The notes under the pieces were generated by a model. The model saw only the letters and a program-made list of their open reading frames with translations. It did not search any database and was not told where the DNA came from. Shown piece after piece: positions 1-64,000 of a DNA stretch of 64,000 bases. Both the position numbers and the translations under genes were made by a program. This DNA comes from an uncultured Chloroflexia bacterium (GTDB lineage Bacteria > Chloroflexota > Limnocylindria > Limnocylindrales > CSP1-4). The stretch covers positions 1 through 64,000 of the forward strand of contig CAVQJC010000017.1 of the NCBI GenBank assembly GCA_963712745.1, in the 5' to 3' direction. Numbering within the stretch: position 1 is the stretch's first letter; every line of letters starts with the position of its first letter.

Positions 1-88
1 AGTGGCCACGGGCATCAGCCCGTCGGGCACGCGCAGCCGCATCGAGCGACTGCTGAAGAAGCTCCGAGAGGAACTGGGCGATGACTGA
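1..88 (+). CDS. ECF sigma factor, C-terminal end (5'-truncated by window)
   Basis: Frame 2 reads GISPSGTRSRIERLLKKLREELGDD*, matching the region-4 end of the sigma at 14426 (GISPSGTRTRLERLVKRLRKELGHG); stop overlaps the next ATG. Confidence 0.8.
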   Translation, partial: VATGISPSGTRSRIERLLKKLREELGDD

Positions 89-1476
89 CATGACCGCCTT
101 CGAGCGCCGGGTCGCCGACGCGATGGTGCGCCGAGCCGGCCCAGTCCGACCCGTCGATGACCTCGCGGTCTTCGAGCTCGTCATCGCCGCGAACCGACAG
201 CAGGGATGGGGGTTCACCATGCTCTCCGCACTCCAGTTCGTCGCCGCTGCCGCCATCCTGGCGCTGTTCGGCGGCTTCCTGCTCGCTGGTGTCCTCACCA
301 CACAGCAGGGGGATGACATGACCCCGGGGGCGGTGACCGAGTCACCCTCGCCGATGACGAGCGAGGAGTTGCTCTCGGGCATGGTCACTGAGGAGGTCGA
401 GCCGGGCGTCTACCGGGTCATCAACGATGGTGCGCGCGACCTCACGTATACGGGGGACCCCGAGGATTGGGAGCCCGGCATTGACCGCTTCCGGGTGGAC
501 GTCACCCCGGACGGCAGCGTCTGGCTGTCGGGCATCGGCGACGGGCAGGGCCTGTTCCACCTCGGCGAGGAGCGGGTGTTCGAGGGCCGCACGGCCTTCT
601 TCCCACCGTTCAGGAAGGTCGCTCCTGATGGCTCGCTCTGGTCTATCGATCGATCTCGATGGTCGCGGCATCTTCTCGTTCGATGGCGAGCGATGGACGG
701 TGCGGGCGACCACGACCGACCGCCTCTACGAGTTCGCCGTCGGACCCGACGGCACCGTCTGGCTAGGGGCAGTCGATCCGGACCGGCACTGCCCCGACGA
801 GGTTGACGCGTGCTACGACAGCGCCCTCCTCCGGCTCGAAGACGACGGCTCCCTCACGACCATCGAGGGCTGGTCCGATGTCCACGATGGTGACGCGTGG
901 CTGGGCAGTCAGGCGGTATCGCCCGACGGCGACGTATGGCTCGTCGGCCGGGGTGGCGAGACCAAGGATGGGACGGAGCTAGCCGGGGCGCTGCTGCGTT
1001 TCGATGGCGAGGGCTGGGAAGCCATCCCGGGTCCCGAGGGATGGGCCCCCGACGGATCTGATTGGCTCGCCATCGGCCCGGACGGCACGCTCTGGGTGGA
1101 CGCCAGCGGTGACGCCAACCGGGGCGCCCTCGCTCGATACGATGACGCGGGCTGGACCACGTTCACCGATGCCGACGGCGTGGAGCCGTGGCACGACACA
1201 TCCGGGTACTGGGGCTTCTTCATGCCACCCACTGTCGCCGCCGACGGCAGCCTCTGGCTCGAACGCTTCGAGGGCTATGACTGCGATGGTGCGGCCCACT
1301 ACGACGGCACGACATGGACCTCGTATCTGGAGGAGTACTGCATCAGCGACCTCGCCATCGCCCCTGATGGCAGTGTCTGGCTGGGGGCCGAGGCCCCCTA
1401 CGACGACGACACCGACATACACGGCCCGTCTGGCCTCTACGTCATCACCCCCGAGGCCGTGGCGGCCAAGGAGTAG
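81..1476 (+). CDS. Membrane-anchored anti-sigma-like protein with extracytoplasmic beta-propeller repeats; frameshift near 650
   Basis: ORF 81-806 gives the N-terminus and TM (AAAILALFGGFLLAG); ORF 427-1476 continues the PDG(S/T)xW repeats; junction contains tctatcgatcgatctcgat. Confidence 0.7.
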
Positions 1477-1504
1477 GGTCGCGGTCACGTTCGCGGTATG
1501 ACTC

Positions 1505-1530
1505 AGGCCCGTCCCGCGAGGGGCGGGCCT
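1505..1530 (+). terminator. GC-rich hairpin, probable terminator
   Basis: aggcccgtccc-gcga-ggggcgggcct just after the stop at 1476. Confidence 0.5.
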
Positions 1531-1647
1531 CGTCTCGGGCAGTCGAAGTCATGTTCGGCGATTTCCCGTCGCTCGTGGGGCCCCGCGCACTTGTGTAGCT
1601 CCTCTTCCTGGGCTTGGCACGGATACGGACCGCGGAGCTCATCGCGG

Positions 1648-1678
1648 CACGTGGGCGCCCCGTCACGCCCGTGGGCGA
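1648..1678 (+). repeat. Scaffold motif A, copy 1
   Basis: cacgtgggcgccccgtcacgcccgtgggcga; 30/31 identical to 38125-38155. Confidence 0.85.
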
Positions 1679-1704
1679 AGCTGGGCGGGCCCTACGACCG
1701 GCGT

Positions 1705-1789
1705 AATCAGGCGAAACTCGGCCGCGCGTGCACCACGCTCCGGGGTCCCCCGGGCGCCCACGTCAGCGCCATGTGGGTACCGGTGGTCC
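1705..1789 (-). repeat. Scaffold motif B (cos-like), copy 1
   Basis: aatcaggcgaaactcggccgcgcgtg...ggtcccccgggcgcccacgtcagcgccatgtgggtaccggtggtc; recurs at 17789, 24718, 41373, 61418. Confidence 0.85.
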
Positions 1790-1953
1790 ACCGCCCGGCC
1801 CAACGCCCCGTCCTGGCCTGCCTGGGGAGCGCGTAGCCGGGGCTTCGATGTAGTAGTCTCCCGCTCTGTCTAGACCGACCCAGCAGGGTCGTCGCGCAGC
1901 TCGACGGCGCCGCATCCCGTTGGCGCCGCAGGACGGGGGGATAGGAGGAAGCG

Positions 1954-2625
1954 TTGTCCCGTTCCCGCACCCTGGCCCTCGTCGGCGCAGCGGCCCTGCT
2001 GCTCGTGTCCGCCGCGCCCATCGTGGCCCAGGACGAGGCCACCACCGATGACAGCATGGACATGGAGGGCCTGACCCTCGATGTCGGCGGCGTCGAGTAC
2101 GCCTTCACGAACCTACCGACGAGCGTGCCCGCGGGCACGTCCCTGACCTTCACCAACAACGGTGCCGAGGTCCACGAGATGGTCGTCGTGCGCATCGCTG
2201 ACGGCGTCACCGAGAGCCTCGAGGAGATCCTGGCCATGGAGGCCGAGGGTCGTGACCCGATGGCCGAGGGCCTGGTCGAGATCGTGGGGGACATGCCGCT
2301 CTTCGCGGCACCGGGGACCACCGCCGAGGGCACCCGGACGCTCGAGAGCGAGGGACGCTACGTCGTCCTCTGCTTCATCCCCCAGGGCCTCACGGACATG
2401 TCGGTCCTCGAGCAGCTCGGTCCAGACGCGAACCCCGAGGATATGCCGCCCGAGGTCCAGGCGATCATGGCCAACCCGCCGCACCTGGCGCTGGGCATGA
2501 TCCAGGAGTTCACCGTCACCCCGGCGGGGACCGAGGTCGGCCCGCTGCCGGAGGCTGCTTCCGACGGGATGGCACCCGAGGACGAGGAGGCGGCTCCCGA
2601 GGACGAGGAGTCGGCGTCCGAGTAG
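1954..2625 (+). CDS. Secreted cupredoxin-like copper-binding protein
   Basis: Signal peptide; HEMVVVRI and LCFIP...HLALGM ligand pattern; AGGAGG RBS before TTG start. Confidence 0.65.
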   Translation: MSRSRTLALVGAAALLLVSAAPIVAQDEATTDDSMDMEGLTLDVGGVEYAFTNLPTSVPAGTSLTFTNNGAEVHEMVVVRIADGVTESLEEILAMEAEGRDPMAEGLVEIVGDMPLFAAPGTTAEGTRTLESEGRYVVLCFIPQGLTDMSVLEQLGPDANPEDMPPEVQAIMANPPHLALGMIQEFTVTPAGTEVGPLPEAASDGMAPEDEEAAPEDEESASE

Positions 2626-2645
2626 TCGCCGGTCACAGCGGATAG

Positions 2646-2682
2646 GAGACGGGTCTGGCCCAACAGCCAGGCCCGTTTCTTC
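2646..2682 (+). terminator. Intrinsic terminator
   Basis: gagacgggtctggc...gccaggcccgtttcttc hairpin with T-rich tail. Confidence 0.55.
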
Positions 2683-2723
2683 GTGTTCGCGGCTGTCGCA
2701 GCTCGGCCCGGCTGCAAGCGGCC

Positions 2724-3113
2724 TCACCGCCGCCGCTGGCTCAGCCCCTTGCGCGCGTTGCAGCTCGCGCAGAGCACGCCCGGCCGAGCAGGCAGCGGCT
2801 CGCCACCGAGGACGAGCGGCTCGGGATGATCGGCCGCGAGCTCGCCGGGTCGGACCGCGTGCGACTCTCGATGCCAGCCCGGACAGTGCCGGCCGTGGAC
2901 CGCGACGTGCGCCTCGACCGTCCGCTTCGCCAGCCGTCGCCACGCCGACGTCCGCCGCACCGGATGGTCGGGGGTTCGCCGGAAGCGGTTGGCGAAGCCC
3001 GGACGCCCGCAGCGGTCACAGCGGCGCTCGTTCGTCGTGGGCCAGCCGCAAGACCCCCTGTGGGCCTCGCAGCCCGACAGGCGCAGGCCCGTGAGCGTGC
3101 CATCGACCATCAA
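2724..3113 (-). CDS. Phage HNH endonuclease (HK97 gp74-like), scaffold C copy 1, apparently intact
   Basis: CPGW...ADH...GG...LCASCNARKG motif; N-terminal Cys/His cluster. Confidence 0.75.
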   Translation of the reverse strand: MMVDGTLTGLRLSGCEAHRGSCGWPTTNERRCDRCGRPGFANRFRRTPDHPVRRTSAWRRLAKRTVEAHVAVHGRHCPGWHRESHAVRPGELAADHPEPLVLGGEPLPARPGVLCASCNARKGLSQRRR

Positions 3114-3482
3114 GCTGCCTCAAGCAGCGTCGCGAGGTGGTGGCGCCAGGAGCGCTCGCTCCGGAGCCAGGCGGTGGCCCGCGCGACGGGGTCCTGGCGC
3201 TCGAGGCGGGCGAGGAGGATTCTCACCGACGACGTCGGGATAGAGCTCGTCAGATAGGTGAGCACGTCGGTCCTCGTGGAAGAGGCCAGCGGCGAGCTCT
3301 AGCGCCCACGTCAGAAGCGGGTGCGTTGGAACCGCCATCGGCTCAACCACCAGTCGTGGTCGTCGCGTCTTCGGTGAGCGGTAGCCAGCCCGTCGCCTCG
3401 CCTTCGCCCGCCCGCGTTCCCGCTGACGGTACGCCGGATGCGCTGCCCGCCATTGACGCCAGTAGTCGGGTGAGACCGGCAT
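3110..3482 (-). CDS. Phage-type hypothetical protein, frameshift near 3221
   Basis: MPVSPDYWRQWRAAHPAY...DVVGE continues in another frame as ILLARLERQDP...LLEAA*, overlapping the HNH start. Confidence 0.45.
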
Positions 3483-3720
3483 ACCCATCGGCTGCCCTCG
3501 CTTCGGGGAGGGTGGCACGGTCCCAGCAGCCGGCACAGATGCGGATCGAGGCGCGGGCGCTATTGCGTCCACTCTTCTTCGAGGTGATCGTCGCGGGGAA
3601 GGCGCCGTCGGTACCGCAGGCGAAGCAGCGCGCGAGGCGTCGCTGCGCCTGGGCGATCAGCCGCTCGACGTCACGGGCGGGCATGGCGTCGAGGGCATCG
3701 ACTATGGCCGACGTCTCCAC
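3343..3720 (-). CDS. Small CxxC...CxxC zinc-finger protein
   Basis: CFAC and CAGC motifs; tightly packed in the minus-strand operon; 3' end uncertain. Confidence 0.45.
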   Translation of the reverse strand: METSAIVDALDAMPARDVERLIAQAQRRLARCFACGTDGAFPATITSKKSGRNSARASIRICAGCWDRATLPEARAADGYAGLTRLLASMAGSASGVPSAGTRAGEGEATGWLPLTEDATTTTGG

Positions 3721-4031
3721 GTCAGGTCCGCACGACCGTCGCCGACGGTCCCATCGGATAGCCGCACGGCCTGACCCTCCGCAAGGGATGGGCTCGTCGT
3801 CGGCGTCACCTGCCGTCGGGCGACCCAGGCGGTGACGGCCTCGACGAAGGCGACCATGAGCGCCACCTGCTCACCCGACCAGCCAAGACCGAAGCCGACG
3901 AGCATCGTGACCGCCGCCCGGAACAGCCCGAACGTCAGGACCGGCTCCTCGCGGACCCGCAGCGAGACGGCCTCGCCGAGTCCCTGCAGCCCGCCCTGGA
4001 GCCAGGCGAGGAGGTCGGCGAGCAGGCTCAC
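3702..4031 (-). CDS. Holin-like membrane protein
   Basis: REEPVLTFGLFRAAVTMLVGFGLGWSGEQVALMVAFVEAVTAWVARRQVTP resembles actinophage-type holins; follows the peptidase gene. Confidence 0.55.
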   Translation of the reverse strand: MSLLADLLAWLQGGLQGLGEAVSLRVREEPVLTFGLFRAAVTMLVGFGLGWSGEQVALMVAFVEAVTAWVARRQVTPTTSPSLAEGQAVRLSDGTVGDGRADLTWRRRP

Positions 4032-4895
4032 GCCGCAGTCCTCCGCGCCTCGACGAGATCGCGGATGGCGACCCACTCGGCGTCGAGCGCCTCGGTGATG
4101 GCCGGTGCGCAGTCGACGGGGCCACCCGCTTCGAGCTCCGCGATCCGAGCGCGCAGGCGCTGCTCGGTCCGGACAGCCTGTTTGGCTGCCGTAGCGGCTT
4201 CCTCCTCGATGCGGTCGATGCGCGTGGCGAGCCGGCGGCGGACGAGGCTCTCCACCGTCCAGGCCCCATACCGTTCGACCCAGACCGCGGTGAGTGTGGA
4301 GTCGGAGTCACGGAAGGCGAACTGGCGCACCTGTTTGGCGGTGATCCACTCGCCCCGGAGGTGCTTGCCGCCCGGACGGTAGGGGTCATCGACGAGGATC
4401 TCGAGGCCGTCCTTCCGTTGTCGGGCCCGGAGCGAGCGCGATGGCGTGGCCGACGTCACCGACCCGCTTCAGGGGCGAGGGTCCCTCGATGTGGTTGGGG
4501 TTGCCCGCGAGGACGGCGAGGTGCTTGTCCTGGAGAAGCGCGACGAGCGTCTTGAAGTCGATGTCGTCGGTCCGTAGCGTCGGGTAGGCGGGCCACAGGA
4601 GGGCCACCATCCGGCCTGCGGCCGAGGCGGGCAGGGGTCCGCGCTGCTGCTCGTGGGTAGCCGTGTCCGGGTCGTCGAGTCCTTTCCTCATCTTCACAGC
4701 GGTCCGGACGAGCGCCGCCGTCGAGGGCTCGTGACCCGCTGGTGTGCGGGTGGCCTCGCCGAGGCTGGCGCCGTTGACCAGGGCGAGCGTCGAACAGACC
4801 AGGCAGTCGTCGACCCCGTCGGCCGAGAGCTTCGTCGCCAGCTGCGAGGTGTGCGGCGGGAGGTACCGCGCTGGGTCGGTCCCGTAGGCGGCCAT
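4028..4895 (-). CDS. C39-peptidase-like putative endolysin with coiled-coil tail; frameshift near 4420
   Basis: Q..., DCLVCS, GHAIAL then ILVDDP give a Cys-His-Asp order across ORFs 4386-4895 and 4028-4459. Confidence 0.5.
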
Positions 4896-5095
4896 CAGGG
4901 ACGGACCCTGGGCAGGTCGACCGAGAGCAGGCCGGCCGCGGTCAGCAGCAGCGGCACGAGCACCGGCGGGCTCACCTCGTAGCCCTCGACGATGACGTCC
5001 AGGACCACGATGAGCACCACCACGGCGATGAGCAGGACCGCCGAGACCTGTCGGGCCCAGCGGTACTCGGACGGTGGATGACGGTCATCGGTCAT
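4895..5095 (-). CDS. Small two-TM membrane protein (second holin-like gene)
   Basis: Two hydrophobic helices; stop overlaps the start of the peptidase gene. Confidence 0.5.
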   Translation of the reverse strand: MTDDRHPPSEYRWARQVSAVLLIAVVVLIVVLDVIVEGYEVSPPVLVPLLLTAAGLLSVDLPRVRP

Positions 5096-5295
5096 GCCGG
5101 CGGACCGGGAAGCAGCCCCGGTCCACGAGCCAGGGGATGACGACGGCACCCGACTGACGAGGCCGAAGAGGTAGCAGGCGGCCGCCGAAGAGGACGAGCT
5201 CGAGGGGGCTCATCGGCGGGGGTGCGTCGGCCGGGCGGGGGGAGTTCGCCCGGCCCGACGCGAGTGGAGGAGGGGAGGACGTCCGTGCACCTCCC

Positions 5296-5365
5296 CGGTC
5301 TACGGGCCGGTCAGGCGGGCGTCAAGCGATGGGGCGTACGGGTGTTCGGGAAGTCGAACCGATGT
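5296..5365 (-). promoter_or_regulatory. Scaffold motif D copy 1: sigma70-like promoter facing the lysis-HNH operon
   Basis: Minus strand TTGACG-17bp-TAGACC; 5312-5365 is 44/54 identical, ungapped, to 28001-28054. Confidence 0.6.
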
Positions 5366-5537
5366 CGTACGTGGCATGTGCGCTACTGCGGCGCTACACC
5401 CAGACGAGGCTGGTGCGAGGACTTGACACACGGCGGGGCTTTCGAGCGGTGGCAGAAGGGCCTGCGGCGCTCGAACCGCACGATGATCGGGTGCTCGTCG
5501 AGAGCGGCAGGGTGCTCTGCCATCGTATCCTCACTCG

Positions 5538-7854
5538 ATGTACGGCCAGACCAGGCAGAAGGGCGAAGCCAGCACGGTCCGCGGGGAGCAGCGCGCGGCG
5601 TTCCGGCCGCCCCTCCCGCTCATCGAGGCCAAGCTCCGCCCGCGCACGTCGCCCCCGGTGATCGTGCCGCGAGAGCGGCTCATCCGCCAGCTCATAGCCG
5701 AGCCGCGGAAGCCGATCGTGTCGGTCACCGCACCACCCGGTTACGGCAAGACGGTGCTGCTCTCCCAATGGGCGGCACGGGAAGAGCGACATGTCGCCTG
5801 GCTGACGCTCGACGATCTCGACAATGACCCCAGCGTCTTTCTCACGAACCTCGCTTCGTCACTCGACCGGATTCGACCGATCGACGCCTCGATGGGAGCT
5901 GCCATCGCCGTCCATGGACATCGGATCCTCGCGACCGCCGTGCCACGGATCGCCTGGGAACTGTCCCGCTGGGAGCAGCCCGGCCTGCTCATCCTCGATG
6001 ACGTCCACCAGCTGACCCATCGGATCTGTCTCGATGCCCTGGCTCAGCTCCTCGATCTCCTACCCCCTGGCTTCCAGGTCGCCATGGCAGCGAGGGTCGA
6101 CCTCGATCTGCCGCTGGCGCGGTATCGGGCGCGGCAGGCGCTGCTCGAGCTCGGCGGCGCGGACCTCGCGCTGGACCCGGCGGAGACGCTCGCCCTCGTG
6201 GCCGCGATGGGCGACCCGCTCGATGCGACCGGGGCCCGGCTCCTCAGCGAGCGGACCGAGGGCTGGGCTGCCGGCATCTACCTCTTGACCCTCGAGCGGA
6301 CACGACACGACGGGGTCCACAGCGCAACCGACATCTCGGGCGGGGTCGGCTACGTCGCTGAGTATCTGCGGGCGGAGCTCGAGCGAGACCTGAGCGACAG
6401 CGACGTCGCCCTCCTCACGCGGACATCGATCCTCGACGTCGTCGAGCCGAGCCTTGCCGAGTCCGTCGCTGCCGTCTCGCGTGCCGAGGAGCGGCTGAGT
6501 TCGCTGGCGCACGCGAACCAGCTGATCGGTCGGGTCGAGGGTCCGGAGCGTGGCCTTTCGTTACCACACGCTGCTGCGTGACTTCCTGGCAGCGGAGCTC
6601 GAGCGACGTGAGCCAGGAACGGCGCCCGAGCTTCATCGCCGGGCCGCGGCCTGGTATGCCGACCACGGACGCACGGAGCTGGCGATCGAGCATGCGCTGG
6701 CCGGTGGGGATATGGACGGCGCGGCTCCGCTCGTCACCGCCGCGGTCCTGTCGATGCATCACGGTGGCCATGACGATCGGCTGCAACGTTGGCTCGGCAG
6801 CTTCGACGACACGGTGGTCGCGCGACACCCATCGCTGGCGGTGGTCGCTGCCTGGATCTACGCGGTCAACGGGCGACCGGGCGCCGCCGACCACATGGCC
6901 GACATCGCGGAGCGGTTCGACATCACCGGCGCACCTGACGACGGCGCGTCGTCGTTCGGATCGTCGAAGGCGATGCTGCGCGCGGCCCTGGCCCGAAGCG
7001 GACCTGCCGCGATGCTCTCGGATGCGGCGCTCGCGGCAGCGGAAGAGGGAGCGGGTCGTCGATGGCGCATGTACGCGTTCACGCTGCTCGGGTGGGCGCA
7101 CCGCCTGCTGGGCGATGCCGACGCGGCCGACGCAGCCTTCGCGGAGGCTGTCGCCTCGGCCAGGGTGAGCGGCGTCAACCCCTTCATCGCCCTGGCAAGC
7201 CGCGCGTCGAACGCGATCGATACGGGGGATTGGCACGCTGCAGAACGGCTGGCCCAGGAGAGCCATGAGGAGTTCAGGCGGACCAACCTCGGGGAGATCG
7301 CCTCGTCGCTCCTCGCTCACGCGGTCGCGGCCCGCGTGGCGATCCACAACGGGGACCAGGCACAAGGCCAGGCTGAGCTCGTCCACGCGCAACTGGCCCG
7401 TCCGCAGGCCTCCTACGCTCTGCCCTGGCTCGCCGTGGCTGCACTGCTCGACCTCGCGCGTGCCTATCTCGCGGTCGCGGATATCGGAGGCGCCCGTGCC
7501 ACGGTCGTCGAAGCCGAACGGATCGCTCGACGACGCCCGCAGCTGGGGACGCTCATCGCTGAGCTCGATGACATCCGGCGGCAGCTGGCCGACGCCAGCG
7601 AGACCCTCGTGGGCTCGTCTGCTCTCACCCCCGCCGAGCTGCGCTTGCTGCCCTTCCTCTCGACCTATCTGACGTTCGAGGAGATCGCCGGCCGGCTGTC
7701 GCTGTCACGCCACACGATCAAGAGCCAGGCCATCGCCGTCTACGCCAAGCTTCAGGCCACGAGCCGCAGCCAGGCCGTCGAGCGGGCCATCGAGCTGGGC
7801 CTGATCGAGCCTCTACCGGACCTGCTGCTCGCGCGTGGGACGCCGGAGGACTGA
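5538..7854 (+). CDS. MalT-like LuxR-family regulator (ATPase + HTH); frameshift near 6545
   Basis: APPGYGKT Walker A, LILDDVH, TEGWAAG, FRYHTLLRDFL, C-terminal LTPAELRLL HTH. Confidence 0.85.
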
Positions 7855-7891
7855 CCGCCGGCAGGCTGGGTCAGGACTCGACAATCCCGGG

Positions 7892-8293
7892 CTAGAGCCC
7901 GCCGTGGTGCTCCTTGACGGGCAGCCCGGCCTCTCTCCAGGCGGTGATCCCGCCGTCGAGGTTGGCGACACGCTCGTAGCCCATCTCCTGCATCGACAGC
8001 GCCGCGAGCGCCCCGCGGGCGCCCGAGTTGCAGTAGATGATCACGCGGCGAGTCGGCTCCAGGTCGTACTTGAGGCTGGGCGGCAGACGTGGTCCACACT
8101 CGGGGTCCGAGACGAACTCGAGCAAGCCCCGGGGGATCTGGTAGGCGCCCTCGATGTGGTGCTCCCACTCCACGGGCTCCCGGACGTCGACGAAGACGGC
8201 AGTTCCGGCTTCGAGCTCCGCCTGTGCGTCCGTCGGTGACACGGCCTCGATCTTCGTGCTGGCCTCCAGGACCAGGTCTCGCACACTCTTCAC
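7892..8293 (-). CDS. Rhodanese-like protein
   Basis: VDVREPVEW, IPRGLLE, YCNSGARG, LDGGITAW; strong RBS before GTG. Confidence 0.85.
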   Translation of the reverse strand: MKSVRDLVLEASTKIEAVSPTDAQAELEAGTAVFVDVREPVEWEHHIEGAYQIPRGLLEFVSDPECGPRLPPSLKYDLEPTRRVIIYCNSGARGALAALSMQEMGYERVANLDGGITAWREAGLPVKEHHGGL

Positions 8294-8485
8294 GATGCGT
8301 CCTCCTCTCCACTCGCGGTGGCCTGCTTGCGGCCAGTCAAGCGTGGTCGCGGGCGGCAGGCATCGGGCGATTCGTCCGATGTGGACCGCGAGGGGACGGG
8401 CCCAGATTGCGCGCATGACGCCACGACCCGGCGCGGCAGCTGGCCGAAGGACGGCCCGAGTCGTGCCGCAGAAAGGAAGGCGCTG

Positions 8486-9667
8486 ATGAACGCTCAGACC
8501 ACAGCCGCCCAGGGGCGGGTCGCCACGACCGTTCCCCTCGATTGGAGCGAAGTCTGGTTCACCAACTGCCCCATGGTCTCCGCCAACAACGTGGACCAGG
8601 AGCTGGGGTGGTGCCGCGAGGAGTACAAGAAGATCGGCGTCGAGTACGCCTACTTCCGCCACGCCCCGGAGAACAACTGGTACCCGCACTACATCCACAA
8701 CCTCGACAACCTCATCCGCTTCGGTGGCCTCTATCCGCCGATCCACGTCCACGCCGACATCCGCCGCACGGTGCTGCTCGGAGCGACGTGGGTCTACGAG
8801 GGCGGCTGCATGGCCGTGCGCGCGCGCGACGGGATGCATCGGATGGAGGACCTGAAGGGCAAGAAGATCGGCATCTCCAAGAGCCTGAACACCATCAAGA
8901 ACGACTGGTGGCGGATCCAGGAGCACATGGGCATCGAGAACATGCTGGCGCTCCACGACATGACGATGGACGACATCGAACTGGTGGAGTTCCCCTACCC
9001 AGACGACTGGTATGACAAGCCAGAGATGCTCGTCCCGCCCATGAACAACCCCTCAGAGTTGTGGATGCGCCGCGACCACAAGCACGACCTGGCGTTCCGC
9101 CCGCTGGAGTCGGCACTGCTCGCCGGCACCGTGGATGCCATCTACACCCAGAGCAAGGTCTTCCAGCACCTCCAAGAGGCGACCGGCCAGATCACGATGA
9201 TCGAGGACCTCTCGAGGTACCCCGACTGGACCATCCAGGTCGCCAACACGCCCGCCGTCATCACCTGCACCGACGTCATGGCTGATGAGCACCCCGAGCT
9301 CGTCCTCGCCTACATGCGAGCGATGATCAAGGTCGGTCGATGGGCCAACGAGCACAAGCGTGCCGCTGGCGCGATCCTCAACCGCCAGACCTTCTACCTC
9401 GATGCCGAGGACACCTACCAGGGCATCAGGGACGTGGACATGGTGCCGAGCCTGAGCGCGCAGAACATGCAGTGCATCAGGATCGGCAAGGACTTCATGG
9501 TCAGCCACGGCTACATCAAGAACGATTTCGACGTCGACGAGTGGGCTCGTCCCGAGTTCCTGGAGCAGGCGGCGACGCAGGTGCTCGAGGAGGAATGGGA
9601 GCGACGGAGCTGGAGCAAGCTGCCCGCGGGTGGCGGACTCGAGGTGGAAGGCACCCGGCTCGGGTAG
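8486..9667 (+). CDS. DszB-like desulfinase / SsuA-fold protein
   Basis: FTNCPMVSA and HYIHNLDNLIRFGGLYPP parallel the DszB Cys27/His60/Arg70 motifs; DLKGKKIG; no signal peptide. Confidence 0.7.
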   Translation: MNAQTTAAQGRVATTVPLDWSEVWFTNCPMVSANNVDQELGWCREEYKKIGVEYAYFRHAPENNWYPHYIHNLDNLIRFGGLYPPIHVHADIRRTVLLGATWVYEGGCMAVRARDGMHRMEDLKGKKIGISKSLNTIKNDWWRIQEHMGIENMLALHDMTMDDIELVEFPYPDDWYDKPEMLVPPMNNPSELWMRRDHKHDLAFRPLESALLAGTVDAIYTQSKVFQHLQEATGQITMIEDLSRYPDWTIQVANTPAVITCTDVMADEHPELVLAYMRAMIKVGRWANEHKRAAGAILNRQTFYLDAEDTYQGIRDVDMVPSLSAQNMQCIRIGKDFMVSHGYIKNDFDVDEWARPEFLEQAATQVLEEEWERRSWSKLPAGGGLEVEGTRLG

Positions 9668-9736
9668 TCGACGACAGGCTGGACAGATCGCAGCCGAGAA
9701 CTTGCGCGCAGCGCAACCGATCAGGAGGAAACCAGC

Positions 9737-10003
9737 ATGCCACTCGGACCACGAAGAGGACCCGGACGAGGACCCGCCCCTGCCATGCGAGCGATGCGTC
9801 GCCGTCGCCGTCGCCGCCGGCTGCTGGTGGGCGGGATGCTCGCCTTCGGCGCCTACAAGATGAGCAAGCAGCAGGCCGAGCAGGTCCAGCAGCACACCGG
9901 TGTCGACCCCGAGGAGCAGACCGATCAGGAGCTGGCACAGGCGATGGATGAGCTCGGCATCGAGAAGCAGGAAGTCACTGACGCGGACAAGGACGCCGAG
10001 TGA
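9737..10003 (+). CDS. Small hypothetical protein (poly-Arg, hydrophobic stretch, acidic tail)
   Basis: AGGAGG RBS; stop overlaps the next gene. Confidence 0.65.
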   Translation: MPLGPRRGPGRGPAPAMRAMRRRRRRRRLLVGGMLAFGAYKMSKQQAEQVQQHTGVDPEEQTDQELAQAMDELGIEKQEVTDADKDAE

Positions 10004-10554
10004 CCAGCGGTCACCCGGACGATTCGATCGCCCAGGAGCGGCGGACGAGCCTTGGGCTCTACGTCACCGCCATGGAGGCGTACGACATGTGGCAGGCCGA
10101 TCCTGACCTGAAGATCCTCGACTGCCGTACGCCGGAGGAGTACGTCTTCGTCGGCCATCCCCCGATGGCCGTCAACATCCCGTTCGCCTTCCAGTCCTTC
10201 GAGTGGGATACCAAGCGGCAGGGCTTCCGCTGGGATCTCAATCCTGAGTTCATGTCGGCGGTGACACGCTGGGCCCGGCCCGACGAGACGATCCTAGTCT
10301 CGTGCCGCTCCGGTGGTCGCGCCGCGATGGCCATCGAGGTGATGGCCAAGGCCGGCTTCAGCAAGGCCTACAACATCCTCGACGGCATGGAGGGGGGCAA
10401 GGTCAAGGATCCCGAGAGCGTCTTCGATGGCATGCGCATGAAGAACGGCTGGAAGAACTCCGGACTGCCCTGGACGTACGAGCTCGACCGCGAGCGGATG
10501 CGGCTCCCGGCACGGGAGAGCCGCATGCTTCACCCGGGGAACGAGCACGACTGA
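10000..10554 (+). CDS. Rhodanese-like sulfurtransferase
   Basis: ILDCRTPEEYVFVGH, CRSGGRAA, NGWKNSGLPW. Confidence 0.85.
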   Translation: MTSGHPDDSIAQERRTSLGLYVTAMEAYDMWQADPDLKILDCRTPEEYVFVGHPPMAVNIPFAFQSFEWDTKRQGFRWDLNPEFMSAVTRWARPDETILVSCRSGGRAAMAIEVMAKAGFSKAYNILDGMEGGKVKDPESVFDGMRMKNGWKNSGLPWTYELDRERMRLPARESRMLHPGNEHD

Positions 10555-10711
10555 TCCGTCGCCCCGTGGGCCCTGACGGGCCCGCGCCGGTCAGTAGGGC
10601 GCAAGCACGAGACCGAGCCGAACCAAGTCATGGGCCGCGGCCAGGCCGGGCACCACGACGAGCGTGGGCCCAGGGCTGTGGACCACACAACCGCAGTAGG
10701 ATTGAGGAGTC

Positions 10712-11170
10712 ATGAACGATAAATCCATCGACGAGCTGGGGCCCGTCGATTACCTGATCGTCGAGTTCCCGAGCGGGCAGCAGAACTTCACCGGCGACGG
10801 CGCCACGGAGCTGCTCAAGCTCCACGATGCCGGCATCATCCGCATCATGGACCTAGTCATCATGGTCAAGGAGGAGGACGGTTCGATCGACGCGATGGAG
10901 CTGTCGGATGTGCCCGACCTCGGCGAGTTCGCCCGCATCGAGGCCGAGCTGGCCGAGACGCTATCGGCCGACGACGTCGTCACGCTCGCGGAGGCCATGG
11001 CCCCGGGCAGCGTGGCCGCCGCGCTCATCTACGAGAACCTCTGGGCCGCGCCGTTCGCCTCCGCGCTTCGCCGCGCCGGTGCCCAGTTGGTCGCTGACGG
11101 ACGCATCCCCATCCAGGCCATCATCGCCGCGGTCGAGGCCGACGCGGCACTCGAGGCAGAAGGAGCCTGA
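10712..11170 (+). CDS. DUF6325/DUF1269-like protein
   Basis: LGPVDYLIVEFP, IRIMDLV, YENLWAAPFA, GRIP. Confidence 0.75.
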   Translation: MNDKSIDELGPVDYLIVEFPSGQQNFTGDGATELLKLHDAGIIRIMDLVIMVKEEDGSIDAMELSDVPDLGEFARIEAELAETLSADDVVTLAEAMAPGSVAAALIYENLWAAPFASALRRAGAQLVADGRIPIQAIIAAVEADAALEAEGA

Positions 11171-11171
11171 C

Positions 11172-11354
11172 ATGCCACTACGACCATCCCGCGTGGCCAA
11201 GGCCGCGGTCGTCACCGCCGCCGTCAAGCCCGGCCCTTCGCCCGTAGCGAAGGCCGCCGTCGTTGGTTCCGCCGTCGCCAAGCCTGGCAGGTCGCCGGTA
11301 GCCAAGGCTGCGGTCGTCAGCGCAGCCGTCACACCCGGACGCCGCCGCTTCTAG
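11172..11354 (+). CDS. 60-aa peptide with three VAKAAVV repeats
   Basis: AAGGAG RBS; [60 protein letters not shown]. Confidence 0.6.
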
Positions 11355-11427
11355 CCACCTACCGCCGGGCGTCCGCCGAGCGGGCGCCCGGTATCGCCCG
11401 CTTGGCACCATGAGGGAACTCGCCACA

Positions 11428-13804
11428 ATGCCTGACAACGCCGACCGCCATGCCCGCAGCATCCTTCCGATTCACGATCGGGAGCACGTCGGGCTCACGA
11501 CCTACGACGCCAAGGACCCTGACACGAGCTTCCCTCCCATCGAGCCGCTCCGTCCACCCGAGGGTGCACCGAACGTCCTGATCGTCCTGCTCGATGACGT
11601 CGGATTCGGCGCCTCGAGCGCGTTCGGCGGGCCCATCGCCACACCCACCGCCGAGCGCCTCGCGGCGAACGGCCTCAAGTACAACCGCTTCCACACGACC
11701 GCCCTGTGCGCGCCGACGCGCGCAGCGCTGCTCACCGGTCGCAACCACCACACCGTGAACATGGGCGCGATCACCGAGCTGGCGACATCCGCCCCGGGTC
11801 AGAATTCGATCATCCCCGATACCTGCGCGCCACTGGCCAAGACGCTGATGCTCAACGGCTACTCGACGGCCCAGTTCGGCAAGTGCCACGAGGTCCCGGT
11901 CTGGGAGTCGAGCCCGATGGGCCCGTTCCGCCAGTGGCCCACGGGCTCGCGGCTTCGAGCACTTCTACGGCTTCATCGGCGGTGAGACCAACCAGTACGC
12001 TCCGGCCATCTATCGGGACACCGTGCCGGTCGAACCGGATCGCACGCCCGAGGAGGGCTACCACTTCACCGAGGACATGACCGACCACGCCATCGACTGG
12101 GTCCGCCAGCAGAAGGCGCTCATGCCCGACAAGCCGTTCTTCATGTACTACGCACCCGGGCGCGACACACGCGCCACACCACGTGCCCGACCGAGTGGTC
12201 GGACAAGTACAAGGGTGCCTTCGACCAGGGCTGGGACGAGCTCCGCGATCGAGACCTTCGCGCGTCAGACAGGCGCTCGGCGTCATCCCGGCGGACGCGG
12301 AGCTGACCGAGCGGCCCGCCGAGATCCGCAGCCTGGGACGAGGTCGCCGGATGACCTCAAGCCGGTGCTCGCACGACAGATGGAGGTCTACGCCGGCTTC
12401 CTGGAGCACACCGACCACCATGTCGGCCGCCTCATCGACGCCATCGACGAGCTCGGCGTCCTCGACGACACGCTCATCTACTACATCATCGGCGACAACG
12501 GCGCCTCTGCGGAGGGCACGCCCAACGGCACGTTCAACGAGCTCATGAGCCTCAACGGCGCGGCCGCGCTCGAGACGACCGAGATGATGGTGTCCCACCT
12601 CGACGAGTTCGGGACACCGGCCGCGTACAACCACTACGCGGTGGGCTGGGCGCACGCGATGGACACGCCCTACCAGTGGACCAAGCAGGTCGCCTCGCAC
12701 TGGGGTGGCACCCGCAACGGCACGATCGTGCACTGGCCGGCCGGGATCAAGGCCAAGGGCCAGCTCCGCACGCAGTTCTCCCACGTCATCGACGTGGCCG
12801 CGACCGTCCTCGACGTGGCCGGCCTGCCACAGCCGACGTTCGTCAACGGCGTCCAGCAGAGACCGCTAGAGGGCTTCTCGATGCGGGCCTCCTTCGACGA
12901 CGCCGGCGCAGCGGAGCATCACGAGACGCAGTACTTCGAGATGTTCGTGAACCGCGGCATCTACCACAAGGGCTGGACCGCGGTCACCCGCCACAGCATC
13001 CCGTGGGTCCTGGCTGCGACACCGACGTCGTACGACGACGACGTCTGGGAGCTGTATGGGCCTGACGACTGGACCCAGGCGCACGACATCGCTGCCGAGC
13101 AACCCGAGCGGTTGCGTGAGCTCCAGCGGCTGTTCCTCATCGAGGCCACCAAGTACAACGTGCTGCCGCTCGACGACCGTCGCGCCGAGCGCTTCAATGC
13201 CGACCTTGCGGGCCGGCCCACCCTCATCAAGGGCCGGTCGCAAGTGCTCTTCGGCGGCATGGGGCGGCTATCGGAGAACTCGATGGTCGTGATCAAGAAC
13301 AAGTCGCACTCGGTCACCGCCAACATCACCGTGCCGGAGAGTGGGGCGAGTGGCGTCATCGTGGCCCAGGGCGGCGCCTTCGGCGGCTGGGCCCTGTATG
13401 CCATCGAGGGTCGGCCGGCCTACTGCTACAACACGTTCGGACTGGCGCGCTACAAGGTGACTGCCGACGCCGCCATGACCGCCGGGGAGCACCAGGTGCG
13501 CATGGAGTTCACCTACGACGGTGGCGGGCTGGGTAAGGGTGGCGACGTCGCGCTGTTCGTCGATGGCGAGCCGGTGGCACAGGGCCGAGTGGACGCCACG
13601 GTGCCCATGGTCTTCTCCGGCGATGAGACGACCGACGTGGGCGAGGACACCGCGACTCCTGTGAGCGACGACTACACCCCAAGGGGCAGTGTCTTCACCG
13701 GCCGCGTCAAGTGGGTGCAGATCGACATCGACGAAGCGGCGGAGGACTATGACCACCTCATCACCGACGAAGAGCGCTATCGGGTGGCGATGGCGCGGCA
13801 GTGA
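11428..13804 (+). CDS. Arylsulfatase (AtsA/AtsD-like); several frameshifts at 11950-12350
   Basis: [26 protein letters not shown] formylglycine motif, [19 protein letters not shown]. Confidence 0.9.
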
Positions 13805-13893
13805 CGATGGGCAGGCACCTTGGCCTGACGGCTGAGACTCCGGGAGGCACGAGACGTGCGTGACTTGGGAGTGCACTGACCAAGGAGTCTGGC

Positions 13894-14133
13894 CTACGGG
13901 GCACAGCGACCGTCGTCGCCGACGATTGCCGGGGTGTCGGTACCCAGCCTGCCGAGCCAGTACGCCGCCTGCGCCGCATTCAAGCACCCGGTCCGCCGGT
14001 ACAGCCCCGACAGATGCTGGCGCACCGTCGTCTCGCTGATACCCAACTCATACGCGGCCGCCGCTATCGAGCCCGCCGCGATGTAGGCGCGCAGGACCTC
14101 CAGTTGGCGCCGCGTCGGCCGCTGCCTCGCCAT
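13894..14133 (-). CDS. Stand-alone LuxR-type HTH protein, scaffold E copy 1
   Basis: PTRRQLEVL...AAYELGISETTVRQHLSGLYRRTG; about 160 bp identical to the copy at 36.4 kb. Confidence 0.75.
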   Translation of the reverse strand: MARQRPTRRQLEVLRAYIAAGSIAAAAYELGISETTVRQHLSGLYRRTGCLNAAQAAYWLGRLGTDTPAIVGDDGRCAP

Positions 14134-14255
14134 CAGCCGGCCTTCCGGTACGCAGCGGGCCACCGCCGCGCCACCAGAGTCACGTTCTCGAGCACGAATC
14201 GAGGCCGGAACCGCAGGTGGGCCAAGCTGGCGCGACCCCTCTCGCTCCGACCAAA
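14133..14255 (-). pseudogene. C-terminal remnant of the gene upstream of E, copy 1
   Basis: GRASLAHLRFRPRFVLEN...AYRKAG* with TGATG coupling, same frame as 36535-36655. Confidence 0.55.
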
Positions 14256-14425
14256 CCCACCTGTGTGACCACCGGGAGGGTTGGCAGGGCCATCCCCGAT
14301 GGAGGCGTCACCGCTGCCGCGAAGACGGCGGCTGGACGACTGACCTCGGAGTCTCTTCGCCGGGTTGGGCGAGATCCCCGATGACGTACCTGAGACACTT
14401 CGGGCCGGCCGTTCATCTTGTTTAC

Positions 14426-14974
14426 ATGGAAGTGATGACCCAGGCAACACCGCAGGACGTGCGGGGGGACATCGCGTCTGCTGCTGCCGGCGACCAGGCC
14501 GCGTTCGGGCGGATCGTGGCCGATCACCACGAGGACATGCGGCGCGTCTGCGCCTTCGTCACCGGCGATGAAGTCATCGCCGACGATGCCGTGCAAGCGG
14601 CCTGGGCCATCGCCTGGCAGAAGCTCGGGTCGCTCCGCGAGCCCGAACGGTTGCGCTCGTGGCTCATGCGGGTCGCGATCAACGAGGCCAAGCACCTCGC
14701 ACGACGCGGCAGACGACGCAGCGAGATCGAGGTGCGGACGAGTGCTACGGGAGAACCGGGCGGCATCGATCCTGCCACGGGCATCGACGCCATCGACCTT
14801 CAGGCAGCCATCGCGAGGCTGGACCCTGACGACCGCGCCCTGCTTGCGCTGCGGTACGGCGCCGGCTTCAACGCGGCCGAACTTTCGGCGGCGCTCGGGA
14901 TAAGCCCATCCGGTACCCGCACACGCCTCGAGCGACTCGTCAAGCGACTCCGCAAGGAACTCGGCCATGGATGA
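14426..14974 (+). CDS. ECF RNA polymerase sigma factor
   Basis: GDQAAF, ADDAVQAAW, LRSWLMRVAINE, region 4. Confidence 0.9.
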   Translation: MEVMTQATPQDVRGDIASAAAGDQAAFGRIVADHHEDMRRVCAFVTGDEVIADDAVQAAWAIAWQKLGSLREPERLRSWLMRVAINEAKHLARRGRRRSEIEVRTSATGEPGGIDPATGIDAIDLQAAIARLDPDDRALLALRYGAGFNAAELSAALGISPSGTRTRLERLVKRLRKELGHG

Positions 14975-15830
14975 TCTGAACGCCTTCGAGCGGCAGCTCG
15001 AGCGCGAGGTCCATCGCGCCTTCGGCCCGCCGCGCCCGGTCGATGTCGCCGCCATCGTCCGAACCGCGACGACGCGCTCGACCCCGTCCACCAGGTCACC
15101 TCAGCGCAGCCGCTGGTTGACCCTGCCCATCCCCTACCGGAGGACACAGAGACCCACCGCCGCCGACACCACCGAGTTCCAGCCCAGTCCCATCCCGGCC
15201 ACCAACGGCCATACCCCCACCGTCATCGGGAGGACCAGTTCCATGCTCAGCCCAGTCAAGGCCATCACGGCCGGTGCCCTCGTCTTCGGCATCGGAGGGG
15301 TGATGCTCATCGCCCAGCCCTTCGGGCAGCAGTCCAGCGTTCCGGGGGCGGAGGTACCCGCAGAGGGGATGGAGCCAGCCTTCTTCACTGGCACGCTCGG
15401 TGGTGGATGGACCCCCATCGGCCAAGGGACGGTCGAGACCCGGGCTGATGGGGTCATCGTGACCAGTGGAGAAGGCTTTGCCAACATCGAGTTCACCACG
15501 AACGACCCGAGGATGACGGGACGGCTCTCGATGATGAAGACCGAAGAGGACTATCGGGAAGGCGTGCTCGACGACTCACCGACCGGCGAGATCGGAGCGA
15601 TGCGTGTGGGCTACATGCGTATCGAGAACGACGGTGGGTCATGGGAGGGGACCGTCAACAACCTCCAGTTGGAGAACCCGCAGTGGGAGATCGACGAGGG
15701 CTGGTTCGAGGGCACGGGAGACTATGAGGGTCTGACGGCCTATGTCGTCATCGAGAACATCGACACCATCCGGGGCTACATCACCCCGACCGGACCCCCT
15801 CCGATGCCGGAGCCACTCCCGGAGCAGTAG
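14967..15830 (+). CDS. Membrane-anchored anti-sigma-like protein with small extracytoplasmic beta domain
   Basis: Overlaps the sigma stop; single TM; DPRMTG...RIENDGGSWEG...GDYEGLTA. Confidence 0.7.
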   Translation: MDDLNAFERQLEREVHRAFGPPRPVDVAAIVRTATTRSTPSTRSPQRSRWLTLPIPYRRTQRPTAADTTEFQPSPIPATNGHTPTVIGRTSSMLSPVKAITAGALVFGIGGVMLIAQPFGQQSSVPGAEVPAEGMEPAFFTGTLGGGWTPIGQGTVETRADGVIVTSGEGFANIEFTTNDPRMTGRLSMMKTEEDYREGVLDDSPTGEIGAMRVGYMRIENDGGSWEGTVNNLQLENPQWEIDEGWFEGTGDYEGLTAYVVIENIDTIRGYITPTGPPPMPEPLPEQ

Positions 15831-15857
15831 CCCCAGCGGCCATCGACGCTGAGTCCG

Positions 15858-15887
15858 GGTCCCTCGGTCTTCGGGCCGAGGGACCCG
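15858..15887 (+). terminator. Hairpin terminator
   Basis: gggtccctcggtc-ttcg-ggccgagggaccc. Confidence 0.55.
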
Positions 15888-15929
15888 TCGTTCGCGGCGG
15901 TCACGTCGCGGCACCCGGCGATCCACCCC

Positions 15930-17007
15930 GGTAGCCACCACGGCTGGACGAAGGACTACGCCACGTCTGACGAACGGCTGACGATGCTCCTGCCATCCCC
16001 ATCCAGCACGGTCACGGATATCTGGAAAGTGTCGGCGCGACCCCTCTCGTCTCGACCGAGGTCTGGGACCCTGGGATGGCCTCCTTCGGGCCGGCGGGCT
16101 CGCTGGCCGAGGGACGCGGGCTTCATTCGGCCACGCTCTGGCCGACGGTCGTGTGCTGGTAGTCGGCGGCTGGGTGCCCTGGAGCGGCCTGAGCTCGGCC
16201 GAGATCTGGGATCCGCAGACCACCTCGTTTAGCCCGACCGGCTCGCTGATGGAGGCGCGTATGGGCCATGCCGCCACGCGATTGCCCGACGGCCGGGTGC
16301 TGATCGTCGGCGGCTCGGGCCAGGACGAGTTCGCTCTCCGCTCGGCGGAGATCTGGGACCCGGCGAGTGAGCCGTTCAGCCCGGCAGGTTCGCTATCCGA
16401 GGGACGCGTCTTCCACACCGCCACGCCACTCGCTGATGGGCGCGTCCTCGTCGTCGGCGGGACGGGGAACGAGCAGCTGGACCGTCCCGGGACCCAAACG
16501 GCACTCGGCATCAGCCTGAGCTCGGCCGAGGTCTGGAATCCGGCCTCCGGGTCGTTCGGCCCCGCCGGCTCGCTGATGGAGGCGCGTGCGGGCCATGCCG
16601 CCTCGCGATTGCCCGACGGCCGGGTGCTGGTCGTCGGAGGCGGGGACCTCGTCGCCGGCAGTCTGAGCTTCACCGACCTGCTCGATTTGGCCGAGGTGTG
16701 GGACCCAGCGACGAGCACGTCCAGCCCGACAGGCCCTCTTGTGGCCGAACGCTTCGCCCACACTGCCACCGCGCTGCCCGACGGCCGGGTCCTCGTCGTC
16801 GGCGGTGTCGATGAGAGTCGCTACGTCGCATCGGCCGAGATCTGGGACCCGACGATGAGTTCGTTCGGCCCGGCAGGCTCGCTCGTGGACGCACGCTCCG
16901 ACCACACCGCTTCGGCCCTGCTCGACGGCCGCGTCCTCGTCGTGGGAGGCAGCGCCTACGGCGACCCTCTGGATCTGGCGGAGCTCTGGGAACCCGACGA
17001 AAGATAG
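15930..17007 (+). pseudogene. Kelch-repeat protein, 5' part frameshifted and truncated
   Basis: Repeated HTAT-LPDGRVLVVGG-SAEIWDP units; degraded units upstream of 16153. Confidence 0.8.
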
Positions 17008-17302
17008 CCTCCATCCTGGCCGATGGGTCCTGGGGCGACCCGAGCGCATCGCCACCGGCCGAGCAGCGCCTGCGGTCGACTCTTCGCCGGCCCCGTCGAC
17101 GGGACGTGGCCTGCGTGGCCGCGAGGCTGCCTCTGCCTCCAACGTCATCCCAAGCGCCCAAGCCTGTTTGACCGTTCGGGCGTCTAGCCACCGCCTCAAC
17201 CGAGATATCCGCTTCCGAGCCGTCCACTCGCTGATGCTGAGCCGAACCGCGCCCGACCGGCCGGGTAGGTGATCCGCTCGCGCCTGTCAGGCCGTCAGGT
17301 CG

Positions 17303-17610
17303 CTAGTCGAGCAGCGCATCGACCCTCTGGGCGGACTTCACCAGGCGGGCGAGGGGCTCGCCGGCGTAGACCTGCCCGAGGACATCGCCGTTGCGCCACC
17401 AGAGGGCCGGGTACCCTGCCGCCACTGCCCTGTCCCCGATGGTGTCGATCTCGCGCGTCTTCGCACCGTTCAATGCTGCCAGCTCGACGGCCCGCTCCAT
17501 GATGAGTGCTGCGTTCGACTGACAGCTCAGCTCGAAGTGCGGGCTGCCGACCCAGGTGGCCGAGACCTGGGTCCGACCCAGGCTGAGGTCGTACCGGGGC
17601 TTGCCCCTCC
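17303..17610 (-). CDS. Hypothetical protein, probably 5'-truncated
   Basis: Protein-like segment RYDLSLGRTQVSATW...RVDALLD; no clear start. Confidence 0.3.
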
Positions 17611-17788
17611 GCTTGCGCGGCGGCCAGGGCCGGGTCGGTCCTCGATCTCGACACCGCACTCGCGGCACTGGCGGCGTGGGGTGACCATCGCTCGCAGCTG
17701 CGCCGTGCCCCTCCGCGCCACGGCTACGAGGTCATCCATCACGACCATCATCCCATCGCGCGACCGGGTTTCCGCATCTATTCGGCGC

Positions 17789-17914
17789 AATCAGGCAGAA
17801 CTCGGCCGCGCGTGTAACGTGCGGCGTGGTCCCCCGGGCGACTACGTCGCACACAGTGGGGTACCGGTGGTCAGCGCCAGGCTCAACGTCCGCCTGAGCG
17901 CCGCCGCTGGCTCA
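17789..17914 (-). repeat. Scaffold motif B copy 2 plus duplicated HNH 3' end
   Basis: aatcaggcagaactcggccgcgcgtg...ggggtaccggtggtcagcgcc; cgccgccgctggctca at 17899-17914. Confidence 0.85.
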
Positions 17915-17988
17915 GGCCATTGCGCAGTCCTGCCCGCCATGCCGTCTGGCCCTTGACCCGCTGAGCGGGGCGCAGAGGATGAGGACAG

Positions 17989-19290
17989 GTGGAGGCACGG
18001 ATGCGACGGCTGTCGAATGTGCTGCTGATAGCGAGTCTGGCGAGTGTCCTTGCCGCCCCCGCAGCGGCTGAGCAGGCGCCCTCGGTCAGACCGGCCGCAA
18101 CGGGGTCGCCCTATGCCAACCCCATGGGCGTCGTGGCCTCGGAGATCATGGCCCGTGTCGAGGCGACACGCGGATTGCGACCCCTGGCCGATGTCCCTAT
18201 CCGCATCGTCGGTCAGCAGGAAGCGACAGCCGATCTCCTCGAGCCACTGACGGATGAGGACATCGAGAGGATCAGGGCTGAGGAGCTCCTCCTCAAGCGC
18301 ATCGGTCTCCTCCCGCAGGGGATGGACCTCCTCGCGACCGTCGAGGGCCTGCTCGAGGCAGAAGTGGGTGGCTACTACCGCCCCGATGAGGGGGAGATCG
18401 CCGTCGCCGCCACCTTGCTGGACCAGGAGAACGACGCGGCGAAGCGCTGGATACTCGCCCACGAGTACGTCCACGCCTTGCAGGACCAGCACTTCGGCAT
18501 CGATGCGGTCAAGGATGCCGCTGCGCCGGGTGACGAGCGGTCAGCGGTGATCGCCCTCGCAGAGGGTGACGCCGTGTTCCTGACGGTCCAGATGGCGCTC
18601 AGTGGCGCCCTCCCGGCCAGTCCCACCGCCGCCGAGCAGACTGCGCTCGCCGACGGCACTGGTCTGGACGCGCTGCCGCCGTTGATGCAGCGCGAGATGG
18701 TCTTCCCCTATCTCGACGGGATGGACTTCGTGGAACACCTCTGGGACATCGGAGGCTGGCCCGCCATCGACGGGACCTGGCTGGACCCACCGACCTCGAC
18801 GGAGCAGATCATGCATCCGGCACTCTACCCTGACGAGCGGCCCGTCCCGATCCGGCTCCCCGATGTGGCCGGCCTGCTCGGTGCTGACTGGGCCGCTGGC
18901 TTCGAGAGCACGATGGGTGAGTTGCGGGTCGGTGTCTTCGTCGCAGACGACGAGCCGTTCGAGATGCTGCTGCCAACGCCTGTGGCCGTGACCCTGCCCA
19001 AGGCGGAGGCGGCGACCGGCTGGGGTGGCGACACGATCATCACCGTGGATGGTCCCGAGGGCGATTGGGTGGTCGTGTGGCAGACCGCGTGGGACACGGC
19101 GCGGGATGCGGATGAGTTCGCGGTTGCGGCGCTGGTCGCCATGGACGACCTAGCGGGCGCCCACACGGTGATCCCCGACATCGACATCGGGGACACAGCG
19201 CCTGCCGAGCGGAGCGTCCTGCTACTTGTCGCCGATGGGGACGCGACGATGTCCCGCCTGAGGGATGCGCTGGGGATTACTGGAGACTGA
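17989..19290 (+). CDS. Secreted zinc-metallopeptidase-like protein
   Basis: Signal peptide; LAHEYVHALQDQHF, EGDA, FPYLDG, PTSTEQIMHP. Confidence 0.75.
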   Translation: MEARMRRLSNVLLIASLASVLAAPAAAEQAPSVRPAATGSPYANPMGVVASEIMARVEATRGLRPLADVPIRIVGQQEATADLLEPLTDEDIERIRAEELLLKRIGLLPQGMDLLATVEGLLEAEVGGYYRPDEGEIAVAATLLDQENDAAKRWILAHEYVHALQDQHFGIDAVKDAAAPGDERSAVIALAEGDAVFLTVQMALSGALPASPTAAEQTALADGTGLDALPPLMQREMVFPYLDGMDFVEHLWDIGGWPAIDGTWLDPPTSTEQIMHPALYPDERPVPIRLPDVAGLLGADWAAGFESTMGELRVGVFVADDEPFEMLLPTPVAVTLPKAEAATGWGGDTIITVDGPEGDWVVVWQTAWDTARDADEFAVAALVAMDDLAGAHTVIPDIDIGDTAPAERSVLLLVADGDATMSRLRDALGITGD

Positions 19291-19351
19291 CCTCGGTCCG
19301 CCCCGTCGTCCCCTGGCGCCGATTTCCTGTATTACCAGGTACCCCACGCCG

Positions 19352-19620
19352 TCACCGCCGCCGCTGGCTCAACCCCTTCCGCGCGTTGCAGCTCGCGCAG
19401 AGCACACCAGGCCGAGCCGGCAGCGGCTCACCCCCGAGGACGAGCGGCACGGGATGGTCGGCTGCGAGCTCGCCGGGTCGCACCGGGTGCGACCCGCGAT
19501 GCCAGCCCGGGCAGGTCCAGCCCTGGCGAGCGACATGCTCCTCGACCGTCTGCTTCGCCAAGCGGCGCCACGCCGACGTCCGCCTGATCGGATGGTCAGG
19601 CGTGCGGGGGTAGTCGCGTG
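19352..19620 (-). pseudogene. HNH endonuclease, scaffold C copy 2, 5'-truncated
   Basis: RTPDHPIRRTSAWRRLAK...LCASCNARKGLSQRRR nearly identical to 2724-3113; N-terminal Cys cluster absent. Confidence 0.8.
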
Positions 19621-19706
19621 ACCGGGGACGCGACATCGATCGAGTCTTCACGGGAACGGTCCAAGATTGGGGGCGGTCACTGGACGCGCACGGTATCTTC
19701 ACGGCC

Positions 19707-22269
19707 ATGCTGCTGGATCGCGAGCCAGAGTTGGCGACCCTCCGCCGACTTGTCGATGCACTCGACGAGCATGCCGGTAAGGTCGTGCTCATCCGCGGCG
19801 AGGCGGGCATCGGCAAGAGCGCGCTGGTGCAGGCGTTCCTGCGATCGCAGAACGACGACGTGACCAGTCTCTATGGCGGGTGTGACGACTTGTTCATCCC
19901 GCAGCCCTGGGGCCCGTTCTGGGACATCGCGCGGTCCGAAGCCACCCTTCGACCGGCACTCGACGCCGGTGACCGGTCGCGCTTGCTCGACGCCCTCGTT
20001 TACCTGCTGGCCAGACCGACACGACCGACCATCCTGGTGATCGAGGACACGCACTGGGCGGATGAGGCGACCCTGGACGCCATCCGCTACCTTGGCCGTC
20101 GCATCGGGCGAACCAACGGACTGCTGCTGCTCACGTATCGGGATGGCGAGGTCGACGATGACCATCCGTTGCGACGTGTCATCGGTGATATCCCGCCTGG
20201 TGACATCGTCCGCCTGCACCTCGATGGCCTATCGTTGGAGGCCATCGCGGAGATCGCCGCGGACACACAGCTGGACGCCCACGAGATCCTGCGGGCCACT
20301 CGGGGAAACCCCTTGCTGGTCACGGAGATGGTCTTCGGCAGCGGCGATTCGGTCTCGTCGTCGCTGAGCGATTCACTTCTCGCGCGACTCAAGCGCATGA
20401 CCATCGCCTCGCAGGAGGCGCTCAAGACCCTGTCGGTCATCCCCGAGCCCATCCCGCGATCCGATGCGCTCCGCCTGTCCGGCGTGGATACGGAACGCCT
20501 TGATGAATGCGAACAGCGCGGCTTCCTCGAGCCCAGCGACGACATGGTCACCTTCCGCCACGACCTCATCCGCCGCGCCGTCGAGTCGGTCATGAGCACC
20601 AGTCAACGGCACGCGAAGCTCCGGGCCGCTCTGGCCGGGCTACCGGAGGAGACGCATCCCTGTCTGCTCATCCACTGCGCGTCAGAGGTCAAGGACATCG
20701 ACCGCCTCATCGACCTGGCACCTCGGTCCGCGCGCTACGCGGCCGCAGCGGGCAGCCACATCCAGGCGGCCGAGGACTTCCGCGAGGTGGGGCCGTATTT
20801 GGATCGCTTCGTCCCTGAGGATCTCGGACCGCTGCTTGATGCGTGGGCCCGCGAAGAGTTCCTCGTCGACGATGTCGCTGAAGCCATCCGAATCAACGGC
20901 CTCGCGCGCGATCACTACCGCCGCATCGGCGACCCTGGGGCCGAGTCCCGTGCCCTGGCTCACGCGGCCCACTACTGCGAGAACGACGGGCAGCGCGCCC
21001 GAGCGGAGGAGCTGGCCGCCGAGGCCGTCGCCGTCCTCGGTGCCGAGCCCGCGGGCATGGACCTGGCTCGCGCCCTGGAGGTCAATGCCTACCTGCAGAT
21101 GATGGCCGGCGACGCCGAGGCCGTCTTCGAACTCGTGGACGCGACCATCGAAGCCGGCGGGCCCGATATCGACGACGCCATCCTGGTGCGCTCCCTGGTG
21201 CATCGCGGCATCATGGCCAACATCGTCGACTACCCGACCGGTCGTGTCAGTCTTGACGAGGCCAGGGATCGAGCTGAGGCCACGGGCCAGTGGTACGAGG
21301 CGTCTCGCGCCCCCTTTCTCCACGCGTCGGCGGCGGCCGAGGCCTACGACCTCGGGGTCGCGTCTGACTACGCCAAGCGCGCCTTGGTGACCGCCGCTCG
21401 ACACGAGATGCCCAACCTCGAGGTCTACGCCAAGGCGCTGAACGCCAGGATCGCCGAACTCGTGGGACGATGGGATGAGGCCGCCGACCTTGCCCGAGAG
21501 GTCCTCGACGCTTCCGCGATCAGCCTCATGGTCGCCCTGCCCATCCTCGGCGGCATCGAGGCTCGCAAGGGCCGAGCTTCTGCTCGGGACGTTCTCATGC
21601 GCGCCTGGGAAAAGGCCTCCCAGGCCGGTGAGATGCAGCGCCTGGCACCGGCCGCGGTGGCGGTCGCAGAGCACGCCTGGATTCTCCGGGGACTCGATCG
21701 TCCCCGTGGAACGGGTCGCCTCGGTGATGCTGGCCGGAGTCGACAAGGGCTTCGCCTGGTCGTCGGGCAGGATCGCCTTCTGGTTGTGGCAGATCGGTGA
21801 GCTCACCATGGCGCCGGCCGGTATCGCCGAGCCATTCCGGCTGATGATCCATGGCCAGAGCGTTACGGCCGCACGCATCTGGGAGGCCCGTGGCGCCCCC
21901 TACGAGCGTGCCTTGGCCCTGATGCATGGGACGGCGTCCGACCAACTCGAAGGCCTCGAGAACCTGGAATCGCTGGGCGCGGCAGCCGTCGCCTCTCGGT
22001 ACCGCAAGGTCTTGCGCGACCAGGGCATCACCGTGCCGCGTGGCAAGGGCCAAGCCACCCGGGCTCACGCCGCCGGTTTGACCGCTCGGCAAGCCGAGGT
22101 GCTGCTGTTGCTGGCCGACGGTCTCTCGAATACCGAGATCGCGGATCGGCTCTTCATCTCGCCACGCACCGTTGAGAACCACGTGTCCGCGGTGCTTGAC
22201 AAGTTCGACGTCCTGACCCGCGACGAGGCGGTGGACCACGCTCGTGCTACAGGCCTGCACCAGGGCTGA
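19707..22269 (+). CDS. AAA-ATPase/LuxR-family transcriptional regulator; frameshift near 21690
   Basis: GEAGIGKS, IEDTHWADEAT, GNPL, GLTARQAEVL...ISPRTVENHVS. Confidence 0.85.
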
Positions 22270-22448
22270 GCCTGATCCATCCGGTCAGACGCCTGGTCGT
22301 TCGACTTGCCGTGAGTGCGCCGCCCTATCTGGTCCTTGACTCTGATCTGCGTAGGCCGTCCGCCAAAGTTGGGTGGTGAGCCCCGATGACCCGCGGCGCT
22401 GCGACGCGTACGTTGGGGCTGCCAACCCCAACCTCACGGAGGAGATAG

Positions 22449-22700
22449 ATGGCCCTCTTCATGGATGTCCACACCGTCGAAGGTGGCGTTTCGGCCGCTG
22501 ACGTGGAAGAGGCACACCAAGCCGATCTTGCCACGCAAGGCACGTACGACGTGAGCTATCTGCGCTATTGGGTCGACGAAACCGGCGGCAAGATCTTCTG
22601 CCTTGTCGACGCCGCGAGCGCCGCCGACGCCGCGCGGGTCCACGGCGAGGCCCATGGGCTCGTCGCCGACGAGATCTACCCCGTTTCCGAACACATCTGA
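22449..22700 (+). CDS. DUF4242 family protein
   Basis: FMDVH...AHQADL...YWVDE.GKIFCL...HGEAHGLVADEI; GGAGG RBS. Confidence 0.85.
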   Translation: MALFMDVHTVEGGVSAADVEEAHQADLATQGTYDVSYLRYWVDETGGKIFCLVDAASAADAARVHGEAHGLVADEIYPVSEHI

Positions 22701-22741
22701 ACGCGCACGTTCACCAGGCTCGGGGGGAAGAGAGGTCGATC

Positions 22742-23269
22742 ATGAAGAAGCACGCAACCCTGACCATGACCACGTTGCTGCTGTCGCTGGCATTCGCGGC
22801 AGCCCCAGTCGCCGCCCAGGAGGACCGTTCCTGGACGGAACTGGACGACGTCCGCACCGCCACCGGCGCCTACCACTCCCTCGACGCCGCCATCGCCGAT
22901 GGCTTCGCGCCGTTCTCCGTCGAGGGCACGGAGACACCCACCTGCTTCGAGAACGAGGCTGGCGGCATGGGCATCCACTATGTCCGAAACATCGATGACA
23001 CCGTCTCGGCGACCGATCCTGAGGCGCTGGTCTACGAACTCACCCCGGACGGCGCCACGCGGCTCGTGGGCGTGGAGTACATCGTTCCACAGGAGTTCGT
23101 CGAGGACGAGAGCGGCAGCGTCGTGTCACTGCCAAGCGTGCTTGGACAGGACTTCCACAAGCACTCCTTCCTCCCGGTCTACATCCTCCATGCCTGGGTC
23201 TGGGAAGCGAACCCCAGCGGGGTGTACGCCGACTTCAACCCCAACGTGAGTGGCTGCCCGGCCATCTGA
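22742..23269 (+). CDS. Secreted hypothetical protein (MGIHY/LHAW motif family)
   Basis: Signal peptide; GGMGIHY, PEALVYE, GVEY, LHAWVWEANPSG. Confidence 0.7.
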   Translation: MKKHATLTMTTLLLSLAFAAAPVAAQEDRSWTELDDVRTATGAYHSLDAAIADGFAPFSVEGTETPTCFENEAGGMGIHYVRNIDDTVSATDPEALVYELTPDGATRLVGVEYIVPQEFVEDESGSVVSLPSVLGQDFHKHSFLPVYILHAWVWEANPSGVYADFNPNVSGCPAI

Positions 23270-23339
23270 AGGCCAGCCGGCTTCACGCCACCGCCCGCCC
23301 GGCCGACCGGGCGGGCCCCGAGGTCGTTCGCGCTGCCCA

Positions 23340-23900
23340 GAGTCCGCCGCTGGTTCCTCGCCGACCAGGAAACGGGCTCGAGCCTGAACGTCACCTTACA
23401 GTCGAGCCAGAAGGCAACGAGGTCATCGAGGATGAGCGCGGTCATGTCGGTAGGCCGCGGCTGGCAGAAGTAGAGCACCTTCGTCGCGAGGGCAGGCCCG
23501 AGTCCATCGAGCTTGCCGTCGTCCGTTCGCGCGAGCCGTCGATAGGCCGCCAGCGGTCCCTCGCCCGCCAAGGTTCGGACCGCGCGAACGAGCCGATCGG
23601 GGGCACCCGGCGTGGCCAGTGCTCGTCGCGTGCGGTAGGGACCGAAGCCGACGATGCCGTAGCCCCAGACCATGACCGTGACAAAGGCCACGGTCGCGGC
23701 CTCCGGATCGACGCTGGCGTCACGGCAAGCGCGCCGCACCGCCTCTCGGTCAAGGGCGTCGGGCAGGACGCGCACGACGTCGGCGTGCTCGGGGAAGGCG
23801 TCGAGCCAGCGCTGGCGTGGCCAGGTGGTCGGCGGCTGCGGCGCCGTCCCCCCGCCGCGCCAGGCGTCTATGAGCTCCCTGACGGCGGCGGGCACCGAAT
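23340..23900 (-). CDS. OGG-fold (8-oxoguanine glycosylase-like) protein, probably 3'-truncated
   Basis: VMVWGYG..GFGPYR, GLGPALATKVLYF, ALILD. Confidence 0.55.
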
Positions 23901-23973
23901 CGATCAGCGTCGAACAGGAGTCTGCCAGTCACCGCGCTGCGCGTTCGGTCGGGCACGCGACTTGCGTCCGATC

Positions 23974-24663
23974 CTATGTGCCGGGCCCGATGAACGCGTG
24001 AAATCGTCGACCGAAGTCCGTGAGCCGCACCGTGAGATTGGTGAGGCCTTCCCGACTGGCTGTACCGCTCGGATACGACTGGAGGATGTTGAGATCCGCC
24101 AGATCGCCCCATGCCATGCGCACCGCTTCCGAGTCGGCGTCAGGCATGACGTTCGCCAGGACGGTGTCGATGCCTCCCGCGTACAGGTCGGGCGGCGCAC
24201 CATCGGTCGTGGTGGCGACAACGCTGAGGAGTCGCAGATGCCCGGGTCGCAGCTGTTCGAGCGCGTCCAGCATCCGCCAGCGCTCGTCCTCGGCCGGCCT
24301 GGACGGCGTGGCGGCGTTCCCGAGAGCGGCGGCATAGTGCTCGCGTTTCTCCAGGTCGCGACGGCGGTCCGCTTTCTCGAGGACCTCCTCGGTGAGAGTC
24401 GCGGACTCCTCCGAACGCACGAACTCGTCGTCGATCCGCTCGCTCACCGCGTCGAGCTGACGGCCCAGCTCCTTTGGGACGCCTGCTGGCGCCGGGCGCG
24501 GTCACGGGGGATGTTGGAGATGAGTTCGGCGATGAAGCCACCGGCACCGGGGATGAGCTGGACGATGGCTCGGGAGGCGGCGAGGTTGGTGTCTTTGGTG
24601 CTCGTCTCGTCTGGGGCCTGTGCCGCCGCCTCAAGGCTTCCAGTGTGGCGTTCTTCGTCCATG
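23974..24663 (-). CDS. Hypothetical protein with winged-helix-like C-terminus; frameshift near 24450
   Basis: GAGGAGG RBS; AIVQLIPGAGGFIAEL N-terminus; LTDFGRRF end. Confidence 0.55.
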
Positions 24664-24717
24664 TCCTCCTCGTAGCGCTGGGCGATGGGCGCAGACCTTG
24701 CTGCTCGCCCCGACACG

Positions 24718-24790
24718 TGTCCCCGGGCGCCCATGTCAGCGCCATGTGGGTACCCCGGGTCAGCGCCGGGCTCAGTGCCGCCGCTGGCTG
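24718..24790 (-). repeat. Scaffold motif B copy 3 (partial) plus duplicated HNH 3' end
   Basis: gtccccgggcgcccatgtcagcgccatgtgggtaccccgggtcagcgccgggctcagtgccgccgctggct. Confidence 0.85.
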
Positions 24791-24806
24791 ATGGCTGGAG
24801 TCCGGG

Positions 24807-25814
24807 TCAGGCCTCGCCGAGTGCGGCGTGAATCGCCGGGATGATGGTGGAGCCGTAGGCCTCCAGCTGCAGCTCCTCATCCCCGCTCATGAGGTACAGG
24901 TTGAACTGGTCGACTCCGGCCTCGGCGAGCTCCTCGAGCCGCCGGACGTGCTCCTCGGGCGGGCCGACGATGGCGAAGCGGTCGACGATATCGTCCGCGA
25001 CGAAGTCCGCATTGGAAGAGCCGACCACGGCATGCTGGCCGTAGTCGTAGCCCTCGCGATCGCGGATGTAGCCGGTCAACGTGTCGGGCAGCTCCTCGCG
25101 CGGATACTTGTTCACCAGGTCGACGACATGGTTGGCGACCATGGCCGGGAACCAGCGCACCCGTTCGCGGCATTCTTCGATGGGCCCCACGTGCGCCGGA
25201 GCTGCGGCCTGGACCCGGATCGAGGCTGGGTCACGGCCGGCCTTCTCGGCTGCCTCATGCATCGTGCCGACCATCCAGCGGATGAGATCGGCATCGGCCA
25301 GCTGCAGGATCAGCCCGTCAGCGAGGCGGCCGGTCATCGCGAGCGCCATCGGTCCGTAGCCTGCGATCCATACCGGCAACTTCCACTTGCCCGTCCAGGT
25401 CAGCCCCAGGTCGGCCCCTTCGTACTCCGTCGTCCTGCCCTCGACGAGGTCACGGATGACGGTGATCGCTTGCTCGAGCGTCTTCATCGTCGTGGGCGGC
25501 CTGCCCAGCACGCGGACGGCATTGTCGCCACGGCCGATGCCCAGGTCCATGCGGCCACCCGAGATCTCGTCCAAGGTCGCGAGTGCGCTTGCGGTCACGC
25601 TCGGATCCCGCGTGGCCGGGTTCGTGACGCACGTGCCCAGACGCATGTCCGAGGTATTGAGCGCCATGACCGTGAGCAGGGGATAGACCTCCTTCCACAG
25701 CACATGGCCATCGAAGAGCCAGCCGTAAGCGAACCCGGCGGCTTCTGCCTGCTTCGTGAGCGCGACGGTGCGCTCGATGCTGAACAGCGGCTTGAGGGAG
25801 AATCCGAAGTCCAT
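24807..25814 (-). CDS. LLM-class flavin/F420-dependent oxidoreductase (TIGR03842-like)
   Basis: MDFGFSLKP, GTCVTNPATRD, GIGRGD, GVDQFNLYLM. Confidence 0.85.
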   Translation of the reverse strand: MDFGFSLKPLFSIERTVALTKQAEAAGFAYGWLFDGHVLWKEVYPLLTVMALNTSDMRLGTCVTNPATRDPSVTASALATLDEISGGRMDLGIGRGDNAVRVLGRPPTTMKTLEQAITVIRDLVEGRTTEYEGADLGLTWTGKWKLPVWIAGYGPMALAMTGRLADGLILQLADADLIRWMVGTMHEAAEKAGRDPASIRVQAAAPAHVGPIEECRERVRWFPAMVANHVVDLVNKYPREELPDTLTGYIRDREGYDYGQHAVVGSSNADFVADDIVDRFAIVGPPEEHVRRLEELAEAGVDQFNLYLMSGDEELQLEAYGSTIIPAIHAALGEA

Positions 25815-25846
25815 CGTCGGACAGCCTACACCCCGCGGATCACGCC

Positions 25847-26000
25847 TCACCGCCGCCGCTGACTCAATCCCCTGCGGGCGTTGCAGCTCGCGCAGAGCAC
25901 ACTCGGCCTCGCCGGTAGCGGCTCGCCACCGAGGACGAGCGGCACCGGATGGTCGGCCGCCAGCTCGCCGGGTCGCACCGGAGGCTCTCGGCGACCAGCT
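25847..26000 (-). pseudogene. HNH endonuclease, scaffold C copy 3, degraded 3' remnant
   Basis: tcaccgccgccgctgactca...gttgcagctcgcgcagagcac...gctcgccaccgaggacgagcgg matches 2724-2860. Confidence 0.8.
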
Positions 26001-26165
26001 CTATGACCCGGCTGGATGGCTGCCTGTGGCCAAGTGAGTACGGAGAAGAATCCGTATTGACTGCGGGCGCTGAAGCCCCATCATCTCGCAGCATCATCGG
26101 TCGCGCCGCGCGGTTCGTGCCGCACCATCGGCAGCGACCCGTCGGGGGAGGAGGTTGGTGTCTCC

Positions 26166-27020
26166 ATGAGGAGACGGATGCTTTCCCACGCGGTGGTGGC
26201 CGCATTCACTCTCGCCCTGACCAGTCAGACGTTGACCGCGGTCGCGCAGACTTCCGACGACTCGGTCATCGACGAGGTGTTCGACGTCGGAGGCCACGGG
26301 CTCTACCTGAACTGTCAGGGCAGTGGCTCGCCGACGATCGTCTACATGCACGGGTCGATCGAGGACCCGAGCATCACCCCTCACACGAATGGCATGTTCG
26401 CGCAGCGGGCGCTGGCCGACGAGTACCGTGTCTGTGTCTACGACCGGCGAAACCTGGGCGAGAGTGACACCGTCGATGCCCCACAGCTGCCTGAGGACGC
26501 CATCGCGGACATGCACGGCCTCCTCGCCACCGCAGGCGTCGAACCGCCATACGTGCTGCTGGGCGCCTCGTTCGGAGGGCTCCTTTCCGACCTCTACGCG
26601 CTCGCCTATCCCGACGAGGTCGTCGGCATGGTGCTCCTCGACTCGATGTTCCCCGACGAGCTGTCGCTCGATCCGCTCTTTCCACCCGAGGACCGCTACG
26701 AGGCCTTCGACGCCGAGGACGAGAACGAGGGCCTCGAACGGATCAGTCACTACAAGGCCATGAAGGCCGCGGCCGACCGGATCGGCGAAGAACCGGCCAT
26801 CCCGATCGTCTACCTCTCCTCGATCCCGGAGGGCTTCGATGTCAACGACTACGGCATCCCCGAGTACGACGAGCAGGTCCTCGACCTGCAGCGGGCCTTC
26901 GTCGAGCGGTTCTCACCCGGGACGTACCTGCGTGTCGACTCGCCCCACTTCATGGAGGCAGCCATCCCCGACCAGGTCGTCGAGGCTCTGAGGCAGGTCA
27001 TCGAGGAGGCTGGGTACTAG
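26166..27020 (+). CDS. Secreted alpha/beta hydrolase
   Basis: Signal peptide; YDRRNLGES, GASFGG nucleophile elbow, C-terminal His. Confidence 0.85.
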   Translation: MRRRMLSHAVVAAFTLALTSQTLTAVAQTSDDSVIDEVFDVGGHGLYLNCQGSGSPTIVYMHGSIEDPSITPHTNGMFAQRALADEYRVCVYDRRNLGESDTVDAPQLPEDAIADMHGLLATAGVEPPYVLLGASFGGLLSDLYALAYPDEVVGMVLLDSMFPDELSLDPLFPPEDRYEAFDAEDENEGLERISHYKAMKAAADRIGEEPAIPIVYLSSIPEGFDVNDYGIPEYDEQVLDLQRAFVERFSPGTYLRVDSPHFMEAAIPDQVVEALRQVIEEAGY

Positions 27021-27080
27021 GACCGCCATCATCTGCGACCGGGGCCGCCATCGCCGAACTCCCTCCACAGCGCCCGCCAG

Positions 27081-27818
27081 GTGGCTGCGCGCCTGCCGCT
27101 GGTCAGGCAGCAGAGTCGCTGGTGGCCGCTGCCGCTCATGCGGCGCACCCCGACCCCGATCCGCGCCACCGACACCATCGACAACCAGCCCAGTCCCATC
27201 CCGGCCACCAACGGCCATACCCCCACCATCATCGGGAGGACCAGATCTATCCTCAACCCAACCAAGGCCATCATCGCCGGTGCCCTCGCCTTCGCCATCG
27301 GCGGCGTGATGCTCGTCGCCCAACCCTTCCAGCAGCAGGCTGGCGTGCCGGGGGCGGCGACAGGCGACCGACCGGCAGCCACCGTCTCCGGCGACATGGA
27401 GTCCGTAGACGTGTTCATGGATGAAGTGGATGGAGAAGTCATCGATGGACTCCAGCAGGACCACTGGACGAACACAGGTCGCCTGGAGGTGAGCGATGAC
27501 CGCTTGACGGGCGACTTCACGGAGGAAGGAACGATGAACCGCTATCAGCCCTTTGCCGGCGAAGGTGTCGCCGAGGTCTGGTACGGGACGCTCCGCGTCG
27601 AGAACGATGGCGGGACCTGGGAGGGGACACACACCGGCTGTTCCAGTTGCGGCAACGCTGGTGACGGGCCGGACATCTCCTACGTCGAACTCGTCGGCAG
27701 CGGCGAATACGAGGGCCTGTCGGCCATCCTCTTCGTCGAGCAGCGACCGTGGGTCGGCTACAGCCCGCCCGCCTGGGTCAACGGAGTCATCATCCCAGGG
27801 GCCGTCCCTCCAGCGTAG
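27081..27818 (+). CDS. Orphan anti-sigma-like membrane protein, paralog of 14967 gene, 5'-truncated
   Basis: Shares QPSPIPATNGHTPTxIGRT linker, TM and RVENDGGTWEG...GEYEGL domain; no sigma upstream. Confidence 0.65.
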   Translation: MAARLPLVRQQSRWWPLPLMRRTPTPIRATDTIDNQPSPIPATNGHTPTIIGRTRSILNPTKAIIAGALAFAIGGVMLVAQPFQQQAGVPGAATGDRPAATVSGDMESVDVFMDEVDGEVIDGLQQDHWTNTGRLEVSDDRLTGDFTEEGTMNRYQPFAGEGVAEVWYGTLRVENDGGTWEGTHTGCSSCGNAGDGPDISYVELVGSGEYEGLSAILFVEQRPWVGYSPPAWVNGVIIPGAVPPA

Positions 27819-27819
27819 G

Positions 27820-27950
27820 GGCATGTTGAGGACCCCAGGACGGCGCACACCGCCCTGCTCCTACCCGATGGCAGCGTGTTCATCATCGGTAGCTACGACC
27901 AGGTGTCGGACCCGGTGCTCGGCACCGAGGTCTGCCACCCGGACCAGGGC
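27820..27950 (+). pseudogene. Single Kelch-repeat remnant
   Basis: AHTALLLPDGSVFIIG reading frame. Confidence 0.5.
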
Positions 27951-28000
27951 TGACCTGCCCGTGGTGCACCGGGCTCGTTGCGACACCGGCACGGGGTTGC

Positions 28001-28054
28001 CAGGTCGGCGTCAAGCGCGGGGTCGTGCGGATGTTCGGGAAGCCGCACGGATGT
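28001..28054 (-). repeat. Scaffold motif D copy 2
   Basis: 44/54 identity to 5312-5365; retains TTGACG but the -10 side has diverged. Confidence 0.75.
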
Positions 28055-28107
28055 GGGAGCGTCGGAGTTCCGCGCCAGGGACCTGGGGAGAATCCTGACC
28101 CTGGACT

Positions 28108-28141
28108 ATGCGTTTCGACCCCGCTCGAGCGTCATGATGGT
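28108..28141 (+). promoter_or_regulatory. Putative autoregulated ECF promoter, leaderless
   Basis: atgcgttt-N9-tcgagcgtcatgatggt directly before ATG, conserved at 33367-33400. Confidence 0.55.
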
Positions 28142-28687
28142 ATGAGCATCACCCGAGCGGAGGCCCCCATCGTGCTCGAGGCGATCGGAGACGACGCCTG
28201 GCAGACGGTCGTCGCCCTCGAACAAGCGGCAGGGCAGCGGCTGTACGGCTATGCCCTCCGCCTCGGGGTCGATGCCGGCCGAGCCGGCGACCTCGTACAA
28301 GAGAGCCTGCTGCGCCTCTGGCGCGAGCTGAGCCATGGGGCGGACATTCGCTCCCCGGAGGCTTGGACCTACCGCACGCTGTCGCGCCTGGCCATGGACG
28401 AGCACCGGCTCCACCGGCGCATCACCCGCCTGATCACGCGGCTGGGCGAGCGGGCGACACCGCAGGTCACGGAGGCGGACGCGACCGAGCGGGTCGCCGT
28501 CTGGAGCCAGGTCGACAGCCTGCCCGATCGACAGCGCCAGGTCATCTACCTGCGCTACCAGGCAGACCTCTCCTTCGATGAGATCGGCCAGGTCATGGAC
28601 ATCAGTCCCGGCGCGGCACGGAGCCACGCCACGACGGCATTGCGGACCCTACGGACCCGGCTCGACGTCGCCGGAGGTGACGAGTGA
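28142..28687 (+). CDS. ECF RNA polymerase sigma factor
   Basis: DLVQESLLRLW, LPDRQRQVIYLRYQADLSFDEIG. Confidence 0.9.
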   Translation: MSITRAEAPIVLEAIGDDAWQTVVALEQAAGQRLYGYALRLGVDAGRAGDLVQESLLRLWRELSHGADIRSPEAWTYRTLSRLAMDEHRLHRRITRLITRLGERATPQVTEADATERVAVWSQVDSLPDRQRQVIYLRYQADLSFDEIGQVMDISPGAARSHATTALRTLRTRLDVAGGDE

Positions 28688-31178
28688 TGGACGAACTGAC
28701 CCTCCAGCGCAGCCTGCACGAGCGGCCACCGGGCGATCCCCACTACCGGCTCCGATTGTCGGCCGAACCCGGGCCCGTCGCCGCTGCCACCAAGACCACC
28801 TCCTCGGCCACCGCCAGGACCCGACCGCTGCTGATCGCCGCTCGCCTGGTCGTGGCCGGTGCCATCGTGGCGCTCTTCGGCGGCTTCCTGCTGGCAGGAC
28901 TGCTGACGCAGCCGAGCGAGCGCGTCGCAGCACCCGCATCGTCGCCAACCGCGACCTGGACGCCTCCGCCCGAGCTCACCATGGAGGAGATCGCTCCGGG
29001 CGTGACACAGGCGACCCTCGCGGGCGTGGGCAGCTTCGAGGCAGCTAGCGCCCCACACGACTTCGCGTTCGACGCGCATGGCGACATGTGGCTGCTGTCC
29101 CCGGCCGGCTTGCAGCGGGTCGGGGACGATACCGCCCACCCCAGCCCTGGTCCGATGCCGTACGACCCGGACCTGAGCCTTGCACCCGACGGTGCCCTGT
29201 GGACCCTGGCCAACGACACGGTCGCCTCGTTCCGCGATGGAGCCTGGACCGAGGCCCCGCCGTTCCCCGGTGACACCGAAGACCCACCTGGTGCCCTGGA
29301 GGTCCTGCCCGACGGCACGGTCTGGGCACGCACCACCACCACGCTCGCTCGCCTCGACGGCGATGCCTGGACCGCCTATCGCATCACCGACGATGAGGGC
29401 CCCGTGCCCGACGCCGGATATGTCTTCCCGGGCGACCTAGCCTGGACGCCCGACGGCAGCCTCTGGGTCACCACGAACGGAGCCCGGAAGAGGAAGCGGG
29501 GCGGCCTCCTCCGCTTCGATGGGGAGGTGTTCCATCAGGTCGAGCCCCCGGTCCCGGTGGAGGGCTGGATCGGACCGCTGGTGAGCGGGCAAGACGGCGA
29601 GCTCTGGGCCTACCTTGACGCGGACCCGCCCAGGCTCGCCCGGTTCGACGGCACCGACTGGGAGTCGTCGGGCCGAGTCCCTCGGGATCCAACGGACGGG
29701 CTTCTGCTTCGGCAGGATGGTCGCTTCGCCCGATGGCCGCCTGTGGGCCATCGCTACGGACAAACCCTGTGCCGGTGACGTGCTCGGGGCCTACGACGGC
29801 GCGGCGTGGACGGGCGTGGGGGCGCTGCCGGAGTCCTGGCTGACCGAGTCAGCGAAGCTCCACATGGGACCCGACGGCAACCTCTGGGTCGAGCCCGTCC
29901 ACGGCCTGTTCCTCATCGCCACCCCTGAAGCCTTGGCGTCAATTGAGCCAGCCGACCAGTCGGTCGAGGAAGGCGAATCACCAGAGCAGGCCACCACCCC
30001 CGACCTCTTGCCGGGCGTGGACCTCACGACCGAGGAGGTCGAGCCGGGGGTCTACCGGGTGGATGGCGACGGCATCCGGTCTCTGTCCCGCCCGATGGGT
30101 TCGAGCCGCGTGGACGACGACATCCACCGCGGCATGGAGGGGAGCATCGTCGCTGGTCTCGATGGCTCTGTCTGGTGGTTCGGTCAGGATGGCTTCTTCC
30201 GCCTGGGCGAACCAGGGGTCCATGAATGGCCGGATGAGCGTCAGGACACCTTCTTCTATGGGCAACGGCATCAGTCCGAACAGCCTGAAGATCGATCTCG
30301 AGGTCGGACCGCATGGCATCGTCTGGCTCTCCCGCCATGGTTGGGGCGGGGTCGAGGGTGACGATCTCACGACCGTCTACGAAGACGAGATCTCGTCCTT
30401 CGATGGCGAGTCATGGTCGGTCCACCTGCAGCCGGACGGAGAGGTCGTCGGCGTCGAAGTCCTGCAGGACGGAGACGTCTGGGGGGCGTGGGTCTCCTCA
30501 TATGCGCCCCGACAGCAGGTCACGGTGGCCCGGCTCGGCGACGCGGGCTGGGAGCCACTCCCCGTGGTGCTGGGTGACGGAGGTGACCTGTCCATGGCAG
30601 CGTCAGGCGATGGTGGGATGGTGTGGCTGTTGCCCGGCGGCGGGCAACGCCTGCAACGCTACGACGGGACCGGCTGGGAGGAGCAGACGACCCCGGACGT
30701 CGGCGGCGAGATGGCAGCCGACGTGGCCCCCGATGGCACGCTCTGGGTCGGCCTGTCGCGCGACTGTGGTCCGGGGACGCCCGGGAACACGCCTGACGGT
30801 GGGTACTGCATCGGCGGGTACGACACGCTCGCGCGCTTCGATGGCACCGACTGGGAGGTCTTCGACGCCTCCGACGGTGTCCCGCCGACCGGCGGCCACC
30901 ACATGATGTTCTGGGGCTCCCTGGAGGCCGCCCCGGACGGCAGCGTCTGGTTCGACCCCACGGTGCCGCAGGATGAGGTCGTCGATACCGACTGTGACGG
31001 CGTGGCCAACCTCGATGGCAGTGCCGTGACTCGGTACCTGCGGGGCATGTGCATCTACGCCATGGACGTGGGGCCTGACGGTGACGTCTGGCTCCAGGCC
31101 GGTCAGCCGGGCGACGACGATCCGCTGCCCATCCACACCTACGTCATCACAGCCGATGCGGGGGTGGCCAGCGAGTGA
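28684..31178 (+). CDS. Large anti-sigma-like protein with TM and two propeller regions; frameshifts near 29670 and 30260
   Basis: ORFs 28684, 29615 and 29943 chain into continuous PDGxLW/RFDGxxW repeats. Confidence 0.7.
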
Positions 31179-31377
31179 CGAGCCAGCCATGCATAGGAGC
31201 GCGCGTGGAAGCGGCGGGCATCAGCGAGCGGGGGAGAGGGAGAACCAGCCGGGAGTAGCACGCACGACCGCCAGGGCGGACCGAGGCGCGACCAGCCATC
31301 GCGACTTCGGACGACCAGTCCAGTCTTCACCCCGGCCTCGAACGGCCGTTCCCCACCGTCACCGGAGGACCCCGTCC

Positions 31378-33259
31378 ATGCGCAGTCCAGTCAAGGCCAT
31401 CGCCGCCGGAACGCTCGTCACCGCCATCGGAGGCGTGATGCTCGTCGCTCAGCCCTTTCAGCCACAGGGCAGCGTGCTCGCGGCGGATCCCGACGTCGGA
31501 TGGGCAGAGTCGGTGCCGTTCACCATGAGCTTCTCCTGGAGGGACCCGAGCGTGCGGTCCGCCGTGACGAGGACCGAGGACGGGCTCACCAGGTCGACCG
31601 GCGAGTGCTGGGTACCGGCGATCGTCGCCCCGAGCGACCCCAGGATGGATAGGCACCCTGGAGTACTGCGGCAGCGAGCACGTCTACGGAGCGGACCGGG
31701 AGGCGGACACGGTCGTGTGGAGCGAGACCTACCGCATCGTCAACGACGAGGGTGCGTGGCAGGGCAGCAGCCTCGGTGCCGCCTGGGACGACCCCGGCTC
31801 CGAGCGGATCGACATCGGGGGCCAGCCCCTCATCCTTGCCGGAGAGGGAGCCTATGACGGGCTCTTCGCTGCCCTGACCTTCGTGGACGGATGGTCCGAC
31901 ATCCGTGGGGTCATCTTCGAGGGGGCGCCTCCCGCCGACGTCGTCCCTCCGTCCGCCGGGTCGATGGGACTGGTCACCGAGCAGGTCGAGCCCGGCGTCG
32001 AGCGCATCGTCAGCGACAGCGCGGGGCACGACCTCGACGCGACCCACCCCACGTACCGCTACGACATGGACGACATCTTCGTCCTGCCCGACGGCACCGT
32101 CTGGCTCTCGAGCACCTACAGCCGCGAGGACAACGACGCCAACCCCGGAGCCGGTGCGCTGACCTGGGCCCTGGGACGGTCGGACGCCTTCCAGTATTCC
32201 GCTGACAGCCCCAGTTGCGGCACCGAGGGGATGGGCGTGTCGTGTTGGGACCCGGTCGCCGTGCGGGAGGTCACCTACCTCGCGGGCACGCCCATCAACG
32301 CGGTCGCGGTCGCGCCCGACGGCACGATCTGGGCCGTGGGCGGCTACGACGGCGACAACGGTGGCCTCTACCGCATCACGCCAGCCTGGCTCGAGCCTGT
32401 CACCGACACCGTCGCGGCGGCCCCGACCTTCACCGAGCTGCGCGTAGCCGACGTCACCGAGGTCGACGAGCGCACCCGTGACCTGACCATCGAGTCCCCC
32501 TCAGTGGGCGAGGCCACGGTCCGCCTGCTGTTGCCGACGGGCTTCGACGAGGGCGCCGACCGGACGTACCCGGTGCTCTACCTCCTCCACGGCGCCACGG
32601 GTGACCACACCAACTGGACCACGGAATCCGACCTGGCCGAGTTGACCGCCGATCTCGACCTGCTCGTGGTCATGCCCGACGGCGGCTCCGACGGCTGGTA
32701 CTCGGACTGGTGGAACGAGGGCGAGGGCGGCGTGCCGGCCTGGGAGACGTTCCACCTCGACGAGGTTCGCGAGATCATCGAGCGTGACTGGCAGGCCGGG
32801 GAGGAGCGTTCCATCGCCGGGCTCTCGATGGGCGGCTACGGCGCGATGCACTACGCCACCGCCCATCCCGAGCTCTTCGCGGCGGTCGCCTCCTTCAGCG
32901 GCGTCGTCGATCCCGTCGGCGGTGGCTTCCGGGGGGACTACCGGCTGTGGGGCGATCCCCTCGAGCAGGCCGACGTCTGGGCCGCGCACGACCCGGTGGC
33001 CATGGCCGAGGCCTTCGCCGACAAGCCCGTCTACCTCTCGTGGGGTGATGGCCAGCCCGGCCCGCTCGACCCCGAAGGCGCTGGCCCCGACGACCTCGAG
33101 GCCTGGGTGGCCCCGCAGAACGAGGCGCTCGCGGCCAGGCTCGCGGAGCTGGGTATCGACGCGACCATCGAGTCCGGCTCGGGCACGCACACCTGGCCCT
33201 ACTGGGAGCAGGGCCTCCACCACGCCCTGCCGATGCTGCTCGACGCGCTCGAGCGCTGA
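31378..33259 (+). CDS. Mosaic exported protein: TM + beta domain + short propeller + antigen-85-like esterase; frameshift near 31650
   Basis: SPVKAIAAG...MLVAQPF anchor; YPVLYLLHG, VVMPDGG, IAGLSMGGYGA, GTHTWPYW. Confidence 0.75.
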
Positions 33260-33366
33260 GCCGCCGAGCGGGGCCCCTCCGACCGCGGGCGGGTCCCGCG
33301 CCCTGGATACCGGCGTCGCTGCAGGCGGCTCAACGGCCCGGCGCCGGGAAAAGAGCAACCCTGACG

Positions 33367-33400
33367 ATGCGTTTTGGCACCCGTCGAGCGTCATGATGGT
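33367..33400 (+). promoter_or_regulatory. Putative autoregulated ECF promoter, leaderless
   Basis: Same two conserved blocks and spacing as 28108-28141. Confidence 0.55.
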
Positions 33401-33943
33401 ATGACCACCATCCGGGCGGAGGCCCAGCTAGTGCAGGACGGGGCGCGGGACGACGCCTGGGATGCGATCGTCGCCCTCGATCGGGAACACGGCCAGCGCC
33501 TGTACGGCTATGCGCTCCGCCTTGGGGTCGATGCGGGCCGCGCCGCGGATGTGGTGCAGGAGGCGTTGCTGCGCCTCTGGCAGGAGCTCAGCCGTGGGGC
33601 CACCATCGCGTCCCGGGAGGCCTGGACCTACCGGACCGTCGCCCGCTTGGCCATGGACGAGCACCGCTTGCACAAGCGCATCGCCAGGCTCATCACGCGA
33701 CTGGACGACGGGCCGCGGCCCCGGCCCATGGAGGTCGCCTCGACCGAGCGTGTGGCCATCTGGGAGCAGGTGGACCGCCTGCCCGACCGCCAGCGCCAGG
33801 TCATCTACCTGCGTTACCAGGCCGATCTCTCGTTCGAGCAGATCGGCCAGGTCATGGGCATCGAACCCGGTGCGGCCCGCTCATATGCGACCACCGCCCA
33901 CCGCGCCCTGCGCCGCGCACTCGTCGATGGAGTGGACCGATGA
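33401..33943 (+). CDS. ECF sigma factor, close paralog of 28142 gene
   Basis: GQRLYGYALRLGVDAGRA and LPDRQRQVIYLRYQADLSF shared. Confidence 0.9.
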   Translation: MTTIRAEAQLVQDGARDDAWDAIVALDREHGQRLYGYALRLGVDAGRAADVVQEALLRLWQELSRGATIASREAWTYRTVARLAMDEHRLHKRIARLITRLDDGPRPRPMEVASTERVAIWEQVDRLPDRQRQVIYLRYQADLSFEQIGQVMGIEPGAARSYATTAHRALRRALVDGVDR

Positions 33944-35670
33944 TGGACGAAACGACCCTGGAGCTCGGCCTCCGTGCCCGCCCGCCTGCCGATCCGGTCT
34001 ACCGGTCGCTGATCACCACCTCGCCGCCCACGACGCACCGGGTCACCACGCAACCCCGCCGGCGAGTTGCGGGTGAGCCTCGACCGATGCTCACCGCTGT
34101 CCGCCTCGTGGCCGCGGTCGCGATCCTGGCCCTCGGCGCGGGCGCGTGGTACCTCGCCGCCGACTCCGGCCCCGTGAGTGTCCCGGCGGCCTCGCCTTCG
34201 CCTGCCGCGTCGACCTCGCCCTCGTTCCTGCCGTCGGTCATCCCGGCCGGCGTGCCGAACGGTGTCATCGACACGCCCATCGGGTCGGCTCGATGGGCCT
34301 ATCTCCACGGCGACCCTACGTCGCTGCCCGGCCCGCTCTCGCCGATACCGGGTCCCTCCGGCAGCCTCCTGTGGTTCGACGAAGGCGATTGGGGCCCGGT
34401 CTCCTGCGAGGTTTCCGGTGCCATCGAGTGCCTGGCCCGACCACAGCTCTGGACCTCCGCCGATGCCATCTCGGAGCGGGTGGAGCTGCCCCTTCCGGTC
34501 GACGCCGCCTCGGCCAGACTCGCGGTGCACGACGGCACCTACTGGCTGGTGACATCCGGCCCCACCTCGATGTGGCGCTCGACCGACGCCGAGCGATGGG
34601 AGCGGATCGACCTGAGCGCGCTCGTCGCACCCGGGCCCGACGAGCTCGACTGGGAGGTCGGTCTGGGCGTGCCGGTGGCGTCCGGCGAGTCCGTGGTTGT
34701 CCCGATCACCTACCAGGCGCTCGACGCTACGCGCCTGCTCGGGCGGCCCGACCTGCGCTCGGCGTGGCCGGCGTGGCCGCAGCAGGTGGCGCCCGGCCTC
34801 TACCGGATCGTGCAGGAGGTGCAGGATGAGTCCGGTGGCGCGAGCCTGGTGCGGATCGAGAAGACCACCGGTGGGCTCCGCTTCTCGGACGAAGCCGGCA
34901 CGGAGATCGCCACGCTCGACGGCGTGAGCCTCGACTTCGTGGACGCGTGGGCCTCGGCCGGTGCCGTGCGTGACTACCAGGTCGCGGTGGTCGACGACGG
35001 TGTCGTCACGCCGGTCAGCCTGCCCGGCCCGTCGGTATCCGACCGCTGGGATTATGGGCCGACCGTGCTCGGGACCAGCGCCGGCTTCCACGCCTTCAAG
35101 GTCACGGCCGACCGCACGATCCGTGTCTGGCGGTCAGATGACGGGCGCGTCTGGACCGAGACCGAGCCACTCGGAGACGACGAGGGCGAGCCGCGCGATG
35201 TCGGGTTCGTCTACCTGCACCCGGGCTGGGGCGGCCCCGCCGTCGTGCGGGCCGGCGGGCAAGGGCAAGACGAGGACACGCTCCGGGAGTGGGAGACGGT
35301 CGACGGCATCACCTGGACGACGGTGCCGTACGCGGACTCCGGTGGCGGCAACCCCTTCCGATTCGGCGACCGCTGGCTGTCCTGGTCGGAGGACATGGGA
35401 CCCTGGCAGGCCTCGATCGACGGCCTGATCTGGGAACCGGCCACCGAGCTCTCTGCGGTCATCTCGCCGGCGACGGGTGGGACCGTCGGCTGGAGCTACG
35501 GCCTGGCGGCCGTCATCGGGGAGACGCTGTTCTACGCGGGCGGGACGGACTACGGGACCCGCGAGCGAGACCTCTGGGTCATCGAGTTCGTCGCCGAACC
35601 CGACGGCGCACCAACGGAGGTCGAGACCACCACGGGAGCATCGCAGGACGGCGTTTCCGAAGGGGGGTGA
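33940..35670 (+). CDS. Membrane-anchored anti-sigma-like protein with Asp-box-like repeats
   Basis: Overlaps the sigma stop; TM; WRSTDAERW, WRSDDGRVW, ETVDGITW. Confidence 0.7.
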   Translation: MMDETTLELGLRARPPADPVYRSLITTSPPTTHRVTTQPRRRVAGEPRPMLTAVRLVAAVAILALGAGAWYLAADSGPVSVPAASPSPAASTSPSFLPSVIPAGVPNGVIDTPIGSARWAYLHGDPTSLPGPLSPIPGPSGSLLWFDEGDWGPVSCEVSGAIECLARPQLWTSADAISERVELPLPVDAASARLAVHDGTYWLVTSGPTSMWRSTDAERWERIDLSALVAPGPDELDWEVGLGVPVASGESVVVPITYQALDATRLLGRPDLRSAWPAWPQQVAPGLYRIVQEVQDESGGASLVRIEKTTGGLRFSDEAGTEIATLDGVSLDFVDAWASAGAVRDYQVAVVDDGVVTPVSLPGPSVSDRWDYGPTVLGTSAGFHAFKVTADRTIRVWRSDDGRVWTETEPLGDDEGEPRDVGFVYLHPGWGGPAVVRAGGQGQDEDTLREWETVDGITWTTVPYADSGGGNPFRFGDRWLSWSEDMGPWQASIDGLIWEPATELSAVISPATGGTVGWSYGLAAVIGETLFYAGGTDYGTRERDLWVIEFVAEPDGAPTEVETTTGASQDGVSEGG

Positions 35671-35757
35671 TCCGAGCACACGGCGTTGACCGTTCCAACC
35701 TGAGCGGTCCACTGCCGGGCAGCCTGCCCGGCGCCACCCCCAAAGGAGCACTCACCC

Positions 35758-36297
35758 ATGCGCATGATCCGACACCTCGCGACCGGCGTCGCGACCCTGG
35801 CCATCGTCGCCATCTCGTTCGCTCCGGTCTCGGCCCAGTCGGCCGAGCTCTCGCTCGACCCGACCCAGCCCGCCCCGTTCACCGGCCGCATCGCGTACGG
35901 CGGCCAGGTGCGCTCGGGGACCATGGACACGGTCGACGGGCACATCGAGTCGCGCGGCTCGGCCTTCGCGCCGAGCATGGTCTCCGTGAGCGACCCGCGC
36001 CTCGACGGCGACGTCCTCATCAGCTGGCAGACCGACGAGTACGTCGCCTCCGATGGCGCGGATCAGGTCCTCGGCAGCGGCACCTGGCGCATCGAGACCG
36101 CCGACGGCGCATGGGAGGGGTCCTACGTCCGGCTCGAGGCCGATGGTCTCTCGGACAAGAGCACCGCGGTCCTGACCGGTCAGGGCGCATACGAGGGGCT
36201 CACCGCCGTCTGGGAGCAGACCATCGACGGCTCGGGATGGGACATCGCCGGAGCCATCTTCCCGTCCGGTCCCCCTCCGGCCGCTGTGCTGCCGTAG
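35758..36297 (+). CDS. Secreted stand-alone copy of the shared beta domain
   Basis: AAAGGAG RBS; signal peptide; SDPRLDG...RIETADGAWEG...GAYEGLTA. Confidence 0.75.
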   Translation: MRMIRHLATGVATLAIVAISFAPVSAQSAELSLDPTQPAPFTGRIAYGGQVRSGTMDTVDGHIESRGSAFAPSMVSVSDPRLDGDVLISWQTDEYVASDGADQVLGSGTWRIETADGAWEGSYVRLEADGLSDKSTAVLTGQGAYEGLTAVWEQTIDGSGWDIAGAIFPSGPPPAAVLP

Positions 36298-36535
36298 CGG
36301 CGTCACCCGCCACGACAGCGACCGACAGACTGTCGTCGGTCGCTGTCTCGCTCCCCAGCCAGTACGCGGCCTGCGCCGCGTTCACACAGCCGGTCCGCCG
36401 GTACAGCCCCGACAGATGCTGGCGCACCGTCGTCTCGCTGATACCCAACTCATACGCGGCCGCCGCTATCGAGCCCGCCGCGATGTAGGCGCGCAGGACC
36501 TCCAGTTGGCGCCGCGTCGGCCGCTGCCTCGCCAT
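36200..36535 (-). CDS. Stand-alone LuxR-type HTH protein, scaffold E copy 2 (3' end uncertain)
   Basis: Near-identical to 13894-14133 up to AYWLG. Confidence 0.7.
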   Translation of the reverse strand: MARQRPTRRQLEVLRAYIAAGSIAAAAYELGISETTVRQHLSGLYRRTGCVNAAQAAYWLGSETATDDSLSVAVVAGDAATAAQRPEGDRTGRWLRRCPIPSRRWSAPRRR

Positions 36536-36655
36536 CAGCCGGCCTTCCGGTAGGCATCGGCCCACGATCTCGCCGCCGGAGCCGCGTTCTCGAGCACGAA
36601 TCGGGGCCGGAACCGCAGGTGGGCCAAGCTGGCGCGACCCTTCTCGCCCCGACCA
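36535..36655 (-). pseudogene. C-terminal remnant of the gene upstream of E, copy 2
   Basis: GRASLAHLRFRPRFVLENAAPAARSWADAYRKAG*. Confidence 0.55.
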
Positions 36656-36752
36656 CCTTTCGGGCTTGGTCCGCTCGTCCCATCACGCAGCTGCCAGGCG
36701 GACCGCGAGTCCACGACAGGGTCGGGTCATCGGGCTCGCCGGACCCAGGGCG

Positions 36753-37007
36753 TCAGTAGTGGTAGCGCGCCTGGAGGATCACCAGGTCATCGCCGTCGAT
36801 CAGATACACCAGCCGATGCTCGTCGGTGATGCGCCGAGACCATGCCCCCGACAGCAGGTGTCGCAACGGTTCCGGCTTGCCGATACCGGAGGTCGGGTCG
36901 CGCAGGGCCGCTTCGATCAGCCGGTTAACCCGCTTGAGCATCGCGCGGTCGGTCTCGACCCAGAACGAGTAGTCCTCCCACCCGTGGGGCGTGAAGACCA
37001 GCTTCAA
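36753..37007 (-). CDS. yoeB: Txe/YoeB family toxin
   Basis: WEDY..W, GIGKPEPL, WSRRITDEHRLVY, ARYHY. Confidence 0.95.
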   Translation of the reverse strand: MKLVFTPHGWEDYSFWVETDRAMLKRVNRLIEAALRDPTSGIGKPEPLRHLLSGAWSRRITDEHRLVYLIDGDDLVILQARYHY

Positions 37008-37249
37008 CGATCGAGCTCGTGTTCATCCCGCCGGCCGGAGAGTGCCTGCTGCAGGCTCTCGAGTAGACGCCTCGCGTTCGCCGGCGCTCGAAGCAGGTGC
37101 GCCGTCGCCTCCAGTGAGTCGTAGTCCGCGCGCGAGATGAGGACGGCATCGCCCCGACGGGAGGTGATCTCCACCGGTGTCCGGTCCTCGTTGACCTGCT
37201 CGATCAGCGGGAACAGGTTCTTGCGTGCCTCAGACGCGGTGATGGCCAT
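37004..37249 (-). CDS. yefM: Phd/YefM antitoxin
   Basis: ITASEARKNLFPLIEQV...LEATAHLLRAPANARRL. Confidence 0.95.
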   Translation of the reverse strand: MAITASEARKNLFPLIEQVNEDRTPVEITSRRGDAVLISRADYDSLEATAHLLRAPANARRLLESLQQALSGRRDEHELDR

Positions 37250-37266
37250 GGGTCCCTCCTCCGTGT

Positions 37267-37288
37267 GTGGTACGAGATATGGTACCAC
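37267..37288. promoter_or_regulatory. Palindromic TA operator
   Basis: gtggtac-gagatatg-gtaccac just upstream of yefM. Confidence 0.6.
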
Positions 37289-37573
37289 CTTGCGCCCGGC
37301 GAATCGGAGAGCAACGAAGAGCGACCAGTTCCGCGGACCGGGCCACGGACGATACTTGCAGACGCCAGTTCGCGGCTACCGAGCTGTTCGACCTTTCCAG
37401 GAAGCCATGCGCGCTCTCGGGCGCGAGGTCCGCACGCTCGATGAGTGGCTGTACCAGCGCGTCGACGCCTACCCCGGCTGGGAAGGCACCCGTGATGTCG
37501 GTGCCGGCGTCGACATGACGGGCTGGCTCGACGAGATCGAGCGGTTCCTCGACGGGCAGGACGAGACGTAGCC

Positions 37574-37807
37574 ATGCGCCGCGACACCGCCTACCTCCGG
37601 AGCCACGGCCACGACCCCCGAGGTCCTGGTGCCGACGAGCGGATGCACGACCGGCTGCGAGCCCGACAGCGCGACATCGCCGAGGCCCGGGCCATGTGGG
37701 CCGAAGGCCACTCGCTCTACGCCATCCATCTTGCGACGGGCCGCTCGAAGGAGTGGCTGCGCACCTACGCCGGCATCCGCGACCAGCACGAAGGAGACCA
37801 CCGATGA
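37574..37807 (+). CDS. Small hypothetical protein, possible HTH
   Basis: Coupled to F by ATGA overlap; EGHSLYAIHLATGRSKEWL. Confidence 0.5.
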   Translation: MRRDTAYLRSHGHDPRGPGADERMHDRLRARQRDIAEARAMWAEGHSLYAIHLATGRSKEWLRTYAGIRDQHEGDHR

Positions 37808-38035
37808 CCACGAAGAAGGCCACCACCGAGCTGCGCCGCTGCGCGGGCAGCGCCCGCTTCGGCATCGAGCGGCACGAGGCGCCGATCGGCGAGCTCCCCA
37901 AGCAGCCGAGCCGCAAGGACGGCCTGGGCACGATGTGCACCGAGCACTGGCAGGCCTACGTGAAGGTGCTGCGGGAGGCGCGGAAGGGGGCGATGGCGGC
38001 CGACGGATCGGAGTCCGACGCCGCGTGGCGGGGTA
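37804..38035 (+). CDS. Small Zn-ribbon-like protein, scaffold F copy 1 (stop apparently lost; end approximate)
   Basis: AAGGAG RBS; RRC.GSARFGIE.HEA...PKQPSRKDGLGTMCTEHW. Confidence 0.65.
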
Positions 38036-38124
38036 CTCGCGCCGCTCACCAACGGGCCCCGGGCGAACGTCCGGGGCCTTTCCTCGTGCCTTCGCCACCG
38101 GTGCCAGCACGACGGGCAGCGCGC

Positions 38125-38155
38125 CACGTGGGCGCCCCGTCGCGCCCGTGGGCGA
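38125..38155 (+). repeat. Scaffold motif A, copy 2
   Basis: 30/31 identical to 1648-1678. Confidence 0.85.
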
Positions 38156-38159
38156 GCAT

Positions 38160-38205
38160 GGCGCCCATCCGTGCAGGCCCGGCGCCCATCCGTGCAGGCC
38201 CGGCG
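38160..38205 (+). repeat. 21-bp tandem duplication
   Basis: ggcgcccatccgtgcaggccc x2 plus ggcg. Confidence 0.9.
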
Positions 38206-38393
38206 TCCGGCGCTCGATGTTGGAGCGGCAGCGCTCGCCGCAGACGATGGCCTGGCGAGGCCGGGCGTCGAGCGAGTCTTCGCAGCCCGGGCAGACGCGT
38301 CCGCTGGGCCGGCGACGGATGGCGGCGCGGTGCGGCTGCCCCTGGACACGAAGCAGAGGCTCGCTCCGATGGTCGGGCCTCGGAGAGGTGCGG

Positions 38394-38837
38394 TCAGGCT
38401 TGCGTCGGGACGTCGGCCTCGGCGAGGGCCTTGAAGCTCCCCCAGATCCGCTGCTGGTTCTTCTCCATGCCGCCCGAGGACACCAGGTCCTTGAGGAAGC
38501 CGGGCATCCTGCCCGGGATCTCGTAGTCGGAGTCGAAAAGGAACGTGGTCGCCTCGCCGGCGGGTTCGAACCGGTGGGTGTTGTCCATCGGGCCGTAGTC
38601 GCTACGCATCCGGATGAGCCGCTGCGGCTCGACCTCGACGACCTCGACGGCCCACTTCGTCTCGAAGCCCATGACCTTCATGCTGTGTTCCAGCGTCGTG
38701 CCGACCTCGTCCAGCGGCCCGTTGAAGGTGGTCTTGCGATCCGACATCCAGTCTGGCCAGCGGGACGTGTCGAGGAAGAACGCCCAGACGTGCTCGACCG
38801 GCGCCTCGATGCGGACCTCGTGATGGAAGTGCTTCAT
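38394..38837 (-). CDS. SRPBCC/START family protein
   Basis: IEAPVEHVWAF..D..RWPDW. Confidence 0.8.
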   Translation of the reverse strand: MKHFHHEVRIEAPVEHVWAFFLDTSRWPDWMSDRKTTFNGPLDEVGTTLEHSMKVMGFETKWAVEVVEVEPQRLIRMRSDYGPMDNTHRFEPAGEATTFLFDSDYEIPGRMPGFLKDLVSSGGMEKNQQRIWGSFKALAEADVPTQA

Positions 38838-39006
38838 GACCTACCCCCGTCTGTGCGGGCCGGTTTCACTGGTGGCTCGGCGCGACCTGGCTGGTCGCGA
38901 CGGTCCAGGCGGCCGGTGCTGGGGCCGCGCGTCGAAGCCTCCCGCTAGGGGTGATTCTCGCGCGGGTGTCCATGAACGCTGCGCGAACGTCCGGTTCGGG
39001 AAGGAT

Positions 39007-40201
39007 CTACCTACCCATCAGCTCCTGAGCCGCGTCCGGGATGGGGCGACCCTCAGCGAGCTCGCTCGCCGCCATCCCCAAGGCCCTGCGGATGGGGGCG
39101 TGTCGATCCTCCGTCAGGGGCCCTCCGCCGACCACGAGGTTGCCCGATCCCAAGACCAGCGAACCTGCCCACGCGAAGTCGGCCCGCTGGGCGAACCGTC
39201 GACAGATCGCCGAGGCTGTTGCGCTCTGATGCGATTCGGGAGTCGCGCTGTTGACGATGGCTGCGAGCAGAGAGGGCGAGGCGCCGCGGCGACGGTGTGC
39301 CGCAAGCAACTCGAGCATCTCGGTGACCGGGGCGGGTAGCGAGTCGATGTGGAGGGGGAACGCCAGGGTCACCAGATCGACCTCGTCGACCGCGTCGATG
39401 AGCTCGTCGGTCCCCGCTGATGAGCGCATGGCCTGATGCACGAAGACCGTCCTTGAGTCGATCGAGCGATCGACGAGCTGCTCATGGAGGTAGCCGCCGA
39501 GGGAGTGGGACGTGCTCGATCGGCGTCATGGGACTGCCGACGAGCAGGAGGGCACGACGCACCTCGGTCGGCTGCGAGTCTGGCAGTTGCGCGGGCAGGG
39601 CAGATGGCGGTGTCGACCGCCCGTCGCTGACGTCGTCTATCGCCTCGCGCACCAGGGCCTCGAGTGCCCCATCGGAGACATCGGCCGCGACGACCGCACT
39701 CACGTGTGTCCCGGCGTGCATCCCGGCGTGCATGTTGAGCGCGTTTCGCTGGATAAGGTGTCGGAAGATCGTCTCCGCCTGGGCATCGGGTTCGTCCAGC
39801 CAGCCGACCGCAAGGAGGTCGGGATTGGCCTCGTACCGCTTCCCGGTGTGCACCTCGCCATCGATCTCCGTGACGGACAGCGAGAAGTTCTGGATCAGGT
39901 GGTCGACCATGCGCTTGAGGATCGATGAGTAGCCACCGAAGGTCACCGGCGTCAGACAGACCAGCAGGTCGCTGCCTGCGACCGCCTCGGCGATGGGGCG
40001 GTTGTCATCGGCGATCCGGCAGACCCCCGGCGTCTGGACCCAGCAGCCGAGGTCCCCGGCACACGGAGCGATGGTCTTCTCGCGGAGGATGGTGCGTCCG
40101 ACGCTCCAGCCGATGGCCTCGAGTCGGTGCTCGATCGCCGCGCCGACTCGCTCGCCCACCGTGTCACCTGCCGCCGACCCATCGAGGATGGTTGCCCGCA
40201 T
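39007..40201 (-). CDS. Two-domain flavodoxin-like NAD(P)H-dependent FMN reductase; frameshift near 39500
   Basis: PCAGDLGCW..TPG.C...DD, TPVTFGGYS, LLVGSP, AFPLHIDSLPA. Confidence 0.75.
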
Positions 40202-40329
40202 GGCGATGCCTCCTGGCGGTCGGCCGACGCGACGGTTCTGACACGGCTCTGGTATGGAGTCCCATTCGACCGCCCACGCGATGCTCCGACATGACCGAGC
40301 CGATGGCAAGAGTCGTTCGGCTCCGGCTC

Positions 40330-40465
40330 TCACCAGTCGGACGCGCTTCGAGGCATCACCCCGAATCGCCATGAGTAGGCGGATGGGTCTCGGCACGATG
40401 TGCACCGAGCATTGGCGCGCCTTCGTCAGGGCGCTGCGCGAGGCGCGGAAGGCGGCGAAGGCAGG
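40330..40465 (+). pseudogene. Scaffold F copy 2, degraded
   Basis: GLGTMCTEHWRAFVRALREARK retained. Confidence 0.75.
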
Positions 40466-40709
40466 TGAAACGCGGCCACTGCCGGCGGCGGACCGGAGGC
40501 TGACGCCGCGTAGAGGGCCCGCTCGTGTTTGACAGGGGCCCAGGGCGTGTGCCCGGGACCCCTCTCAGTCTTCGGCCTTCTCGTCGTGTCCGCGACCCGT
40601 TCGCGAGCGCCGGGCGGCTCGAAGTCGGACCTCCGTCACCTGGTCACTGCGCTTGATGACCGACGCCAGCCACGAGCCACGCCTCCCGGATCGGCCCACG
40701 GCGCCACGG

Positions 40710-41090
40710 TCACGCGGGTCGGTAGACCCCGAAGGTGGCCCCGTCCGGATCCCGAAGCACCGCTGCCCGGCCCCAGCCGGGGATGTCGACCGGCTCGACC
40801 AGGACGGTCCCGCCGCCGGACTTCGCGCGCCCGACGGCAGCCTCCACGTCGTCGGTGCCGAAGTAAGGGACCCAGTGCCCCTCCGGTCCGCCCGAAGGCC
40901 AGGTCGCCGAATCGGCGCGTGGACCGGTCATCCCCGCGAAAGGTCGTCCGTCGACCAGTAGCAGGCGGTAGTCGCCAGGAGCGTCGGCGACGGGCTGCAC
41001 CTCGACTCCGATCACCTTCTCGTAGAAGCCTTCCGAGGCCTCCGGGTCCCGCGACATCAGCTCGTGCCAGATGAAACTCTGCGGGTCCAT
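40710..41090 (-). CDS. VOC/glyoxalase family protein
   Basis: FIWHELMSRD, WVPYFGTDDV, GRAAVLRDPDGATF. Confidence 0.85.
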   Translation of the reverse strand: MDPQSFIWHELMSRDPEASEGFYEKVIGVEVQPVADAPGDYRLLLVDGRPFAGMTGPRADSATWPSGGPEGHWVPYFGTDDVEAAVGRAKSGGGTVLVEPVDIPGWGRAAVLRDPDGATFGVYRPA

Positions 41091-41372
41091 GTCCACCACG
41101 TCCTTTCCTGTGACCCTCGCGCTTTGTACGCTGTCCCATCACTACTGTACGTTGCACACCGCCCATGCCGTCACCGCGGGCAGCCAGCGGGAGAGCGCCG
41201 AGCTGTACCGGGCCATGCTGCGGACGGCCGACGAGCTGGCATCCTCGGTGCCTGAGCTGCGCTCGCTCGAGCGCTACGTCGGGGCGTCGTCCGAAGGAGC
41301 TCCCGCGCAGTACGTGAGGTGGAACACTCGGCCTCCCGGACGGGTCGACGGTGCGGCGCGGCCCGACGACGG

Positions 41373-41463
41373 GCGTGACCAGAATGGCGAAACTCGGCCG
41401 CGCGCGTGAGTGCCTACGGGGTCCCCGGGCGCCCATGTCAGCGCCCTGTGGGTAGCCCGGGTC
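41373..41463 (-). repeat. Scaffold motif B copy 4
   Basis: gcgtgaccagaatggcgaaactcggccgcgcgcgtg...gtccccgggcgcccatgtcagcgccctgtgggta. Confidence 0.85.
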
Positions 41464-42538
41464 CGCCATCCGAGCCATCGGAGCCCGCCGTGTTGCCCCC
41501 GCTGCCGCCCGAGCCGATGACGATGGCGTAGTCGCCGCTGAGAGCGCCGGCCGCGAGCACCTTGCGCGCGTAGCCGCCCCCACCGCCACCACCGGCACAG
41601 GAGGCCTCGTTGGTCCCGGTGTCGTCACCGCCACCCCCACCGCCCCCGCCGCCGACGACCTCCACGACGATGTGGCTGAAGGCGTCATCGGTGGGCTTGG
41701 ACCACGTGTCGTCCGAGGTGTAGACATGGACGACCGGCGGGGTCGGGGTGTCACCGCTCAGCAGGATGCGCTTGCGTGGGACCGAGGTGTCGATGCCCAG
41801 CCACAGCGCCTGCACCACACCTGCGCCATCGACCTCGCAGACGAGCAGGCGGGCGTCGGGGTTCGACGCGATGAGCTCCGCCGCCGGCAGGTACAGCGAG
41901 CCGCCGAGCAGGTCGACCTTGTCACTGAGCCCGTCGTTGCCCGGCACGAGCGTGCCGTCGGGCTCGACCCGCCAGGCCTCGGACATGTCAGCCGCGCCGT
42001 CGTTCACCGAGAGCACGAGCGCGGTCGGCATGTCACCAGCTCCGGGGCTGCCGTCGACCTCCGCGTGGATGGCCGCGCCGTCGACCTGCGTCGCGCCATC
42101 GCGCCCGGTGAAGAGGACGCGCCCCAGCGTGTCCCCGTCCTGCACGGCCGCGTCCGCCGCGCGCAGACGGCTCAGCGTCTCCTGCGGGAAGCCCGCATCG
42201 GCCCGGACCACCTGCTCGACATGGTTGGCGTAGACGACGTCGAATGGGGTCGCCCAGGCGCCGAGCGCGTGCGTGTCAGGGGTGTCCGGCTCGAGGTCGC
42301 CGGCGAGGTCCCGACTGCCGTCGGCGCGCAGGTACTGGCTGTGGTCGTCATCGGCAAGACCGGAGAGGGCACCATGGTCGCTCGAGCCACCAGGTGGGGT
42401 GGCGAAGGCCCCGTCCCCGCGCAGGAACTCGGCGGTGCTGCCCGAGAGCTTCCGCAGCAGGCCGTGCCGGCTGGTGCTGGCATCGAGCTCGGTCGTGTCG
42501 TCGGGTGCCGCCAGGTCGTCGAGCTTGACCGGATACTC
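41438..42538 (-). pseudogene. Internal fragment of a phage tail/fibre-type structural gene
   Basis: KLDDLAAPDDTTELDASTSRHGLL, DHGALSGLADDDHSQY and Gly-rich TWSKP...VEVVGGGGGGGG...GGGGGGGYA; no start; runs into motif B. Confidence 0.65.
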
Positions 42539-42558
42539 AGGACAGGCCGCTCGTCTGG

Positions 42559-44574
42559 TCAGGCGTTCTTCGTGTTGGTGGACCGCAGGACCGCCACGCC
42601 TTGACGCCCCAAGGGCAGCACACCGACCACCTGCTTGCTGGTAAGAAGATCGACATAGGCCGCCCCTTCGAGGTCCACGGTCACAGCTTCGTCCCCGCAG
42701 TTGACGACGAAGACATACGTCAGGTCATCGCTCTTCCTCTCGAGCAGCTCCACTCCAGGTGGGATGCCCGGAGGCCCGCTGACGCCGGCCTGAGCCAGCG
42801 CCAAACCGAGCACATGCTTCATGGCCAGCCTATCCGGAAGTGTGCCGAGGTACCAGGCGTGCCCTTCGCCCTTGGCGCACCGCGTGACCGCGGGAACGCC
42901 GCCCAGCGGCAAATCCTCGAAACTCGCGACGACCTCAGCGCTGTCGATCTCGATAGCCTCGCGCCAGATGGTCGCGCGATGCCGCGTGCCGTCCGCGAAG
43001 GCGATCCCGACATCGCCGCGCGGAACCGGCCACCACTCCCGCACGGTGATCCCGAGGAGTTCCCGGAGCTGCGTCGGATGGCCGCCGTGGTCCCGCTCGT
43101 AGTTGGGCCGGACGATGCCGCTGAATGGACCGATCACGACGACCCCGCCACGCTCCACGTAATGCGTGAGGTTCAGCACGGACGCATCGCTCAACAGGAA
43201 CAGGTTCGGCACGATTGCGACGCGATAAGAGGACAGATCGTCCTCGGGATGGCGCATGTCGACACCGAGGCTCGCGGACCGAAGCGGGCGGTACATGGCC
43301 AGGGCCAAGTCCCGGAACCGCATCCTGTCGGTGGGATGACCCTCGAACTCCAATGCCCACCAGCTTTCCCAGTCGACCAACAGCGCGACGTCCGCCGGCG
43401 CGCAGCGCGTTCCGGCGACCTCAGCGAGCCCCTCCAGGTCGGTCCCGAGCCGTACCGTGGCCGCCCAGCCCGGGGCCATCTCGCCCCCGGGCGGGAGCAT
43501 GGAGCTGTGGAGCATCTCGGGGCCGCTTCGCGACCCCCGCCACTGGAAGAACATGATGCCGTCGGCACCGGCGCCGACGGCCTGCAGGCTGCGCCGACGT
43601 ACCACGGCCGGGTCCACGGGCGGGTTCAGAGGGCGCCAGTCGACCGCGCTCGGTGCCTGCTCCATGACCAGCCAGGGCCGCCCGCCTCCTAGCGACCGCA
43701 TCAGATCGTAGGTGAAGGCAGTCTCCATGTCCGCATCCGGATCGAGCGGGTCGGGGTAGATGTCGCAGGAGATGGCGTCCTGTGCTCGTGCAAACCGCCA
43801 GTGGTCGAGCCCTGCGTTCGGCCGCATGAAGTTCGTGGTTGTGGGGATCCCTGGCGAGAGTCGGTGGAGGATGTTCCGCTCGCGCTCGAAGCACTCGAGC
43901 AACGCATCGGACGAGAAGCGGCGGTAGTCCAGCTTCAGGGACGGTCGCAAGGGCCCCGGTGCGGCACGCGGCGGCATGACCTCTGCCCACTCGCTGTAGC
44001 GACCACTCCAGACGTCGGTGTTCCAGGCCTCGTTCAATGCCTCGACAGAGCCATAGTTGACCTCCAGCCACGAACGGAAGTGCTCCGCCGAGCGGTCACA
44101 GAAGCACTGTTCGACGTGGTCTCCGTACTCGTTGCCGACGTGCCACATGGCCAGAGCCGGGTGTGAGCCGTAGCGCTCGGCCATGCGAGTGACGAGCTCC
44201 GCTACGGCGGCGGCGAAGTCTGGCGAGCTGGGGCACACATGCTGTCGGCTGCCGATCGACAGTCGCGTCCCGCGCTCGTCGACGGGCAGCGACCCCGGGT
44301 AGCGCAGCGAGAACCAGGGCGGCGGCGTCGCGGTCGCGGTAGCCAGGTCCACCGCGATCTCGCTCGCATGGAGCAGATCGAGCACCCGGTCGAGCCAGCC
44401 GAAGTCCCACGTCTCCGGTTCGGGCTGAAGGCGTGACCAGGCGAATACGCCCACGCTGACCATCGTCACGCTGGCCTCTCGCATCAAGCGAACATCCTCC
44501 AGCCACACGTGCTCGGGCCATTGCTCCGGGTTGTAGTCGCCCCCGTAGAGGATGCCTGGGCGCCGAATGCTCAT
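42559..44574 (-). CDS. GH42 beta-galactosidase
   Basis: YGGDYNPEQWP, WHVGNEY, CFC, MEQAP, FFQWR. Confidence 0.9.
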   Translation of the reverse strand: MSIRRPGILYGGDYNPEQWPEHVWLEDVRLMREASVTMVSVGVFAWSRLQPEPETWDFGWLDRVLDLLHASEIAVDLATATATPPPWFSLRYPGSLPVDERGTRLSIGSRQHVCPSSPDFAAAVAELVTRMAERYGSHPALAMWHVGNEYGDHVEQCFCDRSAEHFRSWLEVNYGSVEALNEAWNTDVWSGRYSEWAEVMPPRAAPGPLRPSLKLDYRRFSSDALLECFERERNILHRLSPGIPTTTNFMRPNAGLDHWRFARAQDAISCDIYPDPLDPDADMETAFTYDLMRSLGGGRPWLVMEQAPSAVDWRPLNPPVDPAVVRRRSLQAVGAGADGIMFFQWRGSRSGPEMLHSSMLPPGGEMAPGWAATVRLGTDLEGLAEVAGTRCAPADVALLVDWESWWALEFEGHPTDRMRFRDLALAMYRPLRSASLGVDMRHPEDDLSSYRVAIVPNLFLLSDASVLNLTHYVERGGVVVIGPFSGIVRPNYERDHGGHPTQLRELLGITVREWWPVPRGDVGIAFADGTRHRATIWREAIEIDSAEVVASFEDLPLGGVPAVTRCAKGEGHAWYLGTLPDRLAMKHVLGLALAQAGVSGPPGIPPGVELLERKSDDLTYVFVVNCGDEAVTVDLEGAAYVDLLTSKQVVGVLPLGRQGVAVLRSTNTKNA

Positions 44575-44744
44575 CGGTCACGAACCTTTCGACTTCGCAT
44601 GTTCATAGCCGGAATCTTCCGATATCGTAGCCAAGCTGGGCTCACGGCCTTATGATAGGTTTCCAAGTCCTAACACTAGCGCAAGACATGAGAGCCACGG
44701 CGCCGTCGCCGCCACCGAGCCAGACCGCAGAGCGAGGACATCGT

Positions 44745-46148
44745 ATGGACCAAGGATCCACGCCGCCCAGGACGCACCCGTACATCCCCAATTCTGAACC
44801 TCGGCAGAAGGCCTCCATGCTCGAGGCCGTGAGCGCGAGGTCGGTGGACGAGCTCTACGGGGAGATCCCAGCGCGCTTGCGGCTTGAGCGGCCGCTCGAC
44901 CTGCCAGCTCCATACAGGAGCGAAGCGGAGCTCGTCCGGCACGTGGGCGGACTGATCGACCGGAACCGCTCCACGCGCGAGGCCATCAGCTTCCTTGGCG
45001 CTGGCTGCTATGACCATCACGTGCCTGCGGTATGTGACGAAGTCGCCGGCCGGGCCGAGTTCCTCACGGCCTACGCCGGTGAGCCGTACGAGGACCATGG
45101 CCGTTTCCAGGCGCTGTTCGAGTACGCGTCCATGATGGGCGAGCTGTTGGAGATGGACGTCGTCAACGTGCCTGTATACGACGGCTACCAGGCGGCCGCG
45201 ACCGCGCTGCGCATGGCCGCGCGCGCGACTGGCCGGGACCACCTGGTCATCGCCAGCTCCATCAGTCCCGAGGAGCTCTCGAAGATCAGGGACTATGTTC
45301 GTCCCGACCTCGAGTTGGATGCCCTCGCCGTGGACGGTGCGACCGGCGAGGTGGACATTGCGGCCCTCGAGCGGATCATCAGCGACCGCACCGCGGCCGT
45401 GCTCATCAAACAGCCCTCCTATCTCGGCATCGTGGAGACACGCGGACGGGCGGTCGTGGAGCTCGCTCACGAGCGGGGAGCCATGGTCGTGGCCTCGGTC
45501 GACCCGTCCACACTCGGCGTCCTGGCCACGCCGGCCGCGACCGGTGTCGACATCGCCTGCGGGGACATCCAGCCGCTCGGCATACATCAGCACTTCGGGG
45601 GCGGCCATGCCGGCTTCATCGCCTCGGCGGATGACCCGCACATCGTGGAGCAGTACCCCTCGCGTCTGTTCGGCGTGGCACCGACGTCCGTGGAGGGCGA
45701 ATACGGCTTCGGCGACGTGGCCTACGAGCGCACCTCCTTCGCGGTACGGGAGGAGGGCAACGAGTGGGTCGGCACTGCCGCCGCGCTGTGGGGCATCACC
45801 GCTGGCGTCTATCTGGCGCTCATGGGCCCACAAGGTATGACCGAGCTGGGTGAACGCATGATGGCACGGACCCGCTATGCCATGGAGCGTCTGGCAGAGC
45901 TGCCAGGAGTGTCCGTCCCGTTCGCGGCCAGCCACCACATCAAGGAGTTCGTGGTCGACTTCGAGGGTACTGGTCACACCGTGGCCGACATCAACGCCAG
46001 CCTGCTGCGCCTCGGCATCTTCGGTGGCAGGGATCTGTCGACCGAAGCGGGCCAGTCCGGACAGCGCGCCCTCTACGCCGTGACCGAGATACGCAGCCAG
46101 TCAGACATCGACAGACTCGTCGAAGCCGTCGGGGAGGCCATCCGATGA
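44745..46148 (+). CDS. gcvPA: Glycine-decarboxylase P-protein subunit 1-like (divergent)
   Basis: HPYIPNS, FLGAGCYDH, QALFEY, QPLG..FGG, YAVTE. Confidence 0.8.
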   Translation: MDQGSTPPRTHPYIPNSEPRQKASMLEAVSARSVDELYGEIPARLRLERPLDLPAPYRSEAELVRHVGGLIDRNRSTREAISFLGAGCYDHHVPAVCDEVAGRAEFLTAYAGEPYEDHGRFQALFEYASMMGELLEMDVVNVPVYDGYQAAATALRMAARATGRDHLVIASSISPEELSKIRDYVRPDLELDALAVDGATGEVDIAALERIISDRTAAVLIKQPSYLGIVETRGRAVVELAHERGAMVVASVDPSTLGVLATPAATGVDIACGDIQPLGIHQHFGGGHAGFIASADDPHIVEQYPSRLFGVAPTSVEGEYGFGDVAYERTSFAVREEGNEWVGTAAALWGITAGVYLALMGPQGMTELGERMMARTRYAMERLAELPGVSVPFAASHHIKEFVVDFEGTGHTVADINASLLRLGIFGGRDLSTEAGQSGQRALYAVTEIRSQSDIDRLVEAVGEAIR

Positions 46149-47764
46149 CCACCGGGCAAGCCTCCTCGGCTATCGCCGCCAAGCCCATGCCTCGTCGCTT
46201 CCACCAGGCCAGCTGGGATGAACCCATCATCTTCGAGCTCTCGACGCCCGGTGCGCGTGGCGTCCTCCTACCAGAGTTGGAGGCAGGCATCGTCGAGCGC
46301 GTGGGTGACCCCGCTGCGGCCCTGCCGGCAGGTGTTCGCCGCGAGCGGCCGCCGGCCCTGCCCGAGCTGGCGCAGATCCACGTCGTCCGTCACTACGCGA
46401 GGTTGTCCCAGGAGACACTGGGAGTCGACCTCAACATCGACATCGGACAGGGCACGTGCACGATGAAGTACTCGCCCAAGGTCAACGACCAGCTCGTCCG
46501 GAGCCATCGCATCGCCGACGTGCATCCGCTTCAGGACGAGTCCACCGTGCAAGGGGCCCTAGGGATCATGTGGCACACCGAGCAGTTCCTGCGCGAGATC
46601 TCTGGCATGGACCGGGTCACCCTGCATCCGGGCGCGGGCAGTGCTGCCATCTGGACCAACGTGGCCATGATCCGCGCCTACCACGAGGCTCGCGGGGACG
46701 GGGCTCGCCGGGACGAGATCATCACGACCGCCTTCAGCCACCCCTCCAATGCCGCCTGTGCCAAGACGGCGGGGTACACGGTCATCACGCTCCAGCCGGA
46801 CCCGGTCACCGGGCGACCGACGCTCGAAGCGCTGCAGGCCGCGGTCTCGGAACGGACGGCGGCCTTGCTAATCACCAACCCCGAGGACACAGGCATCTTC
46901 AACCCCGACATCGACCGCTTCGTCGAGGTCGTCCATGCGGCCGGTGGCTTGAGTGCCTACGACCAGGCCAACGCCAATGGCATCCTGGGCATCACGCGTG
47001 CGCGCGATGCGGGCTTCGACCTCTGCCACTTCAACCTGCACAAGACGTTCTCGACGCCGCACGCGTGCGGCGGTCCGGCCGCGGGTGCATGCGGAGTGAC
47101 CATGGAGCTGGCGCCTTTCCTGCCCTCGCCGACCGTGGAGCGCGCGGGCGACCGCTTCTACCTGGATCGAGACCGGCCTCACAGCATCGGCTCCGTCCGT
47201 CCGTGGTACGGGGTCACGCCAAACATCGTGCGTGCCTATGCCTGGATCATGAACCTTGGTGCGGACGGCCTTCGAGAGGTCGCCGAGATCGCAGTCCTCA
47301 ACAACAACTATCTCCTGCAGCGAGTCCTCGCCATCAAGGGCGTCACAGCCCCCTACTCGCAGGGCAAGCGTCGCATCGAGCAGGTCCGCTACAGCTGGCA
47401 GGAGCTCGCCGAGGAGACCGATGTCCATTCGGAGGAGATGGCCGTCCGGATGGCTGACTTCGGCACCCACTACTGGACCAGCCACCACCCCTTCGTGGTG
47501 CCAGAGCCGATGACGCTGGAGCCCACCGAGGCATACTCACGAGCTGATCTCGATGAGTACGCTGCGATGTTGGGCGCCGTCGCGGGGGAGGCATACGAGA
47601 CACCGGAGGTCATCCATTCCGCGCCGCATCGTAGTACCGTCCATCAGGTCGAGCCGAGCTGGTTTGACGACCCTGCGCGATGGGCTGTGACGTGGCGAGC
47701 CTACAAGCGCAAGCACCTGAGAGCGATGCCGGCGCGCGTCGGTGCAGCGGGCCGCGATGGCTGA
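46145..47764 (+). CDS. gcvPB: Glycine-decarboxylase P-protein subunit 2-like (divergent), PLP lysine retained
   Basis: RHYARLSQ, CTMKYSP, ITNP, HFNLHKTFSTPH, LEPTE. Confidence 0.85.
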   Translation: MTTGQASSAIAAKPMPRRFHQASWDEPIIFELSTPGARGVLLPELEAGIVERVGDPAAALPAGVRRERPPALPELAQIHVVRHYARLSQETLGVDLNIDIGQGTCTMKYSPKVNDQLVRSHRIADVHPLQDESTVQGALGIMWHTEQFLREISGMDRVTLHPGAGSAAIWTNVAMIRAYHEARGDGARRDEIITTAFSHPSNAACAKTAGYTVITLQPDPVTGRPTLEALQAAVSERTAALLITNPEDTGIFNPDIDRFVEVVHAAGGLSAYDQANANGILGITRARDAGFDLCHFNLHKTFSTPHACGGPAAGACGVTMELAPFLPSPTVERAGDRFYLDRDRPHSIGSVRPWYGVTPNIVRAYAWIMNLGADGLREVAEIAVLNNNYLLQRVLAIKGVTAPYSQGKRRIEQVRYSWQELAEETDVHSEEMAVRMADFGTHYWTSHHPFVVPEPMTLEPTEAYSRADLDEYAAMLGAVAGEAYETPEVIHSAPHRSTVHQVEPSWFDDPARWAVTWRAYKRKHLRAMPARVGAAGRDG

Positions 47765-48920
47765 TGCTGTCGACCCCGCAGCTGAGGCCACGCTTGGGCT
47801 CCTGGTGAACCCCATCGCCGGCATGGGCGGCCGAGTCGGCCTGAAGGGCACTGACGGAGCGGCCGTGCTGGCCCAGGCGCGCGCACTCGGGGCCAAGCCC
47901 CTGGCCGGCGAGCGCGCGAGGTCCGCGCTGCAGGAGTTCTTGCGGACCTGGCCGACACACCGTCCACGGCCGCGCCTGGTCACCGCCGAGGGCCCGATGG
48001 GCCAGGCTGTCGCCGATGCCGCCGGGTTCCCCGCCGAGACCATCGGGGCCGTGACCACACCGACCAGCGCCGATGACACTCGCCGGGCCGCAGCGGCGCT
48101 GCGTGAGGCGGGGGCGGAGTTGCTGCTCTTCGCCGGAGGGGACGGCACGGCTCGCGACGTCAGCAGCGTGATCGACCGTGAGTTGCCGGCCCTCGGCATC
48201 CCGGCCGGCGTCAAGATCCAATCCGCTGCCTTCGCGGCGAGCCCTCGCGCGGGAGGCGCGCTGGCTGCCGCCTTCCTGGCCGGTCGCGAGCGGCAGACCG
48301 AGGACCGGGAGGTCGTCGATCTGGACGAGGCTGCCTACCGCGAGGGCCACATCCGACCGCGACTCCACGGCTACTTGCAGGTGCCTCGGGGACCAGCGGT
48401 CCAGTCGCGCAAGTCGCCGACACCCGCCTCGGAGCGCGAGGCCATGAACGGCATCGCCGGGGCTCTCCTCGAGTCGTACCGTGATGGCCATCGACTCGTC
48501 CTCGGTCCGGGGACCACCACACGCGCGGTGGCTGACCTGCTGGGCCTGCCGAAGACGCTGGTCGGGGTCGACGTGGTCGCTCGGACCGGTGACCGGGGAA
48601 AGCTTCTGGTCGCTGATGCGACCGAGACCGATCTGTTGCGGATCGCCAGGGAGGGGCCGGTCACCATCGTACTCACGCCCATCGGGGGGCAGGGTTTCCT
48701 GCTCGGTCGTGGCAATCAGCAGATCAGCCCTGCGGTCATCCACACCGCAGGCATCGACGCGATCACGATCGTGGCCACGCCCTCCAAGCTGGCCGCCCTA
48801 GCCGGCCGACCGCTTCTCGTCGACACGGGTGACGAGGAGCTTGATGCGCAGCTCAGCGGCCACGCGAGGGTGTTCAGTGGCCGCTACGACCGCGCCATCG
48901 TCGAAGTCGCGGCCGCATGA
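47757..48920 (+). CDS. ATP-NAD/AcoX kinase family protein
   Basis: VNPIAGMGGRVGLKGTDG, GGDGTARD, GIPAGVK, GQGFLLGRGNQQ. Confidence 0.85.
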   Translation: MADAVDPAAEATLGLLVNPIAGMGGRVGLKGTDGAAVLAQARALGAKPLAGERARSALQEFLRTWPTHRPRPRLVTAEGPMGQAVADAAGFPAETIGAVTTPTSADDTRRAAAALREAGAELLLFAGGDGTARDVSSVIDRELPALGIPAGVKIQSAAFAASPRAGGALAAAFLAGRERQTEDREVVDLDEAAYREGHIRPRLHGYLQVPRGPAVQSRKSPTPASEREAMNGIAGALLESYRDGHRLVLGPGTTTRAVADLLGLPKTLVGVDVVARTGDRGKLLVADATETDLLRIAREGPVTIVLTPIGGQGFLLGRGNQQISPAVIHTAGIDAITIVATPSKLAALAGRPLLVDTGDEELDAQLSGHARVFSGRYDRAIVEVAAA

Positions 48921-48972
48921 ACCCGCTCGACCACGATCGATCGACGTTGACCCCTACGGACAGGAGGACGAG

Positions 48973-49734
48973 ATGACAGCGATGGCAGGCAAACGAGCAC
49001 TGGTGACCGGAGCCGGCTCGGGCATGGGTCGGGCGACGTCGGAGTTGCTGGCCTCGGAAGGGGCGAGCGTCGTGCTCGCGGACATCGACATCGAGGCTGC
49101 TTCCGAGGTCGCCGATGCCATCGCCGCTGCGGGAGGCCGCGCCGTGGCCGTGGTCTGCGACGTGTCCTCCAGTCCGGAGGTGAGGCAGGCCGTGGAAAAG
49201 GCTGTGCACGAGTTCGGGGGCCTCGATGTCGTGGTCAATTGCGCCGGCATCATCCGTCGCGCCAACGTGGTCGAGACCACCGAGGAGGAGTGGGACCGGG
49301 TGATGGCAGTGAACGTCGGCTCGGTCTTCCTGCTGGGCAAGCACGCAGTCCCGGTGATGGCGGCGGGCGGCGGCGGCTCCATCATCAACATCAGCTCGGG
49401 CTGGGGCCTCAAGGGTGGCCCCGATGCTTCCAGCTACTGTGCGTCCAAGGGAGCGGTCGTCAACCTCACACGTGCCATGGCCATCGACCACGGCCCGCAG
49501 AACATCCGCGTCAACTGCATCTGCCCCGGCGACACCGACACCCCGATGCTGCGATCGGAGGCTCGCCAGCTCGGGCTTGACGAGGAGGCCTTCCTGGAGG
49601 ACTCGGCGGACCGGCCCATCAAGCGGCTGGGCACGGGACTGGATATCGCTCGTGCGGTCCGCTTCTTCGCCTCCGACGAGTCCACCTGGGTGACCGGCTC
49701 GACGCTCGTCGTCGACGGTGGCGGGCTAGCCTAG
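48973..49734 (+). CDS. Short-chain dehydrogenase/reductase
   Basis: TGAGSGMG, YCASK, IRVNCICPG. Confidence 0.9.
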   Translation: MTAMAGKRALVTGAGSGMGRATSELLASEGASVVLADIDIEAASEVADAIAAAGGRAVAVVCDVSSSPEVRQAVEKAVHEFGGLDVVVNCAGIIRRANVVETTEEEWDRVMAVNVGSVFLLGKHAVPVMAAGGGGSIINISSGWGLKGGPDASSYCASKGAVVNLTRAMAIDHGPQNIRVNCICPGDTDTPMLRSEARQLGLDEEAFLEDSADRPIKRLGTGLDIARAVRFFASDESTWVTGSTLVVDGGGLA

Positions 49735-49738
49735 GGCC

Positions 49739-50551
49739 ATGACCGAACGCAATGGGGACAGCATCGGCGGCGGCCTCTCCACGCGGGCTCGACGTGAGCG
49801 CGTGGCGGAGGCCATCCGGCGTTCCAAGTACACCTCGGTCACCGACCTTGCCGCGGCGTTCGACGTCTCAGAGGTCACCATCCGCAACGACCTCGACCGG
49901 CTCGAGGAGGCCGGCCAGGTGCGCCGAGTGCGCGGCGGAGCCGTCCACCAGGTGGCCGGCACCCTCGAGGTCAGCTTCGAGCAGGACGCCGACACGATGG
50001 CCGGCGAGAAGGCGGCGATCGGCGAGCGAGCCGCCAGCCTGGTCGCCAGCGGGGAGACCGTCATGCTCGACATCGGCTCCACCGTGGCGGCGGTCGCCCG
50101 TGCCATCGCCCGTCGCACCGATCTGGCCGATGTCACGGTCATCACCAACGGCATCCGTGTGGCGCTCGAACTCGAAGCGGCAGAAGGGGGTGTCTCGGTG
50201 CTCGTCACGGGCGGCACCTTGCGAAGCCTGCAGCACTCCCTGGTGAACCCCTTCGGCACGGTCCTGCTCGAACAGTTGCACGCGCACACGGCCATCGTCA
50301 GCTGCAACGGCATCGATGCACGCGCGGGTGTCACCAACACCAACGTCGGCGAGGCCGAGGTGAAACGTCTCATGCTCAAGGCCGGCAGGCAGCGGGTCGT
50401 CGTGGCCGACGGTTCCAAGGTCGGTCAGGTGAGCTTGGTCCACGTCAGCCCGACCGACGACGTCGACATCGTGATCACCGACAGCTCGGCCGACCCCGCG
50501 GCCGTGGCGGCACTGCGTGAGCGCGGAGTCGACGTCCAGATCGTCGAGTGA
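49739..50551 (+). CDS. DeoR/GlpR family regulator
   Basis: VSEVTIRNDLDRL, RVRGGA, DIGST, ADGSKVG. Confidence 0.92.
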   Translation: MTERNGDSIGGGLSTRARRERVAEAIRRSKYTSVTDLAAAFDVSEVTIRNDLDRLEEAGQVRRVRGGAVHQVAGTLEVSFEQDADTMAGEKAAIGERAASLVASGETVMLDIGSTVAAVARAIARRTDLADVTVITNGIRVALELEAAEGGVSVLVTGGTLRSLQHSLVNPFGTVLLEQLHAHTAIVSCNGIDARAGVTNTNVGEAEVKRLMLKAGRQRVVVADGSKVGQVSLVHVSPTDDVDIVITDSSADPAAVAALRERGVDVQIVE

Positions 50552-50567
50552 TCCTCCCGGCCTGACG

Positions 50568-52409
50568 ATGCACCCTCGGCTCGCGGCCCTCGCTGATCTC
50601 GCAGACCTGCGTGGCATCCCGTTGTCGGAGCCGGGTGGGAGGTTGCTGCTTCGACTTGACGCCGATGGTCTTGGTCTCCAGGTTTCCTCGGCCGTCTACG
50701 AGCGATCCGCCGATGCGTGTGGACCCATCCGGAACATCCGCTTCCTCGATGTTTCCGGCGAAGCCCTGCCCATCCGCTTCCGATCCTGGCCCCACCGAGT
50801 CGACCTCGACATCACCGGTCGCACCGTTGCGGTCGCGTTCATGGAGCCGGACCTGCTCATGCTGCGACTATCCCGCGGTCGCTGGCGCCTCGAGCTGACG
50901 CTGGCGCTCGATCGCGGCCAGCACATCGCCAGCGTGGAGGTCGGGGAGGGCGGGATGTACGTGCGTGTCGATGAGGCCGACGGATCTCCCGGATACGCGT
51001 GGGCGACGAATGCCCGGATCGCTGACCACTCGTTTGACGATGATCCGGCCCACGATCCGATCGCTAGCGTGGAGCTCGATGCCGACTCAGAAGCCGCACT
51101 ATTCGTGGGCCGCGGGGACGCAGCCGAGCGAACTCGGCAGCCTTGCCGACCCGACCAGGTGCTTGACGCCGCAGCTAGCCGTTGGGCACGTCTGCTCGAT
51201 CGCGTGCCCTCGGTCGGGGCAGGCGAGTCTGAGCCGTTGCTTCGTGCAGCCTGGACGCTGGCCACCAACACGGTCCTACTCGCGCTGGATGAGCTCGCAT
51301 CTCCGGCGGTGGTGCCATCGAAGATGGGCTATGTAGCTCTGTGGCAATGGGATGCCTACTTCCACGCCATCGGGCTTCGTCACCTCGACCCGGGCATGGC
51401 GCGAGAACAGCTGCGTCTGGCGCTTCGCTGGCAGACGACCGACGGCATGCTCCCTGACCTCGTCCACGATGAAGGCGTGGTCGCGATGAGTGACGACATG
51501 GACGCCGCCGACCGGCAGCGCAGCCTCCTCCACATCGGACGCAAGTCGACCTCGGAGCAACAGGGATTCCTATCTGCGCCACTGACCAAGCCGCCACTGA
51601 CAGCGTGGGCTGCCTGGAAGCTATTCGAGATCGATCAGGGCAGCTCCTTTTTGGCGGAGGTGTACCCGCCCATCGTCCGCTCACACCGCTGGTGGTTCGA
51701 GCGTAGTCGGCCGCCGGGCTTCGACCTGCCGATCTACCTGCACCCATATTCATCAGGCATCGATGACAGCCCACTGTGGGACCTGGGCATGCCCGTGGAG
51801 ACACCGGACCTACCCTCGTATCTCGCGCTGCAGGCCGACCATCTGGCCATGATGGCGGCCGCGCTCGGCGACGACGCCGCGGCGTCAAGCTGGCGCTCGG
51901 AGGCGGCACGGACAGCGGACGCCCTCGTCGCCCGCCACTGGGACCCGGCGAGCGGTTCATTCCTTTCGTTCCATGACGGAGTGCCACTTCGAAGCGATAC
52001 CGCGGTCGGGCTGCTGCCCCTGGTCACGGGTCGCCTGCCCCACGACATAAGCGCACGCCTGGTAGAGACCCTCCTCGACCGGGAGCGGTTCTGGACGACC
52101 TACCCGGTGCCCTCGGTCGCGCTGCGTGACCCAGACTTCGACCCCACGCGGATGTGGCGCGGGCCATCGTGGCTCTTCGTCGACTACTTGCTCATCAATG
52201 GGCTGCGCCGCTCAGGATTCGGTGAGGCCGCGACCGTGCTTGCCGAGCGTACGACCCGGATGGTGGAGCAGGGCACCGGCATGCCCGAGTTCTACCATCC
52301 AGTCACTGGCGCAAGGCCAGAGATGGCTACCGCCACGTTCTCAGGGACGGCAGCGCTGTACCTTGACCTCGTCCTCGGCGCAGCCGCGTACGACTCGGCC
52401 GCTAACTAG
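50568..52409 (+). CDS. GH63/MGH1-like (alpha/alpha)6 glycoside hydrolase
   Basis: WQWDAYF, TKPPL, SGIDDSP, MWRGPSW, EFYHP. Confidence 0.8.
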   Translation: MHPRLAALADLADLRGIPLSEPGGRLLLRLDADGLGLQVSSAVYERSADACGPIRNIRFLDVSGEALPIRFRSWPHRVDLDITGRTVAVAFMEPDLLMLRLSRGRWRLELTLALDRGQHIASVEVGEGGMYVRVDEADGSPGYAWATNARIADHSFDDDPAHDPIASVELDADSEAALFVGRGDAAERTRQPCRPDQVLDAAASRWARLLDRVPSVGAGESEPLLRAAWTLATNTVLLALDELASPAVVPSKMGYVALWQWDAYFHAIGLRHLDPGMAREQLRLALRWQTTDGMLPDLVHDEGVVAMSDDMDAADRQRSLLHIGRKSTSEQQGFLSAPLTKPPLTAWAAWKLFEIDQGSSFLAEVYPPIVRSHRWWFERSRPPGFDLPIYLHPYSSGIDDSPLWDLGMPVETPDLPSYLALQADHLAMMAAALGDDAAASSWRSEAARTADALVARHWDPASGSFLSFHDGVPLRSDTAVGLLPLVTGRLPHDISARLVETLLDRERFWTTYPVPSVALRDPDFDPTRMWRGPSWLFVDYLLINGLRRSGFGEAATVLAERTTRMVEQGTGMPEFYHPVTGARPEMATATFSGTAALYLDLVLGAAAYDSAAN

Positions 52410-52498
52410 CGGCCACCCAGGCAGGATCGGGCCATGCTGATCACGATCGAGGGCTGTCCCAGCACGAAGACGATGAGCATGGGCACGCAGCTCACGGC
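52406..52498 (-). pseudogene. Orphan 3' end of a homologous ABC permease gene
   Basis: AVSCVPMLIVFVLGQPSIVISMARSCLGGR* aligns without gaps to 53569-53661 (AVSVVPMLIVFVLGQRWIVNSMAQSGLGGR*). Confidence 0.8.
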
Positions 52499-53552
52499 GC
52501 GATTACCGGACCATCCCGTCCGCCCTCATGGCGTCGTAATCCAGCGATCCGAGGCATCCGGGTAGGCTCGCGCTCCATGTCTGCCTGCACGAACCTGTGC
52601 ATCAGGGTTACTTTGAGATCTTGGGACGCTGGATCATCCCAGAGGTTTTGGTTCTCACCGGGGTCACGTTCCAGGTCAAAGAGCTCGCCGAACGGGCGCC
52701 CGCGCCAGATCGTGATCTTGTAGCGGTCGTCGATGTACGTCCGGACGTGCACCGCGGTGGGCTGATGGCGGTTCTCTACGATGACGTGGTCTCGGGCCTT
52801 CCCAGTCGACCCGCGCCAGCAGTCGAGCTGGCTACCCCCTGCATCAACCCGGGTATGTCGATACGGCAGGCCTCCAGGAACGTGGGGCTGGGATCCACCT
52901 GCTCTGGAGAGCTGAGATGGCTGGCGCCCGGTGAGATAGTCGCAGGTACGCAGCCCCAGCCAGCGGGAGTAGTGAAACTCCTCGGGCAGCGTCCAGCTGT
53001 GCTCGCGTGGCGGGACGCTGGGATCCTCGGGCCAGCCTTCGAAGTAGTCGCGCCAATCCGGGAGACCGTTCTCCTCCATCCAGATCGCGTAGTGCTGACC
53101 GACATGGGACTCGTCCGCCTGGTTTCGGAGGACCTCGACATGCTCGAACCCGTACCATGGCCCTTGGAATCCGCGCCCGAAATCGAGATCCCGCAAGGTC
53201 GGCTGGGCCTCCAGGGATTCGGAGCCCTCCGCCGACGCTAGTGGCTGGAAGTGGGCCTTGCCGAGCAGCGCCGTGCGATATCCATCGGCCCGAAGGATCT
53301 CTCCGACGGTGGGCCCGTCTTCGGGAAGCTTGACCCCATGGTCCAGCAATGGTGCGACGACGCGTCGAGTCCGGTGATCATGCTGGCACGCGCGGGCGAG
53401 CACATCGGGTTCGCGCAGTACCCACGCTCCAGTAGCACGCCTTCGTTCGCCAACCGATCCAGCGCTGGTGTCCGTATCCGTGGATTGTCCAGTCCGATGG
53501 TGTCGTAGTGCTGGTGGTCGCTGGTGATGAGCAGCAGGCTAGGCCGTACCAC
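52492..53552 (-). pseudogene. Sulfatase pseudogene (frameshifts and internal deletion)
   Basis: TPALDRLA, CSPARASMITG, GKAH, ELFDLERDPGE; central region missing. Confidence 0.8.
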
Positions 53553-53568
53553 ACCGGCTCTCCTCTCA

Positions 53569-54426
53569 CTACCGTCCGCCCAGTCCTGACTGGGCCATGC
53601 TGTTGACGATCCAGCGCTGGCCGAGAACGAAGACGATCAGCATCGGCACCACCGAGACGGCAGAAGCCGCCATCACCAATGCGTAGTTGAAGCCACCGTA
53701 CTGACCCTGGAACTGCGACAGCAGCAATGGGAGGGTGAACGTCTCCGTCGTGTTCAGGAAGATCAACGGCAGGAAGAAGCTGTTCCAGGAATCGAGTGCG
53801 ACGATGATGCCGAGGGCCCCCAGGGCCGGCCTCAGGTTGGGCAGCACGATGGAGAAGAACACGCGCCCACGGCTGGCGCCGTCGATGGTCGCAGCCTCCT
53901 CCAGCTCGATGGGGATGGCACGCACGAACTGTCGCACCAGGAAGACGGCGAAGGGGCTGCTCAGGGCCGCGGGCACGATCAACGCCAGGTGGGAATCGAT
54001 CCAGCCGATTCGGCTGAGCATCACGAAGAGCGGCACCACGATGACCTGCTTGGGCACCATCTGGGTGGCCAGGAAGCCGATGAACAGGACCCGACGCCCG
54101 GGGAATTCGAGACGCGCGAAGGCGTAGCCGGCCATCGCCGCGGTCAGCAGCGTGCCGAGGACGATGAGGGCCGTGATATAGAGGCTGTTCCAGTAGGCTT
54201 GCGGGAAGTCGACCGCGTTCCAGGCCTCGGTGAAGTTGTCGAGGACCCAGGGATCGGGCCAGATCGACAGCGGCCGCCGCAGGATCTGCTCGAGCGACTT
54301 GAACGACGTCAGGATCATGAAGACCAGCGGCCACGCCATCGCGAGGGCGAACACGGCCAGGCCGGCGTAGAGGGCGACGCGTCGCGGCTGGATGCGTCGC
54401 GGCGACGTCGTCTGCTGGGCGGTCAT
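53569..54426 (-). CDS. Carbohydrate ABC permease (MalG-like)
   Basis: IPIELEEAATIDGAS EAA loop; multiple TMs. Confidence 0.92.
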   Translation of the reverse strand: MTAQQTTSPRRIQPRRVALYAGLAVFALAMAWPLVFMILTSFKSLEQILRRPLSIWPDPWVLDNFTEAWNAVDFPQAYWNSLYITALIVLGTLLTAAMAGYAFARLEFPGRRVLFIGFLATQMVPKQVIVVPLFVMLSRIGWIDSHLALIVPAALSSPFAVFLVRQFVRAIPIELEEAATIDGASRGRVFFSIVLPNLRPALGALGIIVALDSWNSFFLPLIFLNTTETFTLPLLLSQFQGQYGGFNYALVMAASAVSVVPMLIVFVLGQRWIVNSMAQSGLGGR

Positions 54427-55385
54427 GACTCGTAGTGGACGAAGCGCTTCTGGCCGCTGAACTGGACCAGCGTGACTACGAGCGTCATGGCCAGGAGCAT
54501 CAACGCCGCGGCGCTAGACACGCCCAGCTCGAAGCGCTGGAACCCCAAGTCGAACACGTGGATCACGATCGTTCGGGCAGCGTCCTGCGGCCCGCCGTCG
54601 TCGGTCAGCACGTAGACCGAGTCGAACGTCTGCAGGGAGCTGATGGCGGCGACCACCGTGGCGAAGAAGATGGTCGGCGTGAGGAGCGGGATCTTGACTC
54701 GGAAGAGCGTGGTCCAGGCGTTCGAGCCATCGACCTTCGCGGCCTCGAGCACCTGCGGCGGAATGGTCTGGATGCCTGCCAGGAAGATGAGCACGTTGAG
54801 GCCGAGCGACGACCAGATGATCACGATGCACACCGCGATGAGGGTGTAGGTCGGGTCACCCAGCCAGTCGATCGGCTCGACGCCGGGAATCAGGGCCAGC
54901 AGCTGGCTCAGCGCCCCATCAGCTCGGAAGAGCTGCTGCCAGATCATGGCCACGGCCACGGAGCTGGTGACCACCGGCGCGACGACCAGGACCATGAATA
55001 CGGGACGGGCCTTGACCTCGTTAAGGCCCAGGGCCAGCGCGAGGGCGAGTCCGAGTCCGACGGGGATCGTGATGAGCCCGATGGCGACGGTGTTGACGAC
55101 CGAGTGGATGAAGCGGGGGTCGCTGAGCTGGTCGCGGAAGTTGTCCAGACCGACGAACTCCGCCGGGCTCAGGCCGTCCCACTCCAGGAAGGCGAGCGCC
55201 AGCCCGGCCAGCAGTGGGATGGCCACGAAGACCACGGTCCCGAACAGCTGTGGTGCGATGAGCGCCAGGCCCCAGCGCCGGTCCGTTGCCCGCCATGGCG
55301 CACCCGACCCCGACGACATCGACTCGCCATCAGGCACGCGATAGCCACGTCGCCAGCGTTGCCGGAGCAGCGGCCGCATGGTCAC
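54423..55385 (-). CDS. Carbohydrate ABC permease (MalF-like)
   Basis: FVGLDNF, IPPQVLEAAKVDGS. Confidence 0.92.
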   Translation of the reverse strand: MTMRPLLRQRWRRGYRVPDGESMSSGSGAPWRATDRRWGLALIAPQLFGTVVFVAIPLLAGLALAFLEWDGLSPAEFVGLDNFRDQLSDPRFIHSVVNTVAIGLITIPVGLGLALALALGLNEVKARPVFMVLVVAPVVTSSVAVAMIWQQLFRADGALSQLLALIPGVEPIDWLGDPTYTLIAVCIVIIWSSLGLNVLIFLAGIQTIPPQVLEAAKVDGSNAWTTLFRVKIPLLTPTIFFATVVAAISSLQTFDSVYVLTDDGGPQDAARTIVIHVFDLGFQRFELGVSSAAALMLLAMTLVVTLVQFSGQKRFVHYES

Positions 55386-55456
55386 CGTGGTTCATACCGA
55401 TGGCCGGGGATCATGTCCCCGGCCATCGGCGTTTTCCCTCGTGCGGAAGGATCGAG

Positions 55457-56755
55457 CTATTCGGCGTCGGCGATCAGGCCCTCGATGGTGGCGACGGTGT
55501 CGTCGACGCTTGCTCGCCCCTCGTACATCTCCTGCATGGCAGCGCTGATGTCACCGGACAGGCCGGGCACGCGTGCCTCACTGGGGAAGTTGGCGTAGCC
55601 CATGTCGCGGACGGAGATGAACTCCTGGGCGCTCGCGGGGTAGCCCTCGAGCACGATGTCGTCCGCGCCCTTGATGGACGGGACAGCGTTGCCACCACCA
55701 CTCAATCGGAATCGCTGACCGTCGGCCGAGAGGAACTCCTCGTAGAAGTCCCAGTCGGCATCGGCGTTGTCGGTGTTCTTGTTGATGCCCAGGTAGGCAG
55801 CCGCGACGCCCGTGGGGCGGGCGGCACCGTCTGGCGTGGGCCAGCGCACGATGTCGTAGCTGTCACCCTCACCCAGCGATTCCACCAGGCCGATGGTGTA
55901 TCGACCCTGCGAGAAGAATCCGGCGTCGTGGTTAACGAACGTGGGGTCGGCTCCGGGTTCGGGCATGGTGTCCGCCAGGGCGAACTGACCGGCCTGGAAG
56001 CGCTTGGCGAGCTCCTCCAGCGCGGCGATGGAGTTCGGGTCGTCCGGCAGCACGAAGTTGCCGTCCTCGTCGTAGACCAGGCCGTCGTTGGCAGTCACCC
56101 AGCTCCAGTGAGTCGCCCAGTAGTTCCAAAAGATCGCCCCGAGTTTGCCGGCCGCGTCCAGAGCGTCGATCATCTCGAGGAACTTGTCGGTGGTCCACTC
56201 ATCGTTGGCTGCCAGCTCCGCCGGATCTTCCGTGATGCCCGCCGCATCCAGGGCCTGCTTGTCGTACCACAGCATGTCCGGATTGCTGTCGACGGGGATG
56301 CCAAAGATCTGGCCGTCCTTGGCCGCCGCGCCGTACAGCGTGTCGATGAAGTCGTCCGCCGAGATCTGGCTGTCCTCAGCCGCGAGGAAGTCGTTGAGCG
56401 GGAGCAGCACCCCCGAGTCGACGAACTTGCCGATGTTGTCGTCACCGATGTAGAAGAGGTCTGGCGCGGTTCCGGAGATCAGCTGGGCCAGCAGCTTGGA
56501 GTGGTAGTCCGAGTACGACGGCACGGGCTGTAGGCTCACGTCGATCTCGGGATGGCGCTCCATGAAGGCCGCGTTGAACTCGTCGAATCGACCGAGCTCG
56601 TCCGGGTTGCCCCAAGTCGACCAGACGACCTCGGTCTTGTCCTGCGCCAACACAGCGCCCGGGAGCGCCGTTCCGACCAGTGCGACGGCTCCGACCAGCG
56701 CTAGCGTACCGGCCGCCAAGTGACTCTTGCGATTCCGATGCATATCTCGCCCCAT
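55457..56755 (-). CDS. Carbohydrate ABC substrate-binding protein
   Basis: Signal peptide; GTAPDLF, YGIP-like motif, LWYDK. Confidence 0.9.
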   Translation of the reverse strand: MGRDMHRNRKSHLAAGTLALVGAVALVGTALPGAVLAQDKTEVVWSTWGNPDELGRFDEFNAAFMERHPEIDVSLQPVPSYSDYHSKLLAQLISGTAPDLFYIGDDNIGKFVDSGVLLPLNDFLAAEDSQISADDFIDTLYGAAAKDGQIFGIPVDSNPDMLWYDKQALDAAGITEDPAELAANDEWTTDKFLEMIDALDAAGKLGAIFWNYWATHWSWVTANDGLVYDEDGNFVLPDDPNSIAALEELAKRFQAGQFALADTMPEPGADPTFVNHDAGFFSQGRYTIGLVESLGEGDSYDIVRWPTPDGAARPTGVAAAYLGINKNTDNADADWDFYEEFLSADGQRFRLSGGGNAVPSIKGADDIVLEGYPASAQEFISVRDMGYANFPSEARVPGLSGDISAAMQEMYEGRASVDDTVATIEGLIADAE

Positions 56756-57041
56756 CCTCCCACGTGCTTACGATTGTGAAACCTCAACGAGTGCCAAGAT
56801 TGTGAAAGGTCCACCGATGCTTGTCAATAGGAACGACCAATGGGCCCCAAGCGTTTCGACCCGGAAAGTCAGGTCAGTGAATTGCGCCGACAGGGCCGGG
56901 CTCCGGCTCGAGCTTGACCCTGCTTCAGGTCCGCTTCGGCCTCGGGGTCTGCTCGATGAGGCAAACCATCCGCCAAGTCTCGCGGGTAGTCAGGATCTGC
57001 GCGGCTCAGCCGACCTCGTCAAGTGCTCCGGCCTCGAAGTT

Positions 57042-57102
57042 CCGAACGCTTCCGACCGAGTGGTGTCGAAGTGGTGTCATCCCGCCCACAGGCCTTGATG
57101 TC
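57042..57102 (+). repeat. Scaffold motif G copy 1
   Basis: ccgaacgcttccgaccgagtggtgtcga...gccttgatgtc, same spacing as 58668-58728. Confidence 0.7.
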
Positions 57103-57204
57103 ATGCTACGAGGGCACTGAGGTGAGCGCGCGGGCCTGCTCGAAGTCTCCTGCCTCGCCTGCCTGTTCGCTCGGCTACGGGTGATCCAGACCTGGCGTCA
57201 GCGT

Positions 57205-57519
57205 TCAGGCGAAAGCGTCGGCCGCTGGCCGTCGAGGACTTCTGTCCGCGATCTCGATCGCCAGCCAGGCAAGGTCCGCCGGGATGAAGAACCAGCCGCC
57301 CTCGAAGGCGAGCAGGAAGAGGATCGGCAGCAGCCCGAGACCAACCACGATGCGCTGCGAACATGTCGCCAGCATCGCACCCCCGACGAGCCACACGAGC
57401 GTGAGCACGGCGAGCCATCCGAGCGCGAGCGGCCACATCGCGAAGTCATTCCCGACGACCATGACGACGAGACCAGTGAGCGCTGCCAGCCATGGCCCGA
57501 TCCGAACCCCCATCCGCAT
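57205..57519 (-). CDS. Small membrane protein
   Basis: Predominantly hydrophobic, 3-4 TM. Confidence 0.55.
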   Translation of the reverse strand: MRMGVRIGPWLAALTGLVVMVVGNDFAMWPLALGWLAVLTLVWLVGGAMLATCSQRIVVGLGLLPILFLLAFEGGWFFIPADLAWLAIEIADRSPRRPAADAFA

Positions 57520-57815
57520 GCGACGACCCCTTCACCCGTACGGCCCTTCTGGGCATGGTGGTCCTCCCCGGGCCAGACGGCAAGCGGGTCAGCGCGTCAT
57601 CCACAGGCTCTGCGGCTCACCCGGTGCGTGCCAGCTCGAGCCGCGCTCGGCGGCCCCTGATGGGCAATCCGTGGGTGGTGCGCCGGTGTCCGTTCCCCTC
57701 CGGGCGACCCAGTACGGTTCGACAACAGCCTCGGGCGCCCCTGTCGGGTCACGCCCTCGCTCGACATGGTGGGTGCTTTCGCGACGACGATGGTTCGACC
57801 AGCGCCTCCGGGCGA

Positions 57816-58181
57816 TCAGGCTGGCTGCTCCTCGGCGGCGTCGGCATCGCCCGAGGTCGCGTCGATGGATTCAGCGAGCTCCTCCCGGCTGAGGTGGCTC
57901 ACCTCCACGATCGTCGGATGCCCGCCGCGGTCCTTCCACCGGGTCTGGATGCGGACCTCCTCACTCTCACCCACGAGCCGCAGGACCACGACGTACGCGG
58001 CTCCCCCGTGCTTGATCGACTCCACGGTCGCCTCGGTCGCCGGCAGCGGTAACAGCGCCAGCACTTCGCCCAGCTTCTGCCTCAACTCATCGCTGATGTC
58101 CTCGCTCATGCGTGAGACGTCCCCGGCGACGAGCGCGGCACACACGGCCTCGGCGCGTTCGCGGACTTGCTGCTCATCCAT
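57816..58181 (-). CDS. Hypothetical protein (possible NTF2-like fold)
   Basis: MDEQQVRERAE start after purine-rich RBS; GC3-biased. Confidence 0.55.
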   Translation of the reverse strand: MDEQQVRERAEAVCAALVAGDVSRMSEDISDELRQKLGEVLALLPLPATEATVESIKHGGAAYVVVLRLVGESEEVRIQTRWKDRGGHPTIVEVSHLSREELAESIDATSGDADAAEEQPA

Positions 58182-58667
58182 CCTCGCCCTTCCTTCCCCT
58201 GCTCGATCCGGTCCGCCCTCACGAGGGGACCGTACGACCCAGACGCCCTCGACATCTTGGCACTCCCCCGTCCCGGCGGTGCCACGGTGGTGTTCGGGGT
58301 GGACCACCACGCCATCGCATCGAGACCGATCAGCAGGATGGTCGCCAGCCCTCAGGGGATGCGTGGCAACTGAGGCCTCAGGGCCCCCGGGGTACCACCC
58401 GCTGGACCTCGACGGCTTCTGGGCCATCGTCTCGTCGTGCACCGCTTCCACCGCAGGGCTGACCTCCGGACACGGCGAGCGACCCTCCCGCCGCTCCTGG
58501 GCCGCCGAAGGACCAGAGACGTGCGGGGTTCGCATGGCTCCGGGTCCGTTGTCCCTGGCGTCGTGGTCAGGCGTGCCGGTAGACGTCATCCCGGCGATCC
58601 CGCTCGCCAGCGACGGGGGCGTCGGTCGGCGAACGTACCCAACGTCGTCGCCGGCCCGACCGGCAGC

Positions 58668-58728
58668 CCGAACGCTTCCGAACGCATGGTGTCGATCAAG
58701 GGTCTTCGCACTCAGACGCCTTGATGTC
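58668..58728 (+). promoter_or_regulatory. Scaffold motif G copy 2, probable promoter/operator of the F operon
   Basis: ccgaac-gctt-ccgaac direct repeat and TTGATG upstream of 58786. Confidence 0.55.
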
Positions 58729-58785
58729 CTCGCCGGGGCATGCCGTCATAGATGCATGCACACCACCACCACGAAGGAGCGACCG

Positions 58786-59112
58786 ATGGCCATCACCACG
58801 ACCCGCGAGCAGCGGCGCATCGCGAACCACGAGCGTGCGCTCGCCGCCTACCTGGAGCATCACGCCGCCGCGGTGGCGCTCATCAGCCGCATCCAGCTCC
58901 CCGTCGCCAACCACGACACGGCCCCCGACCCGGAGGCCATCAGCTGGGGCACCGTCGGCTCGATGGAGAAGACCCGCCACGACCTCCAGGCATTGAGCGA
59001 CTGGCTCTTCGGCGAAGGCGAGTACGCGGAAGGGCCGCGTTGCGAGTCGGGCTGGACGGGCGATCGCTGCACGTTCCCGCTGCGTAACCACGGGCCTCAC
59101 AGCAACGAGTAG
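58786..59112 (+). CDS. Small phage-associated hypothetical protein
   Basis: AAGGAG RBS; ALAAY...DPEAISWGTVG...FGEGEYA recalls small proteins near prophage packaging genes. Confidence 0.6.
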   Translation: MAITTTREQRRIANHERALAAYLEHHAAAVALISRIQLPVANHDTAPDPEAISWGTVGSMEKTRHDLQALSDWLFGEGEYAEGPRCESGWTGDRCTFPLRNHGPHSNE

Positions 59113-59121
59113 GAGACGACC

Positions 59122-59325
59122 ATGACCACGAGGTCCACCACCACCGAGCCCCGCCGCTGTACGGGCAGCGCCCGCTTCGGCATCGAGCCCCACGAGGCAT
59201 CCATCACCGAGTTCCCCAAGCAGCCCAGCCGCAAGGACGGCCTGGGCACGATGTGTACCGAGCACTGGCGCGCCTACGTGAAGGGCCTGCGCGAGGCGCG
59301 GAAGGGCACGGAGACCTCAGGATGA
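59122..59325 (+). CDS. Small Zn-ribbon-like protein, scaffold F copy 3 (intact)
   Basis: AGGAG RBS; RRCTGSARFGIEPHEA...FPKQPSRKDGLGTMCTEHW. Confidence 0.7.
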   Translation: MTTRSTTTEPRRCTGSARFGIEPHEASITEFPKQPSRKDGLGTMCTEHWRAYVKGLREARKGTETSG

Positions 59326-60126
59326 TGCGCCGGCGAGCACGATCTGCCCATGCATGACCGGGAAGTGGCCCGGCACGGTGCATCCGAACAGCAGCCCACT
59401 CGGGTCGTCGGGCACCGTCCAGGTCAGCTCTCGCGGGCCCGACGTCCAGGTGTCGATGCCGACGTCCGTCGTGGCCTGCGGCTGGCTCAGCTCTTCCTCG
59501 TTGCCGATGAAGAACGAGTGGTCGAACCCGGCCGTGTTCTTCACGCGGATGAGCAGCGTCTCACCCGGCACGACACCGATGGCCAGGACCGGCGCACCGT
59601 CCTTGCCGACGAACCGCAGCGAGGGATCCGCGTCGAGCTCGACGACCGAGTCGTACGGCGGCAGCGAGGCTCGCGGTCCCTCCTCCTCCGCCTCCTCCAC
59701 ATCGACTCGGGCCGCCATGGCGCAGCGCTCGGCGTCCTCCTCGGTCACGCGGACGGCACGGGCGAGCTCCTCGCGGAACCGTCCAGTGGCGATGTCCTTG
59801 CTGGCGATGTCGGGGCCCGCGCTGATAGAGAGAAGCGTCGGGACCAGTCCCCACCAGGCGCCGTAGGAGCCGAGGTAGCAGTCGTCGGGGACGACGGAGC
59901 GCAGCTCCTCGGCGAGTGAGATCGCGGCGAGAGCGCCGTGGCCCTCCAAGATCTCGAGCATCGGATCCTCGACCCAGTGTCCGACCTGCGCGTACGCCCG
60001 CTCCGCGAAGTCGGCGTAGGGCGTGGTGGGCCGCTCGTCGGCGATGCGATGGTCCGCGAGCGCCGTGGCCGGCGCGAAGGTCAGCGCGAAGCCCAACGCC
60101 AGGTAGCCGATCCGGGACCGTCTCAT
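59317..60126 (-). CDS. Secreted protein with C-terminal cupredoxin domain
   Basis: Signal peptide; NTAGFDHSF and CTVPGHFPVM. Confidence 0.7.
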   Translation of the reverse strand: MRRSRIGYLALGFALTFAPATALADHRIADERPTTPYADFAERAYAQVGHWVEDPMLEILEGHGALAAISLAEELRSVVPDDCYLGSYGAWWGLVPTLLSISAGPDIASKDIATGRFREELARAVRVTEEDAERCAMAARVDVEEAEEEGPRASLPPYDSVVELDADPSLRFVGKDGAPVLAIGVVPGETLLIRVKNTAGFDHSFFIGNEEELSQPQATTDVGIDTWTSGPRELTWTVPDDPSGLLFGCTVPGHFPVMHGQIVLAGASS

Positions 60127-60169
60127 ACAGCACCTCCAGCCCCCCGGAAACCACGCACTCAGTCAGGGA

Positions 60170-60216
60170 TTGACAGGCGGTCTTCCGCCCGTATAGTACG
60201 TCCTACGATATATCGT
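60170..60216 (+). promoter_or_regulatory. sigma70 promoter and palindromic PadR operator
   Basis: TTGACA-16bp-TATAGT followed by acgatatatcgt. Confidence 0.7.
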
Positions 60217-60239
60217 GACAAGTAATAAAGGACGCACAA

Positions 60240-60566
60240 GTGCCGGAGACCAGGATCCCGGAGTTCGGGCGCTTCGCCGAGCCCGCCTTGCTCATCCTCG
60301 TGAGCCTCGGCGACGGCCCCAAGCACGGGTACGCGATCATGACCGACATCGAACAGGCTACCGGCCGACCGTTGGGCCCGGGCACGCTGTACGCGGCGCT
60401 CGGGCGCCTGGAGGAGCGCGGGCTCATCCGCCCGCTCGCCAAGGTCGACCGGCGCCGGCCCTACGAACTCACCGCGGCGGGCCAGTCCGTCCTGAAGGAG
60501 CAGCTCAGTCAGCTGCAGTCCTTCGCGGCCATGGGCCTCGCGCGGCTCGAGGGCGGATCCGCATGA
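60240..60566 (+). CDS. PadR family regulator
   Basis: GPKHGYAI, GPGTLYAALGRLE, RRPYELT. Confidence 0.9.
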   Translation: MPETRIPEFGRFAEPALLILVSLGDGPKHGYAIMTDIEQATGRPLGPGTLYAALGRLEERGLIRPLAKVDRRRPYELTAAGQSVLKEQLSQLQSFAAMGLARLEGGSA

Positions 60567-61330
60567 AGTGGCTCGTCCGACTCTATCCCGCCGCCTGGCG
60601 CGAGCGCTACGGCGACGAGATGGAGGCGCTCCTCGCGGAGCGTCCGCTCGGGCCATTCGACGTGGTCGATCTCTTCCTGGGGGCGTTCGACGCCCACCTG
60701 CACCTGCGCGGCCTCGGACACGCATCCGAGCATGAGAAAGGGTTCACCATGTCTCTGCGAAACGCAGGCATCGCCGCCATCATCGGTGGCACCTTCTGGG
60801 GGCTCACCTGGGTCCTCATCTTCCTGGACGATCTCGTCGGTGCCGGCGACGGCAACGTCCCGGTGGCCTTCCTGACGATCTCCATCGCCGCCATCGCTAC
60901 GCTCGCCGCGCTCGCGGGCCTGAGCGCCGTCCAGGCGCGCGTCCACCGACGGACGACCTGGCTGAGCTTCCTGGCTCCGGCCGCCGGTTTGGCCCTCGTC
61001 CTCGTCGGGTTCCTCGCCATGCCAGTGGCCGACATCTTCTGGACCGTCGGCATGAGCGGGCTGCTGCTCTACATGGTCGGCGTCGCCGTGTTCGGAGTCG
61101 TCACCTTCGCGACCGGCGTCTTCCGCCGCCCGCCGCCGGCGCTCATCGCGGCTGGTGGCATCGTCGGAGGCGCCGCATTCCTGGGGCTGCTGGGGACCGG
61201 CGGCGCCGATGTCCCGATGTGGGTCGCTTTGCTCGGTGTCCTCGTGATGTCGGTGGGCTGGATCCTCATGGGGGTCGATGTGGTCCGGCGTGGTCGCTCG
61301 ACGATGGCCGCGGGTCCGGCGCCGGCCTGA
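60563..61330 (+). CDS. PadR-associated membrane protein
   Basis: LYPAAWRERYGDEM N-terminus; about 6 TMs; ATGA overlap with padR. Confidence 0.75.
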   Translation: MKWLVRLYPAAWRERYGDEMEALLAERPLGPFDVVDLFLGAFDAHLHLRGLGHASEHEKGFTMSLRNAGIAAIIGGTFWGLTWVLIFLDDLVGAGDGNVPVAFLTISIAAIATLAALAGLSAVQARVHRRTTWLSFLAPAAGLALVLVGFLAMPVADIFWTVGMSGLLLYMVGVAVFGVVTFATGVFRRPPPALIAAGGIVGGAAFLGLLGTGGADVPMWVALLGVLVMSVGWILMGVDVVRRGRSTMAAGPAPA

Positions 61331-61417
61331 GCGCCGCCAAGGCACGGACGAGCGCCCGTACCGACCCATCGGTGCGGGCGCATCGCCTAGGTCTGTCGCT
61401 CGCCGTCCGCTTCGCAC

Positions 61418-61545
61418 GGCGTGACCAGAATCGCGAAACTCGGCCGCGCGTGCAGCACGCTACGGGGTCCCCCGGCGCCCATGTCAGCGCCCTGTGGGTA
61501 CCCCTGGGTCAGCGCCCGGGTCGACGCCGGGCTCAGCGCCGCCGC
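61418..61545 (-). repeat. Scaffold motif B copy 5 plus HNH stop remnant
   Basis: gcgtgaccagaatcgcgaaactcggccgcgcgtgcagcacgc...tgtgggtacccctgggtcagcgcc...gggctcagcgccgccgc. Confidence 0.85.
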
Positions 61546-61594
61546 GAGCACGGCTCGGCGGGTGATCGTACGGACAGAGGAGGAGGAGTAGCCG

Positions 61595-62878
61595 TCAGCT
61601 ACGAGGTCGCCTCCTCGGTGCCGGGGCTGGGCACGAGACCTCGTCCTCTGCGTCGGCACTCACCTTTGGCTCGGGCTCGTTGTCGGCGTTGGCGAGCGGG
61701 GCTTCAGAGCCTAGGAGACCGGGTGCGGCCAAGACCATGTTCACGAACTCGATGGCACCTGGGACGCGGCCATCCTCACTGGTGAGGCTGACATCGCCGT
61801 TGTAGCTCTGACCGATAGGTGTCGTGAAGAACGGACCGGTGTATGTGATCCCGTCAGCGTCTGCGGCGGGAAAGCCGTCCCTCGTGCGCAGTTCCGACAC
61901 CCACCAGTCGGTCTCGTCAGCGGCGAGGTAGAGGTTCAGACGCTGCTCGACACCCTGCTCTTCCCAGACGATCTCAAGCGTTCGGTAGGCGGCGTTGCCC
62001 GGATCGGAGTGGATGTCCCACGTGAAGACACCCTCACCGGTAACGGTCGTGTCACCCTGGTGGATGCGCATCGCGTCTGCTGTGAGGGAGACCAGCCCGC
62101 TGTCCCAGCCGATAGCGGCTGACGACACGTCTGAGGTTGCGACAGCCTCCGTCTTTGCCTCTCGCCCGTCAGTGACGCTGACTGCCACAGCCTCGGGGCC
62201 GCCGATGCCCGGCACGGTCAAGGTGACATCCTGGAGCTCGAGCGTGCCGGGGACACGGCCATCCTCGCTCGCGAGGCTGATGTCGCCCCTGTAGCTCTCA
62301 CCGATGGGTGTCGTGAAGAACGGACCGGTGTAGGTGATCCAGTCGGCATCGGGAAAGCCGTCCCTCGTGCGCAGCTCGCTGACCCACCAGTCGGTGTCGT
62401 CGGCGGCGAAGTAGAGGAAGAGCCGCTGCTCGACATCCTGCTCCTGCCACTCGACCTGGAGCGTTCGGTAGGCGGCATCGCCCGGGTCGGAGTGAACACC
62501 CCAGGCGAGGACATTCTCGCCGGTGAAGACCTCGTCACCCTCCGTGATGCGCATCGCGGAGGCGGTCAGCTGGACCAGTCCGCTGTCCCAGCCGATGGCC
62601 GCCATCGGCTCCTCCGAAGCCGGAGCGCCGGCCGGTCCGGGCGTGGTTGGTGACAGGGCATTCAGGAGCAACGCGCCGGCGACGACGGAGCCGATGGCGG
62701 CGGTGACGATGAACATGGCGTGGGATCTCCTTGCTGGCTGCTCGGGTCCTTGGCGCAGGCCGATACGAGCGGACACCGGCTGCGGCGCGTCCGCTGCAGC
62801 GCGTCGCTCGATCTCTGGCCAGAGGTCGGGGGCTTCGATATCGTCGAGAGCCGTGAGCCGGGAACGAAGGTCATCCAT
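61595..62878 (-). CDS. Anti-sigma-like membrane protein with tandem-duplicated ~120-aa domain
   Basis: APDLWPEI N-terminus, TM, two copies of AAIGWDSGLV...SEDGRVPG. Confidence 0.75.
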   Translation of the reverse strand: MDDLRSRLTALDDIEAPDLWPEIERRAAADAPQPVSARIGLRQGPEQPARRSHAMFIVTAAIGSVVAGALLLNALSPTTPGPAGAPASEEPMAAIGWDSGLVQLTASAMRITEGDEVFTGENVLAWGVHSDPGDAAYRTLQVEWQEQDVEQRLFLYFAADDTDWWVSELRTRDGFPDADWITYTGPFFTTPIGESYRGDISLASEDGRVPGTLELQDVTLTVPGIGGPEAVAVSVTDGREAKTEAVATSDVSSAAIGWDSGLVSLTADAMRIHQGDTTVTGEGVFTWDIHSDPGNAAYRTLEIVWEEQGVEQRLNLYLAADETDWWVSELRTRDGFPAADADGITYTGPFFTTPIGQSYNGDVSLTSEDGRVPGAIEFVNMVLAAPGLLGSEAPLANADNEPEPKVSADAEDEVSCPAPAPRRRPRS

Positions 62879-63350
62879 CGTCGGTCTCCAGGAGCGTGCG
62901 CAACCGCCTGCGTGCCCGCATCAGCGACACCTTCACGGCGGCGCTGGTGCTGCCCATCACGCGTGCGACATCTCGGATGGGCAGGTCGGCGTAGTAGTGA
63001 AGGACGACAGCGGCGCGCTGTCCGTCCGAGAGCCTCGAGAGCGCCTGGCTCAACTCGCTCGGCACATCGGGCAGCCCATACGACTGCTCCGGGTAGATGC
63101 TGCTGACACGGCTCCGTTCCTTGAGGCTGCCGGCCGCGATGCGGTAGGCGGTGTGCCAGATCCATCGCTCGGGGTCACGCAGAGCCGACCCGCGCCGCAA
63201 TGCCTGGGCGAAGGCCTCGGCGATGGCGTCCTCGGTGATGTCGGCGTCGCCGGTGTAGGCCAGCAGGCTCCGCCACAGGCGTTGCCGGTGCGCGCGATAC
63301 ACAGCCTCGATGGCGGTGCTCTCTCTCGGTATCTCGAGTGTCACTTGCAT
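62871..63350 (-). CDS. ECF RNA polymerase sigma factor
   Basis: EDAIAEAF, LSDGQRAAVVLHYYADL, VKVSLMRARRRL. Confidence 0.9.
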   Translation of the reverse strand: MQVTLEIPRESTAIEAVYRAHRQRLWRSLLAYTGDADITEDAIAEAFAQALRRGSALRDPERWIWHTAYRIAAGSLKERSRVSSIYPEQSYGLPDVPSELSQALSRLSDGQRAAVVLHYYADLPIRDVARVMGSTSAAVKVSLMRARRRLRTLLETDDG

Positions 63351-64000
63351 CTCACCCTGTAGGGGCGTGCTTGGGCCCGAAAGGTAACAACGGATGTGAT
63401 CGGTCTGTCTGTGATCGACTCGGACCATGGCGGCCGCGGAGCGATCGAGTCCGGGCTCGCGTCGATCGCCGGCTTCCTTGGCTCCCTTGGCCTACGCAGG
63501 CGGCGGTTGCCGATCGTTGTTCGTTTCCGTCACCGTCGTGCCGCAGCGGGATCGACGGAGTCGCTGCCTGTCGCTGCCGCTGCGTTGGCGGACGTCGCGG
63601 CGTCGGGGGAGGGACCGAGCTCCTCGCCCTCGAAACCGCCCCGATCCGTTCCGCAGGCACTTGGGAGCTCCGCAGGGACAGGGACCGCAAGGGCGCGGAG
63701 CTGGTCTTGAGGCTCACCATGTCACTAGCCGTCTGAGTCGGCCTGCGCGAAGCCTGGCCACCACTCGGGTACTGGGGCCACGCTGCCCCGGACCGCTCGA
63801 GCTATCGGCGCGTCCACCCAGCATCGCAAGGCGTGCACCGTGCTTCGCCATGGCCATCAACGGCGCTGCCCTCTGGCTTCGACATGAAGCCGTGACCGCC
63901 AGGGCCCGCCCCGTGCTCGGTGTCATCACGACATCTCGACTGCCACGTGGAACAATGGTCCATCATGGGCGGGTGAGGGGGCCTGGCACCGCGCCACATT

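Follow-up and report, generated by a model that had tools for sequence, protein, structure and literature searches.

Co-oriented phage late-region remnants in a Chloroflexota genome: an array best read as an unusual prophage graveyard

The window, a 64,000-nt stretch of contig C17, carries an array that is best read as an unusual prophage graveyard and not as a novel type of gene-capture machine. We put at roughly 0.6 the probability that a stretch of about 90 kb, together with one unit on contig C20, contains nine or more co-oriented late-region remnants left by the repeated entry and erosion of related moron-carrying phages. The preliminary description had allowed either a gene-capture platform or satellite or a hotspot of integrating prophages, and only the second is retained. 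Homology to real phage lysis-HNH-terminase regions and the graded erosion of TerL fit a hotspot of repeatedly entering, eroding prophages. A platform or satellite as a separate entity is not supported, as the window and related arrays lack an integrase or replication gene and the cargo slots are also filled in a fuller prophage.

The seven repeated modules described earlier, A to G, were recovered by self-BLASTN of the window and a repeat finder. A occurs at 1640 and 38117 (39 nt, 92% identity); B at 1699, 17783, 24719, 41372, and 61417 (55 to 127 nt, 76 to 93%); C at 2721, 19345, and 25841 (137 to 255 nt, 87 to 89%); D at 5312 and 28001 (54 nt, 81%); E at 13949 and 36351 (305 nt, 93%); and F at 37792, 40386, and 59111 (67 to 197 nt, 84 to 87%). 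G, at 57042 and 58668 (61 nt, 77%), is the weakest of the seven and was detected only by genome BLAST. The modules do share one orientation, as had been claimed: all 33 repeat pairs found by self-BLASTN of the window are direct, and the inverted repeats returned by the repeat finder are short and poor (30 to 54 nt, 70 to 87%). Genome BLAST followed the modules along C17 past the window to about 87 kb and located one complete unit on C20, inverted, with the order F-A-B-C-D-E. Genome-wide, HNH (module C), B, A, F, and G are confined to C17:1-90 kb and C20:30-43 kb; of the parts, just E, D, and the first lysis gene are found outside these two stretches. Across 11 contigs of eight congeneric genomes, 276 of 277 module matches are co-oriented.

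The cyclic order proposed for the modules was evaluated by shuffling the 19 module items of the window and counting turns. With the proposed order fixed, 1,091 of 100,000 shuffles need as few turns; when the best order is chosen for each shuffle, 127 of 300 do as well, so the order is not significant from the window alone. It is, however, independently replicated in the C20 unit and in nine contigs from seven other genomes that have the same architecture, some of these contigs being 0.4 to 2.2 Mb long.

The modules are pieces of the lysis-HNH-packaging late region of one family of HK97-like temperate siphoviruses. In the phage sense, the order is E, D, two small membrane proteins, lysin-region genes, a 126-aa HNH gene (C), a cargo slot, B, and A, followed by a leftward operon (F, FAM15, and G), ParB-methylase, TerS, TerL, portal, and capsid. 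HNH relatives (45 to 62% identity) immediately precede TerS, TerL, and portal in IMG/VR contigs L008 and L009, and in contig L007 an HNH relative is followed by an F homologue, ParB-methylase, Terminase_4, TerL_ATPase, SPP1_portal, scaffold, and capsid. A fuller prophage is present in a congener (G007:C9), where, in order, D, TM43, TM69, an Amidase_2 lysin, HNH (PF01844), F, and G are followed by ParB-methylase, TerS, a full TerL, portal, and a PF05065 capsid. In G008, TerL is frameshifted and nearly whole, with portal pieces. The TerL surviving in arrays consists only of N-terminal stubs, comprising residues 1 to 211 in G056 (twice), 1 to 108 in G054, 1 to 101 and 1 to 57 in G024, and 1 to 41 in G001; this genome has none.

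Module C is the 3' part of a minus-strand HNH gene, as its label implied, judged by its translation and a profile match to PDB 4h9d, "HNH endonuclease" (E 9.7e-4). The copy at 2724 to 3113 is near-full, with a 1-nt length difference near its 5' end relative to the intact C20 copy, whereas those at 19352 to 19613 and 25847 to 25994 are, respectively, a 5'-truncated gene (about residues 41 to 126) and a fragment (about residues 79 to 126), all on the minus strand. The gene survives mostly as 3' pieces, and its 3' end is kept in about 30 of 32 copies of at least 130 nt. Intact and truncated HNH copies alike diverged under purifying selection. Eight intact copies (28 pairs) have a median dN/dS of 0.14 at a mean dS of 0.51; 24 broken or truncated copies compared with intact ones give 0.05 to 0.26, matching intact pairs compared over those codons; and start-less truncated pieces give 0.14 to 0.21 at a dS of about 0.5. 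A tree of 27 copies is a star with no clustering by genome, and the copies of this genome require five changes for six rows, a result that 180 of 500 shuffles equal. The low dN/dS at this divergence, its likeness in truncated copies, and the star tree argue for repeated entry and not one old amplification.

Such an amplification would have involved tandem or segmental duplication of a single ancient remnant in the host by unequal crossing-over, with copies diverging in place as neighbours were gained or lost, and would dispense with repeated phage entry. It would keep orientation, which fits the 276 of 277 co-oriented matches, and would account for the two units of G056:C5 that share a TerL break at residue 211, each then running into the E of the next unit, for a 98% identical 908-nt duplicate in this genome that joins B copy 1 and its cargo gene (C17:1699-2594) to C17:86921-87827, and for array parts common to G022, G009, and G054. 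We nevertheless consider it unlikely: copies from one genome show no greater similarity to one another than to those of other genomes, truncated HNH pieces decaying in place should approach a dN/dS of 1, the break points of HNH and TerL differ between nearly all units, and the lysin types also vary by unit (a 280-aa C39-like lead, ORF143/169, or Amidase_2).

The region upstream of HNH had been labeled "lysis/tail"; the lysis part of that label is supported, and the tail part is not. This lysis-region operon (3110 to 5213, minus strand) is transcribed from 5213 down to 3110 and comprises TM43 (5094 to 5213), TM69 (4895 to 5095), ORF169 (4386 to 4895), ORF143 (4028 to 4459), a holin-like protein of 109 aa (3702 to 4031; phrog_9752, 1.4e-7), P125 (3343 to 3720), and P51 (3110 to 3265). 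D copy 1 (5205 to 5400, minus strand) is the operon leader and has two CCGTACGAC repeats and two hairpins before the TM43 start. Visual inspection of this leader revealed a TTGACG-N17-TAGACC motif; a promoter scan of D returned no sigma-70-like site. D copy 2 (28001 to 28054, plus strand) is an orphan without lysis genes behind it.

The LuxR-HTH label of E was upheld by Pfam. E copy 1 (13894 to 14253, minus strand) is an 89-aa GerE/LuxR-type HTH open reading frame with 90 nt upstream, and copy 2 (36200 to 36655, minus strand) matches its N-terminal 71 aa and upstream sequence but has a different C-terminus. E most likely regulates late genes, with D as its target. A YoeB toxin/YefM antitoxin pair (36753 to 37288, minus strand) adjoins E copy 2, with the same neighbours in G009:C16. 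F had been called a Zn-ribbon gene, a label for which no family match was found. F copy 1 (37804 to 38025) adjoins the FAM15 gene (37574 to 37807), copy 2 (40374 to 40490) is only a C-terminal fragment (residues 37 to 75, 62%), and copy 3 (59122 to 59325) follows the G gene (58756 to 59112; phrog_14596, 1e-11), all on the plus strand. Of the plus-strand G nucleotide repeats, the one at 58668 to 58728 lies upstream of the G gene and the other is at 57042 to 57102. A 121-aa gene (57816 to 58181, minus strand), divergent from G, is kept beside it in G022, G054, and G056. The suggestion that prophages eroded to the same cis-acting parts is only partly right: it applies to B and D, which behave as non-coding elements, and not to C, E, F, and G, which are gene pieces.

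B is constrained and non-coding, about 110 nt long with 11- to 12-nt repeats at helical-turn spacing; its mean identity is 0.82 (26 copies) versus 0.72 at HNH third positions, and no conserved hairpin or covariation was found in it. All five copies in the window are on the plus strand: 1699 to 1808; 17783 to 17914, ending in a 20-nt HNH 3'-end remnant (17895 to 17914); 24719 to 24791, the right half only, with an HNH-end remnant at 24772 to 24791; 41372 to 41480, from self-BLASTN and genome BLAST; and 61417 to 61545, with three 11- to 12-nt GGSTCRRCGCC repeats at 61506 to 61540. An HNH 3'-end remnant lies 17 to 57 nt after B in 12 of 28 copies, against a background of 0.018 per 130 nt, and in metagenome contig L087, B abuts the HNH 3' end with nothing between. 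By analogy, B most likely represents the packaging recognition (cos) region, which in HK97-type phages comes after HNH; in HK97, the cos site lies beyond the HNH gene, and cleavage at cos is stimulated by gp74 (PMC11331095). A is a 39-nt imperfect palindrome (1640 to 1678 and, by self-BLASTN and genome BLAST, 38117 to 38155, both on the plus strand) that folds no better than shuffles and in relatives lies immediately beyond the stop codon of the final gene in the leftward F operon. Neither B nor A occurs in G007, the only fuller prophage, or in any of the 10 IMG/VR loci retrieved with the HNH query, so we infer their phage origin, and the role of B as cos, from position only.

Cargo is of two kinds: slot genes and ordinary chromosomal blocks between remnants. 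The three fixed slots, between E and D, between HNH and B, and next to A, hold single unrelated genes or small sets in either orientation. The same slots are filled in G007, so passenger carriage is a property of the phage family, and the slot genes behave like phage morons. The HNH-adjacent slot is bracketed by variable-length HNH 3'-end remnants and can hold several genes, each then followed by another HNH fragment. Slot cargo in the window includes a 223-aa protein (1954 to 2625, plus strand) that has no family match and whose N-terminus has a hydrophobic, signal-like stretch by visual inspection; a 433-aa protein (17989 to 19290, plus strand) matching the Hvo_1808 surface-protein family below cut-off (145 bits; cut-off, 200); and a luciferase-like monooxygenase (24807 to 25814, minus strand) 15 nt and 32 nt from two HNH-end motif copies. 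The D-E cargo block (5538 to 13804, plus strand) encodes two AAA/LuxR regulator open reading frames, two rhodaneses, NMT1-like and DUF6325 proteins, and a split sulfatase; one rhodanese (7892 to 8293) is on the minus strand. The second D-E cargo (28142 to 36297, plus strand) encodes two ECF sigma factors, three propeller proteins, an esterase, and an anti-sigma-like family protein. A metabolic block between units (42559 to 56743) encodes a GH42 beta-galactosidase, a GcvP-like pair, NAD kinase, SDR, DeoR, GH63-like, and ABC sugar uptake proteins; a second GcvP pair on C1 is 40 to 43% identical to that in the window. Cargo varies between shared units: the unit at 2.7 to 5.4 kb of the window is common to G054:C19 76-79 kb (86 to 88% nucleotide identity), with different slot content.

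These properties could also belong to a maintained working system, the platform idea of the preliminary description, in which packaging site B, HNH, the lysis cassette, and the regulators are selectively kept while the slots swap passenger genes, the units being helper-packaged and satellite-like, transduction starts, or decoys that misdirect the terminase of an infecting phage. The conservation and repeat spacing of B, the retention of the B-proximal HNH 3' end in nearly all copies, the differing cargo of shared units, and the presence of arrays in at least seven congeners favor it. The lysis genes of the unit common to G054 have a dN/dS of 0.04 to 0.24 (dS, 0.33 to 0.44), similar to a host-like neighbour (0.19; dS, 0.48), and several B-to-B distances, by simple coordinate arithmetic, come to 37 to 46 kb, roughly what one genome of such a phage would measure. 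This reading is unlikely. This genome's units contain no intact integrase, replication, capsid-size, or TerS gene, many copies are fragmentary or frameshifted, congeners show a graded erosion series, and 14 of 24 sampled congeners have no HNH match. The flanks of the G054-common unit are not collinear, which leaves its positional orthology unproven, and 10 scanned cargo proteins revealed no known defence family beyond one HTH-region match. Low dN/dS is equally expected from divergence inside active phages and so does not demonstrate that selection retained the modules, as proposed earlier.

No integrase, terminase, portal, or capsid gene had been recognized in the window, and this was borne out by Pfam on 59 window open reading frames and by tblastn of the window with phage proteins. 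In whole-genome scans, PF03354 was absent, PF00589 was limited to C4, C12, and C17:376 kb, and PF00239 was limited to C1. ParB and TerS survive as stubs at C17:81156-81383 and C17:88775-88909. Within the window, none of the units has an att site, tRNA, or integrase to mark it, and about 0.8 Mb of array loci contain integrase only as fragments, so the route of phage entry is itself conjectural. In the graveyard reading, related phages would have entered the locus repeatedly, by forming tandem lysogens or by recombining homologously with a remnant already in place, and both routes give direct orientation without a resident integrase. Deletions would then have taken everything from TerL onward, up to the next E, and occasional tandem duplication and inter-copy exchange may have added to the pattern.

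Several observations stand against this reading. The 5.5- to 11.2-kb segment of the window is collinear with G022:C1 451-456 kb, and YefM-YoeB-E is common to G009; such high identity in other species points to inheritance of an old array, which sits uneasily with recent HNH truncation. Incomplete prophages are reported in published surveys to lose packaging and lysis genes preferentially (PMC7744054), and these are what remains here. Random deletion alone does not predict the HNH 3'-end retention bias.

An artefact of metagenome assembly or binning, such as strain variants or phage contigs stitched in series, is very improbable, for although the genome is a 20-contig bin (84.6% completeness, 5% contamination) whose assembly carries indel errors, given that all four public runs compared with the window differ from it by 1 nt at 21682, and public contigs over 13 to 30 kb (0.05 to 0.7 kb) are too short to confirm long-range order, the repeats (40 to 650 nt, 75 to 93% identical) are too short and too diverged to mislead an assembler, the architecture recurs in the other genomes, units and cargo blocks are collinear with G054 and G022, and GC content is even across the window.

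The late region of HK97-type and lambdoid temperate phages runs from a late regulator and late promoter through lysis genes, HNH gp74, and cos to TerS, TerL, and portal. The array resembles it in its lysis-HNH-(site)-TerS-TerL-portal order, seen in L007, L008, L009, and G007:C9, and in the small regulator gene (E) just upstream of a hairpin leader before the lysis genes. E, however, is a LuxR-type HTH protein, and any likeness to lambda Q would be one of position only. HNH lies next to packaging genes, as does gp74 in HK97 (PMC11331095). In contrast, the window keeps only the first part of such a region, without terminase, portal, capsid, tail, integrase, or early genes; a leftward operon (F, FAM15, and G) and ParB-methylase lie between HNH and TerS; and B is a putative site. 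Morons, a concept from the HK97 and HK022 literature, are extra genes lodged among conserved phage genes, as happens next to cos in lambdoid phages. The slot genes are likewise single, unrelated, in fixed intergenic positions and either orientation, variable between common units, and present in the fuller prophage; the HNH slot differs in its bracketing remnants and in holding several genes.

Like cos-type satellites (SaPIbov5-like PICIs and capsid-forming PICIs; PMC5052747 and bioRxiv 10.1101/2022.09.08.507074), the units are chromosomal, with a helper-type packaging site and/or HNH and TerS and no full virion set. Satellites, however, are discrete and have integrase, regulation, and replication modules, none of which occur in the array units; these are fragments that vary in extent and have ordinary genes between them. 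Integron cassette arrays also have co-oriented short conserved elements with unrelated single genes between them, but no IntI-type integrase lies in or near this array, B lacks a conserved hairpin or covariation, the spacing is 7 to 20 kb with multigene content on both strands, and the conserved elements are phage gene remnants. The array shares with cryptic prophages and graveyards the loss of lytic and structural functions, truncated genes, graded erosion, and retained passenger genes. In a survey of 1,384 prophages, packaging and release genes are reported to be lost and integrase to be enriched (PMC7744054), the opposite of the array, where the lysis- and packaging-proximal region is kept and integrase is absent. 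The array is further set apart from cryptic prophages in that nine or more co-oriented remnants of one short region share a single locus, a pattern that recurs across the genus.

All of the recurring modules that the preliminary description had located in the window (designated A to G) were recovered by self-BLASTN and a repeat finder. Their copies are 39 to 650 nt long and 75 to 93% identical, with the G repeat being the weakest (61 nt, 77%), and the GC content is 65 to 72% throughout. The modules also share one orientation, as had been proposed: all 33 repeat pairs in the window are direct, and the probability of 19 items agreeing by chance is negligible. Within the window alone, the proposed cyclic order is not significant: 1,091 of 100,000 shuffles of the 19 items were as good when the order was fixed beforehand and 127 of 300 were as good when each shuffle picked its own best order; however, it is supported by an inverted unit on a second contig, C20 (30.9 to 42.4 kb), which reads F-A-B-C-D-E, and by the continuation of the array past the window, up to about 87 kb on the same 452-kb contig (C17). 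Across the whole genome (4.2 Mb in 20 contigs), the HNH gene (module C), B, A, F, and G are confined to the C17 array and the C20 unit, and extra copies were found only of E, D, and the first lysis gene (on C4, C8, C9, C10, C11, and C16). Where two or more of these three are detected together they always keep their relative order, as in E, D, and first lysis gene on C10.

The arrangement extends to other members of the genus. Seventeen protein queries and three DNA modules (A, B, and D, as four sequences with B taken from two copies) were mapped onto the two regions of the source genome and nine contig stretches of seven congeners, with the pieces of frameshifted genes counted separately, and 276 of 277 hits were co-oriented, the sole hit against the common orientation being an E paralogue at 38% identity. 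Arrays with 5 to 15 HNH hits over 60 to 150 kb are present in four congeneric genomes (G021, G022, G024, and G054), and the HNH gene occurs in 10 of the 24 congeners sampled and in none of 16 genomes of the neighboring family.

The source genome is an 84.6%-complete bin, and at window position 21682 the contigs of all four public runs lack one base; this 1-nt difference indicates that the assembly carries indel errors, so that calls of broken genes, including the frameshifts in lysis genes and in the HNH copy at 2724-3113, are provisional. The AAA_16 regulator open reading frame (ORF) at 19707-21800 is probably truncated by such an error and may run on into the ORF at 21475-22269, and the same cause may underlie further split genes, for example that of the sulfatase (11410-11985 and 12023-13804). 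The public runs, retrieved with window positions 17 to 27 kb, yielded short, low-depth, near-identical contigs that are too short to address long-range order; metagenomes with near-identical sequence come from estuary and sediment. Joints with short sides (20 to 27 nt) in these runs were excluded as evidence.

Searching with the HNH protein retrieved ten IMG/VR loci. In two of them (L008 and L009), HNH is followed by the small and large terminase subunits (TerS and TerL) and portal, and a third (L007) carries HNH, a convergent F homologue, and genes for a ParB-methylase, Terminase_4, TerL_ATPase, SPP1_portal, scaffold, and capsid. The preliminary description had proposed a search for an intact helper prophage carrying the same modules. 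The fullest version found, on contig G007:C9 of a congener, has D, both small membrane proteins of the putative lysis operon, an Amidase_2 lysin, HNH, F, G, ParB-methylase, TerS, a complete TerL, portal, scaffold, and a capsid of the PF05065 family; B and A are absent from it. The order and homology of the modules in L007 to L009 and G007:C9 make it very probable that they are pieces of the late region of a family of HK97-like temperate phages, in which the phage-sense order is E, D, lysis genes, HNH, B, A, leftward F operon, ParB-methylase, TerS, and TerL. This defines a previously unannotated phage family: no curated family exists for HNH, F, G, B, D, or the proteins of the lysin region. The G007:C9 prophage also has an ORF with a NUMOD3 motif (homing endonuclease-like) inserted between TerS and TerL, and its ParB-methylase gene matches an intein-splicing domain (both on L077, at 7314-7913 and 8414-10588).

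Genes were called with a codon model trained on the source genome, and Pfam searches of 59 window ORFs recognized no integrase, terminase, portal, or capsid, in agreement with the preliminary description. In the source genome, tblastn with the L006 to L009 proteins found no TerL, portal, or capsid, and PF03354 had 0 matches. Outside the window, tblastn detected a ParB stub (C17:81156-81383) and a TerS stub (C17:88775-88909). PF00589 and PF00239 have no matches in C17:1-100 kb or C20:1-60 kb; all matches in the genome lie outside the array, whole-genome scans located integrases and a resolvase well away from the arrays, and about 0.8 Mb of array loci contained integrase fragments only. Across the genus, TerL forms a graded series: full length in G007; nearly whole, frameshifted, and accompanied by portal pieces in G008; residues 1-211, two times, in G056; residues 1-108 in G054; residues 1-101 and 1-57 in G024; residues 1-41 in G001; and none in the source genome. 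The L007 capsid protein was found in 0 of 49 genomes of the genus, a null result that says little since the capsid of G007 is of a different family. A tRNA gene (L079, 15772-15845; G056:C5:71771-71844), possibly the original attachment site, lies about 3.8 kb past the TerL stub that ends the array in G056; no tRNA gene was found in the window or in C17:64-100 kb.

The 126-aa gene whose 3' part is module C lies on the minus strand and contains the motif DH..P..GG...C..CN..K. Its assignment as an HNH endonuclease was upheld by an alignment-profile match to PDB 4h9d ("HNH endonuclease"; E value, 9.7e-4), with weaker profile matches to a Cas9-type (Csn1 family) protein and McrA. The catalytic His, Asn, and flanking Cys pairs of the HNH (beta-beta-alpha-metal) motif are present, and D92, H93, G100, G101, C112, C115, and N116 are invariant in an alignment of eight homologues. 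Single HNH sequences had no match in Pfam, PHROG, or NCBIfam except HNH_5 for the L007 homologue (E value of 0.006, below the cutoff), and no match was found among annotated phage genomes (INPHARED). In the window, a near-full copy occupies 2724-3113, and two 5'-truncated copies lie at 19352 and 25847 (all on the minus strand). HNH adjoins the terminase genes in L008 and L009, the F/G genes and ParB-methylase lie between them in L007 and G056:C5, and nothing of the terminase is left in the window. HNH erodes from the side opposite to that of TerL, the 3' end being kept in about 30 of 32 copies of at least 130 nt.

Upstream of HNH on the same strand is a putative lysis cassette, with genes for two small hydrophobic proteins of 43 and 69 aa, ORFs in the lysin position, and a 109-aa protein with a holin PHROG match (1.4e-7). 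The two small proteins have hydrophobic stretches in their sequences and in G007 are followed by the Amidase_2 lysin. The lysin-position proteins of the source genome matched no family, and no lysin relatives were found in IMG/VR. For the 280-aa lysin-position protein, an AlphaFold model built on 16 sequences reached a pLDDT of 38.8 and could not be used, a profile search against PDB returned nothing (E value of 0.7 or worse), and an Atlas lead pointed to Peptidase_C39-like clusters (scores, 0.92 to 0.94). Module D is part of a conserved leader of about 190 nt with two CCGTACGAC repeats and two hairpins (z scores of -2.2 and -3.6) directly before the first lysis gene. A TTGACG-N17-TAGACC motif in the leader was seen by eye; a promoter scan found no sigma-70-like site and no terminator, and D as a sigma-70 promoter, a reading from inspection, was rejected. 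Module E, earlier labelled LuxR-HTH, is indeed an 89- to 121-aa GerE/LuxR-type HTH ORF by Pfam, together with 90 nt upstream, and E and D are placed like a late regulator and its target. In the leftward operon, F encodes a 67- to 75-aa protein with no family match, and the G gene, downstream of the G repeat copy at 58668, encodes a 118-aa protein matching phrog_14596 (1e-11).

Module B is noncoding: its copies have no 3-nt periodicity, differ by 1-nt indels in homopolymers, and share blocks of at least 10 invariant bases. A 367-aa ORF that crosses B at C17:86003-87106 was rejected as a coding candidate, as it has no family match and its Arg-rich second half resembles a wrong-frame read. A structured RNA or attC-like hairpin was also rejected, with single-copy folds no better than shuffles (z scores of -0.08 to -1.5) and no covariation in a 25-copy alignment (16 predicted pairs, 1 compensatory; covariation term, +0.14). 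The HNH-proximal half of B consists of 11- to 12-nt GGSTCRRCGCC repeats. Mean conservation of B is 0.82, versus 0.72 at HNH third positions in the same set of loci, indicating that B was, or is, a functional site. The last 11 to 70 nt of HNH are repeated beside B in 12 of 28 B copies (background, 0.018 per 130 nt), and no sequence separates B from the HNH 3' end on a metagenome contig (L087); HNH|B is therefore the native junction, into which cargo was inserted. The HNH 3' end and B are retained together near-universally. In G056:C5 the order is HNH-B-A-F-G-ParB-TerS-TerL, with B directly after HNH and before the packaging genes. In HK97, cos is located after the HNH gene, TerS binds at a distance of 15 bp from the cut, and cleavage at cos is stimulated by gp74 (PMC11331095). 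This likeness of position makes B the leading candidate for the packaging (cos) region. An exact-pattern search did not find B in IMG/VR. Module A, a 39-nt imperfect palindrome, is likewise absent from the ten IMG/VR loci, and it was rejected as a terminator since its hairpins are inconsistent among copies (z scores of -0.2 to -1.2).

Passenger genes occupy three variable positions: between E and D, between HNH and B, and next to A. E and D are about 120 nt apart on C10 and 8.3 to 8.6 kb apart in the window, where one interval holds regulators, rhodaneses, and a sulfatase and the other holds sets of ECF sigma factor, propeller, and esterase genes. The HNH|B slot contains one to three genes, which in the window are those for a 223-aa protein with a signal-like N terminus, a surface protein-like product (433 aa), and a luciferase-like monooxygenase. 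Next to A on C20, a sigma/anti-sigma pair is bracketed by two A copies. That cargo differs between genomes is illustrated by the unit at 2.7 to 5.4 kb, which recurs in G054:C19 (76 to 79 kb) at 86 to 88% nucleotide identity with other DNA in its slot, including an extra HNH fragment. The G007 prophage also has genes in its E|D and HNH|F slots, so that carrying passengers is a trait of the phage family. A PADLOC search of 10 cargo proteins for defense families returned a single match, to an HTH region. The segment from 42.5 to 56.7 kb is ordinary chromosome (GH42, a GcvP-like pair, NAD kinase, SDR, DeoR, GH63-like, and ABC sugar uptake genes), and the GcvP pair has a second copy on C1 that is 40 to 43% identical.

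The slots contain expanded paralogous sets, with seven ECF sigma factors, eight members of an unannotated anti-sigma-like family, and five Reg_prop-type propellers, usually as pairs of a sigma factor and its partner (window 14381-15830, 28142-31178, 33374-36297, and 61595-63350; C20:32452-35053 and 39933-41986). Five tandem repeats of about 147 nt at 16044-16957 encode the blades of a Kelch-repeat propeller (16153-17007; Kelch_4, 4e-30), and the gene at 8381-9667 has copies on C2 and C16 that are 82 to 86% identical. Toxin-antitoxin pairs recur in the array: YoeB/YefM at 36753-37288 and, between a duplicated segment of B plus cargo and the TerS stub, an antitoxin-like gene with a PIN-like gene that is VapBC type by inspection (C17:88064-88755). 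A candidate insertion sequence, C17:82116-83500, which equals C8:87335-88719 (1,385 nt, 99.35%), encodes an NMT1-like binding protein and not a transposase. The only Rfam match in the window is a c-di-GMP-II riboswitch (RF03169) at 38849-38951 (minus strand), directly upstream of an SRPBCC/polyketide cyclase-like gene (38394-38837, minus strand); a second lies at C20:43691-43778 (minus strand), directly upstream of a similar gene (C20:43229-43675, minus strand). They score 47.5 and 54.6 bits, above the gathering score, and both are beside an F/G module; they accompany two of four SRPBCC-like paralogues, with none at the gathering threshold for those at C17:75189 and C17:90355.

Among eight intact HNH copies (28 pairs, including three copies on one contig), the median dN/dS is 0.14 and the mean dS is 0.51. 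Twenty-four broken or truncated copies compared with intact ones gave dN/dS values of 0.05 to 0.26, the same as those of intact pairs over the same codons, which indicates that the fragments spent little of their divergence as pseudogenes. A tree of 27 HNH copies is a star in which the genome's own copies do not cluster (5 changes for 6 rows; 180 of 500 shuffles as low). Together, the low dN/dS and the star tree favor copies that diverged in working phages and arrived separately, and they argue against a single old amplification that has since decayed in place. Some segments do point to inheritance of an old array: window 5.5 to 11.2 kb is collinear with 451 to 456 kb of G022:C1 at 85 to 97% amino acid identity, and YefM-YoeB-E is shared with G009. 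Local duplication also occurs, as seen in two G056 units with the same TerL-211 break and in a 98% identical, 908-nt copy of B plus cargo in the source genome. The segments shared with other species are in tension with the young-looking fragments. The lysis genes of the unit that recurs in G054 have a dN/dS of 0.04 to 0.24 at a dS of 0.33 to 0.44, a host-like neighbor has a dN/dS of 0.19 at a dS of 0.48, and the flanks are not collinear; the low values could reflect host selection or two arrivals from related phages.

Of the origins considered in the preliminary description, the selection signature, the star tree, and the TerL series favor a hotspot that related prophages entered repeatedly and in which they eroded, and we give this reading a probability of roughly 0.6. 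Related phages would enter the locus repeatedly, and direct repeats would arise with no resident integrase either from tandem lysogens or from incoming circular genomes that recombine homologously with a remnant already in place. Deletions running from TerL to the next E would then remove genes that are lethal or costly; G056 has what appears to be the scar of such a deletion in its TerL-211-to-E junction. In these phages, B would be the packaging region, and E and D, from their positions, a late regulator and its target. Phage late regions would in this way deliver accessory genes, including ECF sigma/anti-sigma sets, hydrolases, a monooxygenase, and surface proteins, into one hotspot.

Alternatively, the arrays would be kept and not left over, each unit being a working packaging site (B plus the HNH 3' end) for transduction or as a decoy. 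We consider this improbable. A Chloroflexota genus would carry 5 to 15 co-oriented cos-like sites over 60 to 150 kb, at whose B sites the terminase and HNH of a replicating phage of the same family would cut. Chromosome segments of 35 to 45 kb would be packaged with their passengers in an integrase-free, cos-driven transduction, or the packaging machinery would be diverted in a decoy defense, and the HNH-side slot would be the place of entry for new passengers. Should any part be maintained, with B still active in packaging or the lysis cassette controlled by the host, it would represent a new integrase-free route of phage-driven transfer or defense. If repeated entry and erosion are the whole explanation, the arrays still offer an unusually clear natural series of which parts of a temperate phage persist, in a little-studied uncultured Chloroflexota lineage.

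The proposed satellite-like platform was not sustained: phage satellites (PICI, cf-PICI, and P4-like) have their own integrase and att site, whereas the array units have neither an integrase nor a replication module, and no primase or replication family is among the Pfam matches of the window ORFs. One IMG/VR locus, L006 (1-13051), carries an E-like HTH gene, HNH at 62% identity, genes for an 871-aa protein and an ECF sigma/anti-sigma pair, a tyrosine integrase-like gene adjacent to an unannotated 365-aa gene, and a primase-like gene that has no counterpart in the arrays; no structural genes lie within positions 1-13051, and the locus may be related to the array units as a satellite-like or integrative element. 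Integrons combine IntI with attI and attC hairpins, whereas the array has no integrase and B has no structural support, and the integrase, terminase, portal, capsid, and tail set of an intact or inducible prophage is absent from the window. Full-text literature searches found no description of co-oriented late-region arrays, which is not proof of absence. The closest known systems are the late regions of lambdoid phages and HK97, defective prophages, and morons. Ordinary prophage decay differs in what stays: a survey of 1,384 prophages (PMC7744054) reports preferential loss of the genes for packaging, replication, and release and an enrichment of integrase, whereas the array, against that trend, keeps the lysis and packaging-proximal region.

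What the first reader, a model, noticed from the sequence alone, without database searches (positions are those of the whole stretch)
42559..56755. Uncharacterised sugar-conjugate catabolic pathway built on a repurposed glycine-decarboxylase P protein
Seen: gcvPA-gcvPB-kinase-SDR-deoR-GH63 form an operon with GH42, a sulfatase and a sugar ABC importer, and no gcvT, gcvH or lpd in the window. The PLP lysine (LHKTF) is kept, but canonical motifs are replaced: YTPYQPE becomes YAGEPYED, REQHIRREKATSNICT becomes RTSFAVREEGNEWVGT, and PHGGGGP becomes PHACGGP. Known: canonical GcvP needs H, T and L proteins, and AcoX-family genes accompany the lipoyl-dependent acetoin system. Inference: a PLP decarboxylase for a non-glycine amino acid released from a glycoside, such as a glycosylated amino acid or amino-sugar acid, with downstream kinase and SDR steps.
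Basis: partly seen in the sequence, partly recalled or inferred. Interest (0 to 1): 0.72.

Follow-up and report, generated by a model that had tools for sequence, protein, structure and literature searches.

The report
Glycine-decarboxylase look-alike in a glycoside-breakdown cluster
Two genes that databases would label as the glycine-cleavage P protein belong instead to a separate, widely exchanged enzyme family that travels with a kinase and a dehydrogenase, and here it sits in a sugar-conjugate uptake and breakdown cluster, so it probably degrades a hydroxylated amine other than glycine.

Summary
The genes and the altered motifs are real. The "sulfatase" is only a truncated remnant. GH42 and the ABC genes are separate transcription units, so this is a cluster rather than one operon. 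The GcvPA/PB-like pair is a second copy: the genome has gcvT-gcvH-gcvP on another contig. The pair belongs to a sharply separate clade: 63-81% identity within the clade against 29-45% to canonical GcvPB, split by a 100%-supported long branch. The PLP-binding residues are kept, but 29 + 29 invariant positions differ from the canonical state. No gcvH or gcvT lies within 10 kb of the pair in any of 80 related loci. The clade travels with an SDR (56 of 58 loci) and an NAD-kinase/DAG-kinase-fold protein (52 of 58) across bacterial and archaeal phyla. In Actinomycetota and in this window it also carries GH42, GH63 and a sugar ABC importer. Elsewhere it sits next to methylamine methyltransferases, deacylases and ornithine-, lysine- or hydroxyproline-type genes. 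My best reading is inferred, not shown. An imported Glc/Gal glycoside of a hydroxylated primary amine, with glycosylated 5-hydroxylysine as leading candidate, is deglycosylated, phosphorylated, cleaved by the PLP enzyme without H protein, and finished by the SDR. I found no paper on this module.

The parts
42559..44574 (-). GH42 beta-galactosidase, cytoplasmic (no signal peptide), divergent from the PA operon
   Evidence: Pfam Glyco_hydro_42 E 9.8e-137 plus the M and C domains. PDB beta-galactosidases up to 582 bits. N-terminus. Present in 30 of 31 Actinomycetota loci that hold the clade.
44575..44744 (.). Divergent control region between GH42 and PA, with a weak sigma70-like match at 44628-44656 (+)
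   Evidence: 9 of 12 promoter positions. No riboswitch found: Rfam gathering scan of the whole window.
44745..46148 (+). GcvPA-like subunit of the non-canonical clade. The ORF is open from 44652; the likely start is 44745.
   Evidence: PF02347 at 192 bits, against 375-592 bits for canonical copies. NCBIfam GcvPA 466.7 bits, above the 364 cut-off. 29 clade-invariant switches, including the ...AYAGEPYeDHGRFQ... segment.
46145..47764 (+). GcvPB-like PLP-binding subunit of the non-canonical clade; its start overlaps the PA stop
   Evidence: NCBIfam GcvPB 575 bits, above the 441 cut-off. 332 bits to T. thermophilus P-protein beta. PLP Lys (NLHKTF), Asp and His are kept; 29 clade-invariant switches. 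Trees.
47742..48920 (+). NAD-kinase/diacylglycerol-kinase-fold protein (NADKl), a putative small-molecule hydroxyl kinase
   Evidence: Pfam NAD_kinase, NAD_kinase_C and DAGK_cat. No NCBIfam model matches. The GGDGT motif is invariant in 43 homologues. A housekeeping NadK lies elsewhere at C4. AF2 model pLDDT 91.5. The N-terminal half resembles NADK, DgkB and SphK: Z 9-11, tied with unrelated Rossmann-like folds.
48973..49734 (+). Classical SDR dehydrogenase. The ORF is open from 48829; the likely start is 48973.
   Evidence: Pfam adh_short_C2 E 1.1e-67. NCBIfam 'glucose 1-dehydrogenase' subfamily 256 bits, above the 215 cut-off, but many SDR models score similarly. Start. Present in 56 of 58 related loci.
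49739..50551 (+). DeoR-family regulator, presumed repressor of the cluster
   Evidence: Pfam HTH_DeoR + DeoRC. The best NCBIfam hits AgaR and GlpR are below their cut-offs. Orthologues at 52-62% identity stand beside the module in other Chloroflexia loci.
50517..52409 (+). GH63-type (alpha/alpha)6 glycosidase, cytoplasmic
   Evidence: Pfam MGH1-like_GH E 1e-75 and Glyco_hydro_63. Nearest solved relatives are TTHA0978, YgjK and the mycobacterial glucosylglycerate hydrolase, E 1e-24 to 1e-17. Present in 29 of 31 Actinomycetota loci.
52492..53403 (-). Sulfatase-like remnant; probably not part of the system
   Evidence: Only C-terminal sulfatase similarity. No N-terminal catalytic segment. No match in 80 related loci.
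53569..55385 (-). Two CUT1 ABC permeases (54423-55385 and 53569-54426)
   Evidence: Pfam BPD_transp_1. 47-64% identical orthologues in the Actinomycetota loci.
55457..56755 (-). CUT1 solute-binding protein with a signal peptide
   Evidence: Pfam SBP_bac_1. N-terminus. 44-61% identical orthologues in Actinomycetota loci. Only distant solved relatives.
56774..56827 (-). Promoter-like site of the ABC operon (TTGACA-17-CACAAT), overlapped by two exact TTGTGAAA copies 26 bp apart; candidate operator
   Evidence: The two copies are the only exact ones in the window, but the word with 1 mismatch is not enriched (5 found, 5.4 expected).

Best explanation
[quoted passage not shown] It belongs to a separate, horizontally exchanged clade of two-subunit PLP enzymes. 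This clade travels with a classical SDR and usually with an NAD-kinase/DAG-kinase-fold kinase.

In this window the module is wired to an import-and-deglycosylation set: a CUT1 ABC importer, a cytoplasmic GH63 and a cytoplasmic GH42, and a DeoR regulator.

Most likely course (inferred):
1. A Glc/Gal glycoside of a hydroxylated primary amine is imported whole. The best candidate is glucosyl-galactosyl- or galactosyl-5-hydroxylysine.
2. GH63 removes the alpha-glucose and GH42 removes the beta-galactose.
3. The kinase phosphorylates the freed hydroxyl.
4. The PLP enzyme, working without H protein, eliminates phosphate and ammonia at the neighbouring aminomethyl carbon. This gives an aldehyde (2-aminoadipate semialdehyde for hydroxylysine).
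5. The SDR oxidises or reduces that aldehyde.
6. A phosphorylated intermediate would be the DeoR effector.

Shown: a separate clade, a second copy, conserved module and contexts, kept PLP residues, altered active-site and surface motifs.
Inferred: the substrate, the reaction type and the order of steps.

My odds: non-glycine function 0.85; kinase-then-PLP-elimination logic about 0.4; hydroxylysine glycoside as the substrate here about 0.2.
For: Second copy and separate clade:
- The own genome has gcvT-gcvH-gcvP on C1 and lpd on C14.
- 4 of 5 other clade-bearing genomes clearly hold a canonical gcvP too. The fifth has a second, partial GDC-P hit.
- Identity is bimodal: PB 63-81% against 29-45%, PA 54-75% against 30-39%.
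- Of 120 other genomes sampled from the phylum, 102 have a GcvPB-type match, all at 45% identity or less.
- 30 clade rows and 35 canonical rows are split by a branch of 1.21 with SH support 100. The same split holds with the plasmid sister group added.

Sequence features:
- 29 invariant switches in PA and 29 in PB, while the PLP Lys, Asp and His are kept.
- The two basic residues that a docking model places in salt bridges to H protein (human R373 and K376; PMC7259800, passages) align to a variable residue (Val in this window) and a Glu.
- No GcvH or GcvT homologue in the window or in 80 loci with up to 10 kb of flank on each side.

Module conservation:
- PA 57 of 58, SDR 56 of 58, kinase 52 of 58.
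- In 88 dereplicated groups: SDR 67, kinase 59.
- A sister clade on plasmids has the order kinase-PA-PB, with SDRs, APC permeases, acyl-CoA synthetases, an M20 deacylase and a primary-amine oxidase nearby.

Kinase linked to PLP enzymes that use phosphorylated substrates:
- A 39%-identical homologue overlaps a HisC/CobD-like gene.
- One homologue is joined to a class-III aminotransferase segment.

Glycoside link:
- GH42 30 of 31 and GH63 29 of 31 in Actinomycetota loci, in two different gene orders with divergent GH63 and ABC genes.
- GH1 follows the SDR in 3 groups.
- The SBP is secreted and the GHs are cytoplasmic.

Basic- and hydroxy-amino-acid theme in other loci:
- OAT-type aminotransferase 7 groups, LYS9-type saccharopine dehydrogenase 6, M20 deacylase 5, proline-racemase family 4, OCD 3, aldehyde dehydrogenase 3.
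- A hydroxyproline dehydratase HypD homologue (1111 bits to 6VXC) stands beside the module in L024.
Against: - The pair scores above NCBIfam's curated GcvPA and GcvPB cut-offs, and its ancestry is a decarboxylase. No GDC-P family member is known to me to act as a phospho-lyase (recalled).
- The kinase is missing near 6 of 58 loci with enough flank, and in the Bacillus sp. F19 plasmid cluster. The SDR is almost always there. So SDR plus PLP enzyme may be the true core, and the kinase may act elsewhere in the path.
- 8 of 88 groups carry MttB-family methyltransferases, some with corrinoid proteins. This points to methylated amines and is not explained by hydroxylysine glycosides. Subclades may differ in substrate.
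- The GH63 here is only distantly related to YgjK (E 6e-21). The binding protein gives no ligand clue.
- Sugar-acid-type neighbours occur: GntR-FCD regulators, a KdgT permease, DHDPS-family genes and an ILVD/EDD dehydratase.
- The canonical set in the trees is mostly from one phylum plus two actinobacteria, so a placement next to some unsampled canonical lineage is not excluded.
Confidence: 0.4

Rival explanations
1. Amino-sugar or amino-sugar-acid route. The glycosidases release an amino sugar. The SDR acts as a sugar 1-dehydrogenase and makes a 2-amino-2-deoxy-aldonate. The PLP enzyme acts on this alpha-amino acid as a dehydratase/ammonia-lyase and gives a 2-keto-3-deoxy sugar acid. The kinase phosphorylates the acid or its precursor, and can be dispensed with where a non-phosphorylative aldolase is used.
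For: - The SDR passes the NCBIfam 'glucose 1-dehydrogenase' subfamily cut-off. The SDRs in the Bacillus F19 and Natronosalvus clusters are annotated the same way.
- A KdgT-type 2-keto-3-deoxygluconate permease is in the Bacillus F19 cluster.
- DHDPS-family (aldolase-type) genes with sugar ABC systems are in the Paracoccus and Antarctobacter clusters.
- GntR-FCD regulators occur in 17 of 88 groups, and DeoR is here.
- An ILVD/EDD dehydratase lies next to L033.
- This route explains why the kinase is optional.
- RidA stands beside the module in L036.
Against: - I know of no natural Gal-beta/Glc-alpha glycoside of a free amino sugar or amino-sugar acid that would need both GH42 and GH63 (recalled).
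- Many SDR models score alike, so the 'glucose 1-dehydrogenase' label is weak.
- No KDPG/KDG aldolase or lactonase is in the window cluster.
- The ornithine, lysine and proline-type neighbours and the MttB genes are not explained.
Confidence: 0.15
2. The pair is still an alpha-decarboxylase but for a non-glycine amino acid released from the glycoside. This could be an O-phosphorylated hydroxy-amino acid, as with CobD acting on threonine phosphate. The kinase and SDR serve before or after it.
For: - Its ancestry is a decarboxylase. PB is 332 bits to T. thermophilus P-protein, and the PLP residues are kept.
- The kinase family also pairs with a HisC/CobD-like gene. CobD is a phospho-amino-acid decarboxylase, and TIGR01140 scores 144 bits, below its cut-off.
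Against: - A decarboxylated (phospho)amine would need further enzymes (phosphatase, amine oxidase or transaminase) that are not in the conserved core.
- No CO2-related or amine-handling gene is conserved with the module in the window-type clusters.
Confidence: 0.15
3. A true second glycine decarboxylase that works with the distant GcvH, GcvT and Lpd. For example, it could dispose of glycine made from betaines or peptides. Its place beside sugar genes would then be incidental.
For: - It scores above the curated GcvPA/GcvPB cut-offs.
- MttB-family genes most like glycine-betaine methyltransferase (202 bits to 2QNE/9YCE), with corrinoid proteins, stand beside the module in 8 of 88 groups.
- The canonical gcvP of this genome shows a change of frame near C1:34315.
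Against: - 29 + 29 invariant departures from the canonical state at conserved motifs.
- The modelled H-protein contact residues are lost.
- No H or T genes lie near it in 80 loci.
- Canonical copies coexist with it in at least 4 of 5 genomes checked.
- It is tightly coupled to a kinase and an SDR, which have no role in glycine cleavage.
- Its distribution is patchy and crosses phyla.
Confidence: 0.07
4. The same kinase, PLP-lyase and SDR logic, but the shared substrate is another vicinal amino alcohol that carries a carboxylate. One candidate is 4-amino-3-hydroxybutyrate, made by demethylating carnitine. Another is ring-opened pyrroline-4-hydroxy-2-carboxylate from hydroxyproline, whose natural forms include betaines, O-glycosides and peptides.
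For: - MttB-family genes (8 groups), corrinoid proteins (3) and MtaA-like genes (3).
- A proline-racemase-family gene sits between the two SDRs in 4 groups. Its best NCBIfam hit is trans-3-hydroxy-L-proline dehydratase, below the cut-off.
- HypD stands beside the module in L024.
- OCD and DHDPS-family genes are in the haloarchaeal and alphaproteobacterial clusters.
- CoA-transferases and aldehyde dehydrogenases are nearby.
Against: - The self-contained window-type and Actinomycetota-type cluster has no epimerase or oxidase to open hydroxyproline.
- I know of no glycosides of carnitine or 4-amino-3-hydroxybutyrate (recalled).
- Hydroxyproline O-glycans do not call for an alpha-glucosidase (recalled).
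Confidence: 0.15

Closest known systems
Glycine cleavage system P protein, split form (GcvPA/GcvPB; T. thermophilus 1WYT)
   Same: Same fold and two-subunit layout. PB scores 332 bits and PA 201 bits to the T. thermophilus chains. The PLP lysine, aspartate and histidine are kept. It passes the NCBIfam cut-offs.
   Different: It forms a separate clade with 58 invariant switches at conserved motifs. It has no H or T partner genes nearby. It coexists with a canonical copy. It is coupled to a kinase and an SDR.
Animal hydroxylysine kinase plus 5-phosphohydroxylysine phospho-lyase, and the related ethanolamine and aminopropanol kinase/phospho-lyase pairs (recalled from the literature; no paper read here beyond search listings)
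   Same: The proposed logic is the same. A kinase activates the hydroxyl next to an aminomethyl group, then a fold-type-I PLP enzyme eliminates phosphate and ammonia to give an aldehyde.
   Different: The proteins are not homologous. Here the kinase has the NAD-kinase/DAG-kinase fold rather than the aminoglycoside-phosphotransferase type. The PLP enzyme is GDC-P family rather than a class-III aminotransferase. The activity is untested.
AcoX of acetoin operons (acoXABC)
   Same: Both are NAD-kinase-like proteins of unknown function encoded next to a cofactor-dependent C-C cleaving enzyme. AcoX is called 'a protein of unknown function' in PMC10107126 (passages).
   Different: Homology to AcoX was not tested here. 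The partner is a PLP enzyme, not a thiamine/lipoyl complex.
E. coli YgjK and Thermus/Mycobacterium GH63 hydrolases
   Same: The GH63 (alpha/alpha)6 catalytic domain. YgjK binds Glc-alpha-1,2-Gal. That is the disaccharide of collagen hydroxylysine, a link I recall rather than read.
   Different: The relation is only distant (E 1e-24 to 1e-17). It scores below the NCBIfam equivalog cut-offs for glucosylglycerate hydrolase and YgjK. Its specificity is unknown.
Plasmid-borne kinase-gcvPA-gcvPB clusters (Rhodococcus qingshengii RQCS_2, R. jostii RHA1 NC_008269.1, Paracoccus aminophilus pAMI4, Gemmobacter fulvus p3, Sphingomonas, Antarctobacter)
   Same: A sister clade of the same non-canonical superclade (SH 100). 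It shares 21-27 of 52-55 clade-specific states and only 4-9 canonical ones. The same kinase family is adjacent, and SDRs are nearby.
   Different: PB is 44-47% identical. The gene order is kinase-PA-PB. The contexts are amine and amino-acid permeases, acyl-CoA synthetases and amine oxidase rather than GH42 and GH63. All are annotated as GcvPA/GcvPB.

Membership tests
Canonical glycine-cleavage P protein (GcvPA/GcvPB) | Profile score above the curated family cut-off | tested here: met
   NF001696 466.7 bits (cut-off 364). NF003346 575.2 bits (cut-off 441).
Canonical glycine-cleavage P protein (GcvPA/GcvPB) | PLP-binding lysine and the fold-type-I Asp and His in the beta subunit | tested here: met
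   NLHKTF, YDQAN and SHPSN are conserved in 87 clade sequences.
Canonical glycine-cleavage P protein (GcvPA/GcvPB) | Conserved canonical motifs of the alpha subunit (YTP.Q.E.SQG, REQhIRRE.AtSNICT) and of the beta glycine-rich loop (PHGGGGPG) | tested here: not met
   They are replaced by clade-invariant AYAGEPYeDHGRFQ, RTSFA.REeGKEWVGT and PH.cGGPaaGA.
Canonical glycine-cleavage P protein (GcvPA/GcvPB) | Groups with canonical GcvP in a tree | tested here: not met
   It is split from 35 canonical rows by a branch of 1.21 with SH support 100; the result is the same. Caveat: the canonical rows are mostly from one phylum, the method is FastTree only, and 57 further clade rows were left out.
Canonical glycine-cleavage P protein (GcvPA/GcvPB) | Genomic or functional partnership with H, T and L proteins | tested here: not met
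   No GcvH or GcvT homologue in the window or in 80 loci. The genome's gcvTHP is on C1 and lpd is on C14. Use of H protein in trans cannot be tested here.
Canonical glycine-cleavage P protein (GcvPA/GcvPB) | Glycine decarboxylation with aminomethyl transfer to lipoyl-H protein | not testable with these tools
   This needs an enzyme assay.
NAD kinase (NadK/PpnK) | NAD_kinase N- and C-terminal domains and the GGDG motif | tested here: met
   PF01513 E 6.5e-16 and PF20143 E 7.9e-15. GGDGT is invariant.
NAD kinase (NadK/PpnK) | Being the genome's NAD kinase orthologue | tested here: not met
   No NCBIfam model matches. A better NAD_kinase_C match lies at C4:255100-255474 (92.7 against 57.9 bits). 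That copy is not found by this protein at E 0.001.
NAD kinase / DAG kinase / sphingosine kinase structural superfamily | Shared fold of the catalytic N-terminal domain | tested here: inconclusive
   Foldseek gives partial hits to DAGK-domain proteins (4WER prob 1.00, 165 columns), DgkB and SphK1. VIA Z is 10.8 for NADK 7QVS and 10.4 for DgkB, but these are tied with binding proteins of similar Rossmann-like fold. The C-terminal half was barely tested.
AcoX family | Sequence homology to AcoX of acoXABC operons | not tested
   No AcoX sequence was at hand. I only saw the statement that AcoX is of unknown function.
Amino-alcohol kinase / phospho-lyase systems (hydroxylysine, ethanolamine, aminopropanol) | Kinase of the aminoglycoside-phosphotransferase type and lyase of the class-III aminotransferase family | tested here: not met
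   Pfam finds NAD_kinase/DAGK_cat and GDC-P instead. The claim is 'may work like', not 'is a member'.
GH42 beta-galactosidase | GH42 catalytic, trimerisation and C-terminal domains | tested here: met
   and 582 bits to 9TA3.
GH63 | GH63/MGH1-like (alpha/alpha)6 catalytic domain | tested here: met
   PF22422 E 1e-75 and PF03200 E 5.9e-11. The specific equivalogs are not met: 108 bits against 550, and 97 against 625.
CUT1 sugar ABC importer | SBP_bac_1 binding protein, two BPD_transp_1 permeases and an ATPase | tested here: inconclusive
   The SBP and both permeases are present. No ATPase gene is in the cluster. I did not search the genome for a shared one.

The most novel reading that the evidence does not exclude
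The glycine-decarboxylase fold has been re-used as an H-protein-independent lyase for phosphorylated vicinal amino alcohols, fed by a new NAD-kinase-fold amino-alcohol kinase. In this window the module forms the first prokaryotic pathway for collagen-type hydroxylysine glycosides (Glc-Gal-Hyl or Gal-Hyl). This pathway would be non-homologous to the animal hydroxylysine kinase/phospho-lyase route. Hundreds of 'GcvPA/GcvPB' annotations in Chloroflexota, Actinomycetota, Acidobacteriota and Bathyarchaeia would then be wrong.
Probability: 0.2. Interest if true: 0.85.

Novelty: new variant of a known kind. Interest (0 to 1): 0.7.

Why it matters
- **Annotation.** The clade passes the curated GcvPA/GcvPB thresholds and is annotated as such in every annotated record I looked at. 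Genome-based claims of glycine cleavage or of the reductive glycine pathway in Chloroflexota, Bathyarchaeia, Acidobacteriota and actinomycetes may therefore count a different enzyme.
- **Enzymology.** A conserved triad of PLP enzyme, kinase and SDR spans at least 88 dereplicated lineages in bacteria and archaea. My ten literature searches found no paper on it. This points to an undescribed PLP reaction and an undescribed substrate class for the NAD-kinase fold.
- **Ecology.** The changing front ends of the module are glycosidases, methylamine methyltransferases, deacylases and amino-acid importers. They suggest one nitrogen-containing hydroxylated compound that reaches microbes in several chemical forms.
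- **Testability.** Cultured carriers exist (Arthrobacter, Nonomuraea, Streptosporangium, Actinomadura, Rhodococcus, Paracoccus), so the question can be tested directly.

Tried and rejected
- **Glycine riboswitch or other RNA control upstream of PA.** The Rfam gathering scan of the window found only a c-di-GMP-II-GAG riboswitch elsewhere.
- **Solved-structure relatives by sequence.** None for the kinase. None for two unknown ORFs that precede PA in other loci.
- **Structure of the kinase.** The third worked. Foldseek and VIA gave only partial or middling matches. No fold-based function can be drawn from them.
- **ESM Atlas.** It returned only 'ATP-NAD kinase family' clusters (one search failed because the tool was busy).
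- **Rosetta-stone search for the kinase**. 6 longer proteins were found. One is joined to a truncated class-III aminotransferase and one to a GcvPA-like piece. Either could be a gene-calling read-through, so I treat them as adjacency evidence only.
- **Papers on P-protein structure.** The T. thermophilus paper was not held under the two ids I tried. The active-site and tunnel residues could therefore not be mapped. Only the docking-model contacts of PMC7259800 were used.
- **Literature searches**. None turned up a paper on this module, on a GcvP paralogue with a kinase, or on bacterial hydroxylysine-glycoside catabolism. Subscription journals and supplements were not searched.
- **TTGTGAAA as operator.** Two exact copies lie in the ABC promoter, but the word is not enriched in the window. 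I did not pursue it.
- **Maximum-likelihood tree with 122 rows.** It did not finish in the time limit. FastTree on 65 and 71 rows was used instead.

Full report
**What is in the window**

- On the minus strand, a GH42 beta-galactosidase (42559-44574).
- On the plus strand, closely spaced or overlapping: GcvPA-like, GcvPB-like, a protein with NAD_kinase, NAD_kinase_C and DAGK_cat domains, a classical SDR, a DeoR regulator and a GH63/MGH1-like hydrolase. The PA stop overlaps the PB start at 46145-46148.
- Converging from the other side: a CUT1 binding protein, two permeases and a 303-residue ORF.

Details and corrections:
- The 303-residue ORF matches only the C-terminal part of sulfatases and lacks their N-terminal catalytic part. 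It has no counterpart in related loci. I treat it as a remnant outside the system.
- The likely true starts are ATG 44745 for PA and ATG 48973 for the SDR.
- The binding protein has a signal peptide and the two glycosidases do not. So the substrate would be imported whole and hydrolysed inside the cell.
- No glycine riboswitch or other known RNA element precedes PA.

**Is it the glycine-cleavage P protein?**

By profile score it would be named so: 466.7 and 575.2 bits, above the NCBIfam cut-offs of 364 and 441. Every other test separates it.

- *Second copy.* The genome has gcvT, gcvH and a fused gcvP together on contig C1, and lpd on C14. That gcvP shows a change of frame near C1:34315. I cannot tell this apart from an assembly error. 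A sulfatase at 11410-13804 of the window is also split in two ORFs.
- *Other genomes.* I checked five other genomes that hold a close relative of the window pair. Four hold a canonical gcvP scoring 375-592 bits on PF02347, against 176-211 bits for the look-alike. The fifth, a 1.7-Mb archaeal MAG, has a second, partial hit.
- *Bimodal identity*. PB is 63-81% identical to members of its own clade and 29-45% to everything else collected. PA is 54-75% against 30-39%.
- *Rarity in the phylum.* Of 120 other genomes sampled from the same phylum, 102 have a GcvPB-type match, and all are at 45% identity or less. None of those searched carries the clade, including two genomes of the same family.
- *Trees.* A FastTree of 30 clade rows and 35 canonical rows splits the groups by a branch of 1.21 changes per site with SH support 100. 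The 30 clade rows were hand-picked for taxonomic spread out of 87 distinct ones. Inside the clade, archaea, Calditrichota and Acidobacteriota nest among Chloroflexota on short branches, which indicates horizontal spread.
- *Caveats on the trees.* The canonical rows come mostly from one phylum plus two actinobacteria. The method is FastTree. A larger maximum-likelihood run did not finish.

**What changed in the protein**

I aligned 73 clade and 29 canonical PA sequences, and 87 clade and 36 canonical PB sequences.
- The PLP lysine and the fold-type-I aspartate and histidine are kept.
- 29 positions in PA and 29 in PB are invariant in the clade (95% or more) and differ from a conserved canonical residue (85% or more).
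- A published docking model of human GLDC with H protein places salt bridges at R373 and K376 (PMC7259800, passages read). By the offset of 43 between chain index and human numbering, these align to a variable residue (Val here) and a Glu in the clade. This rests on a model and is a hint only.
- No GcvH or GcvT homologue lies in the window or within up to 10 kb of the pair in any of the 80 genome loci.

**The conserved module**

Genome scan: 445 of 597 pattern matches encode relatives, and the best 80 were kept. Of these, 58 loci have at least 1.6 kb upstream and 3.5 kb downstream of PB. Counts among those 58:

| Gene | Loci |
|---|---|
| PA | 57 of 58 |
| Orthologous SDR | 56 of 58 |
| Kinase-like gene | 52 of 58 |

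The kinase-like gene is absent near L013, L016, L034, L036, L038 and L040.

Metagenome scan: 516 of 596 pattern matches encode relatives, and the best 80 were kept. Together the two scans give 142 loci with a PB ORF, which fall into 88 groups at 88% PB identity. The SDR is present in 67 groups and the kinase in 59.

The kinase-like protein:
- It is not the housekeeping NAD kinase, which lies on contig C4.
- It has the invariant GGDGT motif.
- It matches no NCBIfam model and no solved structure by sequence.
- A confident AF2 model (pLDDT 91.5) resembles NAD kinases, DgkB-type and sphingosine kinases only in its N-terminal half. Those scores are tied with unrelated Rossmann-like proteins.

A deeper sister group:
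- It was found on plasmids of Rhodococcus, Paracoccus aminophilus, Gemmobacter, Sphingomonas and Antarctobacter.
- PB is 44-47% identical and the kinase 38-44% identical to the window's proteins. The gene order is kinase-PA-PB.
- All are annotated GcvPA/GcvPB.
- It joins the window's clade with SH support 100. It shares 21-27 of 52-55 clade-specific states and only 4-9 canonical ones.

**Contexts**

*Actinomycetota.* GH42 is present in 30 of 31 loci and GH63 in 29 of 31. A CUT1 ABC system accompanies them. They occur in two different gene orders with divergent GH63 (27-31% identity) and ABC genes. The regulator is usually a GntR-FCD protein.

*The window.* It has the Actinomycetota-type set, although its PB groups with Chloroflexia.

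*Other Chloroflexia.* These loci carry a Liv-type ABC importer, an FmdA/AmdA-type amidase, an orthologous DeoR and a second SDR.

*Anaerobic lineages and metagenomes.* Neighbours counted per 88 groups:

| Neighbour | Groups |
|---|---|
| MttB-family methyltransferases | 8 |
| Class-III (ornithine-type) aminotransferases | 7 |
| LYS9-type saccharopine dehydrogenases | 6 |
| M20 deacylases | 5 |
| AsnC regulators | 5 |
| Proline-racemase-family genes, placed between the two SDRs | 4 |
| Corrinoid proteins | 3 |
| MtaA-like genes | 3 |
| OCD | 3 |
| Aldehyde dehydrogenases | 3 |
| Amidases | 3 |
| GH1 | 3 |

Further single observations:
- The MttB representative scores 202 bits to glycine-betaine methyltransferases.
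- In L024 a close homologue of the glycyl-radical trans-4-hydroxy-L-proline dehydratase (1111 bits to 6VXC), with its activase, stands beside the module.
- In Peptoclostridium acidaminophilum a 39%-identical kinase homologue overlaps a HisC/CobD-like PLP enzyme gene.
- One database protein joins the kinase to a class-III aminotransferase segment.
- Only cluster representatives were scanned with Pfam. ORFs were called by a simple heuristic, so these counts are lower bounds.

**How it most likely works**

The steady partners are a PLP enzyme, an alcohol/carbonyl dehydrogenase and a hydroxyl kinase. The front ends change:
- glycosidases, which imply that the compound has a hydroxyl;
- methyltransferases of the quaternary-amine family, which imply an amine that can be methylated;
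- deacylases and amidases, which imply an amine or carboxyl that can be acylated or amidated;
- amino-acid-type importers and carboxylate-sensing regulators.

This fits a hydroxylated primary amine, probably one that carries a carboxylate.

The kinase family keeps company with PLP enzymes whose known relatives act on phosphorylated amino compounds (HisC, CobD; I also recall phospho-lyases in the class-III fold). I therefore favour the order kinase first, then PLP-dependent elimination of phosphate and ammonia, then the SDR acting on the aldehyde. I recall this as the logic of the animal hydroxylysine and ethanolamine routes and of the mycobacterial aminopropanol route. Here it would be done by unrelated proteins.

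For this window and the Actinomycetota, the pair of a GH63 alpha-glucosidase-type enzyme and a GH42 beta-galactosidase points to a Glc-Gal conjugate:
- The same preprint lists a glucosylgalactosylhydroxylysine glucosidase activity, EC 3.2.1.107.
- The collagen-type glycan Glc-alpha-1,2-Gal-beta-O-hydroxylysine (recalled) is the one natural compound I know that joins both sugars to a hydroxylated primary amine.
- Its product after phospho-lyase action would be 2-aminoadipate semialdehyde. That fits the LYS9-type, aminotransferase, OCD and aldehyde-dehydrogenase neighbours seen elsewhere.

I put about 0.85 on a non-glycine role, 0.4 on the kinase-lyase logic and 0.2 on hydroxylysine glycosides.

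**What speaks against it, and the rivals**

- The kinase is not universal, whereas the SDR nearly is. SDR plus PLP enzyme may therefore be the core.
- An amino-sugar-acid route stays open: SDR as sugar 1-dehydrogenase, PLP enzyme as ammonia-lyase, kinase optional. It has some support: the 'glucose 1-dehydrogenase' label, a KdgT permease, DHDPS-family genes, FCD regulators and an EDD-type dehydratase.
- The MttB and corrinoid neighbours could mean that glycine made from betaines is the substrate after all. They could also mean that the shared compound is a demethylated betaine, such as 4-amino-3-hydroxybutyrate from carnitine, or a hydroxyproline-derived amine.
- None of this can be settled without assays.

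**Novelty**

Ten full-text searches found no paper on this module. AcoX, the nearest named NAD-kinase-like accessory protein, is still described as of unknown function (PMC10107126, passages). I did not test whether the window's kinase belongs to the AcoX family.

I rate the finding a new variant of a known kind. The fold is known and the annotation is wrong. The conserved module has an undescribed function and is spread over at least 88 lineages of bacteria and archaea.

Noticed in passing
window 38849-38951 (-): A c-di-GMP-II-GAG riboswitch aptamer (Rfam RF03169, 47.5 bits, gathering score 40) lies directly upstream of a small SRPBCC/polyketide-cyclase-like gene at 38394-38837 (-).
   Followed up: no
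window 11410-11985 and 12023-13804 (+): A sulfatase is split into two ORFs: Pfam Sulfatase positions 1-118, then 139-300. This is either a broken gene or an assembly indel. It bears on how far frame changes in this assembly can be trusted.
   Followed up: no
G000:C1 about 34315 (locus L001/L003): The genome's canonical fused gcvP matches the GDC-P profile in two different frames that meet near C1:34315. This is an apparent frameshift or a sequencing error.
   Followed up: partly
window 56774-56781 and 56800-56807: Two exact TTGTGAAA copies, 26 bp apart, overlap the promoter-like site of the ABC operon. They may be an operator, but the word is not statistically enriched.
   Followed up: partly
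L184, L188, L189, L228, L196, L200, L201, L203, L208, L220 (metagenome loci): MttB-family (non-pyrrolysine type, not verified) methyltransferases stand directly beside the GcvPA/PB-like module. There are up to four copies, with corrinoid proteins and a GntR-FCD regulator. I found this association in no paper.
   Followed up: partly
L024 457-3874 (-): A close homologue of the glycyl-radical trans-4-hydroxy-L-proline dehydratase HypD (1111 bits to 6VXC), with a radical-SAM activase, lies next to an ornithine-aminotransferase, M20, PA, PB operon in a Chloroflexi MAG.
   Followed up: partly
L150 9992-12068 (Peptoclostridium acidaminophilum plasmid EAL2_808p): A homologue of the kinase-like protein (39% identity) overlaps a HisC/CobD-like PLP enzyme gene. 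It may be a candidate non-orthologous kinase for a phosphorylated amino compound.
   Followed up: partly
L146-L152 (plasmids of Rhodococcus, Paracoccus aminophilus, Gemmobacter, Sphingomonas, Antarctobacter; also R. jostii RHA1 NC_008269.1): A sister clade of kinase-gcvPA-gcvPB clusters lies on large plasmids. All are annotated as glycine dehydrogenase. They sit next to APC permeases, SDRs or alcohol dehydrogenases, acyl-CoA synthetases and a primary-amine oxidase.
   Followed up: partly
window 41438-42211 (-): An ORF with a Gly_rich_2 domain (E 7.8e-7), just outside the cluster. Function unknown.
   Followed up: no
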